A DNA stretch of 39,270 nucleotides from the NCBI GenBank assembly GCA_967755195.1, contig CBRAFJ010000001.1, positions 1-39,270 of the forward strand. Reading direction: 5' to 3'. Position numbers and translations under genes: made by a program. The notes under the pieces are model-generated. The model did not search any database. It was given only the letters and a program-made list of their open reading frames with translations, and was not told the origin of the DNA. Positions 1 to 39,270 of the stretch are shown one piece after another. Numbering within the stretch: the stretch's first letter is position 1; every line of letters starts with the position of its first letter. The stretch comes from an uncultured bacterium (GTDB lineage: Bacteria; Patescibacteriota; Saccharimonadia; Saccharimonadales; Saccharimonadaceae).

Positions 1-49
1 GACCTTTGGCTCCGCAAGCCAACGCTCTATCCAGCTGAGCTACGGGTGC
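1..49 (-). tRNA. tRNA-Arg (anticodon GCG), partial; 3' portion lies left of the window
   Basis: Reverse complement of 1-49 reads GCACCCG-TA-GCTC-AGCTGGATA-GAGC-G-TTGGC-TTGCGGA-GCCAA-AGGTC. This gives an acceptor 5' arm, a 4-bp D stem (GCTC/GAGC), a 5-bp anticodon stem (TTGGC/GCCAA) and a 7-nt loop with U33 and G37, anticodon GCG. T arm and 3' acceptor are cut off by the window edge. Confidence 0.75.
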
Positions 50-178
50 ATGTCGTAGCCTGTCGGCACTTTCGTACTATCAGGCCACGTCTGTAGTAGA
101 AAGTACCTTCTTACCATGCGGCAAGAACAGGGGGTATTGTAGCACAGATATCAGGGGTAGACAACACTTTGCGGGGGA

Positions 179-730
179 CTAGAAACGGATGCGCTCTGCG
201 AAACGGTCGATGATGCTCAGATCTAACTGTTGCATCGGTAATACCGAGCCCAGAACATCAACAATCATCTCGGCCTGGTCTGGAGGCAAAAAAACGCTCA
301 CCATAGGCATGAAACGCTTGTGTGGCACCAGACGTACCGAGTGCATTGCACCCTCCTGAACTATGCCGAAAAACTTGAAATCGTGCAGGTTAAAGTGTTT
401 TTGGTCGATAGTGATACCGCGGTCCGACAGGGAATAGTTAACCATGTGCGGCGGGCGTCTGCCGATAACGATGATAGCTACTGCCATCACGACGACCAAT
501 ACGCCAAAAGTCCAGCTTTTCATCAGGAACCAGTCTAGAACTAGAAGTACGCTAGTGATCCCTAGCAAAGCCAAGAACCAAACGACACTTTTTTCGTAGT
601 GCACGAATTCAGACGCTTGCCAGGTAATCGCCTCTTCCGGTTCAGCACGGGGAGCCGGAGCTTCGGTGACTACTGGTTGCTCTGGTTCCGCCGCGGGCTG
701 GTAAAAGTTGTCACTTTGCTCTGGTTGCAT
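179..730 (-). CDS. Membrane protein of unknown function: two TM helices plus a C-terminal PH-like soluble domain
   Basis: 183-aa ORF. Acidic/Pro-rich N-terminus, then two adjacent hydrophobic helices (VVWFLALLGITSVLLVLDWFL, TFGVLVVVMAVAIIVIG), then a ~90-aa soluble domain. ATG at 730 lies 6 nt downstream of TGCTATAAT. The PH-like call is pattern memory only. Confidence 0.7.
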   Translation of the reverse strand: MQPEQSDNFYQPAAEPEQPVVTEAPAPRAEPEEAITWQASEFVHYEKSVVWFLALLGITSVLLVLDWFLMKSWTFGVLVVVMAVAIIVIGRRPPHMVNYSLSDRGITIDQKHFNLHDFKFFGIVQEGAMHSVRLVPHKRFMPMVSVFLPPDQAEMIVDVLGSVLPMQQLDLSIIDRFAERIRF

Positions 731-736
731 GGGCTA

Positions 737-745
737 ATTATAGCA
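737..745 (-). promoter_or_regulatory. Extended -10 element TGC-TATAAT, 6 nt upstream of ATG 730 (candidate leaderless promoter)
   Basis: Minus strand reads TGCTATAAT-TAGCCC-ATG. No Shine-Dalgarno fits in the 6-nt gap. Confidence 0.4.
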
Positions 746-765
746 CGAGCTCATTGGTCAGCAGA

Positions 766-774
766 TGCTACAAT
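766..774 (+). promoter_or_regulatory. Extended -10 element TGC-TACAAT, 6 nt upstream of ATG 781 (candidate leaderless promoter)
   Basis: Plus strand reads TGCTACAAT-CAACTC-ATG. Same geometry as the divergent element at 737-745. Confidence 0.4.
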
Positions 775-780
775 CAACTC

Positions 781-1563
781 ATGCTACGCGCCTATTTAAC
801 CCAAATATCTCCCAGTACATGGCTGAAACTACTTGGTATCGTTACTATGACTATCGACCACGTCGGTATGGTGTTCTTTCCCGACCAGATAGCGTGGCGC
901 TTAGTGGGCCGCCTGGCGCTGCCGATATTTTTGTTCGGAATAGTTGAAGGCAACCGCCACACAAGCAGTCACGGTAAATACATCAGCCGACTGCTGGTCT
1001 GTGGAATCATATCTCAGCCGATATTTAGCGCCGTTGCAGGCACGACGATGTTAAACATATGTTTCAGCCTAGCCCTCGCTCTCGGCATGCTGTACTGGCT
1101 CGATAAGATAAAAGGGGATTTGGGGCGAACAATGGTAGTCATAGCGACGATGATGGTCGCTTGGTTGTTCAATGTCGACTACGGCATTTACGGTGTCTTG
1201 TTTACGCTCGTCCTATGGGCAGCTAGTCAAAAGTCGCTGTTTGCCTCAGTGAGCCGAAAAAAGCAGGCTCTAGCTATAGTACTGTTAGTGGCAGGTTTCC
1301 ATCTGTTCGTACTGGTTGAAACTCAGTTAGTTGGGCTACTGGGGTCAGCGAGATTCGGCCTGCGGCAAACTCTGGCCGTCGTCAGTGTCGCCCTTATCGC
1401 CTATGTGGCGTTTATATTGCCACCTCGTCCTCGTAAACCACGGAAACCAGCCGTAACTACAACGGATAAGATTACCCGAGGTGTGAGCAGATACGCTTTT
1501 TACGCCTACTATCCGCTACATTTGGCAATCATCGGGCTAGTCTATACCTGGCTACACAGCTAA
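781..1563 (+). CDS. traX: TraX-family polytopic membrane protein (putative acyltransferase)
   Basis: ORF 754-1563. The TTG at 754 lies upstream of the -10 box, so the in-frame ATG at 781 is preferred. Multi-pass hydrophobic protein with the N-terminal motif LKLLGIVTMTIDHVGMVFFP, which is typical of the TraX family. Confidence 0.65.
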   Translation: MLRAYLTQISPSTWLKLLGIVTMTIDHVGMVFFPDQIAWRLVGRLALPIFLFGIVEGNRHTSSHGKYISRLLVCGIISQPIFSAVAGTTMLNICFSLALALGMLYWLDKIKGDLGRTMVVIATMMVAWLFNVDYGIYGVLFTLVLWAASQKSLFASVSRKKQALAIVLLVAGFHLFVLVETQLVGLLGSARFGLRQTLAVVSVALIAYVAFILPPRPRKPRKPAVTTTDKITRGVSRYAFYAYYPLHLAIIGLVYTWLHS

Positions 1564-1614
1564 AGGGCTCGACTATCAGCCTGACCTCTGGTAAAATATC
1601 TGAGTTATCCTCGT

Positions 1615-1704
<90 letters not shown>

Positions 1705-1859
1705 CGATAGAACTTGTTGCCCCAACCCGATGAAAATTTGCAATTTTCATCGAGAGGAGTAACAACGGATGCAGCGAGCTTTTGGAACTTGTTCCAAAAC
1801 GAGCAAGCAATAGTGTGTTACGACGAGGAGCTACGAGCGTAGTTCCGACCGTATCATAC

Positions 1860-1952
1860 GGAGGAGTACCCAAGTGGCTGAAGGGGACGGTTTGCTAAAT
1901 CGTTAGTACGGAGAGATCTGTAGCGGGAGTTCGAATCTCCCCTCCTCCGCCA
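1860..1952 (+). tRNA. tRNA-Ser (anticodon GCU), CCA encoded
   Basis: GGAGGAG acceptor pairs with CTCCTCC. Anticodon stem ACGGT/ATCGT with loop TTGCTAA (GCT). Long variable arm, T arm GGGAG-TTCGAAT-CTCCC, terminal GCCA. Confidence 0.92.
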
Positions 1953-1959
1953 GAGAAAG

Positions 1960-1986
1960 AGCCAGACGAGTGGTCTGGCTTTTTCT
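1960..1986. terminator. Bidirectional hairpin terminator between tRNA-Ser(GCU) and the 3' end of comFC
   Basis: AGCCAGAC-GAGTG-GTCTGGCT followed by TTTTCT on the plus strand. A T-rich run follows the same hairpin on the minus strand. Confidence 0.6.
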
Positions 1987-2650
1987 ATTGTTCAGGCTGT
2001 CGGGCAACTATCGCCACGTATACTTGTTTGGCACCATTTTCGCGCAACTTTTTTACACACGCCTGCAGGGTAGCACCGGTTGTACATATATCGTCCACTA
2101 GCAGAACGGTCTCTGGGACATGGCCACGTACATCTAATCCTTCGGCAGCGGTTTTTAGGCGTTCGGAGCGTGTTTTGAAATGCTGCGTCCCGCCACTAGT
2201 GCGATGGAGCACTGGTGCTACCGGCATGCGACGTTTTTTGGCAAACGCACGGACAATTAGCATAGTGTGGTCAAAGCCGCGTACTCGACGATGTGACGGC
2301 GCCGTCGGGACTGGGACAATAGCAACATTAGAGGGCAGCAGGGGCAATCGCTCATGGAGTAACTGAGCACAAACCGGTGCTGCCTGACGGACAGAATGAA
2401 ACTTGTATTGGTCGAGTAGGGCTTTTAGCTGGCCGCTACGCTCACTAACCGACCAGCCGCCCGATACACCCCACGCTTTACGGCAACGAGTGCAGATGTT
2501 GTCGTTTCCGGTTGGTTTGCTACATACCAAGCAAAGTGCATAGGGCTCCGATACGATGTCGTTTTTACAAACTTCACACAATACAGACCCTAGATATCCA
2601 CAGCTGCAACAGGAGTGGGGAGCAAACGGTGAGAGTAGGGTATCAAGCAT
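1985..2650 (-). CDS. comFC: ComF-family protein (ComFC-like, phosphoribosyltransferase fold with N-terminal Cys4 zinc ribbon)
   Basis: 221 aa. N-terminal CxxC pairs (CCSCG..CEVCK, CLVC..CTRC). C-terminal PRT motif LLVDDICTTGATL. Confidence 0.85.
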   Translation of the reverse strand: MLDTLLSPFAPHSCCSCGYLGSVLCEVCKNDIVSEPYALCLVCSKPTGNDNICTRCRKAWGVSGGWSVSERSGQLKALLDQYKFHSVRQAAPVCAQLLHERLPLLPSNVAIVPVPTAPSHRRVRGFDHTMLIVRAFAKKRRMPVAPVLHRTSGGTQHFKTRSERLKTAAEGLDVRGHVPETVLLVDDICTTGATLQACVKKLRENGAKQVYVAIVARQPEQ

Positions 2651-2680
2651 TGTAGTTTTTACGTTTCCTTAGAGGTATTA

Positions 2681-2710
2681 TTGCAGAATTTTGACAAACT
2701 AGGCTATACT
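2681..2710 (+). promoter_or_regulatory. Sigma-70-like promoter for hsp20 (TTGCAG-18 nt-TATACT)
   Basis: -35 at 2681-2686 and -10 at 2705-2710. This places the transcription start downstream of the TTG 2681 and ATG 2711 candidate starts, which favours ATG 2753. Confidence 0.4.
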
Positions 2711-2752
2711 ATGTTGGACATACGTCAAAGCCTACGAAGTGGAGGAGAACTA

Positions 2753-3226
2753 ATGGCAAGAGGACAAAAACAGAATGACGATCTTCTTATGGAAGATGAG
2801 CTAGCGGCCGCATTCTTGACTGACGATGCTCCGGTTGAGGAGCCCCAAACTGATGAAACCGCACAAGTTGCCGACGATAGCTGGGAAGACGAAGAGGCAA
2901 TGCCAGGACAGCTAGCTGTTGATGTATACGAGACCGAAGAAAGGCTCGTTATCAAAGCTCGCACTGCTGGTGTTAACAAATCTGATCTAGATGTCAGCAT
3001 CTCTGACGGCATACTAACCATATCTGGCACATTGTCTAGTGGTGACGACTCAGCTGCAACACAGTGGCACATCCAGGAATGTTACTGGGGTGAGTTCAGC
3101 CGTACTCTAGCACTACCAGTACAGGTAAAAGAGGACGAAGTAGAAGCAGTTCTAAAAGACGGCGTTCTGACTATCAGCTTTACAAAAATAAAGACCGAGT
3201 CAGCTCGCAAGATCGAGATCCAATAG
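2753..3226 (+). CDS. Hsp20/alpha-crystallin family small heat-shock protein
   Basis: ORF 2681-3226. In-frame ATG 2753 is preceded by GGAGGAG (2741-2747) with 5-nt spacing. Alpha-crystallin core LAVDVYETEERLVIKARTAGV...GILTISG...FSRTLALPV...AVLKDGVLTISF. Confidence 0.88.
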   Translation: MARGQKQNDDLLMEDELAAAFLTDDAPVEEPQTDETAQVADDSWEDEEAMPGQLAVDVYETEERLVIKARTAGVNKSDLDVSISDGILTISGTLSSGDDSAATQWHIQECYWGEFSRTLALPVQVKEDEVEAVLKDGVLTISFTKIKTESARKIEIQ

Positions 3227-3256
3227 TTACCATTTCGTAGGTGGGACGAACTAGTT

Positions 3257-3284
3257 AAAACACCGTTCTTTAGAGCGGTGTTTT
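3257..3284 (+). terminator. Intrinsic terminator after hsp20
   Basis: AAAACACCG-(10-nt loop)-CGGTGTTTT, with the U-tract forming the 3' stem end. Confidence 0.65.
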
Positions 3285-3364
3285 AATATTGGTGACCAAA
3301 AAAACAGTCGGTGCTAAAGGGTGGATAGCTCGAGGCTAGTGGGCAATTTCTTATCGAGAAATGA

Positions 3365-3391
3365 ATAGGCTGTATTTTACATACAGCCTAT
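3365..3391 (-). terminator. Hairpin downstream of the last pilin gene
   Basis: ATAGGCTGTA-(7 nt)-TACAGCCTAT, a perfect 10-bp stem. A moderately T-rich tail follows on the minus strand. Confidence 0.5.
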
Positions 3392-3441
3392 GAGTCTCGC
3401 AGATAAAAATTGTTCAATAGTCCGAGATATACGCTCGACCG

Positions 3442-3873
3442 CTATCGAGCAGAGGTGCCAGCAAGTGCTTGGGTAACAAAGTTAACTGCAGCGTAAGCCA
3501 GGAAGGCAACGACTATACCAACTATCGCGTATAGTATAGTGTTTTTCGCGGCCGTGACCTGCGACTGGTCGCCACCAGAGATAACGTAACGGATACCGCC
3601 GATGATCAGCATGATGACGCTAATAGCACCAACCAAAAACAGCATAACGTTGGTCACGCGACCAAATATACTGCTTTCACCGCCGAACAGGTCAGCAGGC
3701 TGCTCGTTGCCGCGTGCACAATCAGCGCCAGAGGCGATCGACAGATTGTTCGGGTTGCACGAGGCTGCCGAAACGCTAATATCGTTTACCAGTACAGCTG
3801 CGGCGCCTAGAACAGCAACTGCCAAAAGGGCAGCCGACGCACTTTGGAAAAGTGTTTGTATACGTTTTTTCAT
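3442..3873 (-). CDS. VirB2/TrbC-like T4SS pilin paralog P6
   Basis: 143 aa. Signal peptide (..AAVLVNDISVSAA), Cys pair (SC..DC), helix 1 VTNVMLFLVGAISVIMLIIGG, loop IRYVISGGDQSQVTAAKNTILYAIVG, helix 2. Own promoter, and separated from P5 by a terminator. Confidence 0.78.
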   Translation of the reverse strand: MKKRIQTLFQSASAALLAVAVLGAAAVLVNDISVSAASCNPNNLSIASGADCARGNEQPADLFGGESSIFGRVTNVMLFLVGAISVIMLIIGGIRYVISGGDQSQVTAAKNTILYAIVGIVVAFLAYAAVNFVTQALAGTSAR

Positions 3874-3879
3874 ACCCTA

Positions 3880-3888
3880 TTTATAACA
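3880..3888 (-). promoter_or_regulatory. Extended -10 element TGT-TATAAA, 6 nt upstream of ATG 3873 (candidate leaderless promoter of P6)
   Basis: Minus strand reads TGTTATAAA-TAGGGT-ATG. Same geometry as at 737-745 and 766-774. Confidence 0.4.
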
Positions 3889-3904
3889 TAGCCACCCCTG
3901 AAAG

Positions 3905-3939
3905 GCAAAAACAAACAGCCCCGATTTCCGAGGCTGTTT
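3905..3939 (-). terminator. Intrinsic terminator after pilin P5
   Basis: On the minus strand, AAACAGCC..GGCTGTTT stem (extendable with a G-U pair) followed by GTTTTTG. Confidence 0.65.
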
Positions 3940-3961
3940 GCGTACTTTGTAGCTGGATTTT

Positions 3962-4366
3962 TTATTGGCCAGCGAGTGAGTTGGTAACAAAGCTAACCGC
4001 AGCGTAGGCTAGGAAGGCGATGATGATACCAATGATCGCGTAAAGGATGGTGTTCTTTGCGCTAGTGACCTGAGCCTGGTCACCCTGACTGATAACGTAA
4101 CGGATACCACCGATGATCAGCATGATGACTGAAACAGCACCGATCAGGAAGAGCAGGATGTTAGTAACAGTCTGGAAGATACTTCCTTCACCGAACAGGT
4201 CGTCCGGAGTACTTTCGCTGTTGCTACACTCAGCACCAGCGGCGATGCCCTGAGAAACATCGTCACAGCTAGCAGCGTATGCAGGCGTGGTTACGAATGC
4301 CAAACCAAGTACGAGAGCTGGAACTAGCAGCAGACCTTGGCTGATTTTTTTAATGATAGACTTCAT
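3962..4366 (-). CDS. VirB2/TrbC-like T4SS pilin paralog P5
   Basis: 134 aa. Signal peptide ending PAYA, Cys pair (SC..EC), core ILLFLIGAVSVIMLIIGGIRYVISQGDQAQVTSAKNTILYAIIG. SD AAGGAGAA lies 8 nt upstream of the ATG. Confidence 0.8.
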   Translation of the reverse strand: MKSIIKKISQGLLLVPALVLGLAFVTTPAYAASCDDVSQGIAAGAECSNSESTPDDLFGEGSIFQTVTNILLFLIGAVSVIMLIIGGIRYVISQGDQAQVTSAKNTILYAIIGIIIAFLAYAAVSFVTNSLAGQ

Positions 4367-4421
4367 GAAAAAAGTTCTCCTTAGTTTTTGTCGTATAAAT
4401 ACAGTTTTAGTTATAGCAGAC

Positions 4422-4817
4422 TTATCTTATCTCGCCAACAACCCAGTTAACTATCGCAAATGCCATCATGGCTACTACTAGACCGATAACAGCGTAGAGA
4501 ATAGTGTTACGCGCACTCGATACTTGAGAGGAATCGCCCTGACTAGTAACAAAACGAATGCCGCCGAGAATGATGAAAATGACCGATATAACACCGATAA
4601 TGAACAGTAGTAGGTTGATAATGTTCGTGATGGTACTAGTAAAGTCACCAGCGCGATTACCACCTTCATTACCACCGACAGAGTTGATACCCTGTTGAAC
4701 TTCGTTAGAGTTCGCCATCGCCACGGAAGACTGTAGACTGACCGTAAATGACGCCAGGCCAATGACCATCGCAAGTGCTGCTAACGAGCGAGTGATAGTT
4801 TGTATAAATCGTTTCAT
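4422..4817 (-). CDS. VirB2/TrbC-like T4SS pilin paralog P4 (Cys-free, Gly/Asn-rich mature N-terminus)
   Basis: ORF 4422-4871. Internal ATG 4817 (MKRFIQT..) has SD AAGGAGAAAGAA and avoids overlap with P3. Core LLLFIIGVISVIFIILGGIRFVTSQGDSSQVSSARNTILYAVIG. Confidence 0.78.
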   Translation of the reverse strand: MKRFIQTITRSLAALAMVIGLASFTVSLQSSVAMANSNEVQQGINSVGGNEGGNRAGDFTSTITNIINLLLFIIGVISVIFIILGGIRFVTSQGDSSQVSSARNTILYAVIGLVVAMMAFAIVNWVVGEIR

Positions 4818-4836
4818 TTCTTTCTCCTTTACCTTT

Positions 4837-5202
4837 CTAAATACGGCCAATAACCCAGTTAACGATCGCAAATGCCATCATAGCAACAACCAGGCCAACT
4901 ATAGAGTATATTACCGTGTCGCGGCCGCTATTCACCATCTTTGGATCACCGTTACTGGTAGTAAATCGGATAGCACCTACTATGATCATGATAACTGCAA
5001 CGATACCTATAACAGTCAGCAGCAAGTTAATGACGTTTCTCATCAGCGTCCAGACGCTGTCATCACGACCCTGGCAAACGGCAGTGTTGGCGCTAGCACC
5101 ACTACACGACTGCCAGATGTCGATAGCACTAGCTGGTTCAGCGACAAAAGCGGCAGTCGCTAGACTAACCACAGCTAAAAGTGATATTAGAAACTTTTTC
5201 AT
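4837..5202 (-). CDS. VirB2/TrbC-like T4SS pilin paralog P3
   Basis: 121 aa. Signal peptide ending PASA, Cys pair (SC..VC), core LLLTVIGIVAVIMIIVGAIRFTTSNGDPKMVNSGRDTVIYSIVG. SD AAGGAGGA. Confidence 0.8.
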   Translation of the reverse strand: MKKFLISLLAVVSLATAAFVAEPASAIDIWQSCSGASANTAVCQGRDDSVWTLMRNVINLLLTVIGIVAVIMIIVGAIRFTTSNGDPKMVNSGRDTVIYSIVGLVVAMMAFAIVNWVIGRI

Positions 5203-5211
5203 TGATCCTCC

Positions 5212-5877
5212 TTACCCGGCAAACCTTCCGAGTATTAACTGAACTATAGCAAATCCCATGATGACAAACACTAGACCGACTATCGAATAGATGATGGTAT
5301 TGCGAGCATTCTTAACTTTGCCTGGGTCACCTTGGCTGATGGTAAACATTACGCCGCCGATGATAACAAAGATAACCGCTACAACGCCTGCGATAGGGAA
5401 GATGATGTTGTTTAATATGGCTGCCACCTGACCCTGACCAGCAGCAACATTTGGTAGACCGAAGCCAGTTCTTCCACCGGATATAGATGTAGCTATGACG
5501 TTCACAATGGCGGTAGACGCCAGGGCAACACCAAGTCCGATGACAGCGTTTATGATAGCCTGTTTGGCTCCTTGGGTAGCAGAAGGGTCACCGCGACTCT
5601 TCATGTAGCGGAAACCGCCCCACATGATGAAACCAACCGCCGCATAGCCAACAACGTGTAGCAGCATCTCGACGACATTTAGGGCGATGACCCAGATGTC
5701 GTTCAGGTTATCTATCGTGACAGATCGACAATCGTTACTGACATTGCTGTACCAAGCGGGAAGAGTTAGGATACCCGAAGAACAAGCACGGGCCTCGACT
5801 GGTGGCACAAAAACCACTCCAACCATCACTAGGGCAGCGAAGAACGAAGCCGCAGCCTTTTTCAATATATCTAGCAT
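5212..5877 (-). CDS. Tandem double-domain VirB2/TrbC-like pilin P2
   Basis: ORF 5212-5919. ATG 5877 (MLDILKK..) has a GGGAGG SD and overlaps the upstream TAA as TAATG. Two complete pilin cores: ..GFIMWGGFRYMKSRGDPSATQGAKQAIINAVIG.. and ..IFVIIGGVMFTISQGDPGKVKNARNTIIYSIVG.. Confidence 0.78.
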   Translation of the reverse strand: MLDILKKAAASFFAALVMVGVVFVPPVEARACSSGILTLPAWYSNVSNDCRSVTIDNLNDIWVIALNVVEMLLHVVGYAAVGFIMWGGFRYMKSRGDPSATQGAKQAIINAVIGLGVALASTAIVNVIATSISGGRTGFGLPNVAAGQGQVAAILNNIIFPIAGVVAVIFVIIGGVMFTISQGDPGKVKNARNTIIYSIVGLVFVIMGFAIVQLILGRFAG

Positions 5878-6269
5878 TATAGTAATCCTCCCGGTACGAG
5901 CGCGTTCACGAGCGCCCAACCAAATATAAACAGCAACAGACCTATAACGGCATTTACTATGATAGTTATAGCTTGTTTAGTCTTAGCGGCGTCACCGTTA
6001 CTAGATATGTACATCAGTGCACCCCAGACGATACCACCAACAACTGCTATACCGACACCGATAGCCAAGAAATTAGTGATCTGCAGGACTATCGACATCG
6101 CAGGGTTACCACCTGTGGTGTTACACCTTATTATGTTAGTTTCTATGTCACTACATGACTTGTTAAAGTTCGTAGCCGAAGCAGTACTAAAAGGCAGCAG
6201 GGCAGCAGCTACGGCAACAACCAGTAGTAACGGAACAAGTTTGTAATGTATTTTTGTTATAGTCTTCAT
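5877..6269 (-). CDS. VirB2/TrbC-like T4SS pilin paralog P1 (first gene of the pilin operon)
   Basis: ORF 5877-6317. ATG 6269 (MKTITKIHYK..) gives a normal signal peptide ending SASA. Cys pair (SC..RC), core FLAIGVGIAVVGGIVWGALMYISSNGDAAKTKQAITIIVNAVIG. Confidence 0.72.
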   Translation of the reverse strand: MKTITKIHYKLVPLLLVVAVAAALLPFSTASATNFNKSCSDIETNIIRCNTTGGNPAMSIVLQITNFLAIGVGIAVVGGIVWGALMYISSNGDAAKTKQAITIIVNAVIGLLLFIFGWALVNALVPGGLL

Positions 6270-6288
6270 TTCATATACCTTATCTAAA

Positions 6289-6317
6289 AATATCCCATAT
6301 ATCCGCACTACTTGCAA
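6289..6317 (-). promoter_or_regulatory. Candidate promoter of the pilin operon (TTGCAA-17 nt-GATATT)
   Basis: Minus strand has TTGCAA at 6317-6312 and GATATT at 6294-6289. A ~12-nt leader containing AAGG follows. Confidence 0.35.
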
Positions 6318-6329
6318 CAGATAAGTCGC

Positions 6330-6358
6330 TTGTATTAGCTGGTCGGCTGTAGGATAAT
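6330..6358 (+). promoter_or_regulatory. Candidate promoter of the VirB6-to-487aa operon (TTGTAT-17 nt-GATAAT)
   Basis: -35 at 6330-6335 and -10 at 6353-6358. It sits back-to-back with the pilin promoter, 12 bp apart. Confidence 0.35.
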
Positions 6359-6387
6359 TTTAGGGAGTAACGCACTCATACATATAT

Positions 6388-8985
6388 ATGCGAAAAATAT
6401 CAAAACTTCTCTTTGTTATAACGGCGCTAGCTTTTACGCTGTCGTTTGGCGTAATTTCTAACAGTCCCGTAGCCTACGCTACCAGTGGGGGTGGAGGAAA
6501 CGAAGAACGCTGTAGCGACTTCTCTGAGGCTAGTGACCGTGAGATGTGTAATGACCAGTACAACGAGTGTCAGGCCGCAACCGGCGGCAACAACTGTATG
6601 GAAAGGGCCGTTACATATACCCAGGAAAACGGCACACAGGCACCAGAAGGTGAGGCTGATGTCTGTACGGCAGGTGCCCTAGGTTGGCTCGTTTGTCCAG
6701 CTATAGATTTCTTGGCAACCATGAACGACGCAGCATACGCGGCTGTCGAGTCAATGCTGTATGTAAACCCTGTAGCACTAGAGAACGGCGGACCACTGTT
6801 TGAGACATGGCAGAGGTTCCGCGACATAGCAAACGCTTTGTTCGTAGTAGCGATACTTGTGATCGTATTTTCTCAGGCAACATCACTAGGTCTGTCTAGT
6901 TATGGCGTAAAAAAGCTACTGCCGAGGGTTATAGCGGCAGCTATTTTAGTAAACATATCATTTTTCCTATGCCAGATAGCTATAGATATATCTAACATTA
7001 TCGGCGTTAGCATACATAGTTTGTTCGAGAGCTTCTATAGTGATAATGACGTCGATATAGACGGTATCAGCTGGGCATCACTGATAACAGGAGTATTGGC
7101 AGGTGGCGCTCTGTGGGGCGCTGGAGCAGTTGCGCTTGGTTCTGGTGGAATAATGGCGGCAATGGCGAGCATTCTCCCTTTCCTGGTGACGGCGCTGTTT
7201 GCCGTCATAACAGCACTTGTCGTACTAATAGCCCGTCAAGTAATCATCATCCTTCTAGTTGCTCTCTCACCATTAGCGTTTGTAGCCCTTATATTGCCTA
7301 ACACTCAGAAATACTTCCAGATGTGGCAAAACACCATAACCACCATGCTGGTTATGTTCCCGCTGGTTGCTGCTTTGTTCGCAGGCAGCAAACTGGCTGC
7401 AAACATAGTCCTAACATCACCAACATCCGACGGAGATGGGGGTATTAACTTATTCTCTGCCATCGCAGCAATCTGTATGATGTTCATTCCACTGTTTGCT
7501 GTGCCTTTTATAGTCAAATTCAGTGGCGGTACATTGGGACGCTTGGCCGGTATGATAAACAATCCTAGCAAAGGACCTTTCGATGCACTGCGTAGGCGGG
7601 CAGAAGAAAGCCGAGACCTGGCGCAGAACAGGGCACGCACAAGGGCTCTTAGTAGTGAAAAAGGTAATAATAACAATCCGTTTACGTTTGCAGGCCGGGT
7701 TAAACGCAACAACGCACGTAACTATAAGAACAAGCTAGCAAAGGGAATTTACGAAGAGGCAGAGCAAGAAGATATCGCACGACGAGCGTTTAGCAACGAA
7801 AATCCTGATTCTGCCAAGAAATTCGCAACCAAAATGGCTGGCTCCGATAACCCAGCATATATAACCGCGGTGCAGGCCAGCGCTAAGTCTACTGTGGATA
7901 AGCTCGAGCGTGAAAGTGCGCAGCGACGTGAAATCCTCATAAAGGCGCAGCACGACCCGCGAGAACTGCTACAGAAATCTCAGACTGGATATGTCGAGGC
8001 TGTGAAAAATAATGACTTAGCCGGCGCGCGCGCATACCAGAACATCATGCTTAATGGTGGCTCAGCAGGTATAAGTAAACTTGAAGGAGCCATAGAAGCA
8101 GCCGAGAAACATACAGACGGAGACCTGTTCCAGAAGCACTCAGAACTGAGCTCGCAACTGCGAAGTGACTTAAACTCTGCAGGACTGAAATCTAAAAACA
8201 ACGTACTTGCAACCTGGGCGTTTACTCCGAATGCCACTGTCGAGGGTCAGAGAAGAAGCGCTGGTACTTACAATACACTTACTGACGCTGAATTCGTAGG
8301 TCAGTCACCCGCCAACATAAAGGCTGCTTTAGCCGCAAATTCTATAACTTCCGAGCGAGCACAAGATATGCTTGACAACCCTAATCTTAGACTTAGCTTT
8401 AGCCCTGACAAGCGCGAAATTGTCAAAAACGCAATGAGCGGCCTACCCTCAGGGGCCTCAACTCAAAGTCAAGCAGGCCCCGGCGGCCCGCCTACAGCTG
8501 GCCCACCACCTAGCCCTGGTCCAAGCGGCCCTCCTCCTAGTGGAGGCAGTCCAGCCACTCCTCGTGGTCCTTCAGGACCACCTCCGGCCGCACCTCTGGG
8601 ATATGCTCCAGCTCCCCAGGCGACAGCAGCACCAACGCCCCCACCAGCGCAAGTAGTCCAAGCTCCGGCGCCGGCGACACCTGCTAGCAACCTACCACCA
8701 GCTCAACCAGCCCAGCAGGCCACTATAGCTCCTGATGCTCCGCGATACACAGCACCTTACAGCCAAAGTGACATACAAGCGATGGGTTCTGGTGGTATCC
8801 GTACCATCATCAGGGAAGTCCCTCAGGGCGCCCAAGGTCTGTCTAACGCCGATATAGCAAAGATTATCAACGCCACGCAAGACCAGTCAGCCATGCAAGA
8901 TATCAACCAAGAACTGCGGATGGAAAGAAACCGCCGACGAGGTGGTTTCGACCCAACTAGCGGTCCACAGAACCCTCTACCTTAG
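6388..8985 (+). CDS. VirB6/TrbL-like polytopic membrane protein with Cys-rich N-terminal exodomain and ~450-aa hydrophilic, proline-rich C-terminal extension
   Basis: 865 aa. Signal peptide, then a Cys-rich segment (6 Cys), then at least 6 long hydrophobic helices including ARQVIIILLVALSPLAFVALILPNTQKYFQMWQ (TrbL/VirB6-like). The helical/charged C-terminal part ends in a PGGPPTAGPPPSPGPSGPPPSGG.. tract (~8470-8730). Confidence 0.75.
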   Translation: MRKISKLLFVITALAFTLSFGVISNSPVAYATSGGGGNEERCSDFSEASDREMCNDQYNECQAATGGNNCMERAVTYTQENGTQAPEGEADVCTAGALGWLVCPAIDFLATMNDAAYAAVESMLYVNPVALENGGPLFETWQRFRDIANALFVVAILVIVFSQATSLGLSSYGVKKLLPRVIAAAILVNISFFLCQIAIDISNIIGVSIHSLFESFYSDNDVDIDGISWASLITGVLAGGALWGAGAVALGSGGIMAAMASILPFLVTALFAVITALVVLIARQVIIILLVALSPLAFVALILPNTQKYFQMWQNTITTMLVMFPLVAALFAGSKLAANIVLTSPTSDGDGGINLFSAIAAICMMFIPLFAVPFIVKFSGGTLGRLAGMINNPSKGPFDALRRRAEESRDLAQNRARTRALSSEKGNNNNPFTFAGRVKRNNARNYKNKLAKGIYEEAEQEDIARRAFSNENPDSAKKFATKMAGSDNPAYITAVQASAKSTVDKLERESAQRREILIKAQHDPRELLQKSQTGYVEAVKNNDLAGARAYQNIMLNGGSAGISKLEGAIEAAEKHTDGDLFQKHSELSSQLRSDLNSAGLKSKNNVLATWAFTPNATVEGQRRSAGTYNTLTDAEFVGQSPANIKAALAANSITSERAQDMLDNPNLRLSFSPDKREIVKNAMSGLPSGASTQSQAGPGGPPTAGPPPSPGPSGPPPSGGSPATPRGPSGPPPAAPLGYAPAPQATAAPTPPPAQVVQAPAPATPASNLPPAQPAQQATIAPDAPRYTAPYSQSDIQAMGSGGIRTIIREVPQGAQGLSNADIAKIINATQDQSAMQDINQELRMERNRRRGGFDPTSGPQNPLP

Positions 8986-8992
8986 GTAACCT

Positions 8993-9925
8993 ATGGCAGT
9001 ATACAAAGTACCCCAAGACGTTGAAGCCGAAGACAAACTGATAGGTCCATTCAGTTTCCGGCAGTTCATATATCTGATAGTTGCAGCTCTCGGCATATTG
9101 CTAGCATGGGCGCTGAGCCGTCTATTTATCGGTCTCGCAATCGTTCCGCTGCCGATAATTGTGGCGTTCTTAGCCTTGGCTCTCCCGCTGCGCAAAGACC
9201 AGCCGATGGAGACCTACCTGGTGGCTCTACTGAAGTTCTATTTCAAACCTCGTAGTCGTCTATGGGATCCAGAAGGGCAGATATCCCTTGTAAACATCAC
9301 GGCAGCAAAGGCTACTGAAGGACCGCAACTGAAAGCGCTTCGTGGAGCAGCAGCATCACAACAGCTAGCCTATCTAGCCCAAGTCGTAGACACCCAGGGC
9401 TGGGCTTCTCGTGGTGCAACCCAGAACCAGAACCTATCTGACCTGATAGTTGCTGAAGCTGACCAGGCCGAAGACGTCCTAGACGCAAGCAGTGGTGTTG
9501 CTCAGGCTCTTGACCAACGTATAGCTCAGTCGGACGATGCACGACGTCAAGCGCTTCGTGAGCAAATGCAGGCAACCAACACGCCGTCACAGCCAAGTCC
9601 AGCGCAAACTATATTTGCCACCCCAGAACCGACCCCACAAGCGTCACTACCTACCGATAATGTCGCCTTTAGCCCATACCCAAGCAACATGCACCAAAGG
9701 GTGTTGTCACCTGATGGAAAATTGACTCAGGGACAGACATCGAACAAAAATGACCAGCCAGTCATAACTGAGGAAAACAAACCAGCAGAAACTCCTGGTG
9801 CTATGGCGGTCTCCCCTGATATAATGAGACTTGCAAACAATAACGACCTTTCTATTAGCGCTATCGCACGCGAAGCGCAACGGCTCAGCGAAGACGACCA
9901 AGAAGTCGTCATAACACTTCGCTAG
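8993..9925 (+). CDS. PrgI/VirB3-like small-TM protein with long Gln/Pro/Ala-rich C-terminal tail
   Basis: 310 aa. N-terminus YKVPQDVEAEDKLIGPFSFRQFIYLIVAALGILLAW plus a second TM helix resembles the PrgI (VirB3 analogue) family signature. It sits between VirB6-like and VirB4, as in monoderm T4SS loci. Confidence 0.6.
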   Translation: MAVYKVPQDVEAEDKLIGPFSFRQFIYLIVAALGILLAWALSRLFIGLAIVPLPIIVAFLALALPLRKDQPMETYLVALLKFYFKPRSRLWDPEGQISLVNITAAKATEGPQLKALRGAAASQQLAYLAQVVDTQGWASRGATQNQNLSDLIVAEADQAEDVLDASSGVAQALDQRIAQSDDARRQALREQMQATNTPSQPSPAQTIFATPEPTPQASLPTDNVAFSPYPSNMHQRVLSPDGKLTQGQTSNKNDQPVITEENKPAETPGAMAVSPDIMRLANNNDLSISAIAREAQRLSEDDQEVVITLR

Positions 9926-9969
9926 CCATACTCTAGAAAGGGTGGGGGATAAACGGGAACCGTTTACTT

Positions 9970-10800
9970 ATGGATCCGAATAATCAGCAACCAGCTGGAC
10001 AACCGGCCGCAATGCCGCAAGTACCGCCAACTCCTGGTGTTGCTTCTGGCCCGCAAACACCTCAGAGCGCCAAACCGCGCAACCCTAATAGCACTCAGAA
10101 CACTCTGTTAATCGCCGAGTTACGCGAAGGCATGGCCATCATGAACGATGGTAGTTTTCGTGCTGTCGTCGCCTGTCAGTCGATAAACTTTGACCTAATG
10201 AGTGCTCGCGAACGAGAAGGTGTCGAATACAGCTATCAGAACTTCCTGAACTCGCTATATTTCCCGATACAGATCTTCGTCCGCTCTCAACGCGTTGACA
10301 TAGGTCCATATCTGGAGCGTCTGGCAAAGATCCGCCGTGACCAGGACAATATGCTGCTAGGTGTACTGATGGACGACTACATGAACTTTATCGACGCTCT
10401 TTCACAGGAAACTAACATTATGGACAAAGATTTTTATGTCGTCGTGCCTTACTACCCAATAGGCGATCTGAACGCTTTTACTAGTGGCAGTAAAAGTATT
10501 TTCTCGGCAATCATGAAGCCAGACCAGCAAAAAACCGTCACTGTCGACCAAGTCGCCTACACTAAGGCAAAAGAAGAGATATCTAACCGCGTCAACGCCG
10601 TCATGAGCGGTCTTTTCCAGATGGGTATAAAGTGTCAGCAGCTGAGCACAAAACAGCTCGGTGAACTGTACTACAACATGTACAACCCGGACACAGCCGT
10701 TCGTGAACCGATGGGAGATTTCGAAAACCTGACTAGCACCTATGTCAGCAAGGGAACCGGCCAAGCACCTCAACCACATCTAGACAGGACTCAGCAATAA
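9970..10800 (+). CDS. Hypothetical protein, translationally coupled to virB4; Pro/Gln-rich N-terminus plus a globular domain reminiscent of VirB4 N-terminal domains
   Basis: 276 aa. TAA overlaps the virB4 ATG (TAATG at 10798-10802). Segment IAELREGMAIMNDGSFRAVVACQSINFDLMSAREREGVEYSYQNFLNSLYFPIQIFVRSQRVDIGPYL resembles the CagE/TrbE/VirB4 N-domain pattern. This is memory-based and unverified. Confidence 0.6.
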   Translation: MDPNNQQPAGQPAAMPQVPPTPGVASGPQTPQSAKPRNPNSTQNTLLIAELREGMAIMNDGSFRAVVACQSINFDLMSAREREGVEYSYQNFLNSLYFPIQIFVRSQRVDIGPYLERLAKIRRDQDNMLLGVLMDDYMNFIDALSQETNIMDKDFYVVVPYYPIGDLNAFTSGSKSIFSAIMKPDQQKTVTVDQVAYTKAKEEISNRVNAVMSGLFQMGIKCQQLSTKQLGELYYNMYNPDTAVREPMGDFENLTSTYVSKGTGQAPQPHLDRTQQ

Positions 10801-12707
10801 TGGCTTTTGGAAAGAAAAAACAGAGCGCTATAGACATAGCCGAAGCTCAGCGGTTACGCGAGCAACAAGAAGTCGAAACTGAATTCCTTAAAGGCATCAC
10901 GACCCTACGCGACCTGATTGCCCCTAGTAGCTTAGAGGTCCAGAGTGCTTATTTCCGTATCGGTACCAAATACGGCCGTACTCTGTACATCTACGGTTAC
11001 CCACGACAGATCTACACCGGTTGGCTCAGTAGCATCATCAACGTCGACGAAGTTATCGACGTCAGCATGTTCATCTACCCAGTTGAAAGCCAGGTAGTCC
11101 TAAACAACCTACGTAAAAAGGTTGGTCAGCTCGAGGCAAGCATCTCTATAAATGCCGAACACGGAAAAGTTCGTGACCCGGGTCTAGAGGCCGCTATACA
11201 AGACGCTGAAGAACTGCGTGACCAGCTACAAGTCGGCGCCGAGCGTTTCTTCCGTTATGGCCTATACATGACCATGTACGCTGACAGCCTAGACGAACTA
11301 GCCTTCGTCCAGCACAAGATAGAGACCATACTCGGTCAACAGATGGTTTTCAGTAAAGTTGCGTCAAGCCAGCAAGAGCAGGGGCTAAACAGTACCATCC
11401 CACAGATGGCAGACCAACTGCAGATTCGCCGCAACATGAACACCGGCGCTATTTCGACATCATTTCCATTCACCAGCGCCGATCTAACCCAGGAAAAGGG
11501 TGTGCTCTACGGTATAAACATGCACAACAACGGTCTAGTTATATTTGACCGTTTCTCACTCGAGAACGCCAACATGGTCGTCTTCGCCAAGTCTGGTGCC
11601 GGTAAGTCGTTCACCGTCAAACTAGAAGCCCTACGTAGTATGATGATGGGTTCTGACGTTATCATCATCGACCCAGAAAATGAGTACCAGCGACTAACCG
11701 AGGCTGTCGGAGGCAGTTATATACAACTCAGCCTGAACTCGGCAGTGCGCATCAACCCGTTTGACCTACCACGCGTTATCGACAGCGACGACGCCGAAGA
11801 CGCGCTGCGTGCTAACCTAGTCACCCTACACGGCCTACTACGCCTAATGCTGGGTGGCGGGCAAGTGGTCAACGGCATGGCAATCGCCGCACTCACACCG
11901 GCCGAAGAAGCTGACCTCGATCAGGCTCTTATCGACACCTACGCTCGCGCCGGTATCACTAGCGACCCTCTAACTCATAATTCATTGCCACCAACTATTG
12001 GGGATCTATACGAAACCCTATTACACATGGGTGGTAGCGGTCCGCAGCTAGCCCAACGTCTGCGCAAATACACCACTGGTACATTTGCCGGTATTTTCAG
12101 CCAGCAGAGCAACATAGACATCAACAACCCGATGGTCGTGTTTAACATTCGCGACCTAGAAGACGAACTGCGACCAGTCGCTATGTATATCGTCCTAAGT
12201 CATATCTGGAACAAAACCCGCACCGACCAGAAAAAACGTATGCTGATCGTTGACGAGGCTTGGCAGCTGATGAAATATGATGACTCGGCAAACTTCCTGT
12301 TTAGTCTTGCCAAGCGGGCCAGGAAATACTATCTTGGACTTACCACCATCACACAGGACGTTGAGGACTTTATGAGCAGCAAGATGGGTCGCGCCATCGT
12401 TGCCAACAGCTCTATGCAGCTACTGCTAAAACAAAGCTCTAGCGCCGTCGACGTTCTGGGAGAAGTCTTTAAACTAACAGAGGAAGAGCGTAAACGTCTA
12501 GCGAACTTCCCGGTCGGCCAAGGGTTATTCTTTGCCGGACAAAACCACGTCCACATACAGGTTATCGCAAGTCCAACTGAACAAAACCTGATAACAACAA
12601 ACCCTCAACAGGTAAAAGCCATGCAACAACAACAGCAACAGCCAACAAATCAGCCGCTCTATGAACAATCGCAATCAGGATACGCAGACCCGAACCAACA
12701 ATTTTAG
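10800..12707 (+). CDS. virB4: VirB4-family T4SS ATPase
   Basis: 635 aa. Gram-positive-type N-domain (LIAPSSLEVQSAYFRIGTKYGRTLYIYGYPRQIYTGWL). Walker A FAKSGAGKSFT (~11586-11612). Walker B MLIVDEAWQL (~12240-12265). Poly-Gln C-terminal tail. Confidence 0.9.
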   Translation: MAFGKKKQSAIDIAEAQRLREQQEVETEFLKGITTLRDLIAPSSLEVQSAYFRIGTKYGRTLYIYGYPRQIYTGWLSSIINVDEVIDVSMFIYPVESQVVLNNLRKKVGQLEASISINAEHGKVRDPGLEAAIQDAEELRDQLQVGAERFFRYGLYMTMYADSLDELAFVQHKIETILGQQMVFSKVASSQQEQGLNSTIPQMADQLQIRRNMNTGAISTSFPFTSADLTQEKGVLYGINMHNNGLVIFDRFSLENANMVVFAKSGAGKSFTVKLEALRSMMMGSDVIIIDPENEYQRLTEAVGGSYIQLSLNSAVRINPFDLPRVIDSDDAEDALRANLVTLHGLLRLMLGGGQVVNGMAIAALTPAEEADLDQALIDTYARAGITSDPLTHNSLPPTIGDLYETLLHMGGSGPQLAQRLRKYTTGTFAGIFSQQSNIDINNPMVVFNIRDLEDELRPVAMYIVLSHIWNKTRTDQKKRMLIVDEAWQLMKYDDSANFLFSLAKRARKYYLGLTTITQDVEDFMSSKMGRAIVANSSMQLLLKQSSSAVDVLGEVFKLTEEERKRLANFPVGQGLFFAGQNHVHIQVIASPTEQNLITTNPQQVKAMQQQQQQPTNQPLYEQSQSGYADPNQQF

Positions 12708-12717
12708 GTAGGAACCC

Positions 12718-15700
12718 ATGGCAGCCACAAATTCACCCAACCGCTACACAGACGATGATCTAAACGTCGCAGACAAAGAGTTTAATGACATCGTTAACCG
12801 CCCAGACATGCAAGCACTGGACGAGCAGGGTGACGCGGCTATACGTGATCACGACGCAAAGGCCGGTGACAGCAAGCCAGACGGCAAAAATGTCGGAGAC
12901 CTAGGCCGTGCCGAAAGTAAAGCCGCCAGTGGACCTAGAAACAACTTTTACAACCCAACCAGGAGCGGTGGAGCAACGAAGGGTTCAAGTGGTTTTGTTG
13001 GATCTTTGAAGGGCGCTTTCACCGGCAAGAACAAAAAACGTAACATCGCTCTAGGTGGTGGTATCGGTGGTGGAGCTATAGGTATAACTTTGTTGATATT
13101 TTCGCTGCTTCCGTTCAAACTACCGGGCCTTATGGAGATAATAGCTAACGAAGCTGGTCAGCGTGTCGAACAAATAACTGAACGTCGTGCCAAACAGATA
13201 ATCGCCCGGGCAATCCTAACCAGAATGGGCATAAAAGCTGGCGGTGGCTACATAGTTACGGGTAACGGACCACTCCATGACCTGTACGCATCTATGCGCA
13301 CTGCTGGGTTCGAGAAAAAGCTAGCTGCAAAAGGCATAACCATCCAAGACCGTGGCGCAAATGGTGTTCGAGTACTACTAAACGGTGAAGTACTCGGTCG
13401 AGGCGATCTGCGTACCGACCGTGAAATCATAGAAGCCCTAGACGGCAACCGCGTCACAAATCAGGTATTAAAACAGCTCGTCAAAGAAGAAGTTCCGTCT
13501 TGGCGCTGGATGAAGCGTGCTAAATTTGCCAAATGGCTACGTCTGAAATACGGCATCCCCAGATATGGCATAGAAAACAGCCAGAACGATGATGACGATG
13601 AAAAAGTCGCCGAGATGCAAAAAGGTCGTCTGAAGACATCGTATGAACGTATCACCAAAAACGTCATGGAAGTATTTGGCTGTGTCATGGGCGGTGACAG
13701 TTGCCCGGCAAACCAGAGTGCCGATCGGCCAGATGACGGACGATCGTCTGACAACGCTATCGACGAAAGCGACCTAACTGAAACCGCTGACGAACTATTA
13801 GAAGAAGAGACGTCTAACAGGAAGTTCTTTGCCAAGGTCCACGCCAAGCTGCTAGACACTGTTCTAGGAAAACTAGCCTCAAAAGCCATACCTATCATCG
13901 GTTGGATAGACCTAGCCGCCACCGTTGACCACATTATTTATGAGTTTGGCGACAACGACTACTTGGCAACTTTGCCAGCCTACTACCGCGGGCTAGGGTA
14001 CGCTCAGATATATGGTGAACGGGCGGGCTATGCAGACCAGCAAAAACTCGGCGCTCTAGATCCGGCATTCATCGCAGTTCTCGCCACTCAGGCAGACGGA
14101 GCCGAGGAATCACAGGCCTTTAACTACATAAACGGCGACTCTACCAGAGGAAAGCCTATAGACATGAAGGTCAACAACTGTGACGACTGCAAAAGCTCTA
14201 TAAATAGGTATTGGCAGTGGTACAAAGATAACATCGGCGACACCTTAGCTGGTAGCACTGGTACTATTAAATGTCCGGATGACGGTATTGGTGCGGGTGC
14301 ATGTATAACCAGTCATGAAATCATGAATGCCTACTACGAAACAATCGGTGGTGGTGGGCTCCTCGGCTGGCTAAGTGGTGTAGTCGGCGATGCTGGTAGT
14401 TGGGCGTTTCAAAGAATCATGGATCTATTACCAGGCCTACCATTCGAAGATTGGTTGGCGAACAAAATGAAACAGGCTATGAAGTTCGTTCTGGAAACAT
14501 TTGGTCTATACATCGACCCACTGGACACTGGAGCAGCCTTGTTCAACAACATGCACGCTGGCGCCACTGTAACCTTCAACTCCTTCTGTGAAGAGTCTGG
14601 TTGTCGCAAACTAACTCCAGAACAAACCGGTATGGTTAACTCGCAAATCGCCGCCGAGCGCGACGAATACCTACGCAGCCAGAGCCTAGGCTACCGACTG
14701 TTTAGCCCAGAGAATACTCGTTCTATAACTACACAGCTAGCTGTGTCACTACCGACTGCGCCACAGAACGACATAACAGGTAGTGTTAGCGCATTCGCTA
14801 GCCTAGTCGCAAACGCTCCGGCCAAACTGCTATCTACAGTCCTGCCGACAGCCTCGGCCAATACCAAATACGTTGACTTGTATGGCGTTGACCCATTTGG
14901 CGCGCTGCCAGCTGACCTAAACCAAAACATCTCTAACGAACTACTGCGCGGCGAGGAATGTCCAGATGTTGCCGAAAACCAATACAACGGCTGCAAAATA
15001 GATAAAACCGTCGCCGAAGCCATGATCTGTGAATTCACTCCAGAGATCCCAGACTGTTCAGACGAGGACGCACCAGTAGAGGGAAGTGCAGGCTTTGTTG
15101 TCGGTAGCTACAACGTACTAGACTCCGACGCGCACGAAGAGGACAGCAGGCGTATCGGTGGCTGTAGCCAGGCCGAACTAGCTAACGACCGCAACTGTAC
15201 TAGAACCAGGTCGGCCCGTCAGGCACAAATAATCAACGGAAACTCTTCAGCCGGCAACCCAGCCTTTGACGTTGTCGGAACTCAGGAAATGAGCGAGACT
15301 CAGTACAACCAGCTAAAGTCGATGCTCTCTGGATATGACGCATTTCCAACTGATGGTTCAGGTCTAGGCAACAGCCGCGATGGTAAACTTGGTATCTTCT
15401 GGAAACGATCCAAATTTACCCTAGTCGAAAGTGGCAAGGCCCCGGGGTTGAGTAACATTGCAGACAGAATCAACAACCCTTGGGTTGGTCTACGCGCTAC
15501 AAACGGTCAGATGGTCTACTTTATGTCCATCCACTACGCTCACCGAGACTGTAGTGACGGCCGCTGTGACGGCAACAAAGCACCAAACAATGTTTTCGAG
15601 GCAAATATGCGTGAGTCATCACGTCTAACTATGGACTGGGTCAGGTCAAAAGCGACGGGCAACAATATCGCTATAGTTGTCGGTGACTATAACGACCAGC

Positions 15701-16470
15701 TCAGGTGGGGATTGTCATACTGTGTCTACACGCAGGGCGGCCTAATGCAGCACGCTCACGACATGGCTCAGGGTGACAGCCCATCGGCAGGATGCTCTAG
15801 GCCTGACACTGGTGGTATCGACCACATATATGTCACTCCAAAAGAAAATGTCACCGCCACTGGATGGACCCATATGAGCAAGAGTGGCATAGTCGCCAGG
15901 GCATCAGACCACTCCCCAGTATACGCCACCGTCAACCTAGGCGGTGATGAAGAGGCAGCCGGCGGAAGTTTCCAGTGGCCTATAAAGCGAGCTGATTTCA
16001 CACACCTGTCAGGATGTTACCCACGGCAAAACGGCTCTAGCGGCAACGGTCACGCCGGTATAGACATCGATGTACCTAACACTGGCTACCATCAGCGATC
16101 AACACCGGTTTATTCAGCCACTACGGGCACAGTTACGGCCGTTGACGACGACATCGGCGGTGGTATCAGTGGTGTACAGATAAGTGCCCCTGGTGGTATG
16201 TATGTCGTTTACGAACACATGACCGGTTACAGAAGCTTCGTAAGGGTTGGTGAGCGTGTAAACGCCGGCGACCAGATAGGTTTCGCCTCGGACGTTGGCG
16301 CTACCGGTGCACACCACTTGCACTTTGGTGTAACGACACAGCGTGGCTGGTTCGGTGTAAAGTCCAACCCGACCGACCGTACAAAAAACCCTCTAGACTT
16401 CCTGCCAGCTGACCGACCACTAGCTAACGCTCTCGGCGGTACCTGTACTGCGTCAGGAGGAGCAAACTAA
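12718..16470 (+). CDS. Membrane-anchored multidomain protein: one N-terminal TM, ~650-aa Cys-rich unknown region, EEP (endonuclease/exonuclease/phosphatase) domain, C-terminal M23/LytM peptidase
   Basis: 1250 aa. TM helix IALGGGIGGGAIGITLLIFSLLPF. EEP motifs occur in order: SYNV (15106-15117), GTQE (15277-15288), GDYN (15682-15693), IDHIY (15817-15831), SDHSPV (15904-15921). M23 motifs: HAGID (16051-16065) and HHLHF (16312-16326). Confidence 0.85.
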   Translation: MAATNSPNRYTDDDLNVADKEFNDIVNRPDMQALDEQGDAAIRDHDAKAGDSKPDGKNVGDLGRAESKAASGPRNNFYNPTRSGGATKGSSGFVGSLKGAFTGKNKKRNIALGGGIGGGAIGITLLIFSLLPFKLPGLMEIIANEAGQRVEQITERRAKQIIARAILTRMGIKAGGGYIVTGNGPLHDLYASMRTAGFEKKLAAKGITIQDRGANGVRVLLNGEVLGRGDLRTDREIIEALDGNRVTNQVLKQLVKEEVPSWRWMKRAKFAKWLRLKYGIPRYGIENSQNDDDDEKVAEMQKGRLKTSYERITKNVMEVFGCVMGGDSCPANQSADRPDDGRSSDNAIDESDLTETADELLEEETSNRKFFAKVHAKLLDTVLGKLASKAIPIIGWIDLAATVDHIIYEFGDNDYLATLPAYYRGLGYAQIYGERAGYADQQKLGALDPAFIAVLATQADGAEESQAFNYINGDSTRGKPIDMKVNNCDDCKSSINRYWQWYKDNIGDTLAGSTGTIKCPDDGIGAGACITSHEIMNAYYETIGGGGLLGWLSGVVGDAGSWAFQRIMDLLPGLPFEDWLANKMKQAMKFVLETFGLYIDPLDTGAALFNNMHAGATVTFNSFCEESGCRKLTPEQTGMVNSQIAAERDEYLRSQSLGYRLFSPENTRSITTQLAVSLPTAPQNDITGSVSAFASLVANAPAKLLSTVLPTASANTKYVDLYGVDPFGALPADLNQNISNELLRGEECPDVAENQYNGCKIDKTVAEAMICEFTPEIPDCSDEDAPVEGSAGFVVGSYNVLDSDAHEEDSRRIGGCSQAELANDRNCTRTRSARQAQIINGNSSAGNPAFDVVGTQEMSETQYNQLKSMLSGYDAFPTDGSGLGNSRDGKLGIFWKRSKFTLVESGKAPGLSNIADRINNPWVGLRATNGQMVYFMSIHYAHRDCSDGRCDGNKAPNNVFEANMRESSRLTMDWVRSKATGNNIAIVVGDYNDQLRWGLSYCVYTQGGLMQHAHDMAQGDSPSAGCSRPDTGGIDHIYVTPKENVTATGWTHMSKSGIVARASDHSPVYATVNLGGDEEAAGGSFQWPIKRADFTHLSGCYPRQNGSSGNGHAGIDIDVPNTGYHQRSTPVYSATTGTVTAVDDDIGGGISGVQISAPGGMYVVYEHMTGYRSFVRVGERVNAGDQIGFASDVGATGAHHLHFGVTTQRGWFGVKSNPTDRTKNPLDFLPADRPLANALGGTCTASGGAN

Positions 16471-17672
16471 TGAATAAGTTTCGTAGTGCAATACTTGCGG
16501 TTCTAGCAGCACTTATTTCTATAGGTACGCCGATGACTGCATACGCCGATAGTTTCCAGGTACCACCAGAGATAACAAACCGCGAAAAAGCCCACTTGAA
16601 CATCGCCTTTACCGGTGGTGGCAACGACGGTAAATGTGATGAAAGTGGTACGACCTTAAGTGGCGCCAACAATAAGGAAAAAGTCTGGAATTTTTTCGTA
16701 AACAAAGGTCTCTCAGCCGAGCAAACAGCCGGCATCATGGGCAACATGGCCGTGGAGAGTGGTTTTGACCCGACTGTAGTTCAAGGTGGATCTCACTCGA
16801 CGAACCCTGCTAGTATCTCAGCCGGATGGGGAATCATCCAGTGGACACCTGGGTCCAAAATCATCGGCCTGCTAGAACGGGCGGATATATCGGGCAATCC
16901 CTCAGAACTCGCGACACAGCTAGAACTAGTTTTGTGGCACATGAACTATACTAGTCCAACTGGTGTTACTAACATGTATGCACAGTACCAGAACGTTACT
17001 GATGTTGCCGAGGCAACCAGGATGTTCGAAGACCTAATGGAAGGCGCTGGCATACCACATATCGAGCGTCGAATAGAGGAGGCGAGAACTATCCTAGCCG
17101 AGCTAGGTGGCGGTGGCGACGCCGCAGGTGCTGACACAGATCTAGGTGGATGTACTGACGAAGGTGGTATAGCTTCAGCAAATGGTTTTACATTCCCACT
17201 GCGAACCACTAAAGCAGTCATACTGGCAGGTAGTAGTCTAGGTGGAGCGAACCTAAAATGGTGCCACACCAGCCAGACAAACTGTCACCACGATTACAAA
17301 GCGGCCGACATAATGGTTGTAACAGGAACTACAGTCGTAGCAGCAAAAGCTGGTACGGTACAAAAATCAAGCCGATCTGGATCGCCAGGAAATGTCACCA
17401 TCAACAGTAGTGACGGTAAGGGTATAAACTTTTATCAGCACTTAGATGCCGGGTCCGTAACAGTTAGTGCTGGTCAAAAAGTTTCTGCCGGCCAGGTACT
17501 CGGAAAAGTTGGTGACTCTACGGATGCCTTCGGCACAGCGCCGCACCTACACTTCGACATGCTGCCGTCACAATACAAATACCGCGTATCCTGTGCCGGT
17601 GCTTCCTGTTCGGGCTACCCATTCATCGAAGTTCAGCCAGCCCTAACCGAAACATTTAAACTATTGAATTAG
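16470..17672 (+). CDS. Secreted cell-wall hydrolase: lysozyme-like (phage-tail-lysozyme type) domain plus M23 peptidase
   Basis: 400 aa. ATG overlaps the upstream TAA (TAATG). Signal peptide ending AYA. Motif KGLSAEQTAGIMGNMAVESGFDP...GWGIIQWTPGSK. C-terminal M23-like segment GTTVVAAKAGTV..YQHLD..VSAGQVLGKVGDS..APHLHFDM. Confidence 0.8.
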   Translation: MNKFRSAILAVLAALISIGTPMTAYADSFQVPPEITNREKAHLNIAFTGGGNDGKCDESGTTLSGANNKEKVWNFFVNKGLSAEQTAGIMGNMAVESGFDPTVVQGGSHSTNPASISAGWGIIQWTPGSKIIGLLERADISGNPSELATQLELVLWHMNYTSPTGVTNMYAQYQNVTDVAEATRMFEDLMEGAGIPHIERRIEEARTILAELGGGGDAAGADTDLGGCTDEGGIASANGFTFPLRTTKAVILAGSSLGGANLKWCHTSQTNCHHDYKAADIMVVTGTTVVAAKAGTVQKSSRSGSPGNVTINSSDGKGINFYQHLDAGSVTVSAGQKVSAGQVLGKVGDSTDAFGTAPHLHFDMLPSQYKYRVSCAGASCSGYPFIEVQPALTETFKLLN

Positions 17673-17681
17673 GAGGTCGAC

Positions 17682-19145
17682 ATGACTAATACAACCAAAA
17701 TTCGCCTCATAGTCATCGCTGTCGTCATCGCCATTTTGGTGCCTGTGCTGTATTATTTCGCCACACATGGTCGGCTAAATATCACCAACCCAGGCGACAA
17801 ACAGGTTTCGCTCGTTAGCATAGAGGGAAATGAAACCAGCCAAGAGCAGGCTGTATCAAACGGATCTCTGGTAACATCCGGAACCTACATAGTCCGTAAC
17901 GACCAAAATGGCACGCTACGACTGGCAAATATTTCTGTCCCTGGCTGGCTCAGATCAGCTAGTGTTACTTTCATGGACACCAAAACTGCTCAGATGGACC
18001 GAGTTGCATCTCTAACATATGACAACTTCATCCCGGCCGACAACGGATCACTGGTTAGCTTCACGAGTCTAGGCAACCGCGCACCTGGTTTTAAAGCCCA
18101 CGTCACCGACGATGCTTTTGGTGGCAAGTCAGCAGACAGCCGTTTTGCATCTGACATCCTCTCACCAACACCAACCAGTGACGGCAAACTACTAGGCATC
18201 TATCAAGCAGATATCAGCACTTATTCGTTCGTAACCGGTCAATTCCAAAAAATTGCTACAGCGCCTATAGCCGACACCGAAGGTACCGACGAAGACCTAG
18301 CACTTCAACGGTCTTCAGGCACCACTAGCAGTCGAGTAGGGTACTCTCAGGCCGAAACGGGTAAGCTAACCGTCATAAACACCGCAAACAACTCTACTGA
18401 GACCGTAAATCTTCCTGACGGACACACCAAGGTCTTTGACGTAAACGACAATGGCTGGGCAAACGTGACGTCTAAAAATCCTGAGGGCGAAGCAAGCGAA
18501 GACACCTTTGCTAGCTATCAACTAGTTGTCGGCAAGTTTGGCTCAAATGACACAAAAACTCTAGATATAGGTGCCAATCGCAACGTAGACTCAGTTGCTT
18601 TATCGCCAGACTCTAAATACGCCGGAGTCGTCAAAAACGACCAGTTGTGGGTATACGACATCGAAAACAGCAGCGTCGTTATGGTAAATCCGTTCACGGC
18701 AGCGCAGCAGATGTTCTGGAATGGCGACAAACTATATAGCCTGACGGTTGACTCTGGTGTGACTGTTTTCGACAGCACTCAAAAACAGATATCTGCCATT
18801 ACTGTCAGTAACCCTGAAGGTCTATCATTTTCTAGCATGACACCAGTAGGATCAAAGCTATACGTCACTGCATTTAACACCAAACACGCCTCTCGCTTGG
18901 CTGACGGTTTCGTGATCGACTTGGAAAAGAACAGTGACGGAATAACCAACCAATTGGCAAAGTCTCTACCGATAGAAAAACAGGGTTACAAAGCCAACTA
19001 CCTGGGTAATAAAATATACGTTCGTGTCAACGACTACGGGCTGACCGCTGACGCCGTTGCTCGTATAAAGTTGAAGGCGACAGATGACCTGAAAAAAGCC
19101 CTAGGCGACACCTATGGCAAATGTGAAGTGGTCTTCGAAGACTAA
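17682..19145 (+). CDS. N-terminally anchored extracytoplasmic protein, possibly beta-propeller-like; last gene of the T4SS-like operon
   Basis: 487 aa. AGGAGG SD overlaps the upstream stop. Single TM helix (IRLIVIAVVIAILVPVLYYFA). Ser/Thr/Asn/Gly-rich beta-type sequence with a TolB/PD40-like element (LSPDSKYAGVVKNDQLWVYD). Confidence 0.6.
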   Translation: MTNTTKIRLIVIAVVIAILVPVLYYFATHGRLNITNPGDKQVSLVSIEGNETSQEQAVSNGSLVTSGTYIVRNDQNGTLRLANISVPGWLRSASVTFMDTKTAQMDRVASLTYDNFIPADNGSLVSFTSLGNRAPGFKAHVTDDAFGGKSADSRFASDILSPTPTSDGKLLGIYQADISTYSFVTGQFQKIATAPIADTEGTDEDLALQRSSGTTSSRVGYSQAETGKLTVINTANNSTETVNLPDGHTKVFDVNDNGWANVTSKNPEGEASEDTFASYQLVVGKFGSNDTKTLDIGANRNVDSVALSPDSKYAGVVKNDQLWVYDIENSSVVMVNPFTAAQQMFWNGDKLYSLTVDSGVTVFDSTQKQISAITVSNPEGLSFSSMTPVGSKLYVTAFNTKHASRLADGFVIDLEKNSDGITNQLAKSLPIEKQGYKANYLGNKIYVRVNDYGLTADAVARIKLKATDDLKKALGDTYGKCEVVFED

Positions 19146-20185
19146 AGTCGTATCTGTTTGCCGCGCTTCGTTCGAACGTCTTTTGTATCGGTGATTATCG
19201 TCTGGTGATTGTCTAGTTTACTCAGCAGGTTCACTTGGCGTTCGGCGTCCAGTTCCGAAAAAACATCGTCGAACAGCATGATAGGGCTGGTTTCGAAACG
19301 TTCCTGCAGCAGTTCAGCGTAGGCTAGTTTTAGAGCCAGTAGACACGACCGAACTTCGCCGCGTGAGGCAGTCTGTTTTGCGAGTGAACCATTCAGGTGA
19401 AACGAGAAATCGTCGCGGTGCGGACCAACGCTTGTGGTGGCACGCAGAGTGTCTAGTGACATGGCTTTATGTAGAGCATTTAGCAGGACGCTGCTGGTTA
19501 TCGGTCTAGCTAGTGTAGATTCGTATGCCAGTGAAATATCAGCCGCTTCACCAGATATTTGGGCATAAAAACGCGGCAGGAGGCCGTTTAGACGCTCTAC
19601 CAGCTCAGTACGGGCGGCTATAATGTTTTCACCGTATTCTGCCAGAGCAACATCCCAGACGAAGAGTTTGTCAGCCAAACCCGGCATTTGACCGTATTTT
19701 TTCAGGGCGTTGTTACGCTGCTTCAAAGCTCGTTCGTAACGACCCAGTGCTGTCTTGTATTCATAACTAAGGGCACCTAGCATGTCGTCAAAAGCATCGC
19801 GTCTGCGAGTAGGGGAGCCGTGTATTAGTAGCAGATCATTTGGTTCGAACAGCACTACCGGCAAACGATCGCGGTACATAAACCGTTTAGTTGTATCACC
19901 GACTATCAGATGCTTCGCTGGGCGCTTTTCGGGCTGAAAGCGGACCTGACGGGGGCTGTTGTCGACAACGCCCGTTACACGCCACCAGGGCGCCTCAAAC
20001 TGAGTTAGTTCAGCGTCAGTCACACTGCGAAACGACCCGCCGCGGAGCAGAACGTATATAGCCTCTAGTGTATTTGTTTTACCGATACCGTTTTTACCGG
20101 AGATGATAGTCAGTTTTTCGTCAAACACAAATTTCGCGTCACTGTGTGAGCGAAAATTTGTCAGACTTATTTCTTTTATCACCAT
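19142..20185 (-). CDS. recF: DNA replication and repair protein RecF
   Basis: 347 aa. Walker A GKNGIGKTNTLEAI. C-terminal LFDDVFSELD (Walker B/D-loop). Located downstream of dnaN. Confidence 0.93.
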   Translation of the reverse strand: MVIKEISLTNFRSHSDAKFVFDEKLTIISGKNGIGKTNTLEAIYVLLRGGSFRSVTDAELTQFEAPWWRVTGVVDNSPRQVRFQPEKRPAKHLIVGDTTKRFMYRDRLPVVLFEPNDLLLIHGSPTRRRDAFDDMLGALSYEYKTALGRYERALKQRNNALKKYGQMPGLADKLFVWDVALAEYGENIIAARTELVERLNGLLPRFYAQISGEAADISLAYESTLARPITSSVLLNALHKAMSLDTLRATTSVGPHRDDFSFHLNGSLAKQTASRGEVRSCLLALKLAYAELLQERFETSPIMLFDDVFSELDAERQVNLLSKLDNHQTIITDTKDVRTKRGKQIRL

Positions 20186-20207
20186 CCTAACTAAATACTA
20201 CCAACTA

Positions 20208-21302
20208 CTAGCTTCGACGAGGCATCACGATGTGCTGGTAATCACCCTTGCCATCGACGTCGCTCAGTACGCACGGCGCTAGTTTGCCACTAAAACCAAA
20301 GCGGATTTTTTCCTGGTCAAAACAGCCGAGCGCCTCTACTAGATAACGCGAGTTCAGTGTCACCGAACCATCAGCGTCTATTTCAGCCTGGGCTTCTGAT
20401 GTGTTCTCACCGAGCTGAGATGCAACTGAGTGGATAGATAGCAATCCTTTGTCGCGGTCAGTAGTTACGGTGACACTACCACCACTCTCACGGGCAAATA
20501 GGCTAGATATCTTGGTAACACGGACGAACTCGGTCCTAGACAGTTTGGCGTGGATTTCGGTCTCTTTCGGAATCAGCTGGCGGTAGTCAGGGAAGTTACC
20601 CTCGATCAAGCGACTAGTCACTTCTATGTCATTCATGCGGAAGCGTACCTGTGATTCGTCGATGAGTAGCACCACCTCGTCACAGTCCTCAGGAACCACC
20701 CGAGCAACGTCAGCCAGGGTGCTAGCCGGTATCAGTGCCCTTATTTCATCCTGTGAGGCCATCAGGCGACGCTCTGACAGTCTGTATCCATCAGTTGCGG
20801 CAAAGTACAACTGACCTTCGTGAACGTGACACAGGACGCCTGTCAGGACTGGGCGGGTGTCATCGGATGATGCGGTTAGGATGGTTTGCGATATAGCGGT
20901 TTTTAGTAGGCTGGTCGCTAGCGTTAGCGTATGAGCACTCTCTATTTCAGGTAGAGCAGGGAATTCATCGGCCAGCATACCATTTATAGTCGAAACGTAG
21001 TTTTCTGACGATATGTGTAGTTTGGTACCGTCTACTTTTAGGTCAACATTGCCTTTAGGAAGGTTGGCTACAAACTCACTCAGCAGGCGAGCAGGGATGG
21101 TTATGGAACCTTCGCTAGATACCTTTGCGCCAATGTATTCAGTTATAGCAACTTCTAGGTTGGTTGCAGCTAGTAGCAAGCGGTTGTTCTCAGTGCGAAG
21201 CAGGATGTTGTTAAGAACCGGCAGAGAAGTCTTGTTACTGGCTACTCGTGAAACAACCGCCAAAGCTTTGTTTAGGTTTTCCTGTGTGACTGTAACTTTC
21301 AT
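20208..21302 (-). CDS. dnaN: DNA polymerase III beta sliding clamp
   Basis: 364 aa of three-domain clamp length. Typical N-terminus MKVTVTQENLNKAL..LPVLNNILL. Located between dnaA and recF. SD GAAGGA. Confidence 0.93.
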   Translation of the reverse strand: MKVTVTQENLNKALAVVSRVASNKTSLPVLNNILLRTENNRLLLAATNLEVAITEYIGAKVSSEGSITIPARLLSEFVANLPKGNVDLKVDGTKLHISSENYVSTINGMLADEFPALPEIESAHTLTLATSLLKTAISQTILTASSDDTRPVLTGVLCHVHEGQLYFAATDGYRLSERRLMASQDEIRALIPASTLADVARVVPEDCDEVVLLIDESQVRFRMNDIEVTSRLIEGNFPDYRQLIPKETEIHAKLSRTEFVRVTKISSLFARESGGSVTVTTDRDKGLLSIHSVASQLGENTSEAQAEIDADGSVTLNSRYLVEALGCFDQEKIRFGFSGKLAPCVLSDVDGKGDYQHIVMPRRS

Positions 21303-21602
21303 TCTGTCTGTCCTTCTATTCTATTTATATAAGTAGTAGTCGTAGTAATAGGCTGTGTGGATAATGTGTAAAAGCCATAATTTTCATCTGTTATTTTCGT
21401 TTTTATGGTTGTGTATAAGTCTGTGAGTCTACTAGGCAAAAATCTGTGGGAATCTGGCCTCGTGCCGTGTATAAGTCTATGACGCCAAAACTTGTTCACA
21501 GTTTTGCACAAAATATGTGGACAAGAGCCCACATATTTTTCCCGTCTAGCGTCCACAGTTTGTACACAATATTTCCACAGTCCTGTAGACGCCTGGTTAC
21601 TG
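21303..21602. promoter_or_regulatory. DnaA-box cluster in the dnaA-dnaN spacer (candidate oriC half)
   Basis: Perfect TGTGGATAA at 21356-21364. TGTGTATAA at 21410-21418 and CGTGTATAA at 21466-21474, both inside a repeated 12-mer GTGTATAAGTCT. TGTGGACAA at 21516-21524. ATTTCCACA at 21571-21579. Several further 2-mismatch boxes. Confidence 0.7.
21511..21538. repeat. 10-bp perfect inverted repeat AAATATGTGG / CCACATATTT (8-nt spacer) carrying DnaA-box-like cores
   Basis: 21511-21520 is the reverse complement of 21529-21538. Confidence 0.8.
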
Positions 21603-22994
21603 TTATACATATAGTTTTTCCTTTATCTCAGACACCTGTTCACGGATCATGAAGTCTAGTTTTATGGCTTTTTCGATCTTTTCGACAGAGTGTATTGCGG
21701 TAGTGTGATCTTTGCGGCCGAGCTCTGTGGCGATGCGTGGAAATGACAGGTGTAGTTCGCTGCGTAGTAGGTACATAGCAATCTGACGTGGAACAACGAT
21801 GTGTTTGTCACGCTTTGGACTCTTTATGTCGTCACTGGCTATTTGGAAGTGTTTGGCTGTTCGGTCGATAATCTGCCGCGGCGTCAGGTGAGACGGCCTG
21901 GACTGGCGAACATTGCCCAGTAGTCCTGTTGCTGTCTGGATATCTGGTTCTATGCCGCGCATTTCAGCGAAGGCCAACAGCTGGTTTAGGGCACCCTCTA
22001 GCTCACGGATGTTGGTTTTTATGTTGGCAGCCAGATACTCAACAGTTTCACGGCTAACGCTTACGCCCGACTCGCTAGCTTTGGCCTCTAAAATGGCACA
22101 GCGGGTTTCAAAGTCCGGCATCTGGATATCTATAGTCATACCCCATTCGAAACGGCTACGGAGGCGTTCGGTCAGGGTAGGGATGCTCTTTGGTGGTTTG
22201 TCACTAGTGATGATTATCTGTTTGTTGGCCTGGTGAAGAATGTTAAAAGTGTGAAAGAATTCTTCCTGAGTCTTTTCCTTGCCGGCGATAAACTGCATGT
22301 CATCGATGATCAGTACATCAACGCTGCGGTATTTCGTGCTAAAACCTTTTTTCTTGAAGCGGATACTGTCGAGGAACTCGTTAACGAACGTCTCAGAGTT
22401 TACATATAGCACCTTGGTTTTTGGTTTCTGGCGAACTATCTCGTTACCGATAGCCTGTGCCAGGTGAGTTTTACCTAGGCCAACGCCACCATAGAAGTAC
22501 AGTGGGTTGTATTTTGTGCCAGGACTAGCCGCTACAGCATGGGCAGCGGCATAGGCCAGGTCATTACTACCGCCAACTATAAAACTATCGAAAGTGTAAC
22601 GAAAGTTCAGACCAGAACTAACCTCGGTCTTTATAGTCTGTACAGTTTCACGTTTTTGCTCGTGGTCGCGGACAGCTTCGGCTAGTGGTGAATGCGTGTC
22701 GCTAGCTTTTTTGGGCTTTGAGCCTTTGATGATGTAGCTAACCGAAGGGGAAGAGATACCGTTATTTTTCAGGCAGTCGACAACCATTTTGTTGTAGCGT
22801 GATTCAAACTGCTGTTTGGCAAAGATGTTCGGCACAGCAATAGATATAGTCTGACCGTTATTTTCTATTAGCTCGGTGTGCTTGAAAAAGGTCGAAAACG
22901 CGGCACTAGAGACACTTAGCTCGATCTCGCCGAGTACAGTTTGCCACAAAGCATGGTCGACTGGTGTCACCTTTATCCCTCTCTTTTCCCTCAC
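21603..22994 (-). CDS. dnaA: Chromosomal replication initiator DnaA
   Basis: 463 aa from GTG 22994. Alternative GTG 22970 has a GAGGG SD 6 nt upstream. Walker A GGVGLGKTHLAQA, Walker B VLIIDDMQF, C-terminal DNA-binding domain ..KDHTTAIHSVEKI.. Confidence 0.93.
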   Translation of the reverse strand: MREKRGIKVTPVDHALWQTVLGEIELSVSSAAFSTFFKHTELIENNGQTISIAVPNIFAKQQFESRYNKMVVDCLKNNGISSPSVSYIIKGSKPKKASDTHSPLAEAVRDHEQKRETVQTIKTEVSSGLNFRYTFDSFIVGGSNDLAYAAAHAVAASPGTKYNPLYFYGGVGLGKTHLAQAIGNEIVRQKPKTKVLYVNSETFVNEFLDSIRFKKKGFSTKYRSVDVLIIDDMQFIAGKEKTQEEFFHTFNILHQANKQIIITSDKPPKSIPTLTERLRSRFEWGMTIDIQMPDFETRCAILEAKASESGVSVSRETVEYLAANIKTNIRELEGALNQLLAFAEMRGIEPDIQTATGLLGNVRQSRPSHLTPRQIIDRTAKHFQIASDDIKSPKRDKHIVVPRQIAMYLLRSELHLSFPRIATELGRKDHTTAIHSVEKIEKAIKLDFMIREQVSEIKEKLYV

Positions 22995-23239
22995 GTAATG
23001 TACCTACGACTATAACGCATATCGATAGTTTTCCACAACCATAACAGGGAAGATTATTAGAGCAGGGTAGATAGGGCCCAAATAGGGGTAGAGTTATACA
23101 CAATCTATTTCCACCTCTGTAAAGCTGTGGAAAACCTATCCAAATATGTGGAAAACTTTATAATATTTTGTAACGAAATTGTCAAAAAGCAAATATATGT
23201 CTTGAGAAAACAGGGGAGATTTGGTAAAATTACCCCTAT
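22995..23239. promoter_or_regulatory. DnaA-box cluster plus AT-rich tract between dnaA and rpmH (candidate oriC / DUE; also holds the dnaA and rpmH promoters)
   Basis: TTTTCCACA at 23029-23037. TTATACACA at 23094-23102. TGTGGAAAAC at 23126-23135 and again at 23147-23156, 21 bp apart. AT-rich run at 23155-23215. rpmH promoter TTGAGA (23202-07)-17 nt-TAAAAT (23225-30). Confidence 0.7.
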
Positions 23240-23377
23240 ATGCCAAAGCGAACACATCAACCAAAGACTCGCCACCGCGCTCGCGTTCACGGATTTCGTG
23301 CACGTATGGCTTCAAAGGCTGGTCGCCTTGTCCTAAAGGCTCGTCGCCTAAAAGGTCGCAAGAAACTAAGCGTCTAG
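23240..23377 (+). CDS. rpmH: 50S ribosomal protein L34
   Basis: Hand translation gives [45 protein letters not shown]. At 45 aa it is below the ORF-track cutoff. The listed ORF 23221-23451 is in a different frame. Confidence 0.93.
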
Positions 23378-23394
23378 TTCTAGAGTTGCTAAGA

Positions 23395-23423
23395 AGTCCT
23401 CGGTTCGCCGGGGCTTTTTATTT
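23395..23423 (+). terminator. Hairpin plus T-tract between rpmH and rnpA (attenuator/terminator)
   Basis: CCTCGG-TTCG-CCGGGG stem (one G-U pair) followed by CTTTTTATTT. Confidence 0.5.
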
Positions 23424-23457
23424 GTACGTGTCCCCTACTGATATATCCTAAATACAT

Positions 23458-23835
23458 ATGTTGTCACAAAAATATCGCTTTCATGGTCACGGTAGCCTGC
23501 GCTACTTGTTTAAAAATGGCCAGACTGTTCGCAACCACTCTCTCCTGCTGCGCTATACCGAAAATACTCGTCGTCCTAGAAGCCGTGTTGCAGTGGTGGT
23601 AGGAAAGAAAGTGTCAAAGTCAGCTGTCAAACGTAACCGCATCCGTCGCCGGGTGTTCGAGGTTATCCGAACCCACTGGGATAACATTGCGCCGAACCAT
23701 GACATGCTTTTCACGGTTTTCACGGCCGAGTTCATAACTATGACCCACGCAGAAGTCGAGCAAAACGTCGTGTCGCTACTAAAGTCAGCTCACCTCTATA
23801 GCCACAGCCCTAGTGAGTCTGATAAAATAAACTAG
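23458..23835 (+). CDS. rnpA: Ribonuclease P protein component
   Basis: 125 aa. Basic RNR-type motif KKVSKSAVKRNRIRRRVFEVIR. Located after rpmH. Confidence 0.9.
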   Translation: MLSQKYRFHGHGSLRYLFKNGQTVRNHSLLLRYTENTRRPRSRVAVVVGKKVSKSAVKRNRIRRRVFEVIRTHWDNIAPNHDMLFTVFTAEFITMTHAEVEQNVVSLLKSAHLYSHSPSESDKIN

Positions 23836-23838
23836 ATT

Positions 23839-24780
23839 ATGAGTTTATTTGACACCCTGATCGTTCAGCCGATCTTTAACCTGCTGGCACTTATTTACGG
23901 AGTACTGCCAGGCTCTGACTTTGGTATCAGCCTGATACTGTTCACTGTTATCGTCCGTATGCTTATGTGGCCACTGGTACGCAAACAGCTACACCAGACG
24001 AAACTTATCCGAAAATTACAGCCAGAGCTGAAAAAGATCAAAGCAAAGGCCAAGGGCAATAAGCAGCTCGAATCTCAGATGATGATGGAGCTGTACCGAG
24101 AACGCGGTGTTAAACCGTTTAGTAGTATTGGCCTGCTCTTTTTGCAGCTACCTATTTTCATCGCTCTTTATCGGGTTATCCAGATCATCACTACCGAACG
24201 CGACAAGATATCTACATATACCTACAACGGTATCGAACAGCTAAAGCCGATCGCTGATATAGTCAGTAGTGCTACACACCAGTTTGACGAGTCACTAGTG
24301 CATATCATCAACCTGACCAAACCTGCGCTGGCAAACGGCAACATTTACATACCTGCCCTTATCTTGGCGGTTATGGCAGCGGCATTCCAGTACATTCAGT
24401 CGCGACAGATTACACCACGCCCAGTAAACAACAAAAAACTGCGTGACATCATGAAAGACGTCGACCAGTCAGAGATCTCGGCCATCATGAGCAGCCGTAT
24501 GATAGTTCTGTTCCCGTTCCTGACATTTATCGTCGCTGTTTACCTGCCAGGCGCCCTGGTTCTTTATTTCGCTACCAGCAGTGCTGTCGCCATCATCCAG
24601 CAATACTTCCTACTTCGTGAAGATGTTGAAGAAATGGAAGTTGTCGCCGACATGGAATCTCCTAAAAAGAAAGCCACTGCGCGTGCTAAGCAGCGTGAGA
24701 AAAATGCTACCGAAGCAGTCGTAACCTCTACTCCAAAACAAAAAACTAAAACCTCTTCTAAGAAAAAGAAGAGGAGATAG
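23839..24780 (+). CDS. yidC: Membrane protein insertase YidC (short monoderm type)
   Basis: 313 aa. Motif LILFTVIVRMLMWPLVRKQ..KLQPELKKIK..ELYRERGVKPF. Lys-rich C-terminal tail. Located after rnpA. Confidence 0.9.
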   Translation: MSLFDTLIVQPIFNLLALIYGVLPGSDFGISLILFTVIVRMLMWPLVRKQLHQTKLIRKLQPELKKIKAKAKGNKQLESQMMMELYRERGVKPFSSIGLLFLQLPIFIALYRVIQIITTERDKISTYTYNGIEQLKPIADIVSSATHQFDESLVHIINLTKPALANGNIYIPALILAVMAAAFQYIQSRQITPRPVNNKKLRDIMKDVDQSEISAIMSSRMIVLFPFLTFIVAVYLPGALVLYFATSSAVAIIQQYFLLREDVEEMEVVADMESPKKKATARAKQREKNATEAVVTSTPKQKTKTSSKKKKRR

Positions 24781-24782
24781 CA

Positions 24783-25247
24783 GTGGACAAAGAAGCATCT
24801 ATAGCATTTGCAAAGAAATACATAGAAGACATCCTATCGTTTTTCGGTCTCAATACCGACGTACACGTTAGCTGCGACGACGAAGTTATCGAGCTGTCAG
24901 TCCCGTCTACGCACCTAAACGGCTTTTTGATCGGTCAACGTGGCGATACGCTCCGTTCTCTGCAGCAACTGCTCAGTACAACACTGAAGAATCGCGAAGC
25001 CGAGATTCACCGTGTTAACCTGGATATCGCCGACTACAAACGTCAGCGCTATGACCGTCTAACCGAACAGACCGCCGACTGGGTTAAAGAAGTTCGTGAA
25101 AGCAAAACTCCGAAACACCTACCACCGATGAATGCTGCCGAGCGTCGTGTTGTTCACCAGGCGGTTTCTGACTATAGTGATATCCATACCGAGTCCGAAG
25201 GTGAAGGTCGCGACCGTCACATAGTTCTTAGTTTGACCGAAAACTAG
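24783..25247 (+). CDS. jag: Jag/KhpB-like RNA-binding protein (KH + R3H domains)
   Basis: 154 aa from GTG with a GAGGAG SD. R3H region LPPMNAAERRVVHQAVSDYSDIHTESEGEGRDRHIVL. Located after yidC. Confidence 0.85.
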   Translation: MDKEASIAFAKKYIEDILSFFGLNTDVHVSCDDEVIELSVPSTHLNGFLIGQRGDTLRSLQQLLSTTLKNREAEIHRVNLDIADYKRQRYDRLTEQTADWVKEVRESKTPKHLPPMNAAERRVVHQAVSDYSDIHTESEGEGRDRHIVLSLTEN

Positions 25248-25253
25248 ATCTAG

Positions 25254-26351
25254 CTATTTTTCAATTAACACTCGCTGATAAACGGCGAGTGTTTTTGCTG
25301 CGACTGATTGCCAGGAATATTTTTTAACCTGCTCTAGGCCTTTTTTAGATAGTTCTAGTCGTAGTTTTGTGTCGCTCAGGACATCGCCGATGGCGCGAGT
25401 CATGTCGTCAATGTTTAAGGGGTCAAAATAGTGCGCCGCATCTCCGTAAACTTCAGGCAGGCAGGTAGCGTTGCTGCTAACTACTGGCGTGCCATAGTTC
25501 ATAGCCTCTAAGCCCGGTAGGCCAAAACCTTCCATTAGTGACGGGAAAACGTAAGCATCTGCGTTTTTATACAGCCAGTCGCGCTGCTCGTCTGGTAAAA
25601 AGCCAGTAAAAGTAATGTTTTTGTAGCCTAGGCTGTCGAAGTAATCTTTGTTGCTGGTCGATGCTTTGTTTAGTCCACCGACTAGTATTAACCCTAGGTC
25701 TGGGTATTTAGCGAGCAGTTTTTGGTGAGCGCTAGCGAGGCGTCGGATGTTTTTGTGATCCTGTTGGCGTCCGACATACATAATGAATTGTTTGTATGGG
25801 TGCTCGTATGGACGTAGTTCGCCTAGTGGTTTCATGTCGGCGGCTTCACTGGTTACTAGTACTTTATCAGGTGAAACACCAAGCGTTTTAACGACGTCAT
25901 CACGAACCCAGTTGGTTGGTGTGATTATGGCGTCAGACGACCGTGCTATACGGCGAAAGGCGAGCTGACCAACTAGTTGTTTAGCCTTGAAAACCAAGCG
26001 TTTTTTGTCTGAACCGGTAGCGCGCAGCAATATCAGGTCGTGAAAAGTCGTAACTTTTTTACCAGTAAATAGAATCGGTTGTTCAGGCATGCAAAAATGT
26101 ACCACGTCGGCATTTATTGCATCTAGAAGCTTCTTGAAGCCTATTTGTTCATTGAGCGAAAAGTCGGCAAAATCACCTGCTACGACCGAGAAGTTCGGAT
26201 TGGTTGGCTTCCAATACTCCAGGTCTTTCGTTGGCACAATAACCGTGTATTTATTGGTCGTATCTAGCCTTTCCAGGTAATGAAGTAGTCGTTCGGTGTA
26301 GGTTCCGGTCGAACTGTTTATCAGACGGGCGTCGATAGCTATGTGTGCCAT
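25254..26351 (-). CDS. GT-B glycosyltransferase (family 4 / Glycos_transf_1 type)
   Basis: 365 aa. C-terminal motif VFPSLMEGFGLPGLEAMNYGTPVVSS. Confidence 0.85.
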   Translation of the reverse strand: MAHIAIDARLINSSTGTYTERLLHYLERLDTTNKYTVIVPTKDLEYWKPTNPNFSVVAGDFADFSLNEQIGFKKLLDAINADVVHFCMPEQPILFTGKKVTTFHDLILLRATGSDKKRLVFKAKQLVGQLAFRRIARSSDAIITPTNWVRDDVVKTLGVSPDKVLVTSEAADMKPLGELRPYEHPYKQFIMYVGRQQDHKNIRRLASAHQKLLAKYPDLGLILVGGLNKASTSNKDYFDSLGYKNITFTGFLPDEQRDWLYKNADAYVFPSLMEGFGLPGLEAMNYGTPVVSSNATCLPEVYGDAAHYFDPLNIDDMTRAIGDVLSDTKLRLELSKKGLEQVKKYSWQSVAAKTLAVYQRVLIEK

Positions 26352-26356
26352 ATGTT

Positions 26357-27364
26357 TTACCGGTGAAATATCCTGCGGGCGTATTTTTTATTGCTTGGTG
26401 GTAGGCCTGGGTAGATGACACTGCGTAGGTACTTCATGCTAACGCGACGTTTTTTCTGAATCCTATGACGCTCATAAAATGCGTGCGGTAGCAGGGTTAG
26501 ATGCTTCAAGAAGCCTTTGGTAGCTATGACGAACTGGCCGCGCAGAACGGCTCGTATATACATCAGAACGTAGCAGCCAAAGAACCTCCATCCAGTGCTA
26601 AAGAGCATTGGCCCTGGAACGTCTTTCCAGAAGAAAAGCGGCAGGTTTTTGAACGACTGATAAACGGTGAAGCCAGGTATTTTTCCACTAGTAGTACCGT
26701 GGTCGTGATAAGCGATAGCGGCCTTTTCGTAGTACGCCGTGTGACCTGCTAGTTGTGCACGGTAACTGATGTCGGTGTCCTCGAAATACGCGAAGAACTT
26801 TTCGTCGAACAGTCCGATGTCACGAAATAGTTTGGTTTTGTATAGCGACGCTCCAGCAGTGCCACCAAAGACGAATTCAGAGTTGCGTGCAGCGCTGACG
26901 TCTTCGTCGCGCTGACGAGGGAATGGTAGGCCCCAGCGGCTGTAGCTATCACCTGTACTTTCTATTTTTTTACCACTACTTTCTAGTAGTAGTCCGGTCG
27001 TAACACTTGCACCAGTAGTCTCCATGGCGTCCATTAGTATCTGTAGCCAATCTTTGGCAAGCACAGCGTCGTTGTTTAGTAGGACTACAAACGGGTAGTT
27101 TTCTTTTATGGCGTGTCGTATACCGACGTTGACACCACCAGAGAAACCAAGGTTTTTTTCGTGCTCGACAAAGGTTATTTTGTCGTGGTGTTTGTACTCT
27201 TCTAGTTTCTCTATCGACTCATCGTGCGAGCCATTGTCGATCAGCAGTATATGAAAGTTTTTGTAGGTCTGTTTCAGGATGGATGGTATACAGACCAAAG
27301 TCTCTTCCCAGCCGTTATAATTCAGGACAGTAAAAAGAACGTCAGGTTTGTCAGTTTTGGTCAT
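26357..27364 (-). CDS. Family 2 glycosyltransferase (GT-A)
   Basis: 335 aa. Motifs VLNYNGWEETLVCIPSILKQTYKNFHILLIDNGSHDES and VVLLNNDA. Confidence 0.85.
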   Translation of the reverse strand: MTKTDKPDVLFTVLNYNGWEETLVCIPSILKQTYKNFHILLIDNGSHDESIEKLEEYKHHDKITFVEHEKNLGFSGGVNVGIRHAIKENYPFVVLLNNDAVLAKDWLQILMDAMETTGASVTTGLLLESSGKKIESTGDSYSRWGLPFPRQRDEDVSAARNSEFVFGGTAGASLYKTKLFRDIGLFDEKFFAYFEDTDISYRAQLAGHTAYYEKAAIAYHDHGTTSGKIPGFTVYQSFKNLPLFFWKDVPGPMLFSTGWRFFGCYVLMYIRAVLRGQFVIATKGFLKHLTLLPHAFYERHRIQKKRRVSMKYLRSVIYPGLPPSNKKYARRIFHR

Positions 27365-27483
27365 ATGAACTTATTATAAAGCGAGCTAACGAGAGAACGA
27401 AATCTGTTTACATATTTCTTTCCGAGTAGCGAAGTTTTATATCGCTGATTGATATAACCTCATATATAATAGTAAGAACTTTT

Positions 27484-28299
27484 ATGAGCATAAAAAACAT
27501 TCTTTCCAGGCGAAATCGCATATTGCTGCGCGAGCTCGTTATCACAGACTTTAAACTTCGTTATCAGGGTTCGGTTTTGGGCTACCTGTGGTCATTACTA
27601 AAGCCACTGTTGCTGTTTGCGATCATGTACACAGTTTTCGTGCATTTTTTGCGTTTTGGACAGGGACTAGAGCACTTTGCGGTTTCGTTCCTATTTGGCA
27701 TCATTCTGTGGACCTTTTTCCTTGAGGCGACCAGCCAAGGTATGCAGGCAATAGTTGAACGAGGTGACTTAATTCGCAAGATAAATTTCCCTAAATACAT
27801 CATTGTTATATCTGCGACCATATCGGCACTGATCAATCTAATATTTAACCTAGTTATCGTGCTGATTTTTGCCATTATCGATGGCGTAGACTTTCGTTGG
27901 TCAGCACTCCTGTTTCCGATTAATATCGTTGAACTTTACGCGCTTGCTCTAGCCCTAGCATTCCTCTTGTCTGCGCTCTACGTAAAGTTCAGGGATATTG
28001 GTCATATCTGGGACGTTCTGATGCAAGGTATTTTCTATGCGACACCTATATTTTACCCACTACAGATGGTTTTACAGTACAACCTTCTAGCTGCAAAGAT
28101 TCTCATGATGAGTCCTATAGCCGTTATTGTCCAAGACTCTCGTTACAACGTCATCACTCATACAGACACAATGACTGCTTCGCAGGTTATTAATAATCCA
28201 TGGGCACTAGCAGCTCCCCATATTATCGTTTTGTCACTTATTGTTATTGCCACACTCTACTTCAAAAAGAGCCAAAAATACTTCGCGGAGAATATATAG
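27484..28299 (+). CDS. ABC-2 type polysaccharide/teichoic-acid export permease (Wzm/TagG-like)
   Basis: 271 aa. Motif ELVITDFKLRYQGSVLGYLWSLLKPLL followed by about six TM helices. Directly upstream of the ATPase gene (TAG-ATG abutting). Confidence 0.85.
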   Translation: MSIKNILSRRNRILLRELVITDFKLRYQGSVLGYLWSLLKPLLLFAIMYTVFVHFLRFGQGLEHFAVSFLFGIILWTFFLEATSQGMQAIVERGDLIRKINFPKYIIVISATISALINLIFNLVIVLIFAIIDGVDFRWSALLFPINIVELYALALALAFLLSALYVKFRDIGHIWDVLMQGIFYATPIFYPLQMVLQYNLLAAKILMMSPIAVIVQDSRYNVITHTDTMTASQVINNPWALAAPHIIVLSLIVIATLYFKKSQKYFAENI

Positions 28300-29451
28300 A
28301 TGCCTGAAACAGAAAACGCCATAGTTGTTAGCAACGTAAGTAAGTCGTTTAAGCTGCCACACGAGCAGCATAATGGCTTGAAACAACTGATTATTAATTT
28401 CTGGAAACGCAAAAAGGGTTACGAAACTCAACACGTTCTAAATGACATATCATTTGAGATCAAAAAGGGTGAGTTCTTTGGTATTGTCGGTCGCAACGGC
28501 TCAGGTAAAAGCACATTACTTAAGACACTCGCCGGGGTATATGCTCCAGACTCAGGTGCTGTGGCCATCAACGGCTCTCTTATACCCTTTATTGAATTGG
28601 GTGTTGGGTTTAATCAAGAACTAACTGGCCGCGAAAATGTTTACATGAACGGTGCCTTACTAGGCTTTAGTAATAAGCAAATGGATGCTATGTACAACGA
28701 GATTGTCGAATTTGCAGAGCTAGAGCGGTTTATGGATCAAAAACTAAAAAACTACAGTTCGGGTATGCAGGTCAGACTTGCATTCTCGATTGCTATACGT
28801 GCTGATGCAGACATCCTATTACTAGATGAAGTGCTTGCAGTAGGGGATGAAGCATTTCAGAGAAAATGTTACTCGTATTTTGCTGAGCTTAAAAAGAAAA
28901 AGAAAACCGTCATCCTTGTTACTCACTCTATGGATTCTGTACAACAGTTTTGCGATAAGGCTGCACTAATTGATAAGGGCCATAAAATGGAGATAGACAG
29001 CCCGGCTAAAATTGCAAAAATTTATAGAGAATTAAACAGCGAGAAAACTGCCGACAAACAAGAGTCACACAACGAAAATAAAAGTGTCGACATTAAATCA
29101 TATTGTAATAAAACTGATAAAGTGATCACGATAGACCTAGATGTCCTTCCAAAAGAGAGACTAGAAGATTCAGTTGTCACAGCTTCAATCAACAGAAATG
29201 ATGGAAATATGGTTTACAGATGGGCGTCTGATGACGAAACACGTGAAGGAACAGACCTAATACCTGGCCAGAATATGCACGTTAATCTAGAGATTGACAA
29301 TATTTTTCCTGACGGAGTATACGACATTAACATTGCTATAAAAAAGAGCGATAGGTCACGTGATTATGCCGTGTTTGAGAACAGCAGTACGTTTGAAATA
29401 GTCAACGCAGGTTCACATTGGAACCCTGGCCAGAAGGTGAAAGTAAGTTAG
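28300..29451 (+). CDS. ABC exporter ATP-binding protein (Wzt/TagH-like) with ~130-aa C-terminal beta-rich extension (putative glycan-binding module)
   Basis: 383 aa. Walker A GRNGSGKST, signature SSGMQVRL, Walker B ILLLDEVLA. The C-terminal segment VDIKSYCNK...FEIVNAG has no TM helix. Confidence 0.85.
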   Translation: MPETENAIVVSNVSKSFKLPHEQHNGLKQLIINFWKRKKGYETQHVLNDISFEIKKGEFFGIVGRNGSGKSTLLKTLAGVYAPDSGAVAINGSLIPFIELGVGFNQELTGRENVYMNGALLGFSNKQMDAMYNEIVEFAELERFMDQKLKNYSSGMQVRLAFSIAIRADADILLLDEVLAVGDEAFQRKCYSYFAELKKKKKTVILVTHSMDSVQQFCDKAALIDKGHKMEIDSPAKIAKIYRELNSEKTADKQESHNENKSVDIKSYCNKTDKVITIDLDVLPKERLEDSVVTASINRNDGNMVYRWASDDETREGTDLIPGQNMHVNLEIDNIFPDGVYDINIAIKKSDRSRDYAVFENSSTFEIVNAGSHWNPGQKVKVS

Positions 29452-29452
29452 C

Positions 29453-30565
29453 ATGACAAAGGATAAAAAATTAAAATACGCACTATATAAATATTCATCT
29501 CGTAACATAGGTGATGAGATACAGTCTATAGCTGCACGTCAATTTCTGCCTAAAGTCGACTATTATATTGATCGAGATAAGGTAGGTGAATGGAATGATA
29601 ATAAGTCATCTGAAATTGTGAAGCTTATCGCAAATGGATGGTATATGAGCAACCCTATGGAGTGGCCTATAAGTAACACTGCTTTAAAGCCTTTATTGAC
29701 CTCTATTCACATAAACGATACAGACGAAAAGGTTGTAGAGAGGTTTTCTTCCTCGGATTCTGTTAGATACCTTAAATATAACGGTCCCGTCGGTGCACGT
29801 GACAAGACTACGCAAAAAATTTTCAACAATTTAGGTATACGATCCGATCTTAGCGCTTGTTTAACATTAACGCTCCAGCGAGACCCAAATATAAAGAAGA
29901 TGGGACATATTTTGTGCGTAACAGTCAGTGACGAGCTTTACGAGGCAGTTAAGTCAAACACTAACAGGCCAGTTATAAGAATCGACACAACTACTTTTGA
30001 CAGTAATCTTGCTACGGTTGAAAAATTTAAACTTGCAGAACAATTTCTATACCTTTACCAATCCGCTCATTTTGTCATAACATCACGTCTCCATGCTGCT
30101 TTACCAAGCCTGGCACTAGAAACACCTATTATGTATATCGTCGACAGTGGCGCATCCACATACGACCCTTCCAGGCTACATGGCTTAAAGGATCTTACGA
30201 ACAACTCATCGGAAGCAGAATTCATAGCGAATATAACAAGTAACAGTCTTGAAAATCCCAAAAATAATCCTAAGAAGTATTTAGAATACAGGGAGAAACT
30301 TATAAACGATTGTGAAAAGTTTATTGGTAGTAGCAGAGCTAATACATTCGCAATTCTAAATGACTTCTCTGACTTTCATTTGGAAACAAGTGAGCTATTT
30401 AAAACTATAATTTATAACTATGACCAGGAAGTATATACAAAAAAACAGATTATAGAGTATCAAAATCAAGAGATTATTCGCCTAATGGGTGTTAAAGCGG
30501 CAGCGCGAAGGCTAACCGGTAATATCAAACGACGTATAGTCAAAAAAATTAAGAATGAAAACTGA
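29453..30565 (+). CDS. Polysaccharide pyruvyl transferase family protein (tentative)
   Basis: 370 aa. N-terminal SRNIGDEIQS and central FVITSRLHAALPSLALETP motifs resemble the PS_pyruv_trans family. Coiled-coil plus basic C-terminal tail. Confidence 0.6.
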   Translation: MTKDKKLKYALYKYSSRNIGDEIQSIAARQFLPKVDYYIDRDKVGEWNDNKSSEIVKLIANGWYMSNPMEWPISNTALKPLLTSIHINDTDEKVVERFSSSDSVRYLKYNGPVGARDKTTQKIFNNLGIRSDLSACLTLTLQRDPNIKKMGHILCVTVSDELYEAVKSNTNRPVIRIDTTTFDSNLATVEKFKLAEQFLYLYQSAHFVITSRLHAALPSLALETPIMYIVDSGASTYDPSRLHGLKDLTNNSSEAEFIANITSNSLENPKNNPKKYLEYREKLINDCEKFIGSSRANTFAILNDFSDFHLETSELFKTIIYNYDQEVYTKKQIIEYQNQEIIRLMGVKAAARRLTGNIKRRIVKKIKNEN

Positions 30566-31697
30566 GCCCTTAGTTTCTATCATCATTCCCGTATATAATA
30601 CGAAGAAAGAGTACCTACTCGAGTGTCTTAGGAGCGTAGAGTCACAAGATTACGATAATATCGAGGTGATTATAGTTGATGATGGAAGTCACAAAAGCAC
30701 GGCCAAGGCTATAGACGATTTTGCAGTAAACGCTACAAATAGTTCACACGGAATTCGTACTTGGAGAGTCATCCATCAAAAAAATATGGGGTTATCGGGG
30801 GCAAGAAATACTGGTTTTAAAGCAGCATCTGGTGTATATATTCAATTTCTTGATGCGGATGATTATTTTGACAAAAAGTTAATTTCGGCTGCAGTCTTAT
30901 GCTCAATAGAATCTAATGCAGAAATTGTGGTAGAAAATTTTGTTGTGTACGAAATGAACAATCGTAGTCGTATAGCTGCAATAAATTTAGACAATTTACC
31001 TGAAAAAAAATGGTTTAGATTAAGTGAGCTCACAGGACGCAAGATAGGTGACATACCATATAGTTCCTGGTCTAAGCTATTTAGAAAAGACTTTCTCGAC
31101 AATATTAAATTAGAACATGATGAGGATTTATACAGAGCAGAAGATGTATTGTTTTCGTATACCGCACTTCTACAAGCGGAAAGAATATCTTTACAGCGTG
31201 AACCGTATATCGTGTACAGGGAAAACATAGCGAACAGCAACTCGGCAACAAACGATAAGTTCCCGTTAGACTCGCTAAAATCATGGGTGAAATTACACAA
31301 TTTTTTAATTAAAAGTAATTTATACACAACCTATAAAAACGATTTCTATCTTGCAATGCTCGATAGCATTTATTGGCATCTTGAAAGGCTGCACACTGCT
31401 CAAAGTATCAAAGATCTCGGTAAAGCGACTCAGAGCTTTATTGATCAATTAGACATCACAGCACATAGTGATAAGACTACCACTATTAAGGTAGCCTCCA
31501 TTAGTCCCGACTTACTGTCGATATTTATACAGAAAAATAGTGATATACACAAACTTAACAAAAGAATACATGATCTTGAAGCAGAGCTCAGATGTACTCA
31601 CAGTGAAATAGATATTCTACGAAATCCTGGAATAAAGTATTCCGCAAAAAAGCTTGCAGGGGTGGTACGCCGCAAAATACTGCGTACGAAACTATAA
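30555..31697 (+). CDS. Family 2 glycosyltransferase with C-terminal coiled-coil/basic tail
   Basis: 380 aa. Motifs VSIIIPVYNTKKEYLLECLRSVESQDYDNIEVIIVDDGS and FLDADD. Overlaps the upstream gene by 11 nt. Confidence 0.85.
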   Translation: MKTEPLVSIIIPVYNTKKEYLLECLRSVESQDYDNIEVIIVDDGSHKSTAKAIDDFAVNATNSSHGIRTWRVIHQKNMGLSGARNTGFKAASGVYIQFLDADDYFDKKLISAAVLCSIESNAEIVVENFVVYEMNNRSRIAAINLDNLPEKKWFRLSELTGRKIGDIPYSSWSKLFRKDFLDNIKLEHDEDLYRAEDVLFSYTALLQAERISLQREPYIVYRENIANSNSATNDKFPLDSLKSWVKLHNFLIKSNLYTTYKNDFYLAMLDSIYWHLERLHTAQSIKDLGKATQSFIDQLDITAHSDKTTTIKVASISPDLLSIFIQKNSDIHKLNKRIHDLEAELRCTHSEIDILRNPGIKYSAKKLAGVVRRKILRTKL

Positions 31698-33449
31698 CTC
31701 ACTAAAAGCTGAAGCAGGCATTACCGCGTCAATATTATTTACCGTGTTGTGCTCAGTTCGGTAATACCATTGGCCTTTTAGGATTACCTTTGTAGACAGG
31801 GATATAACTTGGTCTTTAGGTAGTGTGTCATATACATTGTTTGTGAGGGGGTTGAAACGATTCACAGCCTTATTTAAGCGCATTTTGCGAGGATTTTCGA
31901 ACGGCACATAGCAGATGTCTCTTAAGTCTTTACTGTTAATGAAATTGGCTGTACCGTTATCACCGCTCGTCTGATAATACCAAACACCGTCTATAAGTGT
32001 CTTTTTGTTTATCATAAAACTATTTTCACTAGAGAGACCTACAGTTTGTTTGGTTAATGGATTGATTTTTTCTACTTCAGAAATAGTACAGAAATTTCGT
32101 GGATCTTCTAATGGGATTGGTGCAAAGTCCGTTAGAAAACGCGAATGAATACCTATATCCTGGTTGTTGTCATGATTGTAAGCAGTTCTGAAGTATATGT
32201 TTCCATCTATATTTATTTGGTCGACTACCTTTACAGACGTACCTTTAGGTAGATAGTCACCTTCTATATGAGTGCGTGATGATGGGTGCGAACGATTACC
32301 TACACCAGTAACAGTTAGCCACTTAGGTGTTATTGGTTGGTATGGAACATCTTGGATATTATCGAGAGATATTCCGTACGTAGCATTTGCGTTGTGGTCA
32401 TATTCGGACCGAAGGTACCACTTACCGTCGATGAATATTTTATCTACGAATCGAAGCTGTTGACCAGCCTCTAAGGCCGTCCCTGTGGCATCACTTGAGT
32501 ATACGTATACTTTTGTAACGCCACTGTTTTTAATTTGCATCCACCGGGGAGTAGCTAGTGGCTGGAACCCATCACCTCTAGTTGAGCCAAACCAGTCATT
32601 AAAGAATCTCCAAAAGTTCCTATTCCCATATGAGCTACAACTATCGCCAGACCCGTAAAGATTACTCAATGCAGCATTGTTGGGCCGGTATGGGGTGTAA
32701 ATATAAAGGCCAGCTGTGGCTTGGTTCTCGATATAGACAGACGAGGACCCGCAACCTGCATTGGGGTTCCATAAAATTGTATTATTGCGCCCGGCTACAT
32801 AATTGTAATCCGCAGTATTAGCCTGGTATCGCTTGTAAGCTTTTGCAGCCTGGTATACCTGATTAAAGAATCCGTAGTATTCAGCATCGCACGGTGCAGT
32901 GTCTGGGCAGCCGTAACCTGTTGCGCTGCGGTATTGTATGCTCCAGGGCCAGTCATCAGTAACGAGACTCTGCTCTTTCTGTAGTAGCACCAAAAGTACC
33001 TTTGGATTTATTCTGCATGCTTGCGCTACTTCATATATAATCTGTGCCGCAGATTTACTGCCCGAACTTATAGACCCTTTGCATAGACTGGCGTCATTGT
33101 TGGAGATTGCTTGAACAGATTGAGAATAGTCTTTAAGGCAAGTATAAGGAGCGGGATAGCCACGGGATGCACCATATTGAGCACGTGTAGTGGAACCACT
33201 GTAAATCTTAGAACCATTTGTGTCACATGTGGGTACCTTGGCGTTTAGAAATAGTTGAATATCTCCCAAAGACATAGTATTACTGTTGTAGAACACGCCA
33301 TCATCTATAATTCGCCCTGCGTCAAAGTCAAAACCATTCAGAGCATGCGCATTTTTAGGTACGAGAGCTACTATAGCCAAAGAAGCCACGACCATAGCAG
33401 CCAAAGCCATAACTTTAAACCAAAGATATGCACTCGAGATAATCCTCAT
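31692..33449 (-). CDS. Secreted protein: Cys-rich conserved N-terminal domain (unknown, possibly wall-active) plus four ~70-aa SH3b-like repeats
   Basis: 585 aa. N-terminal signal/anchor. Motif INPKVLLVLLQKEQSLVTDDWP..ATGYGCPDTAPCDAEYYGFFNQV. Four repeats start with P(R/K) and contain G(K/N/V/Q)(W/I)Y(L/F/Y)(R/Q)(S/T). Confidence 0.6.
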   Translation of the reverse strand: MRIISSAYLWFKVMALAAMVVASLAIVALVPKNAHALNGFDFDAGRIIDDGVFYNSNTMSLGDIQLFLNAKVPTCDTNGSKIYSGSTTRAQYGASRGYPAPYTCLKDYSQSVQAISNNDASLCKGSISSGSKSAAQIIYEVAQACRINPKVLLVLLQKEQSLVTDDWPWSIQYRSATGYGCPDTAPCDAEYYGFFNQVYQAAKAYKRYQANTADYNYVAGRNNTILWNPNAGCGSSSVYIENQATAGLYIYTPYRPNNAALSNLYGSGDSCSSYGNRNFWRFFNDWFGSTRGDGFQPLATPRWMQIKNSGVTKVYVYSSDATGTALEAGQQLRFVDKIFIDGKWYLRSEYDHNANATYGISLDNIQDVPYQPITPKWLTVTGVGNRSHPSSRTHIEGDYLPKGTSVKVVDQINIDGNIYFRTAYNHDNNQDIGIHSRFLTDFAPIPLEDPRNFCTISEVEKINPLTKQTVGLSSENSFMINKKTLIDGVWYYQTSGDNGTANFINSKDLRDICYVPFENPRKMRLNKAVNRFNPLTNNVYDTLPKDQVISLSTKVILKGQWYYRTEHNTVNNIDAVMPASAFSEL

Positions 33450-33453
33450 GCTA

Positions 33454-33984
33454 TTATTCTACCTTGATTATCCTTGACTCCGAAACACCCCTAACAGTAT
33501 TCGTCTTATAGGAAACCGTAACCTCCCAGTCCCCTGATGTTGGGAACTCAGATCTCTTTATAAGAGGATTTTTACATATTGTCGTAGAAACATCTCGATA
33601 TGCTGTGGTCGTTTTTTCTATTTTCGTGTTGCCTTGAGTGAATGTAATAATACAATCGCCGTCTTCATAGTGATTAGGTATGAAAGATCTCACTTCTATC
33701 ATGTCGCCATACTGTCCAGCGTCCGTGATGACTACACTGACAACTTGATTGCTAGGTTCTGGGGTGTTATTGCGTGCTCTTTCTTGCTCTAGAACCTGTT
33801 CTTTTTGTGAATCGCCAGCGCGTTGTTCCTGATCGGTTGGTGGGCTGTATTTGCCGTCGGTATTTGATGTCTGGTATTTATCCTTACTAAGCATCCACCA
33901 AGATATTGATGCTCCAGCTATAACTGCCAGGCAGAGAATAATGATTATGAATAGAGATTTCTTTGACTTACTTTTTATCTTCAT
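33454..33984 (-). CDS. Membrane-anchored hypothetical protein (small extracytoplasmic beta domain with one Cys pair)
   Basis: 176 aa. Lys-rich N-terminus plus TM helix (LFIIIILCLAVIAGASISWWM), charged linker, then a ~100-aa domain. It lies 4 nt upstream of the 585-aa gene, so co-transcription is likely. Confidence 0.6.
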   Translation of the reverse strand: MKIKSKSKKSLFIIIILCLAVIAGASISWWMLSKDKYQTSNTDGKYSPPTDQEQRAGDSQKEQVLEQERARNNTPEPSNQVVSVVITDAGQYGDMIEVRSFIPNHYEDGDCIITFTQGNTKIEKTTTAYRDVSTTICKNPLIKRSEFPTSGDWEVTVSYKTNTVRGVSESRIIKVE

Positions 33985-34085
33985 ACTATGTTCTTTACTA
34001 AAATTTAACCATAAATACTATATATAAGCAACCTCAGAGGAATACTCCCCTTAATTTAGCCGCGGCGTTATATAATTAATACGCA

Positions 34086-35051
34086 ATGACTCAAATGCCG
34101 ACAGTATCTATAATCTGCACAAACTTCAATAAAGGCGAATGGATTCGCGAAGCAGTCGAGAGTTTCCTCGCTCAACAAACTTCATTTCAATACGAAATCA
34201 TTATCGTCGACGATGCTTCAACAGACAACTCCCCAGAAATAATAAAAGAGTATGCCGAGAAGCACCCTGAGCAGATAAAGGCGGTTTTTAACGAGAAAAA
34301 CCTAGGCATTACCAAGACATGGATAAAAGCCTGCAAAAAAGCAAAAGGCAAATACATCGCTCGGTGCGATGGTGATGATTATTGGACGAATCCACATAAA
34401 CTCCAAAAACAGGTAGAAGCACTTGATGCCAATAACGATTCGGCATGGTCTAGCTGTGACTTCGATGTTATTACTCCGGATGGAACGGTGGCCGAAAAGA
34501 CAGCTTTTGAAAGAGGTATTTTTGTAAGAGCTTATTCGTATGCACATATGCTTACCACCAAAGGTTTTACTATGGCATCGACCTGGCTCGTAGAAACTAA
34601 ACTGATGCGTGAAATAAATGACGTGATCGACAAAGACGCAATAGACGATACGTTTAACATACAACTCGAACTTTTTCACAGAACCAAGTTGACCTATATA
34701 CCAGAGTCAATGGTCACATATAGGGTTGGGTATGAGTCAGACTCGCACCAGGTTGACGCGCAGAAAACTAAAACACGACTAAACAAGCTACTAAAGACGC
34801 AACTAGAATACATCAACAAGTACCCGGAGGCAGATATGGTAGAAGCTCTAAAGATATCTATGCAAGCAATCAATGTTCTAGAGTCACAGCTCATAGATGC
34901 ATCTAATGAGATGAAAAATGCTCGTAGTACTATCAATGAGCAAAATAGTCGTATAGAGGAAATAATGCAGTCAAAACGATACAGAATAGGTTCGAAGATC
35001 GCGCATGTCTACGATGTTCTGAGAAAAGTTGTTGGTGGTAATAAAAAGTGA
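34086..35051 (+). CDS. Family 2 glycosyltransferase with C-terminal coiled-coil tail
   Basis: 321 aa. Motifs VSIICTNFNKGEWIREAVESFLAQQTSFQYEIIIVDDASTD and RCDGDD. Confidence 0.85.
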   Translation: MTQMPTVSIICTNFNKGEWIREAVESFLAQQTSFQYEIIIVDDASTDNSPEIIKEYAEKHPEQIKAVFNEKNLGITKTWIKACKKAKGKYIARCDGDDYWTNPHKLQKQVEALDANNDSAWSSCDFDVITPDGTVAEKTAFERGIFVRAYSYAHMLTTKGFTMASTWLVETKLMREINDVIDKDAIDDTFNIQLELFHRTKLTYIPESMVTYRVGYESDSHQVDAQKTKTRLNKLLKTQLEYINKYPEADMVEALKISMQAINVLESQLIDASNEMKNARSTINEQNSRIEEIMQSKRYRIGSKIAHVYDVLRKVVGGNKK

Positions 35052-35072
35052 TGGCTAGAATTATTAACAAGG

Positions 35073-37319
35073 ATGAAGATTGAGATGGGTTTAGTAGATA
35101 CAGTAAAGAGAAAGTTAAGGGTAGCCGCTAGCTTATACCGCAACGGCGGTTTAAAAGCAGTGTTGGTGCGAACCAAGAACTTCGTTAAAAAACATCTTAG
35201 AAAACGTCCTGAAACTAAGGCTATGCGAGCGGGCGACGTGTTGATGGTATCTATCGATGAACCACTTTTAGACAGATACCGCACTGATCATATGGTCGAA
35301 AGCCTTCGTTCAACGGGCATGACTGTTGATAAAGTTTTTTATTATGAGCTGACACCAGAACACATAAAACACTACAACGTTTTTGTTTTCTATAGAGTGC
35401 CTTGGATTTCACCATTTGAAAAATATTTCGCTGAAATTCGACGAAAAAACAAAGTGTCTGTCTTTGCCGTTGATGACCTTGTGATAGATACCAAATATAC
35501 AGATCAGATACCTGTAGTTCAGGAGATGGAAGCAGAAGACAGGGCTCTTTATGATGAAGGCGTGCTACGCCATAAAAAGGTTATGGAGGCATGTGACTAT
35601 GCCGTGACGACTACGGAAGAACTTGCGGATGAACTAAGAGGCTACAAAAACCTCAAGGAAGTTTTTGTCGACAGGAACTCGATGAGTGAGGAAATGGCAT
35701 ATCATTCGAATAAAGCAGTGGATGAGGTTGAACGAGATACTGACAAGATAGTTGTAGGCTATTTTTCAGGTACGAGTACGCACAATGAAGACTTCCAGAT
35801 GGTATCTCCTGCGTTGATTCGCTTACTAGAAGAAGACGATCGAGTGCATGTGAAGCTTGCCGGAAGGATTGACGCTCCGGAATCACTCAAAGATTATGCA
35901 GACAGGCTGATTTTCACACCTTATGTAGACTGGCGTAAGTTGCCGTTTGAGCTTCGTCAATGTGACATAATTTTGGCCCCACTAGTTGATACGTTATTTA
36001 ACAGGGCAAAGTCAGAAATAAAGTGGTCAGAAGCTGCGCTAGCAGGCGTTCCGGTGGTTGCTAGTGATATAGGCGCATTTCACAAGTCTATTAATGACCG
36101 ACACACAGGTATTCTTGTAGAGAACACGGAAGAGGCTTGGTATGAAGGAATAAAACTTCTTATTGAGGATAACGATTTACGATCACGTGTTGCAAAAGAA
36201 TCTAGACAGCATGTATTGGCGCACTGTCTTACTACTGGCGAAAGGGCGACCAAGTTAAAGAAATACATAGACAGTATTACTCCGCCTGTTGTTGCTTTTG
36301 GCAGTGTGAGTCTCGCGGCAATATCTGGTGGCAACATGGTAGTAAAGCGACACATGGATCTTCTCGTGGAGTCAGGCTATATAGTCTATGGCGTAGAAGA
36401 CATGGACTATTTTTCGCATGATAAATGGGAAGAGCTAAACAGAAAAGATGACAAAAAATACGATATTTTTCGCGTAAATAGTCGAAGGCACGCTGAAAAG
36501 ATAGAGATGGCTATGCACTTTGACCGATACGTAGCAACTTTTTGGGCAAGCGTTGACATGGTTGATCGCTATACGTACATGAAAAAGGGTGGCAAGAAAT
36601 TGTACTTGGTGCAAAATATGGAAGCAGATTTTTACCCACTTAACGACAAGTTACGTCTTCGAGTTTTGGCCACCTACAGGAATGAAAGGCTTGAACCTGT
36701 AACAATATCTCAGTGGTGCCAGAGATGGCTCGCAGAAGATTTTGATAGGGACGCAAAATATGCGCCAAATGGCCTCGACATAGGACGATTCGACTACAAA
36801 GAACGTAACTGGACTGACAGAAAGATACGAGTTTTAGTCGAGGGAGATAGCGCGAGTGAATATAAGAGAGTAGATGAGTCGTTCGAGATAGCGAACAAAC
36901 TAGACCGTACCAAGTACGAGGTCTCTTATATGTCATACAATGCAAAACCAAAAGACTGGTATAAGGTTGATAATGTATACTTACACATTCCGTACGAAGA
37001 AGTGGGTGGTATTTACGCTAAACACGACATATTACTCAAGTCAAGCGCCTTAGAGAGCTTCTCGTATCCTCCCCTAGAAATGATGGCGACTGGCGGTGCT
37101 GCTGTATTAGTTAAAAATGATGGAAATGCTGAATATGTCGTAAACAACGAGAATGCACTGTACTACGAGGCGGGCAACATTGATGATGCTATCGCAAAAG
37201 TCGAGTTGATTGTCGCGGATAAGAAAATGTATAAAAGAATGGCAAAGGATGGTCGTGAGATGGCTGAGTCTCGAGCCTGGGATAATGTATCACGTGACGT
37301 AGTAGGATTGTATGAATAA
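35073..37319 (+). CDS. Dual-domain GT-B glycosyltransferase (two Glycos_transf_1-like halves)
   Basis: 748 aa. First half: ..VVGYFSGTSTHNEDF..AKSEIKWSEAALAGVPVVAS..TGILVEN. Second half: ..LLKSSALESFSYPPLEMMATGGAAVLV. Confidence 0.7.
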   Translation: MKIEMGLVDTVKRKLRVAASLYRNGGLKAVLVRTKNFVKKHLRKRPETKAMRAGDVLMVSIDEPLLDRYRTDHMVESLRSTGMTVDKVFYYELTPEHIKHYNVFVFYRVPWISPFEKYFAEIRRKNKVSVFAVDDLVIDTKYTDQIPVVQEMEAEDRALYDEGVLRHKKVMEACDYAVTTTEELADELRGYKNLKEVFVDRNSMSEEMAYHSNKAVDEVERDTDKIVVGYFSGTSTHNEDFQMVSPALIRLLEEDDRVHVKLAGRIDAPESLKDYADRLIFTPYVDWRKLPFELRQCDIILAPLVDTLFNRAKSEIKWSEAALAGVPVVASDIGAFHKSINDRHTGILVENTEEAWYEGIKLLIEDNDLRSRVAKESRQHVLAHCLTTGERATKLKKYIDSITPPVVAFGSVSLAAISGGNMVVKRHMDLLVESGYIVYGVEDMDYFSHDKWEELNRKDDKKYDIFRVNSRRHAEKIEMAMHFDRYVATFWASVDMVDRYTYMKKGGKKLYLVQNMEADFYPLNDKLRLRVLATYRNERLEPVTISQWCQRWLAEDFDRDAKYAPNGLDIGRFDYKERNWTDRKIRVLVEGDSASEYKRVDESFEIANKLDRTKYEVSYMSYNAKPKDWYKVDNVYLHIPYEEVGGIYAKHDILLKSSALESFSYPPLEMMATGGAAVLVKNDGNAEYVVNNENALYYEAGNIDDAIAKVELIVADKKMYKRMAKDGREMAESRAWDNVSRDVVGLYE

Positions 37320-38631
37320 AATCTCCAAAATTGATATTACGCCGGTGATTCGAAACCTACCGATCATACTATTTGTCGTTGTGGCGTTGGTCGCTGGATC
37401 TATCTTTATAAAAAATAGGGGATCTTTTTCGGGTCCAGATCTTTATGGTGCACATTATCGTGCTTCACTTGCGGCTGCAACAGGGCAGATGTTTAGCGAA
37501 CCCGTCACCAAGGGAACAAGGCAGATTAGCTATATAACCGGCAACGAAAAGTATTTTGAATCAGGTCAGAAATGTGTTCAAAATAAGTTAGTATCGAGCG
37601 CATTAATTTCGCCCTTAGGTTCTGACTATGGACGCGGTTGTATCAGAGGGCACGACAAAACACTCTCGAGTGACAAAAACGTGACAGTTCCCGTGATACT
37701 GCAATATCCAGCTATCGGATATATCCCACAAGCAACAGGCTTAGGTGTTGGCATGGCTGCGAATCTTGAGCCCATAACTGCGCAGACGCTTGCTAGGTAT
37801 CTTAATCTATTTACGTATATTGTTCTTGTGGTGGCTTCGATTGTCTTGATACCTCGAGGAAAGTGGTTAATTGCGTTGCTCGGAGTATTGCCAACCTCAC
37901 TATATCTTGCGAGTTCTTTGTCGGCAGACGCAATGAATATAGCATGGAATATGTTGTTTGTTGCCTACGTTTTGAGGCTTTATATGCAAAGAGAGAGGAT
38001 GACACGGTGGCAGGTCGCCACAGTTGCTGTGCTTGGGTTTGGACTATTTATGCTAAAGGTCGCCTATGTACCGCTACTCCTGCTGGTTTTGGCACTAGGT
38101 AAAGAAGTAATCTCCAATCGCAGCAAGTGGTTACTGTTTGCCTCCGTCTTACTGTCAGGTACGTTTGCGTACATGGTATGGTCTGCAAAATGGGGCTCAA
38201 TGAATGCATCGGTTGATGTGGCTAACAACTTTAGTGCAATTATACATAATCTCGATTCAACTATCGTCAGTGTTATCGTCAATGTGCTTTACACTCCCCT
38301 GAGACTCTTCGATATACATGAAAGCACAATATATCTATGCGCTGCAATCCTTGTAGGCGCACTTGTTTTGACGCATTTACGGACGACTAAGCAAACTCCA
38401 ATAAAAACATTAGGCGGCTTTATTCGTAGGTATCAAACCCAGTTGCTGGCGCTGCTAGCAGCTGTAGCTTCTCTAGGTTTAACGTATGCTGCCCTGCTAT
38501 TAACATGGACAGATGTTTCGGTATATGGGTTCATGAACATACAAGGTTTCCAAGGTAGGTATGTCTTACCTCTTCTGCCGTTACTACTAGTCTTTTATTT
38601 CATCCCACAAAAGAACAGTAAGAAAACATAA
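37312..38631 (+). CDS. Polytopic membrane protein, DUF2142-like (putative GT-C-type glycan-processing enzyme)
   Basis: 439 aa with at least 9 hydrophobic helices and a large first loop containing Cys. Overlaps the upstream gene by 8 nt (ATGAATAA). Confidence 0.6.
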   Translation: MNKISKIDITPVIRNLPIILFVVVALVAGSIFIKNRGSFSGPDLYGAHYRASLAAATGQMFSEPVTKGTRQISYITGNEKYFESGQKCVQNKLVSSALISPLGSDYGRGCIRGHDKTLSSDKNVTVPVILQYPAIGYIPQATGLGVGMAANLEPITAQTLARYLNLFTYIVLVVASIVLIPRGKWLIALLGVLPTSLYLASSLSADAMNIAWNMLFVAYVLRLYMQRERMTRWQVATVAVLGFGLFMLKVAYVPLLLLVLALGKEVISNRSKWLLFASVLLSGTFAYMVWSAKWGSMNASVDVANNFSAIIHNLDSTIVSVIVNVLYTPLRLFDIHESTIYLCAAILVGALVLTHLRTTKQTPIKTLGGFIRRYQTQLLALLAAVASLGLTYAALLLTWTDVSVYGFMNIQGFQGRYVLPLLPLLLVFYFIPQKNSKKT

Positions 38632-38633
38632 GA

Positions 38634-39270
38634 ATGACTATAGGCAGAATGACTAACTCAATAGTCCGTAACCTAGGGTTGTTGTTTGCGAGCCCGACTA
38701 AGGCGTTTGCTCTTCTGGCTCTAGTTGCAGGTGGTATATTCATCTTGTTGTCACCACCACTTACAGGTGCGGACGAAGAGGCTCATTTTGTGCGAGCCTA
38801 TGGAATTTCTGGTGGAGACATGGTGTTGGTCCACACAAACAAGGTAGACATGCCACAAAGCTTTAGGAAGACCATCGGTTGTTTCCAATTTAAGCAGTCA
38901 ACGACAGGTGTTATGTACCAGTATTCCTATGCTAACTACGGTAATGATAAAAAGATATCATTTGAGTGTGCCTGGAATACTCCGTTGCAGGAGAAAGAAA
39001 AGGAGCAGGTCGCCACGTCTGCATCATTCTACTCTCCTACAACTTATATACCTCAGGTACTTGCAATCTGGGTGGGTAAGGTCCTAGGCTTGCCTATTGT
39101 CGCTATGGTATACATGGTGCGATTTGCTGTACTGGCTGCATACGTTGCAATGATTATTTTTGCGGTAAAGTTACTACCTGTTCGCAAATGGGCGCTAGTG
39201 GGTATCGCACTCTTGCCTACGGCCGTAATTCAGGTGACCAATCCCGGCGGTGACTATATGCTACTTGGAC
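38634..39270 (+). CDS. Second DUF2142-like membrane protein, 3'-truncated by the window end
   Basis: Not in the ORF track because there is no stop codon. Hand translation from ATG 38634 is open to the window end: MTIGRMTNSIVRNLGLLFASPTKAFALLALVAGGIFILLSPPLTGADEEAHFVRAYGISGGD... The PxxGxDExxHFxRAY pattern is typical of DUF2142. Confidence 0.7.
   Translation, partial: MTIGRMTNSIVRNLGLLFASPTKAFALLALVAGGIFILLSPPLTGADEEAHFVRAYGISGGDMVLVHTNKVDMPQSFRKTIGCFQFKQSTTGVMYQYSYANYGNDKKISFECAWNTPLQEKEKEQVATSASFYSPTTYIPQVLAIWVGKVLGLPIVAMVYMVRFAVLAAYVAMIIFAVKLLPVRKWALVGIALLPTAVIQVTNPGGDYMLLG

Follow-up and report, generated by a model that had tools for sequence, protein, structure and literature searches.

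A chromosomal T4SS-like gene cluster beside dnaA in a Saccharimonadaceae bacterium

Genes of the cluster

We analysed a 39-kb window (the whole stretch of DNA under study, 39,270 nt) of an uncultured Saccharimonadaceae bacterium. ORF calling places in it a packed plus-strand operon (6388-19145) that is divergent from a minus-strand pilin array. An earlier note on this DNA had described seven tightly packed plus-strand ORFs with gaps of 7-44 nt and two TAATG stop/start overlaps. The ORF list agrees with it in all coordinates, i.e., the intergenic gaps measure 7, 44, 10 and 9 nt and the overlaps lie at 10798-10802 and 16468-16472. The genes follow each other in the order VirB6-like, PrgI/VirB3, TrsD-like, VirB4, 1250-aa EEP+M23 protein, lysozyme+M23 hydrolase and anchored beta-propeller protein. 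We searched the window ORFs with profile HMMs from Pfam and NCBIfam, which upheld the T4SS-type assignments, with TrbL/VirB6 and one pilin below threshold. The observation of a T4SS-like cluster is confirmed.

The cluster includes an array of divergent PF18895 VirB2-like pilin genes, which the note had counted as six. This number holds for the genes but not for the domains: one gene is a tandem double, such that seven pilin domains are present. The array and the region separating it from the operon are composed as follows.

3442..3873, minus strand: VirB2-like pilin 1, 143 aa, the array's last gene (PF18895 43.0 bits; signal peptide, 2 TM helices)
3962..4366, minus strand: VirB2-like pilin 2, 134 aa (PF18895 39.1 bits, TrbC 24.7 bits; 59% identical to pilin 1)
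4422..4817, minus strand: VirB2-like pilin 3 (PF18895 43.1 bits)
4837..5202, minus strand: VirB2-like pilin 4, 121 aa (PF18895 55.5 bits, TrbC 25.1 bits)
5212..5877, minus strand: tandem double pilin 5 (PF18895 70.2 bits in 2 stretches; signal peptide and 4 TM helices)
5877..6269, minus strand: VirB2-like pilin 6, the array's first gene (PF18895 24.1 bits; topology like the other pilins)
6270..6387, unstranded: divergent intergenic region between pilin array and structural operon, 118 nt, presumably with promoters

All six minus-strand ORFs within 3442-6317 match PF18895 (T4SS_pilin). Five pass the gathering score with 39-70 bits, while the sixth (5877-6269) falls with its 24.1 bits just under the required 26.6 bits. 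Every pilin ORF has a signal peptide and a conserved Cys; the TM scan assigns two TM helices to each, or four to the double pilin 5. ATG starts are likely at 4817 for pilin 3, for which the mechanical TTG ORF extends to 4871, and at 5877 for pilin 5. Paralogues within the array are 28-59% identical, where pilin 6 is the most divergent (28-39% identity to the other pilins). Terminator-like hairpins are found around pilin 1 (3941-3911 upstream, 3391-3365 downstream), and a sigma-70 consensus scan of 6270-6387 gave nothing convincing.

The first four genes of the operon encode the proposed membrane platform.

6388..8985, plus strand: extended VirB6/TrbL-like polytopic membrane protein, 865 aa (Pfam TrbL, TM scan, position kept in 60 loci)
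8993..9925, plus strand: PrgI/VirB3-like protein, 310 aa (PF12666 55.4 bits, above gathering score)
9970..10800, plus strand: TrsD-like protein, 276 aa (NCBIfam TrsD, NF041427, E=1.2e-5; CD1110 profile positions 11-117)
10800..12707, plus strand: VirB4 ATPase, 635 aa, MPF_FATA/CD1110 type (NF045971 372.7 bits; PF19044 P-loop_TraG 103.8 bits)

The VirB6-like protein consists of a Cys-rich exported N-terminal part, a TM bundle (about residues 143-383) and a long hydrophilic Pro-rich C-terminal part. Its earlier VirB6/TrbL assignment stands in part: TrbL is the sole family match and is also matched by 11/40 orthologues, but the Pfam score of 19.9 bits is sub-threshold (cutoff 25.9). In the PrgI/VirB3-like protein, the PrgI domain (residues 5-90) is followed by a low-complexity tail. 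The 276-aa protein had been labelled as unknown. This label is to be replaced, i.e., the protein is TrsD-like and resembles the N-terminal portion of VirB4 (NF041427, CD1110 profile), where the NF041427 match is far under the curated cutoff and denotes homology only. Judged by sequence, it is a split-off N-terminal part of VirB4. The TrsD-like gene is located directly upstream of virB4, with its stop and the start of virB4 overlapping in TAATG, and it is present in 78/80 loci with 51-83% identity. VirB4 itself exceeds the cutoff of 325 for NF045971 (CD1110 family, NCBIfam), its 635 aa cover positions 184-733 of the CD1110 profile, and its Walker A and B motifs (AKSGAGKS, MLIVDE) are intact, as had been claimed. 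That is, we find what appears to be an MPF_FATA-related patescibacterial VirB4 with an adjacent TrsD-like gene and with PrgI/VirB3 and VirB6 beside it.

Three further genes complete the operon.

12718..16470, plus strand: large membrane-anchored protein, 1250 aa (TM helix 109-143; scaffold about 110-780; EEP about 790-1077; M23 1111-1208)
16470..17672, plus strand: secreted peptidoglycan hydrolase, 400 aa (PF18013 Phage_lysozyme2 99 bits; PF01551 M23 64.4 bits)
17682..19145, plus strand: N-terminally anchored surface protein, 487 aa (AF2 model, Foldseek; convergent with recF)

The proposed EEP+M23 composition of the 1250-aa protein is recovered by Pfam, with EEP at residues 836-1065 and an M23 endopeptidase at 1111-1208. 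The M23 domain keeps its HxxxD and HxH motifs, and the EEP catalytic residues are invariant, which suggests a catalytically intact domain. The large post-VirB4 protein comprises a conserved all-alpha scaffold and swappable C-terminal enzyme modules (EEP x1-3, M23, GH43, VanY); for the alpha-helical scaffold of about 700 aa, neither a phage (PHROG) nor a PDB relative was found. The note had further spoken of a nuclease fold. This is right for the fold, while the nearest characterised relative is a mannose-6-phosphatase: the EEP-domain profile matches the Bacteroides sugar-phosphatase family (PDB 3g6s, 3mpr, 4c1r) over the full domain with E=1e-27 to 6e-29, compared to about 1e-9 or weaker for CCR4-type, nocturnin and related RNA/DNA phosphodiesterases and 5e-4 for ExoIII. 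We considered a DNase I/ExoIII-type nuclease and rejected it as judged by nearest relatives.

For the 400-aa protein, Pfam reports the expected muramidase-like Phage_lysozyme2 domain plus M23, and a lysozyme2-like gene occupies the same position in 47/59 loci. The 487-aa protein is anchored N-terminally, as described before. Its AF2 model (pLDDT 87) predicts a beta-sandwich and a WD40-like beta-propeller, with Foldseek WD40 matches at E~1e-10. It has only 9 homologue clusters, the window's own protein counted, and is a lineage-restricted accessory.

Chromosomal setting and conservation

The flanks consist of core genes, in accordance with the earlier description, i.e., ComFC-like and Hsp20 genes beyond the pilin array and recF-dnaN-dnaA directly downstream of the operon. 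Two tRNA-Ser genes are found on the ComFC/Hsp20 side. We also observe a TraX-family gene at 754-1563, which the note had missed.

21603-22994, minus strand: dnaA, flanked by two DnaA-box clusters (21356-21524 and 23029-23155)
21356..23155: likely oriC region, about 2.2 kb beyond the operon end

No window ORF matches T4CP, relaxase, VirB11 or integrase families (Pfam, NCBIfam; 39 kb). A repeat scan revealed no flanking direct repeats in the window, as the only direct repeats are those between pilin paralogues. Family searches and repeat scan are thus in line with the claimed lack of relaxase, VirB11, integrase and flanking repeats in 39 kb. The claimed lack of a coupling protein is valid for the 39-kb window but does not extend to Candidatus Southlakia epibionticum ML1, which has a T4CP homologue elsewhere (SEML1_0293) that is non-essential and far from the T4SS.

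We compared the synteny of 80 loci from species representatives of Saccharibacteria that extend into the flanks. Most of them have the locus at the same place with the recurrent order hsp20/comFC - pilins - VirB6 - PrgI - TrsD - VirB4 - large protein - lysozyme - recF/dnaN/dnaA. The adjacency to dnaA/dnaN and the origin is likewise conserved in most related loci and in ML1. All VirB4 homologues are from Saccharibacteria or Saccharimonadales, with more than 120 clusters at least 86% identical, and VirB4 of the window is 80-94% identical to that of the 80 species representatives. Its conservation exceeds that of DnaA in 50/52 loci and that of DnaN in 56/56 loci. Pilins, in turn, show 25-76% and VirB6 28-43% identity to relatives across Saccharibacteria loci, i.e., the surface parts seem to evolve fast.

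Relation to published systems

The T4SS of ML1 is essential for epibiotic growth by Tn-seq (Wang 2023, Cell; PMC10633639). Its pilins are essential as well, neither a T4CP nor a relaxase is recognisable, the respective gene table scores nearly all locus genes as essential, and the authors' reading agrees with the view of a domesticated machine (PMC10633639). Gene for gene, the window follows the order of ML1 (SEML1_0003-0022): tRNA-Ser, ComFC, Hsp20, six pilins, VirB6, PrgI, a short protein (about 280-290 aa), VirB4, a large one (about 1100-1250 aa) ending in a peptidase, a lysozyme protein, small exported proteins, recF, dnaN and dnaA. Both loci are origin-adjacent without a nearby relaxase or T4CP. 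In contrast to the window, ML1 has two VirB6 genes instead of one, an NTF2-like gene (SEML1_0012) without window equivalent, and no tandem double pilin. Differences are also found among the enzymes and surface proteins: the large protein carries EEP+M23 in the window but a Hedgehog/DD-peptidase (M15-like) domain in ML1, the lysozyme is paired with M23 rather than with a second lysozyme and a cysteine protease, and the last gene encodes the 487-aa beta-propeller protein where ML1 has PEGA and prealbumin-like proteins.

A phylum-wide survey reported an MPF_FATA-related VirB4 clade with TrsD beside VirB4 and a location near dnaA (Quinonero-Coronel 2025, PMC12102498). Patescibacterial VirB2 arrays hold 2-11 genes with a mean identity of 25% inside arrays (PMC12102498). 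Patescibacteria T4SS are also covered in a FEMS Microbiol Rev 2025 review, while a 2024 perspective terms the role of the Saccharibacteria T4SS 'completely unknown'. Already in print are the nearness to the origin, the pilin arrays, the lack of a relaxase, TrsD and the idea of ComB-type uptake (PMC12102498; PMC11665869; PMC12857230). The locus is real and its interpretation supported, but the finding was known before. In the papers that we read we did not find the modular scaffold of the large protein, the sugar-phosphatase affinity of EEP, or the VirB4 conservation above that of DnaA/DnaN.

Conjugative MPF_FATA systems (CTn2/CD1110, pCF10 Prg, pGO1 Trs) share with the window a VirB4 above the CD1110 cutoff, PrgI/VirB3, TrsD, a VirB6-like protein, multi-domain wall hydrolases and the lack of an outer-membrane core. 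Compared to them, the window is without relaxase, adjacent T4CP, PrgB-type adhesin and recognisable VirB8-like gene, but has a VirB2-like pilin array that is absent from Gram-positive systems. Furthermore, its locus is chromosomal and core whereas MPF_FATA conjugative systems ride mobile elements. Tandem, sequence-divergent VirB2 genes beside a T4SS are also known from Bartonella/Anaplasma. These, however, belong to diderm machines with which animal pathogens translocate effectors, and the antigenic variation proposed for them is inapplicable to a bacterial host. PHROG matches of both hydrolases are endolysins, tape-measure-embedded M23 and tail-lysozyme domains of phages, enzymes that serve to pierce a target wall from outside. 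Only the catalytic domains match the window proteins. The EEP domain resembles the Bacteroides EEP family that includes the BT3783 mannose-6-phosphatase (PDB 4c1r, 3mpr, 3g6s) with all catalytic residues kept; in contrast to that family, it is joined in one protein with a T4SS-linked membrane scaffold and M23, sometimes in 2-3 tandem copies.

Interpretation and rival explanations

A functional or decaying ICE, which moves DNA between cells and has its relaxase, T4CP and integrase outside the window, would agree with the conjugation-type family of VirB4 (CD1110/MPF_FATA) and with the two tRNA-Ser genes and the TraX-family gene close by. T4CP homologues are moreover common in Patescibacteria (5,713 VirD4-like homologues in 2,918 genomes, mostly distant from virB4; Quinonero-Coronel 2025, PMC12102498), and ML1 has one. 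Yet relaxase, VirD4/TcpA coupling protein and integrase/att repeats are all absent from the window, and the site between core genes is constant across the class and not patchy. Both DnaA and DnaN evolve faster than VirB4, relaxases are present in only 103 Patescibacteria genomes (PMC12102498), the T4CP of ML1 is non-essential whereas its T4SS is essential, and the corresponding spot in locus L036 is without TraX. Given these observations, we regard an ICE as highly improbable.

ComB-like uptake of host DNA, RNA or nucleotides, which would feed a cell deficient in nucleotide synthesis and in which EEP would serve as nuclease for the imported substrate, is a minority option that we consider unlikely. 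The adjoining comFC and the EEP-fold domain of the large protein speak for it, as do the tubular structures, possibly T4SS pili, seen at the patescibacterial parasite-host interface and the reported host RNA feeding. H. pylori ComB is likewise T4SS-derived without relaxase or T4CP and is cited in published speculation as functional analogy for import. On the other hand, ComB is a diderm VirB2-4 plus VirB6-10 system feeding ComEC, and its outer-membrane core is inapplicable to a monoderm; the window has a monoderm architecture, and Pfam and NCBIfam revealed no VirB7/9/10-like envelope core in it. In ML1, comEC deletion abolishes competence while viability is unaffected, and comFC (SEML1_0021) is non-essential. 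ComEC is thus dispensable where the T4SS is essential, unlike in ComB, and published work on ML1 excludes that its T4SS is functionally coupled to ComEC. A nuclease role of EEP is opposed by the sugar-phosphatase profile matches (1e-27 to 1e-29 vs. about 1e-9 or weaker for CCR4-type and related phosphodiesterases and 5e-4 for ExoIII). Since only 9/59 loci carry EEP, the domain cannot be a core part of the mechanism. A pure adhesion organelle, i.e., VirB2-like pilins forming an attachment fibre without translocation, seems still less probable to us. While the six to seven divergent pilins (reminiscent of the antigenically variable VirB2 arrays of Bartonella/Anaplasma), the fast-evolving pilins and VirB6 and the anchored beta-propeller would suit it, Saccharibacteria already adhere and move by means of type IV pili. 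Constrained VirB4, VirB6, VirB3 and wall-lytic enzymes exceed the needs of a fibre, yet pilus biogenesis itself needs VirB4.

We assign a probability of roughly 85% to the reading that the locus is a chromosomal, vertically inherited Saccharibacteria T4SS, orthologous to SEML1_0004-0019 of ML1, that acts as host-bridging non-conjugative machine. The note had likewise proposed that a small-genome epibiont has domesticated a chromosomal T4SS into a non-conjugative surface machine, which fits synteny, VirB4 conservation, the absence of mobility genes and ML1. Essentiality of the ML1 orthologue and competence as a separate process are taken from literature.

For such a host-bridging machine, extended VirB6, PrgI/VirB3 and a VirB4 split into TrsD-like and ATPase genes would form a monoderm MPF_FATA-derived platform. 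The platform would drive the divergent pilins, expressed from the divergent array, to assemble into a VirB2-type filament or conduit. The machine would bridge epibiont and host and may move macromolecules (effectors out or host material in) rather than conjugate DNA. Since the genome may, like that of ML1, encode a T4CP at a distance from the locus, transfer of DNA or T4CP-dependent proteins is conceivable too. The membrane-anchored scaffold/EEP/M23 protein and the secreted lysozyme/M23 hydrolase would open the cell wall, maybe the epibiont's own and probably also that of the host. The hydrolases could also serve only to perforate the wall of the epibiont itself, in the manner of VirB1-type enzymes, in which case the host-wall step drops out. 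Finally, the anchored beta-propeller protein would contribute lineage-specific surface contact.

Gene content of the locus

The locus is made up of a pilin array and a structural operon that diverges from it:

3442-6317, minus strand: pilin array, six ORFs
6388-19145, plus strand: structural operon, seven ORFs
12718-16470, plus strand (within the operon): large protein, directly after virB4
16470-17672, plus strand (within the operon): 400-aa lysozyme/M23 protein

All six minus-strand ORFs match PF18895 (T4SS_pilin) in the Pfam search, and several also match TrbC/VirB2, here under that family's gathering score. Each of them combines a signal peptide and a conserved cysteine with two C-terminal TM helices, while the identity between paralogues is 28-59%. 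The six VirB2/TrbC-like pilin genes of the earlier note are thus borne out, except that ORF 5212-5877 is a tandem pair of pilin domains, i.e., the array totals seven domains. Pilin 2 and pilin 1 are separated by a strong terminator-like hairpin (3911-3941, minus strand; 14-bp stem and T-run), and another one (3365-3391, minus strand) follows pilin 1, which suggests that pilin 1 may be transcribed or attenuated apart from the other five pilins.

For the operon, the ORF map reproduces the previously noted coordinates, the intergenic gaps of 7-44 nt and the TAATG overlaps at 10800 and 16470. Scanning the intergenic region between array and operon for promoters gave no match over the shuffled background. 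Respective family matches are listed in the following table.

Products of the plus-strand operon in gene order (length; match or domains)
VirB6-like: 865 aa; TrbL 19.9 bits, under the cutoff of 25.9 (Pfam)
PrgI/VirB3: 310 aa; 55.4 bits (Pfam)
TrsD-like: 276 aa; TrsD E=1.2e-5, matching the first ~120 positions of CD1110-type VirB4 (NCBIfam)
VirB4: 635 aa; NF045971 372.7 bits vs. cutoff 325, profile positions 184-733
Large protein: 1250 aa; EEP residues 836-1065, M23 residues 1111-1208
Lysozyme/M23 protein: 400 aa; Phage_lysozyme2 and M23
487-aa protein: no family match (Pfam, NCBIfam)

The profile searches that the earlier note had proposed for these proteins support VirB4, the pilins and PrgI, while VirB6 is matched below threshold only. 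The VirB4 ATPase exceeds the cutoff of NF045971, the NCBIfam VirB4 family of MPF_FATA type, and its Walker motifs are intact as described before (A: AKSGAGKS, B: MLIVDE). The VirB6 assignment is supported by context, since TrbL is the sole Pfam family matched by the protein and is also matched by 11/40 orthologues. The 276-aa protein had been taken as unknown, which does not hold: given its match to TrsD and to the first positions of CD1110-type VirB4, it is, as judged from these profiles, the split-off N-terminal part of VirB4. Such a split has previously been reported for Patescibacteria (PMC12102498).

The EEP+M23 and lysozyme+M23 domain calls hold up in Pfam. Within residues 270-280 of the 400-aa protein, the HxH of M23 is present as HLH. 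The same domain reads HHDYKAAD where the canonical HxxxD is expected, such that it may have an atypical metal site or be non-catalytic. The last product of the operon, the 487-aa protein, is confidently modelled (AF2, pLDDT 87) as a membrane-anchored beta-sandwich with a WD40-like propeller. The model is not of the NTF2 type, and we therefore rejected the protein as a VirB8 analogue. It is confined to close relatives; tblastn finds it in only one of the related loci.

Conservation and genomic setting

Homologues of the VirB4 protein are all from Saccharibacteria or Saccharimonadales, and the identity is 86% or higher for more than 120 of their clusters. A scan of GTDB species representatives provided 80 loci (nearest: UBA6572), against which every window protein was compared by tblastn. 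Wherever contigs reach, the order is constant: hsp20/comFC, pilins, VirB6, PrgI, TrsD, VirB4, large protein and lysozyme protein, followed by one or two small proteins and then recF/dnaN/dnaA. The synteny comparison suggested in the earlier note thus yields a constant order between core flanks. Identities differ strongly between components.

Identity to the window protein(s) among related loci
VirB4: 80-94%
TrsD-like: 51-83%
PrgI: 38-64%
VirB6: 28-43%
Pilins: 25-76%
Large protein: 21-38%, or undetectable
Hydrolases: 21-51%

VirB4 exceeds DnaA in conservation in 50/52 loci and DnaN in 56/56, where its conservation is somewhat inflated by picking the loci via VirB4 similarity while the within-genome comparison still holds. 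For the same genome pairs, median identities are 85% for VirB4, 72% for Hsp20, 70% for DnaA, 59% for DnaN and 41% for RecF. VirB6 (median 34%) and the hydrolases (28-34%) of the same operon belong to the genes that evolve fastest among those compared. Such a pattern is expected for an ancient core machine, i.e., a constrained cytoplasmic motor with quickly diversifying surface parts, and not for a mobile element. This contrast of a near-frozen motor with fast-evolving surface parts may be of use to specialists.

Domain searches confirm the core-gene flanks. On the upstream side, we find Hsp20, a ComFC-like phosphoribosyltransferase, two tRNA-Ser genes and a TraX-family gene; recF, dnaN and dnaA lie downstream in convergent orientation to the operon, and beyond them come rnpA, yidC and jag. 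Since 7/16 DnaA-box matches of the window sit in the two spacers on either side of dnaA (21356-21524 and 23029-23155), the origin adjacency of the locus is real. A 103-aa ORF in the dnaA-dnaN spacer (region 21299-21610) shows neither homologues nor domains and is probably spurious, the stretch rather being part of a bipartite oriC. The operon runs towards the presumed origin (21356-23155), i.e., head-on to replication, while the pilin array is co-directional. In the gene table of Candidatus Southlakia epibionticum ML1, the T4SS genes are likewise on the strand opposite to dnaA-dnaN-recF, and the head-on orientation of an essential operon thus appears to be conserved.

The composition was correctly described as core-like, with a GC content of 0.45-0.54 for T4SS and core flanks alike. 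What stands out in composition is a surface-polysaccharide cluster (27400-39270, GC 0.36-0.44 vs. 0.45-0.54), which codes for Wzm/Wzt-type ABC transporter proteins, a pyruvyl transferase, DUF2142 proteins and several glycosyltransferases (GT2/GT4). This glycan locus may be variable or subject to horizontal exchange. The Rfam scan of the window reports tRNAs only, among them a truncated one at the window edge (1-49, minus strand; 30.8 bits).

The TraX-family acyltransferase gene (754-1563, plus strand; Pfam TraX 126.5 bits, weak match to the F-type pilin acetylase TIGR02755) is flanked by the gene of a 183-aa membrane protein on one side and by the two tRNA-Ser genes on the other, and 1.9 kb separate it from where the pilin array ends. 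We considered it as a conserved pilin-modifying partner of the T4SS, which is weakly rejected. TraX was found in none of the 80 related loci, most of which end before that site. Locus L036, which has a tRNA-Arg at the spot equivalent to the truncated tRNA, keeps the 183-aa homologue between this tRNA-Arg and two tRNA-Ser genes with too little space for TraX, so a conserved partnership is unlikely.

Published system and possible functions

The system type is already known. For S. epibionticum ML1, Wang et al. 2023 (PMC10633639) describe a T4SS (SEML1_0006-0019) that is essential, as are its pilins, and that comes without recognisable coupling protein or relaxase. According to their gene tables, the order is dnaA, dnaN, recF, two small exported proteins, a lysozyme protein, a 1114-aa protein with C-terminal DD-peptidase fold, VirB4, a 294-aa protein, PrgI, VirB6, an NTF2-like protein, a second VirB6, six pilins, Hsp20, ComFC and tRNA-Ser, which reads as the window's order reversed. 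The Patescibacteria-wide survey of Quinonero-Coronel et al. 2025 (PMC12102498) places the VirB4 clade near MPF_FATA and describes TrsD beside VirB4, VirB2 arrays of 2-11 genes, dnaA nearby, rare relaxases and T4CP homologues mostly distant from virB4. Patescibacteria T4SSs are furthermore covered in a 2025 T4SS review, while a 2024 perspective raised the idea of ComB-type uptake and called the T4SS role 'completely unknown'. Our literature searches found no cryo-ET of a Saccharibacteria T4SS, which is no proof of absence.

The earlier observation is confirmed, and conservation, synteny and the ML1 match support its reading as a domesticated, non-conjugative machine. The feature is real and the inference right but not novel, with essentially all of its points already in the literature. 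The window holds just one more orthologue of a system that is known by Tn-seq and has been both reviewed and surveyed over thousands of genomes. Since the Saccharibacteria T4SS belongs to a small number of machines with demonstrated essentiality for the CPR epibiotic lifestyle, every locus of this kind is nonetheless of biological importance.

The published reading, i.e., a non-conjugative, essential host-interface T4SS, is best supported. Here, a monoderm-type membrane platform would assemble a VirB2-type filament or conduit, assisted by dedicated wall-lytic enzymes. Conjugation by an integrative element is very improbable in view of the fixed synteny, the slow VirB4 evolution and the lack of mobility genes in the window: no ORF of at least 60 aa in the 39 kb matches relaxase, T4CP, VirB11 or integrase families, and the sole direct repeats lie between pilin paralogues. 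The earlier note had likewise seen none of these genes and no flanking direct repeats. For the whole genome, the T4CP absence says little, since ML1 carries a T4CP homologue (SEML1_0293) away from its locus.

The rivals concern function and leave the locus identification unchanged. Recent reports of RNA feeding and of tubules at the interface would be in line with a ComB-like import of host nucleic acid, but we consider this reading unlikely: the deletion of comEC leaves ML1 viable, which weakens the DNA variant, and the EEP domain is not nuclease-like. A pure adhesion fibre is less plausible still, given that type IV pili already serve adhesion and motility in Saccharibacteria.

The large protein and its C-terminal modules

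What is left as novel, a modest lead, concerns the large protein, i.e., its modular 'warhead' architecture and its EEP subfamily. About 39 homologue clusters are detectable (including the window's own), which share an N-terminal region (~110-780) that contains a single TM helix and cysteines without variation. The AF2 model of this scaffold is of decent quality (pTM 0.75) and all-alpha; comparing its fold with the PDB yields no match (best E=1.8), and PHROG matches are restricted to the M23 domain. The C-terminal enzyme domains vary between EEP+M23, GH43+M23, VanY and none detectable. Among the 59 species-representative loci with this protein, lengths are 746-1608 aa, and EEP (one to three tandem copies) is found in 9 proteins and M23 in 17, while one protein combines EEP and GH43 (L032:11217-15419).

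The EEP domain retains all canonical catalytic residues. Its profile scores 1e-27 to 6e-29 against a Bacteroides sugar-phosphatase family that includes the mannose-6-phosphatase BT3783, vs. about 1e-9 or weaker for CCR4-type, nocturnin and related phosphodiesterases and 5e-4 for ExoIII. A nuclease is unsupported by the profile search; given these scores, a phosphoesterase of glycan-phosphate or wall polymers is at least as likely. Our literature searches found no prior mention of the EEP module, which does not prove its absence.

Tentatively, and we consider this possible though rather doubtful, the large protein may act as a delivery scaffold, conserved and coupled to the T4SS, with exchanged, envelope-attacking C-terminal 'warheads' matched to the host wall. 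The scaffold would be the ~700-aa all-alpha part with a single TM helix and extracellular cysteines that are invariant, without a solved-structure relative, while the modules would comprise one to three EEP phosphoesterases of the sugar-phosphatase family, M23 endopeptidase, GH43 glycosidase and VanY/M15 peptidase. Lineages of Saccharibacteria may have swapped these modules, which would fit host wall chemistry, e.g., phosphodiester-linked wall glycopolymers, and help to set host range; the target would be the host envelope and not the epibiont's own wall. If true, a polymorphic-toxin-like logic would be grafted onto an essential T4SS. The modular enzymatic tail suggests testable ties to host wall chemistry.

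Tandem EEP domains (two or three copies) are found in the orthologues at L059:11857-16683 and L001:11040-15488, and in a further locus the gene after the large protein (L068:15803-18739) also bears two EEP domains.

Follow-up and report, generated by a model that had tools for sequence, protein, structure and literature searches.

The closest described counterparts of the locus studied here come from Saccharibacteria, including TM7x, in which an array of four to six small VirB2-like proteins with signal peptides was described in 2018 (McLean et al., bioRxiv 10.1101/258137). In Southlakia epibionticum strain ML1, Hsp20 and ComFC come after the array SEML1_0014-0019, whose six genes measure 399, 558, 312, 381, 384 and 417 nt (Wang et al. 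2023, PMC10633639). Each of the six was found essential by Tn-seq in co-culture with one host, and an extra inverted pilin copy was non-essential (PMC10633639 Table S1). For the upstream genes of the array, Tn-seq essentiality could partly reflect polar effects. On a larger scale, 441 patescibacterial VirB2 arrays of 2-11 pilins were reported in 383 assemblies, the paralogs being 25% identical on average and 54% at most (Quinonero-Coronel et al. 2025, PMC12102498); its authors see the arrays as variable sets and suggest that they reflect adaptation to different hosts. In a Gram-positive T4SS, the VirB2-like protein PrgF is essential for conjugation and has been modelled on a VirB6 pentamer and labelled through cysteines (ter Beek et al. 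2025, bioRxiv 10.64898/2025.12.18.695078).

The window analysed here is a 39,270-nucleotide stretch of an ultrasmall Saccharimonadales genome, in which six minus-strand ORFs (3442-6269) encode seven homologous helical-hairpin domains. These six pilin-family genes lie 4.5 kb from a virB4 related to the MPF-FATA class. All six ORFs of the original prediction were present with the lengths it gave, and public gene calls on independent contigs return the identical six lengths. The array and its neighbours are as follows.

5877-6269, minus strand: P1, D1-class pilin-like protein of 130 aa, with an ASA|T signal peptide, a C-x9-C loop, a hairpin and a C-terminal VPGGLL.
5212-5877, minus strand: P2, 221 aa with two hairpins (ORF call).
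5473-5877, minus strand: N-terminal half of P2, D2-class, with a signal peptide, a Cys loop with conserved LT(L/F)PAWY, and hairpin 1.
5212-5472, minus strand: C-terminal half of P2, D3-class, with hairpin 2 and the stop codon.
4837-5202, minus strand: P3, D4-class pilin-like protein of 121 aa, with a C-x9-C loop.
4422-4817, minus strand: P4, D5-class pilin-like protein of 131 aa, without Cys, its N-terminal segment Gly/Asn-rich: GINSVGGNEGGN.
3962-4366, minus strand: P5, terminal-class pilin-like protein of 134 aa, closing the putative P1-P5 operon.
3911-3941, minus strand: intrinsic-terminator-like hairpin between P5 and P6 (terminator scan), with 14 pairs, 7 of them G-C, then TTTTGCCTTT.
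3880-3888, minus strand: extended -10-like TGT-TATAAA, 6 nt upstream of the P6 ATG (3873).
3442-3873, minus strand: P6, terminal-class pilin-like protein of 143 aa matching PF18895, candidate major subunit.
6388-8985, plus strand: extended VirB6/TrbL-like polytopic membrane protein of 865 aa (PF04610, E = 7e-4; precomputed PF19590 TrbL_3), the presumed assembly platform.
8993-9925, plus strand: PrgI/VirB3-like protein (PF12666, 55.4 bits).
9970-10800, plus strand: TrsD/TraC-like protein of 276 aa (NF041427, E = 1.2e-5; precomputed PF26593 TraC-like).
10800-12707, plus strand: VirB4-type ATPase (PF19044, 103.8 bits, plus AAA_10 and DUF87).
12718-16470, plus strand: cell-wall hydrolase 1 of 1250 aa, with EEP and M23 domains (profile matches).
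16470-17672, plus strand: cell-wall hydrolase 2 of 400 aa, with phage-tail-lysozyme and M23 domains (profile matches).

The homology of the seven domains had been proposed from the letters and is borne out by leave-one-out HMMs: a profile built on six domains recovered the seventh every time (E <= 1e-14), with P2 made up of two hairpins and P1 joined to the other domains at E = 1.4e-14. No further family member was retrieved with these profiles among the 178 window ORFs of at least 60 aa, even at E <= 10. Identity between domains ranges from 23 to 79%, the highest value being that of D6 and D7. Signal peptides and helices were read from hydropathy and AxA sites, together with AF2 models of P2 and P5, and agree with the predicted architecture of an AxA-type signal peptide and a hairpin with a conserved loop. 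Each protein begins with a K/R-rich N-terminus, a hydrophobic stretch and a small-residue -3/-1 site (ASA, VEA, ASA, AMA, AYA and VSA, from P1 to P6), followed by a short mature N-terminal segment and two long hydrophobic helices joined at a conserved S-x-G-D turn. A Cys pair is found in the N-terminal segment of five of the six proteins, P4 being the exception, as originally read. The P5 model is a hairpin of residues 62-91 and 96-132 (block-mean pLDDT about 81-94), and P2 is modelled as two hairpins of the same kind.

The prediction of a VirB2/TrbC-like pilin family is supported by PF18895 (T4SS_pilin, gathering cut-off 26.6 bits), to which P2 (69.9 bits), P3 (55.5), P4 (43.7), P6 (43.0) and P5 (39.1) align above the cut-off, with P1 slightly under it (24.5 bits, E = 2.9e-5). 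PF18895 is also present in all 4001 homologues of P5, some of which NCBI labels 'pilin'. Matches to TrbC/VirB2 PF04956 are significant yet sub-threshold (cut-off 27.9 bits; P3 25.1, P5 24.7, P2 22.6; E from 2e-5 to 1e-4), and P3 aligned with DUF6112 at 30.2 bits. Alternatively, the array could consist of small membrane proteins with no part in secretion (holins, bacteriocin-immunity proteins or generic two-helix proteins, for example) whose genes lie next to the T4SS by coincidence. In favour of that view, all Foldseek matches in the PDB were helical hairpins or bundles of a generic kind (E >= 3 in one search, whose best match was ATP synthase subunit c at E = 3, and E >= 0.1 in another), and weak Pfam matches extend to many unrelated membrane families (E > 1e-3). 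Against it stand PF18895 matches down to E = 2e-19, matches of every domain to the pilin-like family NF045849 (E from 4e-11 to 2e-4), about 40 loci in which the linkage to VirB6 and VirB4 is kept, and the essentiality in S. epibionticum of the array genes, as of the T4SS itself. This model is close to refuted, and we consider it highly improbable. Assignment to a T4SS pilin or VirB2/TrbC-like family tied to VirB4 and VirB6 is supported at the sequence level.

NF045849 describes the Mbov_0395 pilin-like protein of mycoplasma ICEs (cut-off 40) and is exceeded by P2 (57.8 bits) and by D3 alone (42.4), with the remaining domains at 21-32 bits; it is a related family of which the array proteins are not filed as members, and the context is not that of a mycoplasma ICE. 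PrgF of pCF10 aligned with the array (hhalign E = 0.012 and 0.005, BLASTP E = 6e-4), but these alignments are weak, their registers disagree and they do not establish homology to PrgF. Like the array, PrgF and NF045849 belong to monoderm MPF-FATA-type machinery and are small two-helix proteins encoded beside VirB6, lacking a signal peptide as the D3 class does; unlike the array, they are single-copy and belong to conjugative elements with a relaxase and a coupling protein. Gram-negative VirB2/TrbC/TraA pilins (PF04956) resemble the array proteins in having a signal peptide that is cleaved off, a core in which two hydrophobic helices and a short charged loop span about 75 residues, and a position beside VirB3, VirB4 and VirB6, the sub-threshold PF04956 matches reaching E of about 2e-5. 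However, they are usually encoded by one gene per system rather than six, their mature N-terminal segments are shorter than the Cys-pair segments of the window, and the window lacks the VirB5 tip protein, the outer-membrane core complex, VirB11 and the cyclisation protease. Profiles compared directly with Agrobacterium-type VirB2 by hhalign, using four annotated VirB2/TrbC proteins, showed no significant similarity (E = 0.17), and solved pilins gave no sequence match to the array proteins.

The array is encoded back to back with the VirB6/PrgI/TrsD/VirB4/cell-wall-hydrolase operon, which adjoins recF-dnaN-dnaA; both hydrolases together would fill a VirB1-like role. Neither a coupling protein nor a relaxase was detected in the scanned window ORFs of at least 110 aa. 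From 539 VirB4 relatives confirmed in the genome collection, 80, with titles mostly naming Saccharibacteria, Saccharimonadales or Patescibacteria, were kept for locus anchoring, and the array lies beside the T4SS in 41 of these 80 loci. The expected co-occurrence with VirB4 and VirB6 extends from the immediate neighbours in the window to the related loci, which share the order ComFC-Hsp20-array-VirB6-PrgI-TrsD-VirB4. The S. epibionticum synteny (ComFC-Hsp20-array-VirB6-PrgI-x-VirB4-hydrolases-recF-dnaN-dnaA) recurs in the window, with the array divergent beside VirB6...PrgI...VirB4 near dnaA and with Hsp20 and ComFC downstream. Arrays of S. epibionticum and TM7x also share PF18895, six genes, the same size pattern and a short third gene. 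In contrast to S. epibionticum, the window has genes 2 and 3 fused into a 221-aa, four-helix protein, one VirB6-like gene instead of two with no NTF2-like gene between, no extra inverted pilin copy within its bounds and an apparently leaderless P6. The pilin array already known from the chromosomal T4SS of Saccharibacteria, and shown essential only in S. epibionticum (SEML1_0014-0019), has its Saccharimonadales counterpart in the window array.

The novelty implied by the original prediction does not stand, since a pilin array as such is already described (bioRxiv 10.1101/258137; PMC10633639; PMC12102498). Its premise that a canonical T4SS carries a single VirB2 pilin is true of model systems but is no criterion of novelty in a phylum with documented multi-pilin arrays. 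Those in PMC12102498 are likewise tandem PF18895/PF04956 genes near an MPF-FATA-related virB4, with no relaxase or coupling protein nearby and with low paralog identity, although the 79% between D6 and D7 exceeds their 54% maximum. The additions of the present analysis, which are not in PMC12102498, are the fixed D1-D2-D3 order, the signal-less D3, the D2-D3 fusions and the separate promoter of the last gene.

Gene order is constant over about 40 related loci: D1, D2 and D3, then two to five terminal-class copies. Positions 1 and 2 are D1-like and D2-like in 36 of 39 related arrays, and position 3 is either fused to D2 or, in most relatives, a separate gene of about 96-103 aa without signal peptide or N-terminal exposed segment. 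Class-specific motifs are kept, namely the C-x9-C loop and C-terminal VPGGLF of D1, the P.W of D2 and the GGN of a Cys-less class; in the nearest relative (L001), the P4 counterpart is likewise Cys-less and keeps G(I/V)(N/D)..GGN. Copy number across relatives varies between five and eight domains per complete array (5 in 16 arrays, 6 in seven, 7 in three and 8 in one; n=27), and some relatives bear an additional inverted pilin copy. On sequence comparison, the paralog classes appear ancient and their order fixed. Eight contigs drawn from five or more samples encode the exact fused protein P2. D2-D3 fusions form about 30 clusters of 27-85% identity, and in the VirB4 tree they occupy at least 2-3 distinct branches. 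By Rosetta-stone logic, this recurrence argues that D2 and D3 probably interact physically.

The proposed operon of P1-P5, with a terminator after P5 and a separate promoter for P6, holds as a predicted transcription unit. GGAG-type Shine-Dalgarno sites precede P2-P5, and the site of P1 is a weak AAGG; the P2 start overlaps the P1 stop (TAATG). A terminator scan recovered the hairpin after P5 (3941-3911, minus strand), and the promoter claimed for P6 was found as TGT-TATAAA at 3888-3880. Lying 6 nt before the ATG, it implies that the P6 transcript would be leaderless or near-leaderless. At least 20 of the 27 complete related arrays have a TGnTATAAn-like motif ahead of their last pilin gene.

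With modest confidence, we lean towards reading the array as a set of specialised, co-assembling pilin subunits of the Saccharibacterial T4SS, with P6 and the terminal class as major subunit. P1-P5 would form one operon with translational coupling, running divergently from virB6, and P6 would be transcribed from its own promoter. After Sec export and putative signal peptidase I cleavage at the AxA sites, the mature domains would form N-out/C-out membrane hairpins with the net-positive S-x-G-D loop in the cytoplasm, by analogy with VirB2/TraA and consistently with the D2-D3 fusion. The VirB4 ATPase and the VirB6/PrgI/TrsD platform may then pull the hairpins from the membrane and assemble them into a stacked tubular pilus or conduit, and the M23 and lysozyme hydrolases of the operon may aid wall crossing. 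The analogy for extraction, stacking and wall crossing is drawn from Gram-negative pili and from PrgF on PrgH in pCF10. Comparative genomics suggests that the paralogs are old specialised classes that co-assemble and are not interchangeable. On this reading, P6 and the terminal class would provide the bulk or major subunit, and low-copy roles at initiation, tip or base would fall to D1, D2 and D3, with D2 and D3 as physical neighbours. The candidate major and minor roles rest on promoter and conservation arguments, P6 having its own promoter-like motif and the highest conservation against L001. The machine would support epibiotic growth on a host bacterium.

VirB2 is also known to keep a pilus-independent role in 'uncoupling' mutants and in systems making no pili. 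In a similar way, the hairpins could remain within the cytoplasmic membrane or directly above it, as stoichiometric channel parts with VirB6, forming no pilus. A T4SS pilus has not been imaged in Saccharibacteria or Gram-positive bacteria in the literature examined, which for Patescibacteria reports no pilus of these proteins (PMC12857230), and the fixed class set and the D2-D3 fusion fit a complex of defined stoichiometry at least as well as a filament. However, the secreted, variable Cys-loop N-terminal segments suggest surface exposure, the high conservation and separate promoter of the terminal gene point to a bulk building block, and cysteine labelling of PrgF in pCF10 supports extrusion from the membrane (bioRxiv 10.64898/2025.12.18.695078). 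We regard a membrane-confined channel as unlikely.

Sequence variation bears on whether the subunits co-assemble or alternate. The prediction that variation is concentrated in the N-terminal segment is valid between paralogs and within the P5 class, but not for P6. Against L001, P5 is 48% identical in this segment and 79% in the core; P6, the best-conserved pilin, is 90% and 93% identical, with DnaN at 83% and RecF at 55% in the same comparison. Among close P5 homologues, 7 of 30 positions are invariant in the exposed loop against 53 of 67 in the core, and the exposed Cys loop, together with the C-terminal tail, accounts for nearly all changes. These P5 patterns, the differing terminal-class copy number (five to eight domains) and the extra inverted copy of some relatives and of S. 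epibionticum, where it is non-essential, would suit a repertoire of alternative homopolymeric major pilins that match host strains or evade host or phage recognition, as offered for the virB2 paralogs of Bartonella and Anaplasma and suggested for Patescibacteria in PMC12102498. The Anaplasma and Bartonella systems (as cited in PMC12102498) resemble the window in their several divergent copies, host-dependent bacterium and non-conjugative T4SS; they differ in being diderm MPF-T systems of intracellular animal pathogens in which variation is ascribed to immune evasion, whereas in the window the classes keep their order and motifs and the host is itself a bacterium.

Several observations speak against such a repertoire. 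Throughout the order, D1, D2 and D3 are strictly orthologous by position and have conserved class-specific exposed motifs, D3 lacks both signal peptide and N-terminal exposed segment, and all six S. epibionticum genes are essential with a single host strain. The P6 exposed segment is 90% conserved, each gene carries a start codon of its own together with a ribosome-binding site or promoter, silent cassettes are absent, and turnover is confined to terminal-class copy number. The pilins evolve no faster than RecF or PrgI, and dN was below dS wherever dS, which is saturated, could be estimated. A repertoire is rather improbable. Between the two readings originally offered, the heteromeric one, with major and minor pilins, is favoured by the ancient fixed-order classes, the class motifs and the six essential S. 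epibionticum genes, and the D2-D3 fusions and the promoter-like motif of the last gene also speak for specialised subunits. Against this reading, the varying terminal-class copy number and the variable exposed loop fit some diversification.

The six pilin-like genes P1–P6 lie consecutively on the minus strand at 3442-6269. The original prediction of six such ORFs was borne out, the same six products appearing in independent public gene calls on other contigs.

Pilin-like genes of the window (coordinates, strand, product)
5877-6269 (-) P1, 130 aa
5212-5877 (-) P2, 221 aa
4837-5202 (-) P3, 121 aa
4422-4817 (-) P4, 131 aa
3962-4366 (-) P5, 134 aa
3442-3873 (-) P6, 143 aa

All six N-termini are K/R-rich and run into a hydrophobic stretch and a small-x-small site (ASA, VEA, ASA, AMA, AYA and VSA, from P1 to P6), followed by a mature segment of 20–30 residues before the first long helix. 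In each protein, an invariant S-x-G-D turn links two long hydrophobic helices. The N-terminal segment contains a Cys pair in five of the six proteins; that of P4 is devoid of Cys and is Gly/Asn-rich instead. P2 comprises two hairpins with a 14-residue linker between them, and the hairpin domains are numbered D1 (P1), D2 and D3 (the halves of P2) and D4 to D7 (P3 to P6). AlphaFold2 models show a signal helix and a hairpin (H62-91/H96-132) in P5, with block-mean pLDDT of ~81-94, and two hairpins (H58-93/H98-133 and H148-180/H185-220) in P2, with block-mean pLDDT of ~70-85. In a leave-one-out analysis, an HMM built from any six domains recovered the seventh at E <= 1e-14, and no other ORF of the window matched the domain HMM even at E <= 10. 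The similarity between the seven domains is not due to chance. Likeness is highest between adjacent domains (D6-D7 79%, D4-D5 56%, D5-D6 51%, D3-D4 43% and D1-D2 39% identity), the pattern that serial tandem duplication would be expected to leave.

Assignment to the T4SS pilins is supported by the PF18895 (T4SS_pilin) profile, which matches all six proteins, five of them above the curated cut-off and P1 slightly below it (24.5 bits, cut-off 26.6); conserved neighbouring genes support the link to a T4SS. Matches of P2, P3 and P5 to TrbC/VirB2 were sub-threshold (E 2e-5 to 1e-4). NCBIfam NF045849, the 'pilin-like conjugal transfer protein' of mycoplasma ICEs, matches every domain (E 4e-11 to 2e-4), with D3 alone passing the cut-off, which ties the pilin family to monoderm MPF-FATA-type systems. 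A 37-sequence profile retrieved no pilin among the sequences of solved structures (best match glycophorin, E = 0.31), and Foldseek searches of the PDB with both AlphaFold2 models returned only generic helical matches (ATP synthase c, F-BAR domains; E >= 0.1), helical hairpins being too simple for a fold test. Given the family matches and the conserved T4SS linkage, a holin or immunity-protein identity is rejected, and a reading of these genes as unrelated small membrane proteins is nearly excluded.

The pCF10 system depends on PrgF, a small protein of two helices, as an essential VirB2-like subunit; in a model it builds a tube on a pentamer of VirB6, in which D37, D38 and R40 of its loop line the pilus lumen, and PrgF-like proteins are present in most Gram-positive conjugative plasmids (bioRxiv 10.64898/2025.12.18.695078). 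Comparison with four genuine plasmid VirB2/TrbC proteins using hhalign gave E = 0.17 over 17 columns. Alignments of the P1–P6 family with genuine pCF10 PrgF were weak and in conflicting registers, and probably reflect transmembrane composition. The P3 loop (window 4930-4980 (-)), IRFTTSNGDPKMVNSG, resembles the PrgF loop, IRSGMSNDDPRTLDKG (L090:11546-11770, the locus that supplied pCF10 PrgF); this apparent match, IR..SN.DP, has weak statistics, other alignments fall in another register, and it is a lead only.

Divergent from the array, a plus-strand operon starts 119 nt from P1.

Genes of the divergent operon (coordinates, strand, product)
6388-8985 (+) extended VirB6/TrbL-like protein
8993-9925 (+) PrgI/VirB3
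9970-10800 (+) TrsD/TraC-like protein
10800-12707 (+) VirB4
12718-16470 (+) 1250-aa protein with EEP and M23 domains
16470-17672 (+) phage-tail-lysozyme and M23 protein

The hydrolases are followed by recF, dnaN and dnaA and then by rnpA, yidC and jag, markers of the region around the replication origin. No coupling protein or relaxase was matched among the larger window ORFs scanned. In the 1250-aa protein, the endonuclease/exonuclease/phosphatase domain (residues 836-1065) is combined with the M23 peptidase domain; a recognizable homologue was found in only 14 of 80 related loci, and the counterpart in Southlakia epibionticum ML1 has a different hydrolase domain. This protein may be a variable, host-directed enzyme. 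The last T4SS operon gene, at 17682-19145 (+), is a 487-aa ORF without a family match and has a homologue in one of the 80 loci; a separate comparison matched it to the related locus L002 at 33%.

The opposite flank of the array contains Hsp20, ComFC, two tRNA-Ser genes and a TraX-family gene. Between TraX and ComFC are the tRNA genes with anticodons TGA and GCT (1615-1704 and 1860-1952 (+)); the corresponding position in S. epibionticum has a single tRNA-Ser. TraX (754-1563 (+); PF05857, 126 bits), of a family that acts as pilin N-acetylase in the F plasmid, is encoded 1.9 kb past the array end. None of the 80 loci yielded a TraX gene, although most end short of that distance, and the gene is absent from the matching position in S. 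epibionticum. Its linkage to the array therefore looks incidental; a role as dedicated pilin acetylase is rejected on these grounds, and TraX is not counted in the system.

The array is not a new kind of system. Its implied novelty did not hold, since such arrays are a documented and experimentally essential feature of Saccharibacteria. Across Patescibacteria, 441 arrays of 2-11 pilin genes have been described in 383 assemblies (Quinonero-Coronel et al. 2025, PMC12102498). In S. epibionticum, SEML1_0014-0019 (399, 558, 312, 381, 384 and 417 nt) were all scored essential and are followed by Hsp20, ComFC and tRNA-Ser (Wang et al., PMC10633639 Table S1), the same synteny as in the window. An extra terminal-class pilin gene (the class of the last array genes, P5 and P6 in the window) is absent from the window and present in several relatives, in opposite orientation beyond Hsp20 and ComFC; it matches the non-essential S. 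epibionticum 'pilin' SEML1_0024.

Extra inverted pilin copies in related loci (coordinates, strand)
L046 2-352 (+)
L047 238-669 (+)
L057 314-742 (+)
L058 1-357 (+)
L077 2-232 (+)

The features that may be novel are modest ones that emerge from comparison: a fixed class order, a D3 class that lacks a signal peptide and is repeatedly fused to D2, and a separately promoted terminal gene. The HMM built from the seven window domains was searched against the ORFs of 80 VirB4-anchored loci (80 of 539 relatives), overwhelmingly from Saccharibacteria/Saccharimonadales metagenome-assembled genomes, UBA6572 (L001) being the closest. Arrays were found in 41 of the 80, on the opposite strand upstream of VirB6, most other loci stopping short of the array position. 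Complete arrays contain five (16 arrays), six (7), seven (3) or eight (1) domains. Gene order is fixed across these loci: 36 of 39 arrays start with a D1-like gene and continue with a D2-like one, the third gene is short (~285-336 nt) and encodes a product without a signal peptide, or is fused to the second, and the array closes with two to five members of the D4-D7 group. Features of the exposed segment are kept class by class, namely a C-x9-C loop and a C-terminal (V/I)PGG(L/I)F in D1, C...LT(F/L)P.W(Y/H).G in D2, G(I/V)(N/D)..GGN in one Cys-less class, and C-x12-C followed by LFG in the terminal class. At the extreme C-terminus of P1 (5877-5900 (-)) and its orthologues, the conserved D1-class motif extends to (V/I)PGG(L/I)(F/L)(N/T) and might serve as a signal for processing or docking.

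The fusion of D2 to D3 is genuine. The 221-aa fused protein of the window occurs in identical form on eight contigs from at least five samples, and there are ~30 clusters of fused D2-D3 proteins at 27-85% identity. On the VirB4 tree, the fused state is scattered among the window (whose sister L001 is unfused), L037/L058, L057 and L077, with unfused genomes between them, so fusion or fission has occurred several times. Fusion fixes the topology of D3 to match that of D2 and, by Rosetta-stone reasoning, suggests that D2 and D3 lie side by side once assembled.

The predicted expression signals (ribosome-binding sites, terminator hairpin and P6 promoter motif) are present in the sequence. Ribosome-binding sites are of the GGAG type for P2–P5 and weak for P1, whose stop codon overlaps the P2 start (TAATG).

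Signals between P5 and P6 (coordinates, strand, feature)
3941-3911 (-) hairpin of 14 pairs, then a T-run
3888-3880 (-) TGT-TATAAA, 6 nt before the P6 ATG

A gap of ~40-140 nt sets off the last array gene in almost every one of the 27 complete arrays, with a TGnTATAAn-like motif in this gap in at least 20. Most relatives have a ribosome-binding site between this motif and the last gene; in the window just 6 nt separate the motif from the P6 ATG, and ORF translations suggest a like arrangement in L001 and L004.

Identity to L001 (UBA6572)
VirB4, 93-95%
DnaN, 83%
P5, 73%
PrgI, 61%
RecF, 55%
P1–P4, 45-63%
VirB6, 37%

Thus, the pilins are not unusually fast; VirB4 is unusually slow, which points to strikingly strong constraint on this ATPase. 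An apparent 6-10 times faster evolution of the pilins than of the rest of the locus was dropped as an artefact of using VirB4 (93%) as yardstick. The original claim that variation is concentrated in the N-terminal segment holds for the P5 class, in whose close homologues 7 of 30 exposed positions and 53 of 67 core positions are invariant. It fails for P6, the most conserved pilin (exposed segment 90% and core 93% identical to L001). In the dN/dS comparison of segment against core with the nearest relative, synonymous sites were saturated (pS ~0.7); dN was below dS wherever dS could be estimated. Of the two functions originally proposed, a heteropolymer is the better fit. The variable P5-class segment would suit paralogues that form a swappable set of coats; class-by-class retention and fixed order suit that repertoire less well, and we consider it unlikely.

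Gene structure and signals, family membership, T4SS linkage, conserved order and recurrent fusion can be read directly from these loci. For the heteropolymer, we slightly favour a mechanism in which the pilins would be exported by Sec and then cleaved, the hairpins sitting N-out/C-out with their positively charged loop inside. VirB4 would extract them on a VirB6 platform, and they would stack into a tube crossing the wall, aided by the operon hydrolases. Specialized classes would co-assemble: the terminal class would make up the shaft, D1, D2 and D3 being low-copy subunits that initiate assembly or form the tip. The hairpins could instead be components of the channel and form no pilus, which we regard as about as unlikely as the repertoire. 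More tentatively, the heteromeric tube might have a set layout of ancient pilin classes, at least four or five in number, that cannot replace one another: D3 would be the ancestral core pilin of monoderm PrgF type, the terminal class with its own promoter would be the shaft, and D2 and D3 would be direct neighbours and therefore repeatedly fused. We know of no characterized T4SS pilus of heteromeric multi-class build; those described so far are homopolymers, in some cases tipped by VirB5.

Few machines are known to be indispensable for the epibiotic lifestyle of Saccharibacteria, and the T4SS is among them, with proposed roles in effector delivery and nutrient or DNA uptake (PMC11665869); the pilin array is its most unusual part. 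The comparative pattern sharpens a testable question, whether the pilus or conduit is a heteropolymer of specialized subunits or bears swappable coats. Fixed order, the repeated fusion of D2 with D3 and the separate promoter of the terminal gene indicate which subunits merit modelling together with VirB6, and deletion or tagging in S. epibionticum, the one genetically tractable species.

Farther along the window, at 27000-35000, G+C drops from ~0.50 to 0.36-0.43 over a polysaccharide-export and glycosyltransferase cluster (ABC-2 permease, Wzt-type ATPase, pyruvyl transferase and several GT2/GT4), which may be a horizontally acquired surface-glycan island.

What the first reader, a model, noticed from the sequence alone, without database searches (positions are those of the whole stretch)
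12718..16470. Giant membrane-anchored protein fusing an intact EEP nuclease/phosphatase-fold domain to an M23 peptidase inside the T4SS operon
Seen: a 1250-aa ORF lies 10 nt after virB4. It has a ~110-aa charged N-terminus, one TM helix, and ~650 aa of Cys-rich sequence with no motif I recognise. All EEP signature motifs then follow in order: SYNV 15106-15117, GTQE 15277-15288, GDYN 15682-15693, IDHIY 15817-15831, SDHSPV 15904-15921. An M23 domain follows (HAGID 16051-16065, HHLHF 16312-16326). Established: the EEP superfamily includes DNase I, CdtB, ExoIII/APE, sphingomyelinases and inositol-phosphatases, and several members are secreted toxins. M23/LytM enzymes cut peptidoglycan cross-bridges. 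Monoderm T4SS hydrolases such as PrgK, TraG-pIP501 and CwlT are built from SLT/CHAP/NlpC-P60/LytM modules, not EEP. Inference: this looks like a surface-displayed wall-breaching enzyme joined to a nuclease or lipid-phosphodiesterase. It would suit attacking a host cell envelope, or degrading host DNA or lipids for scavenging. It is the strongest effector-like candidate in the window.
Basis: partly seen in the sequence, partly recalled or inferred. Interest (0 to 1): 0.82.

Follow-up and report, generated by a model that had tools for sequence, protein, structure and literature searches.

The report
T4SS wall-breaching subunit with phosphoesterase module
In a tiny parasitic bacterium (Saccharibacteria), a membrane-anchored part of its secretion machine carries an intact phosphate-ester-cleaving enzyme and a cell-wall peptidase at its outer end, one version of a swappable tool kit that probably cuts a path through bacterial cell envelopes.

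Summary
In detail: a 1250-aa ORF (12718-16470) starts 10 nt after virB4. It has one TM helix, an intact EEP domain and an intact M23 domain at the stated coordinates.

The window is the chromosomal, oriC-adjacent T4SS of a Saccharibacterium. The gene order matches the T4SS cluster of Southlakia epibionticum, which is essential for epibiotic growth. The protein fills the slot after virB4, as does SEML1_0007, a 'hypothetical' gene that Tn-seq scores essential.

It belongs to a large family (517 clusters at 50% identity). All members share a ~650-aa all-helical ectodomain with no known fold. The C-terminal enzymes vary: EEP, tandem EEP, GH43, GDSL, GDPD, glucosaminidase, and M23 or VanY/M15 peptidases.

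By sequence profile and predicted structure, the EEP domain is closest to Bacteroides BT3783 (a mannose-6-phosphatase) and BVU_0621. It is not close to DNase I, CdtB or sphingomyelinase.

The best reading is an anchored T4SS subunit that carries envelope-degrading enzymes, not a free effector. The EEP most likely cuts phosphoester-linked wall glycopolymers; nuclease or phospholipase roles are not excluded. I found no published description of the core family or the EEP module. This is a new variant of a known kind, of moderate to high interest.

The parts
12708..12717 (+). 10-nt gap between virB4 and the ORF, with a Shine-Dalgarno-like AGGA at 12710-12713
   Evidence: coordinates
12718..16470 (+). 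Whole ORF: 1250 aa plus TAA stop
   Evidence: The identical protein is on 4 public contigs.
12718..13044 (+). aa 1-109: charged N-terminal tail, predicted cytoplasmic. Its first ~45 aa carry a motif conserved among close relatives (MxDLKDxYSDxxLNP...PDMxAxxDQGDA).
   Evidence: K/R cluster (KNKKRN) directly before the TM segment.
13045..13122 (+). aa 110-135: the single transmembrane helix, followed by the conserved juxtamembrane motif LLPxKxPG
   Evidence: Hydropathy maximum 1.94; L130, P132, K134 and P136 nearly invariant
13123..15084 (+). aa 136-789: conserved all-alpha ectodomain core. This is the family-defining module, it has no known fold, and it contains the invariant C748/C759.
   Evidence: Model pLDDT 72, pTM 0.77, almost all helices. 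No PDB or BFVD structural match. 517 representative clusters.
15085..15951 (+). aa 790-1078: EEP (Exo_endo_phos) phosphoesterase domain. Catalytic residues N799, E857, H939, D990, N992, D1035, D1064, H1065.
15997..16389 (+). aa 1094-1224: M23 (LytM-type) zinc endopeptidase domain with H1112, D1116, H1167, H1200, H1202
16390..16467 (+). aa 1225-1250: C-terminal tail with conserved C1243
   Evidence: Cys in 26 of 35 sequences
10800..12707 (+). VirB4-like ATPase (CD1110 family) immediately upstream
   Evidence: 86-94% identical in the other Saccharibacteria genome loci L001-L008; 85% in L009 and 70% in L010.
9970..10800 (+). TrsD/TraC-N-like protein
8993..9925 (+). PrgI (VirB3-like) protein
6388..8985 (+). 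VirB6/TrbL-like polytopic protein (weak Pfam match)
3442..6317 (-). Divergent array of five VirB2-like T4SS pilin genes (PF18895)
16470..17672 (+). Second hydrolase: Sec signal peptide, phage-tail-lysozyme domain and M23 domain. Its start overlaps the focal ORF's stop (TAATG), with AGGAGGA at 16455-16461.
17682..19145 (+). 487-aa N-terminally anchored protein of unknown function. It is the last gene of the cluster before recF.

Best explanation
The ORF encodes a bitopic, membrane-anchored subunit of the chromosomal Saccharibacteria T4SS. It is the gene that always follows virB4.

Shown by the analyses:
- A short cytoplasmic tail and one TM helix hold a ~650-aa all-helical ectodomain of unknown fold. 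This ectodomain is the conserved, family-defining part.
- The C-terminal end carries a lineage-variable cassette of envelope-degrading enzymes.
- In this organism the cassette is one catalytically intact EEP phosphoesterase plus one canonical M23 peptidoglycan endopeptidase.

Inferred:
- The protein works with the translationally coupled, Sec-secreted lysozyme-M23 protein encoded next to it.
- Together they locally dismantle wall polymers so that the T4SS pilus or channel can cross the parasite's own wall and, probably, the host's wall.
- The M23 cuts peptide cross-links.
- The EEP most likely hydrolyses phosphoester or phosphodiester bonds of wall-linked glycopolymers. Candidates are teichoic-acid-like polymers, phosphoglycans and linkage units.
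- The helical core acts as a wall-spanning scaffold.
- The cytoplasmic tail docks to the VirB4/TrsD ATPase complex.
For: Locus identity:
- The locus holds a pilin array, VirB6-like, PrgI, TrsD-like, VirB4, this ORF, lysozyme-M23, recF, dnaN and dnaA.
- The same gene order occurs in the eight other public loci examined: L001-L007 and L010. The short L009 contig shows the virB4 / core protein / lysozyme-like segment.
- The order also matches S. epibionticum ML1. There SEML1_0007 is 1113 aa, lies directly after virB4, and has a DD-peptidase fold only at aa 951-1105. Its transposon insertions are depleted, and PMC12102498 reports it as essential for epibiotic growth.

Family structure:
- The N-core alone retrieves 517 clusters.
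- Tails in the same slot carry EEP, tandem EEP, EEP+GH43, M23 only, VanY/M15, GDSL, GDPD, glucosaminidase plus a C39-like peptidase, and beta-lactamase-like domains.
- The GDSL variant and the GDPD variant both sit directly after VirB4.
- Apart from EEP itself, every identified module type is a family that acts on cell-envelope polymers (assignment from general knowledge of these families). No dedicated nuclease domain was identified in the tails that gave a Pfam match.

Enzyme integrity:
- E857, H939, D990, N992, D1064 and H1065 are invariant in 26 sequences and conserved in 59 EEP copies.
- The M23 residues align with LytM H210, D214, H260, H291 and H293.

EEP subclass:
- The family profile matches 3g6s at 9e-28 and 3mpr/4c1r at ~1e-19. 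The next group (ANGEL2, TDP2, CNOT6) scores ~1e-7.
- The alignment to 3g6s is end to end, with all motifs in register.
- The same three structures top the Foldseek search.
- BT3783 was assayed as a metal-dependent phosphatase on phosphorylated mannose glycans.

Topology: K/R cluster before the TM helix, all Cys after it, and conserved Cys pairs.

Operon: a 10-nt gap with an SD sequence and a TAATG overlap.

Host-facing evolution: the core is 28-45% identical and the EEP 25-43% identical in genomes whose VirB4 is 86-94% identical.
Against: - No activity or localisation has been measured for any family member.
- The EEP substrate cannot be read from sequence. TDP2, CCR4-type nucleases and nocturnin follow closely in the Foldseek ranking (1e-12 against 5e-14).
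- Surface-anchored EEP nucleases exist in other monoderms (own knowledge: SpnA, MnuA).
- Sequence homology to SEML1_0007 itself was not tested, because that sequence was not at hand. The link rests on synteny, length and architecture.
- Whether the target is the parasite's own wall or the host's is unresolved.
- The core model has moderate confidence only (pLDDT 72). Its scaffold role and the docking role of the tail are inference.
Confidence: 0.6

Rival explanations
1. The EEP domain is a surface-displayed nuclease. It degrades host or environmental DNA/RNA at the contact site and so feeds nucleotide scavenging by an organism that cannot make nucleotides. The M23 only provides access.
For: - EEP is the fold of DNase I, ExoIII, TDP2 and CCR4. 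These nucleic-acid enzymes are the second tier of both profile and Foldseek hits.
- Second-copy-type EEP domains from relatives, not the query's own copy, give faint NCBIfam hits to xth, ExeM/NucH and MnuA.
- Saccharibacteria lack de novo nucleotide synthesis (PMC10633639).
Against: - The top relatives are the BVU_0621/BT3783 group, ahead of the next group by 8 to 20 orders of magnitude in profile E-value.
- The NCBIfam nuclease hits score 12-19 bits against cut-offs of 99-300, and the query's own copy gives none.
- No DNase I or CdtB appears among the listed PDB profile hits (best 60 of 67).
- No dedicated nuclease domain was identified in the equivalent slot of relatives, whereas GDPD, GH43, GDSL and peptidoglycan hydrolases were.
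- Deleting comEC did not affect viability of S. epibionticum, so ComEC-dependent DNA uptake is not essential there (PMC12857230).
Confidence: 0.17
2. The EEP domain is a phospholipase C or sphingomyelinase-like enzyme, or an inositol-phosphatase-like enzyme. It attacks host membrane lipids or lipoglycan anchors (for example phosphatidylinositol mannosides) once the M23 and the lysozyme have opened the wall.
For: - The EEP superfamily includes sphingomyelinases and inositol phosphatases (established knowledge).
- Relatives carry GDSL lipase/acylhydrolase and GDPD modules in the same slot. Both can act on lipids.
- Saccharibacteria cannot synthesise fatty acids.
Against: - No sphingomyelinase or 5-phosphatase structure appears among the 60 listed profile hits or the top 50 Foldseek hits.
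- No curated NCBIfam lipid-phosphodiesterase family matches.
- Whether a ~1100-residue ectodomain could reach a host membrane through the host wall is unknown.
Confidence: 0.12
3. The protein is a T4SS-delivered or T4SS-released toxin/effector, rather than a machine component.
For: - It is encoded in the T4SS operon and carries two hydrolytic domains.
- It evolves fast compared with VirB4, as many effectors do.
Against: - It has an N-terminal TM anchor with a conserved cytoplasmic tail.
- The conserved 650-aa core is present in all 517 family clusters, whatever the enzyme cargo.
- It holds a fixed position after virB4 in every locus examined.
- No small immunity-type ORF lies next to it. The following gene is another hydrolase, overlapping by 1 nt.
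- The Saccharibacteria T4SS lacks a recognisable coupling protein near the locus (PMC10633639; PMC12102498).
Confidence: 0.06

Closest known systems
SEML1_0007 of Ca. Southlakia epibionticum ML1 (Wang et al. 2023, PMC10633639). It is an unnamed 'hypothetical protein' in the T4SS cluster (SEML1_0006-0019) that is essential for epibiotic growth.
   Same: - The same slot directly after virB4, in the same oriC-adjacent gene order.
- A similar size (1113 against 1250 aa).
- An N-terminal ~950 aa with no recognisable domain, followed by a C-terminal zinc peptidoglycan peptidase.
- Followed by a lysozyme-type hydrolase gene.
   Different: - SEML1_0007 carries only a Hedgehog/DD-peptidase (VanY/M15-like) domain. 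It has no EEP and no M23.
- Direct sequence homology between the two proteins was not tested here.
- VanY-type family members that I could test share only ~28-33% identity in the core.
Monoderm conjugative T4SS peptidoglycan hydrolases (VirB1 functional analogues): PrgK of pCF10, TraG of pIP501, CwlT of ICEBs1, TcpG of pCW3
   Same: - Encoded inside an MPF-FATA-type T4SS operon.
- N-terminal membrane anchor with the catalytic domains outside.
- Multi-domain, and includes a LytM/M23-type module (PrgK has one; own knowledge and the citations).
   Different: - Those proteins are built from SLT/lysozyme plus CHAP/NlpC-P60 (plus LytM) modules, directly after the anchor.
- They have no ~650-aa helical core and no phosphoesterase.
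- Neither this protein's core nor its EEP-M23 part matches any of 72,556 plasmids.
BT3783 (PDB 4C1R/3MPR) and BVU_0621 (PDB 3G6S): secreted or periplasmic EEP proteins of Bacteroides
   Same: - Best sequence-profile and structural relatives of the EEP domain.
- End-to-end alignment with all catalytic motifs in register.
- BT3783 is a divalent-cation-dependent phosphatase acting on phosphorylated mannose glycans of a cell-wall polysaccharide.
   Different: - They are stand-alone ~270-300-aa enzymes of polysaccharide-utilisation loci in a diderm.
- Identity to the query is only ~17-18% over the structural alignment.
- Substrate-binding residues were not compared, so substrate identity is not established.
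Phage tail-associated lysins, and tape-measure or ejection proteins with a C-terminal M23
   Same: - A long alpha-helical region followed by an M23 domain used to breach peptidoglycan from outside. PDB sequence hits include 9k2v_E 'internal protein' and 9m7n_A Gp16.
- The neighbouring gene has a phage-tail-lysozyme domain.
   Different: The helical core has no significant structural similarity to tape-measure proteins (best BFVD E 0.017, TM 0.09). This is an analogy of design only.

Membership tests
EEP superfamily (Pfam PF03372 Exo_endo_phos) | Sequence match above the curated threshold | tested here: met
   32.8 bits against a cut-off of 24.5, aa 836-1065. The family profile matches 3g6s at E 9e-28.
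EEP superfamily (Pfam PF03372 Exo_endo_phos) | Complete catalytic and metal-binding set, in order (N, E, H, D-x-N, D, D-H) | tested here: met
   N799, E857, H939, D990/N992, D1035, D1064/H1065 are present. They are invariant or nearly so in relatives and in register with 3g6s, 3mpr and 4c1r.
EEP superfamily (Pfam PF03372 Exo_endo_phos) | EEP fold | tested here: met
   AlphaFold model with pLDDT 80. Foldseek probability 1.00 to many EEP structures, TM 0.6-0.8 normalised to the target.
BT3783/BVU_0621-like glycan-phosphate phosphatases | Closest sequence and structure relatives, aligned over the full domain | tested here: met
BT3783/BVU_0621-like glycan-phosphate phosphatases | Phosphatase activity on phosphorylated sugars or glycans | not testable with these tools
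   Requires an enzyme assay. Only BT3783 itself has been assayed.
DNase I / CdtB / ExoIII-type EEP nucleases | Sequence membership in a curated nuclease subfamily | tested here: not met
   For second-copy-type EEP domains of relatives, NCBIfam xth, ExeM/NucH and MnuA score 12-19 bits against cut-offs of 99-300. The query's own copy gives no hit. No DNase I or CdtB appears among the 60 listed PDB profile hits or the top 50 Foldseek hits.
DNase I / CdtB / ExoIII-type EEP nucleases | Nuclease activity | not testable with these tools
   Requires an assay. Domain pI (median 5.7) is not informative.
Bacterial sphingomyelinase / PLC-type EEP | Sequence or structural proximity to SMase-type EEPs | tested here: not met
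   Absent from the listed profile and Foldseek hits
Peptidase M23 (LytM/lysostaphin type) | Pfam match above threshold, with the zinc and catalytic residues H-x3-D, H and H-x-H | tested here: met
   48.4 bits against a cut-off of 28.7. H1112, D1116, H1167, H1200 and H1202 align to the LytM active site.
Monoderm T4SS cell-wall hydrolase (VirB1 analogue: PrgK/TraG/CwlT/TcpG) | Encoded within the T4SS operon, with an N-terminal anchor and an extracytoplasmic peptidoglycan-hydrolase domain | tested here: met
Monoderm T4SS cell-wall hydrolase (VirB1 analogue: PrgK/TraG/CwlT/TcpG) | Glycosidase (SLT/lysozyme) and/or CHAP/NlpC-P60 module in the same polypeptide | tested here: not met
   Only EEP and M23 were detected. 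The lysozyme module is on the next gene, 16470-17672.
Monoderm T4SS cell-wall hydrolase (VirB1 analogue: PrgK/TraG/CwlT/TcpG) | Required for T4SS function | not testable with these tools
   The gene in the same slot is essential in S. epibionticum by Tn-seq. This has not been shown for this protein.
Saccharibacteria 'post-virB4' core family (SEML1_0007-like; unnamed) | Conserved ~650-aa helical core after a single TM helix, with the gene immediately downstream of virB4 | tested here: met
   The core retrieves 517 clusters. The position is conserved in L001-L010.
Saccharibacteria 'post-virB4' core family (SEML1_0007-like; unnamed) | Sequence homology to SEML1_0007 itself | not tested
The link is inferred from synteny, length and domain layout.
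Translocated T4SS effector/toxin | Soluble substrate with an adjacent immunity gene and dependence on a coupling protein | tested here: not met
   The protein has a TM anchor. There is no immunity-type ORF, and the adjacent gene is another hydrolase. The literature reports no recognisable coupling or relaxase proteins in the S. epibionticum T4SS and only rarely a T4CP gene near virB4 in Patescibacteria.

The most novel reading that the evidence does not exclude
The C-terminal cassette is an exchangeable 'drill head', and its composition is matched to the envelope chemistry of the host. EEP or GDPD would serve phosphodiester-linked wall glycopolymers, GH43 would serve wall glycans, GDSL would serve acylated polymers, and M23 or M15 would serve the host's cross-bridge type. 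The cassette would be held at the tip of a novel wall-spanning helical T4SS subunit. On this reading the protein is a host-range determinant. It would be the enzyme that opens the host wall for the ~9-nm T4SS-type conduit seen by cryo-ET between Saccharibacteria and their hosts. The EEP would be the first phosphoesterase known to act as part of a type IV secretion machine.
Probability: 0.3. Interest if true: 0.8.

Novelty: new variant of a known kind. Interest (0 to 1): 0.62.

Why it matters
The Saccharibacteria T4SS is described as the first T4SS essential for the survival of the bacterium that carries it (PMC12857230). What it does, and how it crosses two cell walls, is unknown.

This analysis turns a 'hypothetical' gene that is scored essential in the model strain into a defined family. 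The family has a conserved scaffold of unknown fold and a rapidly evolving, modular set of envelope-degrading enzymes.

The EEP and GDPD phosphoesterase modules point to non-peptidoglycan wall polymers as targets. That gives concrete, testable hypotheses for host-wall breaching, host range and nutrient access in Patescibacteria.

It also adds a domain type not previously reported in T4SS-associated hydrolases. The active enzymes could be candidates against actinobacterial envelopes.

Tried and rejected
1. Searching the 5.8-billion-protein index with the EEP domain alone returned nothing, not even the parent protein. This looks like a word-index limitation. The origin of the EEP module outside the family therefore remains unknown.

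2. Foldseek on the N-terminal core gave no significant match against PDB (best E ~2) or BFVD (best E 0.017, TM 0.09, tape-measure proteins). I rejected the idea that the core is a tape-measure-like or known T4SS fold.

3. I looked at within-cluster polymorphism in 15 near-identical 1497-aa relatives to locate diversifying sites. Only 7 sites vary, which is uninformative.

4. Charge and pI of 59 EEP copies (median pI 5.7) were tried as evidence against DNA binding. I rejected this as non-diagnostic, because DNase I is itself acidic.

5. I tried a two-type (A/B) classification of the EEP paralogues. It is clean only for the query's nearest relatives, and the domains are otherwise diffusely divergent at ~20-35% identity. 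I do not build on it beyond noting that the query's EEP matches the first copy of the tandem forms.

6. tblastn of the core and of EEP+M23 against 72,556 plasmids gave no match. The architecture is therefore not a common plasmid T4SS hydrolase.

7. The promoter and terminator scan showed no enrichment over shuffles inside the cluster. This fits one operon but is not proof.

8. NCBIfam, including its nuclease subfamilies, claims none of the EEP domains.

Full report
**1. The observation**

The ORF 12718-16470 (+) exists and encodes 1250 aa. virB4 (10800-12707) ends with TAG at 12705-12707. The 10-nt gap contains AGGA, and the ATG is at 12718.

The TAA stop (16468-16470) overlaps the ATG of the next gene (TAATG). 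That ATG is preceded by AGGAGGA. The genes therefore look translationally coupled within one operon. A consensus scan shows no excess of promoters or terminators inside the cluster.

Pfam finds Exo_endo_phos (aa 836-1065, 32.8 bits, cut-off 24.5) and Peptidase_M23 (aa 1111-1208, 48.4 bits, cut-off 28.7).

Hydropathy gives one strong TM segment at aa ~110-135, preceded by the basic cluster KNKKRN. All 20 cysteines lie after it. The ~650-aa stretch between the TM helix and the EEP domain has no Pfam or NCBIfam match. 'Cys-rich' is an overstatement, but several Cys pairs are conserved.

**2. Where the window comes from**

Related loci in the species-level genome collection are titled Candidatus Saccharibacteria.

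The window carries these genes:
- a divergent array of five VirB2-like pilin genes (3442-6317, minus strand);
- a VirB6/TrbL-like gene, PrgI (VirB3-like), a TrsD-like gene and VirB4;
- the focal ORF;
- a Sec-secreted phage-tail-lysozyme + M23 protein, and an anchored 487-aa protein;
- recF, dnaN and dnaA on the other strand, then yidC.

This is the chromosomal, oriC-adjacent Patescibacteria T4SS described by Quinonero-Coronel et al. 2025 (PMC12102498). It is also the gene order of the T4SS cluster of Southlakia epibionticum ML1 (SEML1_0006-0019), which is essential for epibiotic growth (Wang et al. 2023, PMC10633639).

In ML1 the gene directly after virB4 is SEML1_0007. It is a 1113-aa 'hypothetical protein' whose only recognised domain is a Hedgehog/DD-peptidase fold at aa 951-1105. 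Its transposon insertions fall from 29 to 1 in the successive sample columns of the Tn-seq table. [quoted passage not shown]

**3. The protein family**

The full protein retrieves ~38 clusters. The N-terminal core alone (aa 110-791), searched exhaustively, retrieves 517 representative clusters at E<=1e-3 and 215 at E<=1e-10. The core is therefore the family-defining element.

Its AlphaFold model is almost entirely alpha-helical (pLDDT 72, pTM 0.77). It has no significant Foldseek match in PDB (best E ~2) or in BFVD (best E 0.017, TM 0.09). No PDB sequence matches it. This agrees with Wang et al. listing no domain for the first ~950 aa of SEML1_0007.

Conserved features include a juxtamembrane LLPxKxPG motif, W262/W273/K277/Y278, and the invariant pair C748/C759.

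The C-terminal region is modular:
- The query has EEP + M23.
- Its closest relatives (43-47% identity, ~1450-1500 aa) have two complete tandem EEP domains + M23.
- P0006 has EEP + GH43 + M23.
- Other members have M23 only, or VanY only.
- More distant members carry GDSL esterase, GDPD phosphodiesterase, glucosaminidase + C39-like cysteine peptidase, beta-lactamase-like + GDSL, or M74.
- Most distant members end in a LAS-type zinc-peptidase signature, HxxGxAxD...HxH.

With family-specific HMMs, about 45 of 171 collected members have EEP, including members whose core is only ~25-28% identical to the query.

Synteny shows that these are positional orthologues. In L001-L007, and in L009 (GDPD form) and L010 (GDSL form), the family member follows VirB4 directly and is followed by a lysozyme-type or SLT/CHAP hydrolase. 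Where the contig extends far enough, recF, dnaN and dnaA come next.

**4. Evolutionary rate**

Across the same loci VirB4 is 86-94% identical to the window's, TrsD 66-83%, DnaA 67-87% and DnaN 62-88%. In contrast:
- the focal core is only 28-45% identical;
- its EEP domain is 25-43% identical;
- the neighbouring lysozyme-M23 is 36-48% identical;
- the 487-aa protein is 32% identical;
- the pilins are 33-53% identical in local alignments.

In L009 VirB4 is 85% identical but the core only 24%. The extracytoplasmic parts of the machine thus evolve far faster than the cytoplasmic motor. That is what one expects of host-facing components. This is an inference: saturation prevents a dN/dS test.

**5. 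The EEP domain**

In an alignment of 26 family sequences, E857, H939, D990, N992, D1064 and H1065 are invariant, and D1035/H1036 nearly so. Across 59 EEP copies, including both copies of the tandem forms, the N-E-H-D-N...D-H set is conserved. The exceptions are two first-copy domains with a gap at the N799 position. Substitutions occur only in the IDH motif, in 12 of 59 copies. These are active-looking enzymes under purifying selection.

Subclassification:
- A family profile matches PDB 3g6s (BVU_0621) at 9e-28, and 3mpr/4c1r (BT3783) at ~1e-19. The next EEP groups (ANGEL2, TDP2, CNOT6) score 1e-7 to 1e-5.
- No DNase I, CdtB, ExoIII or sphingomyelinase is among the listed hits.
- The alignment to 3g6s covers residues 3-262 of 267, with every catalytic motif in register.
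- Foldseek with the C-terminal model (pLDDT 80) ranks the same three structures first (~5e-14). TDP2, nocturnin, CNOT6L and ANGEL2 follow at ~1e-12 to 1e-10.
- BT3783 was assayed as a divalent-cation-dependent phosphatase on phosphorylated mannose sugars and phosphorylated high-mannose glycans from yeast wall mannan (PMC4978465).
- NCBIfam's curated nuclease families do not claim the domain.

The domain is therefore a bona fide EEP enzyme, nearest to a glycan-phosphate phosphatase group. Its substrate is not determined.

**6. The M23 domain**

H1112/D1116 (HAGID), H1167 and H1200/H1202 (HHLHF) align with the LytM zinc and catalytic residues. Many relatives have a variant first motif (SH...VD), but the query is canonical. 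A second M23 in the next gene is only distantly related, so it is not a recent duplicate.

**7. Topology**

The basic cluster before the TM helix, the acidic ectodomain (core pI 4.8), the restriction of all Cys to the post-TM part, and the conserved Cys pairs argue for an N-in/C-out orientation. Two weakly hydrophobic stretches (aa ~382-408 and ~690-708) contain conserved charged residues. They are unlikely to be TM helices. Even if both were, the C-terminus would remain outside.

**8. Mechanism**

Shown by the analyses: an anchored protein in the T4SS locus with a conserved scaffold, plus intact EEP and M23 domains predicted to lie outside the cell.

Inferred:
- It acts with the coupled secreted lysozyme-M23 to open wall polymers for the T4SS pilus or channel.
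- The M23 cuts peptide cross-links.
- The EEP removes or cleaves phosphoester-linked wall glycopolymers.

The argument for an envelope substrate has two legs. The first is the nearest characterised relative, BT3783. The second is the company the domain keeps: the same slot in orthologues holds GDPD, GH43, GDSL, glucosaminidase and peptidoglycan peptidases. From general knowledge of these families, all are envelope-polymer enzymes, and GDPD is the family of the teichoic-acid-degrading enzyme GlpQ. No dedicated nuclease domain was identified among the scanned tails that gave a Pfam match.

Whether the target is the parasite's own wall, the host's wall or both is open. The fast evolution and cassette swapping favour at least some host-directed action. 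Cryo-ET of another Saccharibacterium shows a ~9-nm by 60-70-nm tube with a tip density that bridges parasite and host, of unknown composition (PMC11880426). This is context, not evidence for this protein.

**9. Rivals**

The rivals are a nucleotide-scavenging nuclease, a phospholipase or sphingomyelinase-like lipid attack, and a translocated effector. They are weighed in the structured fields. The effector reading is the weakest, because of the anchor, the universal core, the fixed position and the lack of an immunity gene.

**10. Novelty**

The literature I could search covers the two Patescibacteria T4SS papers, the 2025 FEMS T4SS review, the TM7x genomics paper and keyword searches. It mentions only 'peptidase and lysozyme homologues' downstream of virB4. 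It does not describe the core family, its modularity or any EEP module.

No plasmid in PLSDB carries a relative.

I classify the finding as a new variant of a known kind: a T4SS-associated wall hydrolase with a new scaffold and a new enzyme class.

**11. Limits**

- No direct alignment to SEML1_0007 was possible.
- The core model is of moderate confidence.
- The taxonomic breadth of the 517 clusters beyond Saccharibacteria was not established.
- The EEP-only database search failed.
- The EEP substrate is an inference.

Noticed in passing
window 3442-6317 (minus strand): An array of five divergent VirB2-like T4SS pilin genes (PF18895) is transcribed away from the VirB6-like gene. It matches the essential pilin array reported for S. 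epibionticum.
   Followed up: partly
window 754-1563 (+): A TraX-family protein (PF05857, E 2e-36) lies ~2 kb from the pilin array. In F-like systems TraX acetylates pilin (own knowledge), so it could modify the VirB2-like pilins here.
   Followed up: no
window 1985-2650 (-) and 1615-1952 (+): A ComF-like protein (double zinc ribbon + phosphoribosyltransferase domain) and two tRNA-Ser genes (anticodons TGA and GCT) lie next to the T4SS locus.
   Followed up: no
window 6388-19145 compared with L001-L010: There is a strong rate contrast within one operon. VirB4 is 85-94% identical across the closer Saccharibacteria loci. The focal core, lysozyme-M23, 487-aa protein, VirB6-like protein and pilins are only 24-53% identical.
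   Followed up: partly
L006 (DATLJN010000001.1, titled Magnetospirillaceae bacterium): This contig has the complete Saccharibacteria T4SS/recF/dnaN/dnaA synteny, with VirB4 86% identical to the window's. It is almost certainly a mis-binned Saccharibacteria contig.
   Followed up: partly
window 17682-19145 (+): A 487-aa protein with an N-terminal membrane anchor and only a faint Kelch-like hit closes the T4SS cluster. Other loci have a PEGA or Big_5 protein in this position. Its function is unknown.
   Followed up: no
window ~28000-36000: G+C drops from ~0.50 to 0.37-0.43 across a block of glycosyltransferase and unknown genes. The block includes a 585-aa ORF (31692-33449, minus strand) with no Pfam match. 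It may be a horizontally acquired surface-polysaccharide cluster.
   Followed up: no
relatives P0005-P0030 (M23 region aligned to window aa 1085-1135): Many family members replace the canonical M23 H-x3-D motif with a conserved 'LGSH-Y..GGF...S-VDIS' arrangement, in which H and D are ~17-20 residues apart. This could be a variant metal site or a degenerate, regulatory M23.
   Followed up: partly
relatives P0002-P0030 (~1450-1500 aa): These relatives have two complete, catalytically intact EEP domains in tandem. The query's single EEP corresponds to the first copy (40-56% identity). In P0006 a GH43 domain sits where the second copy would be.
   Followed up: partly
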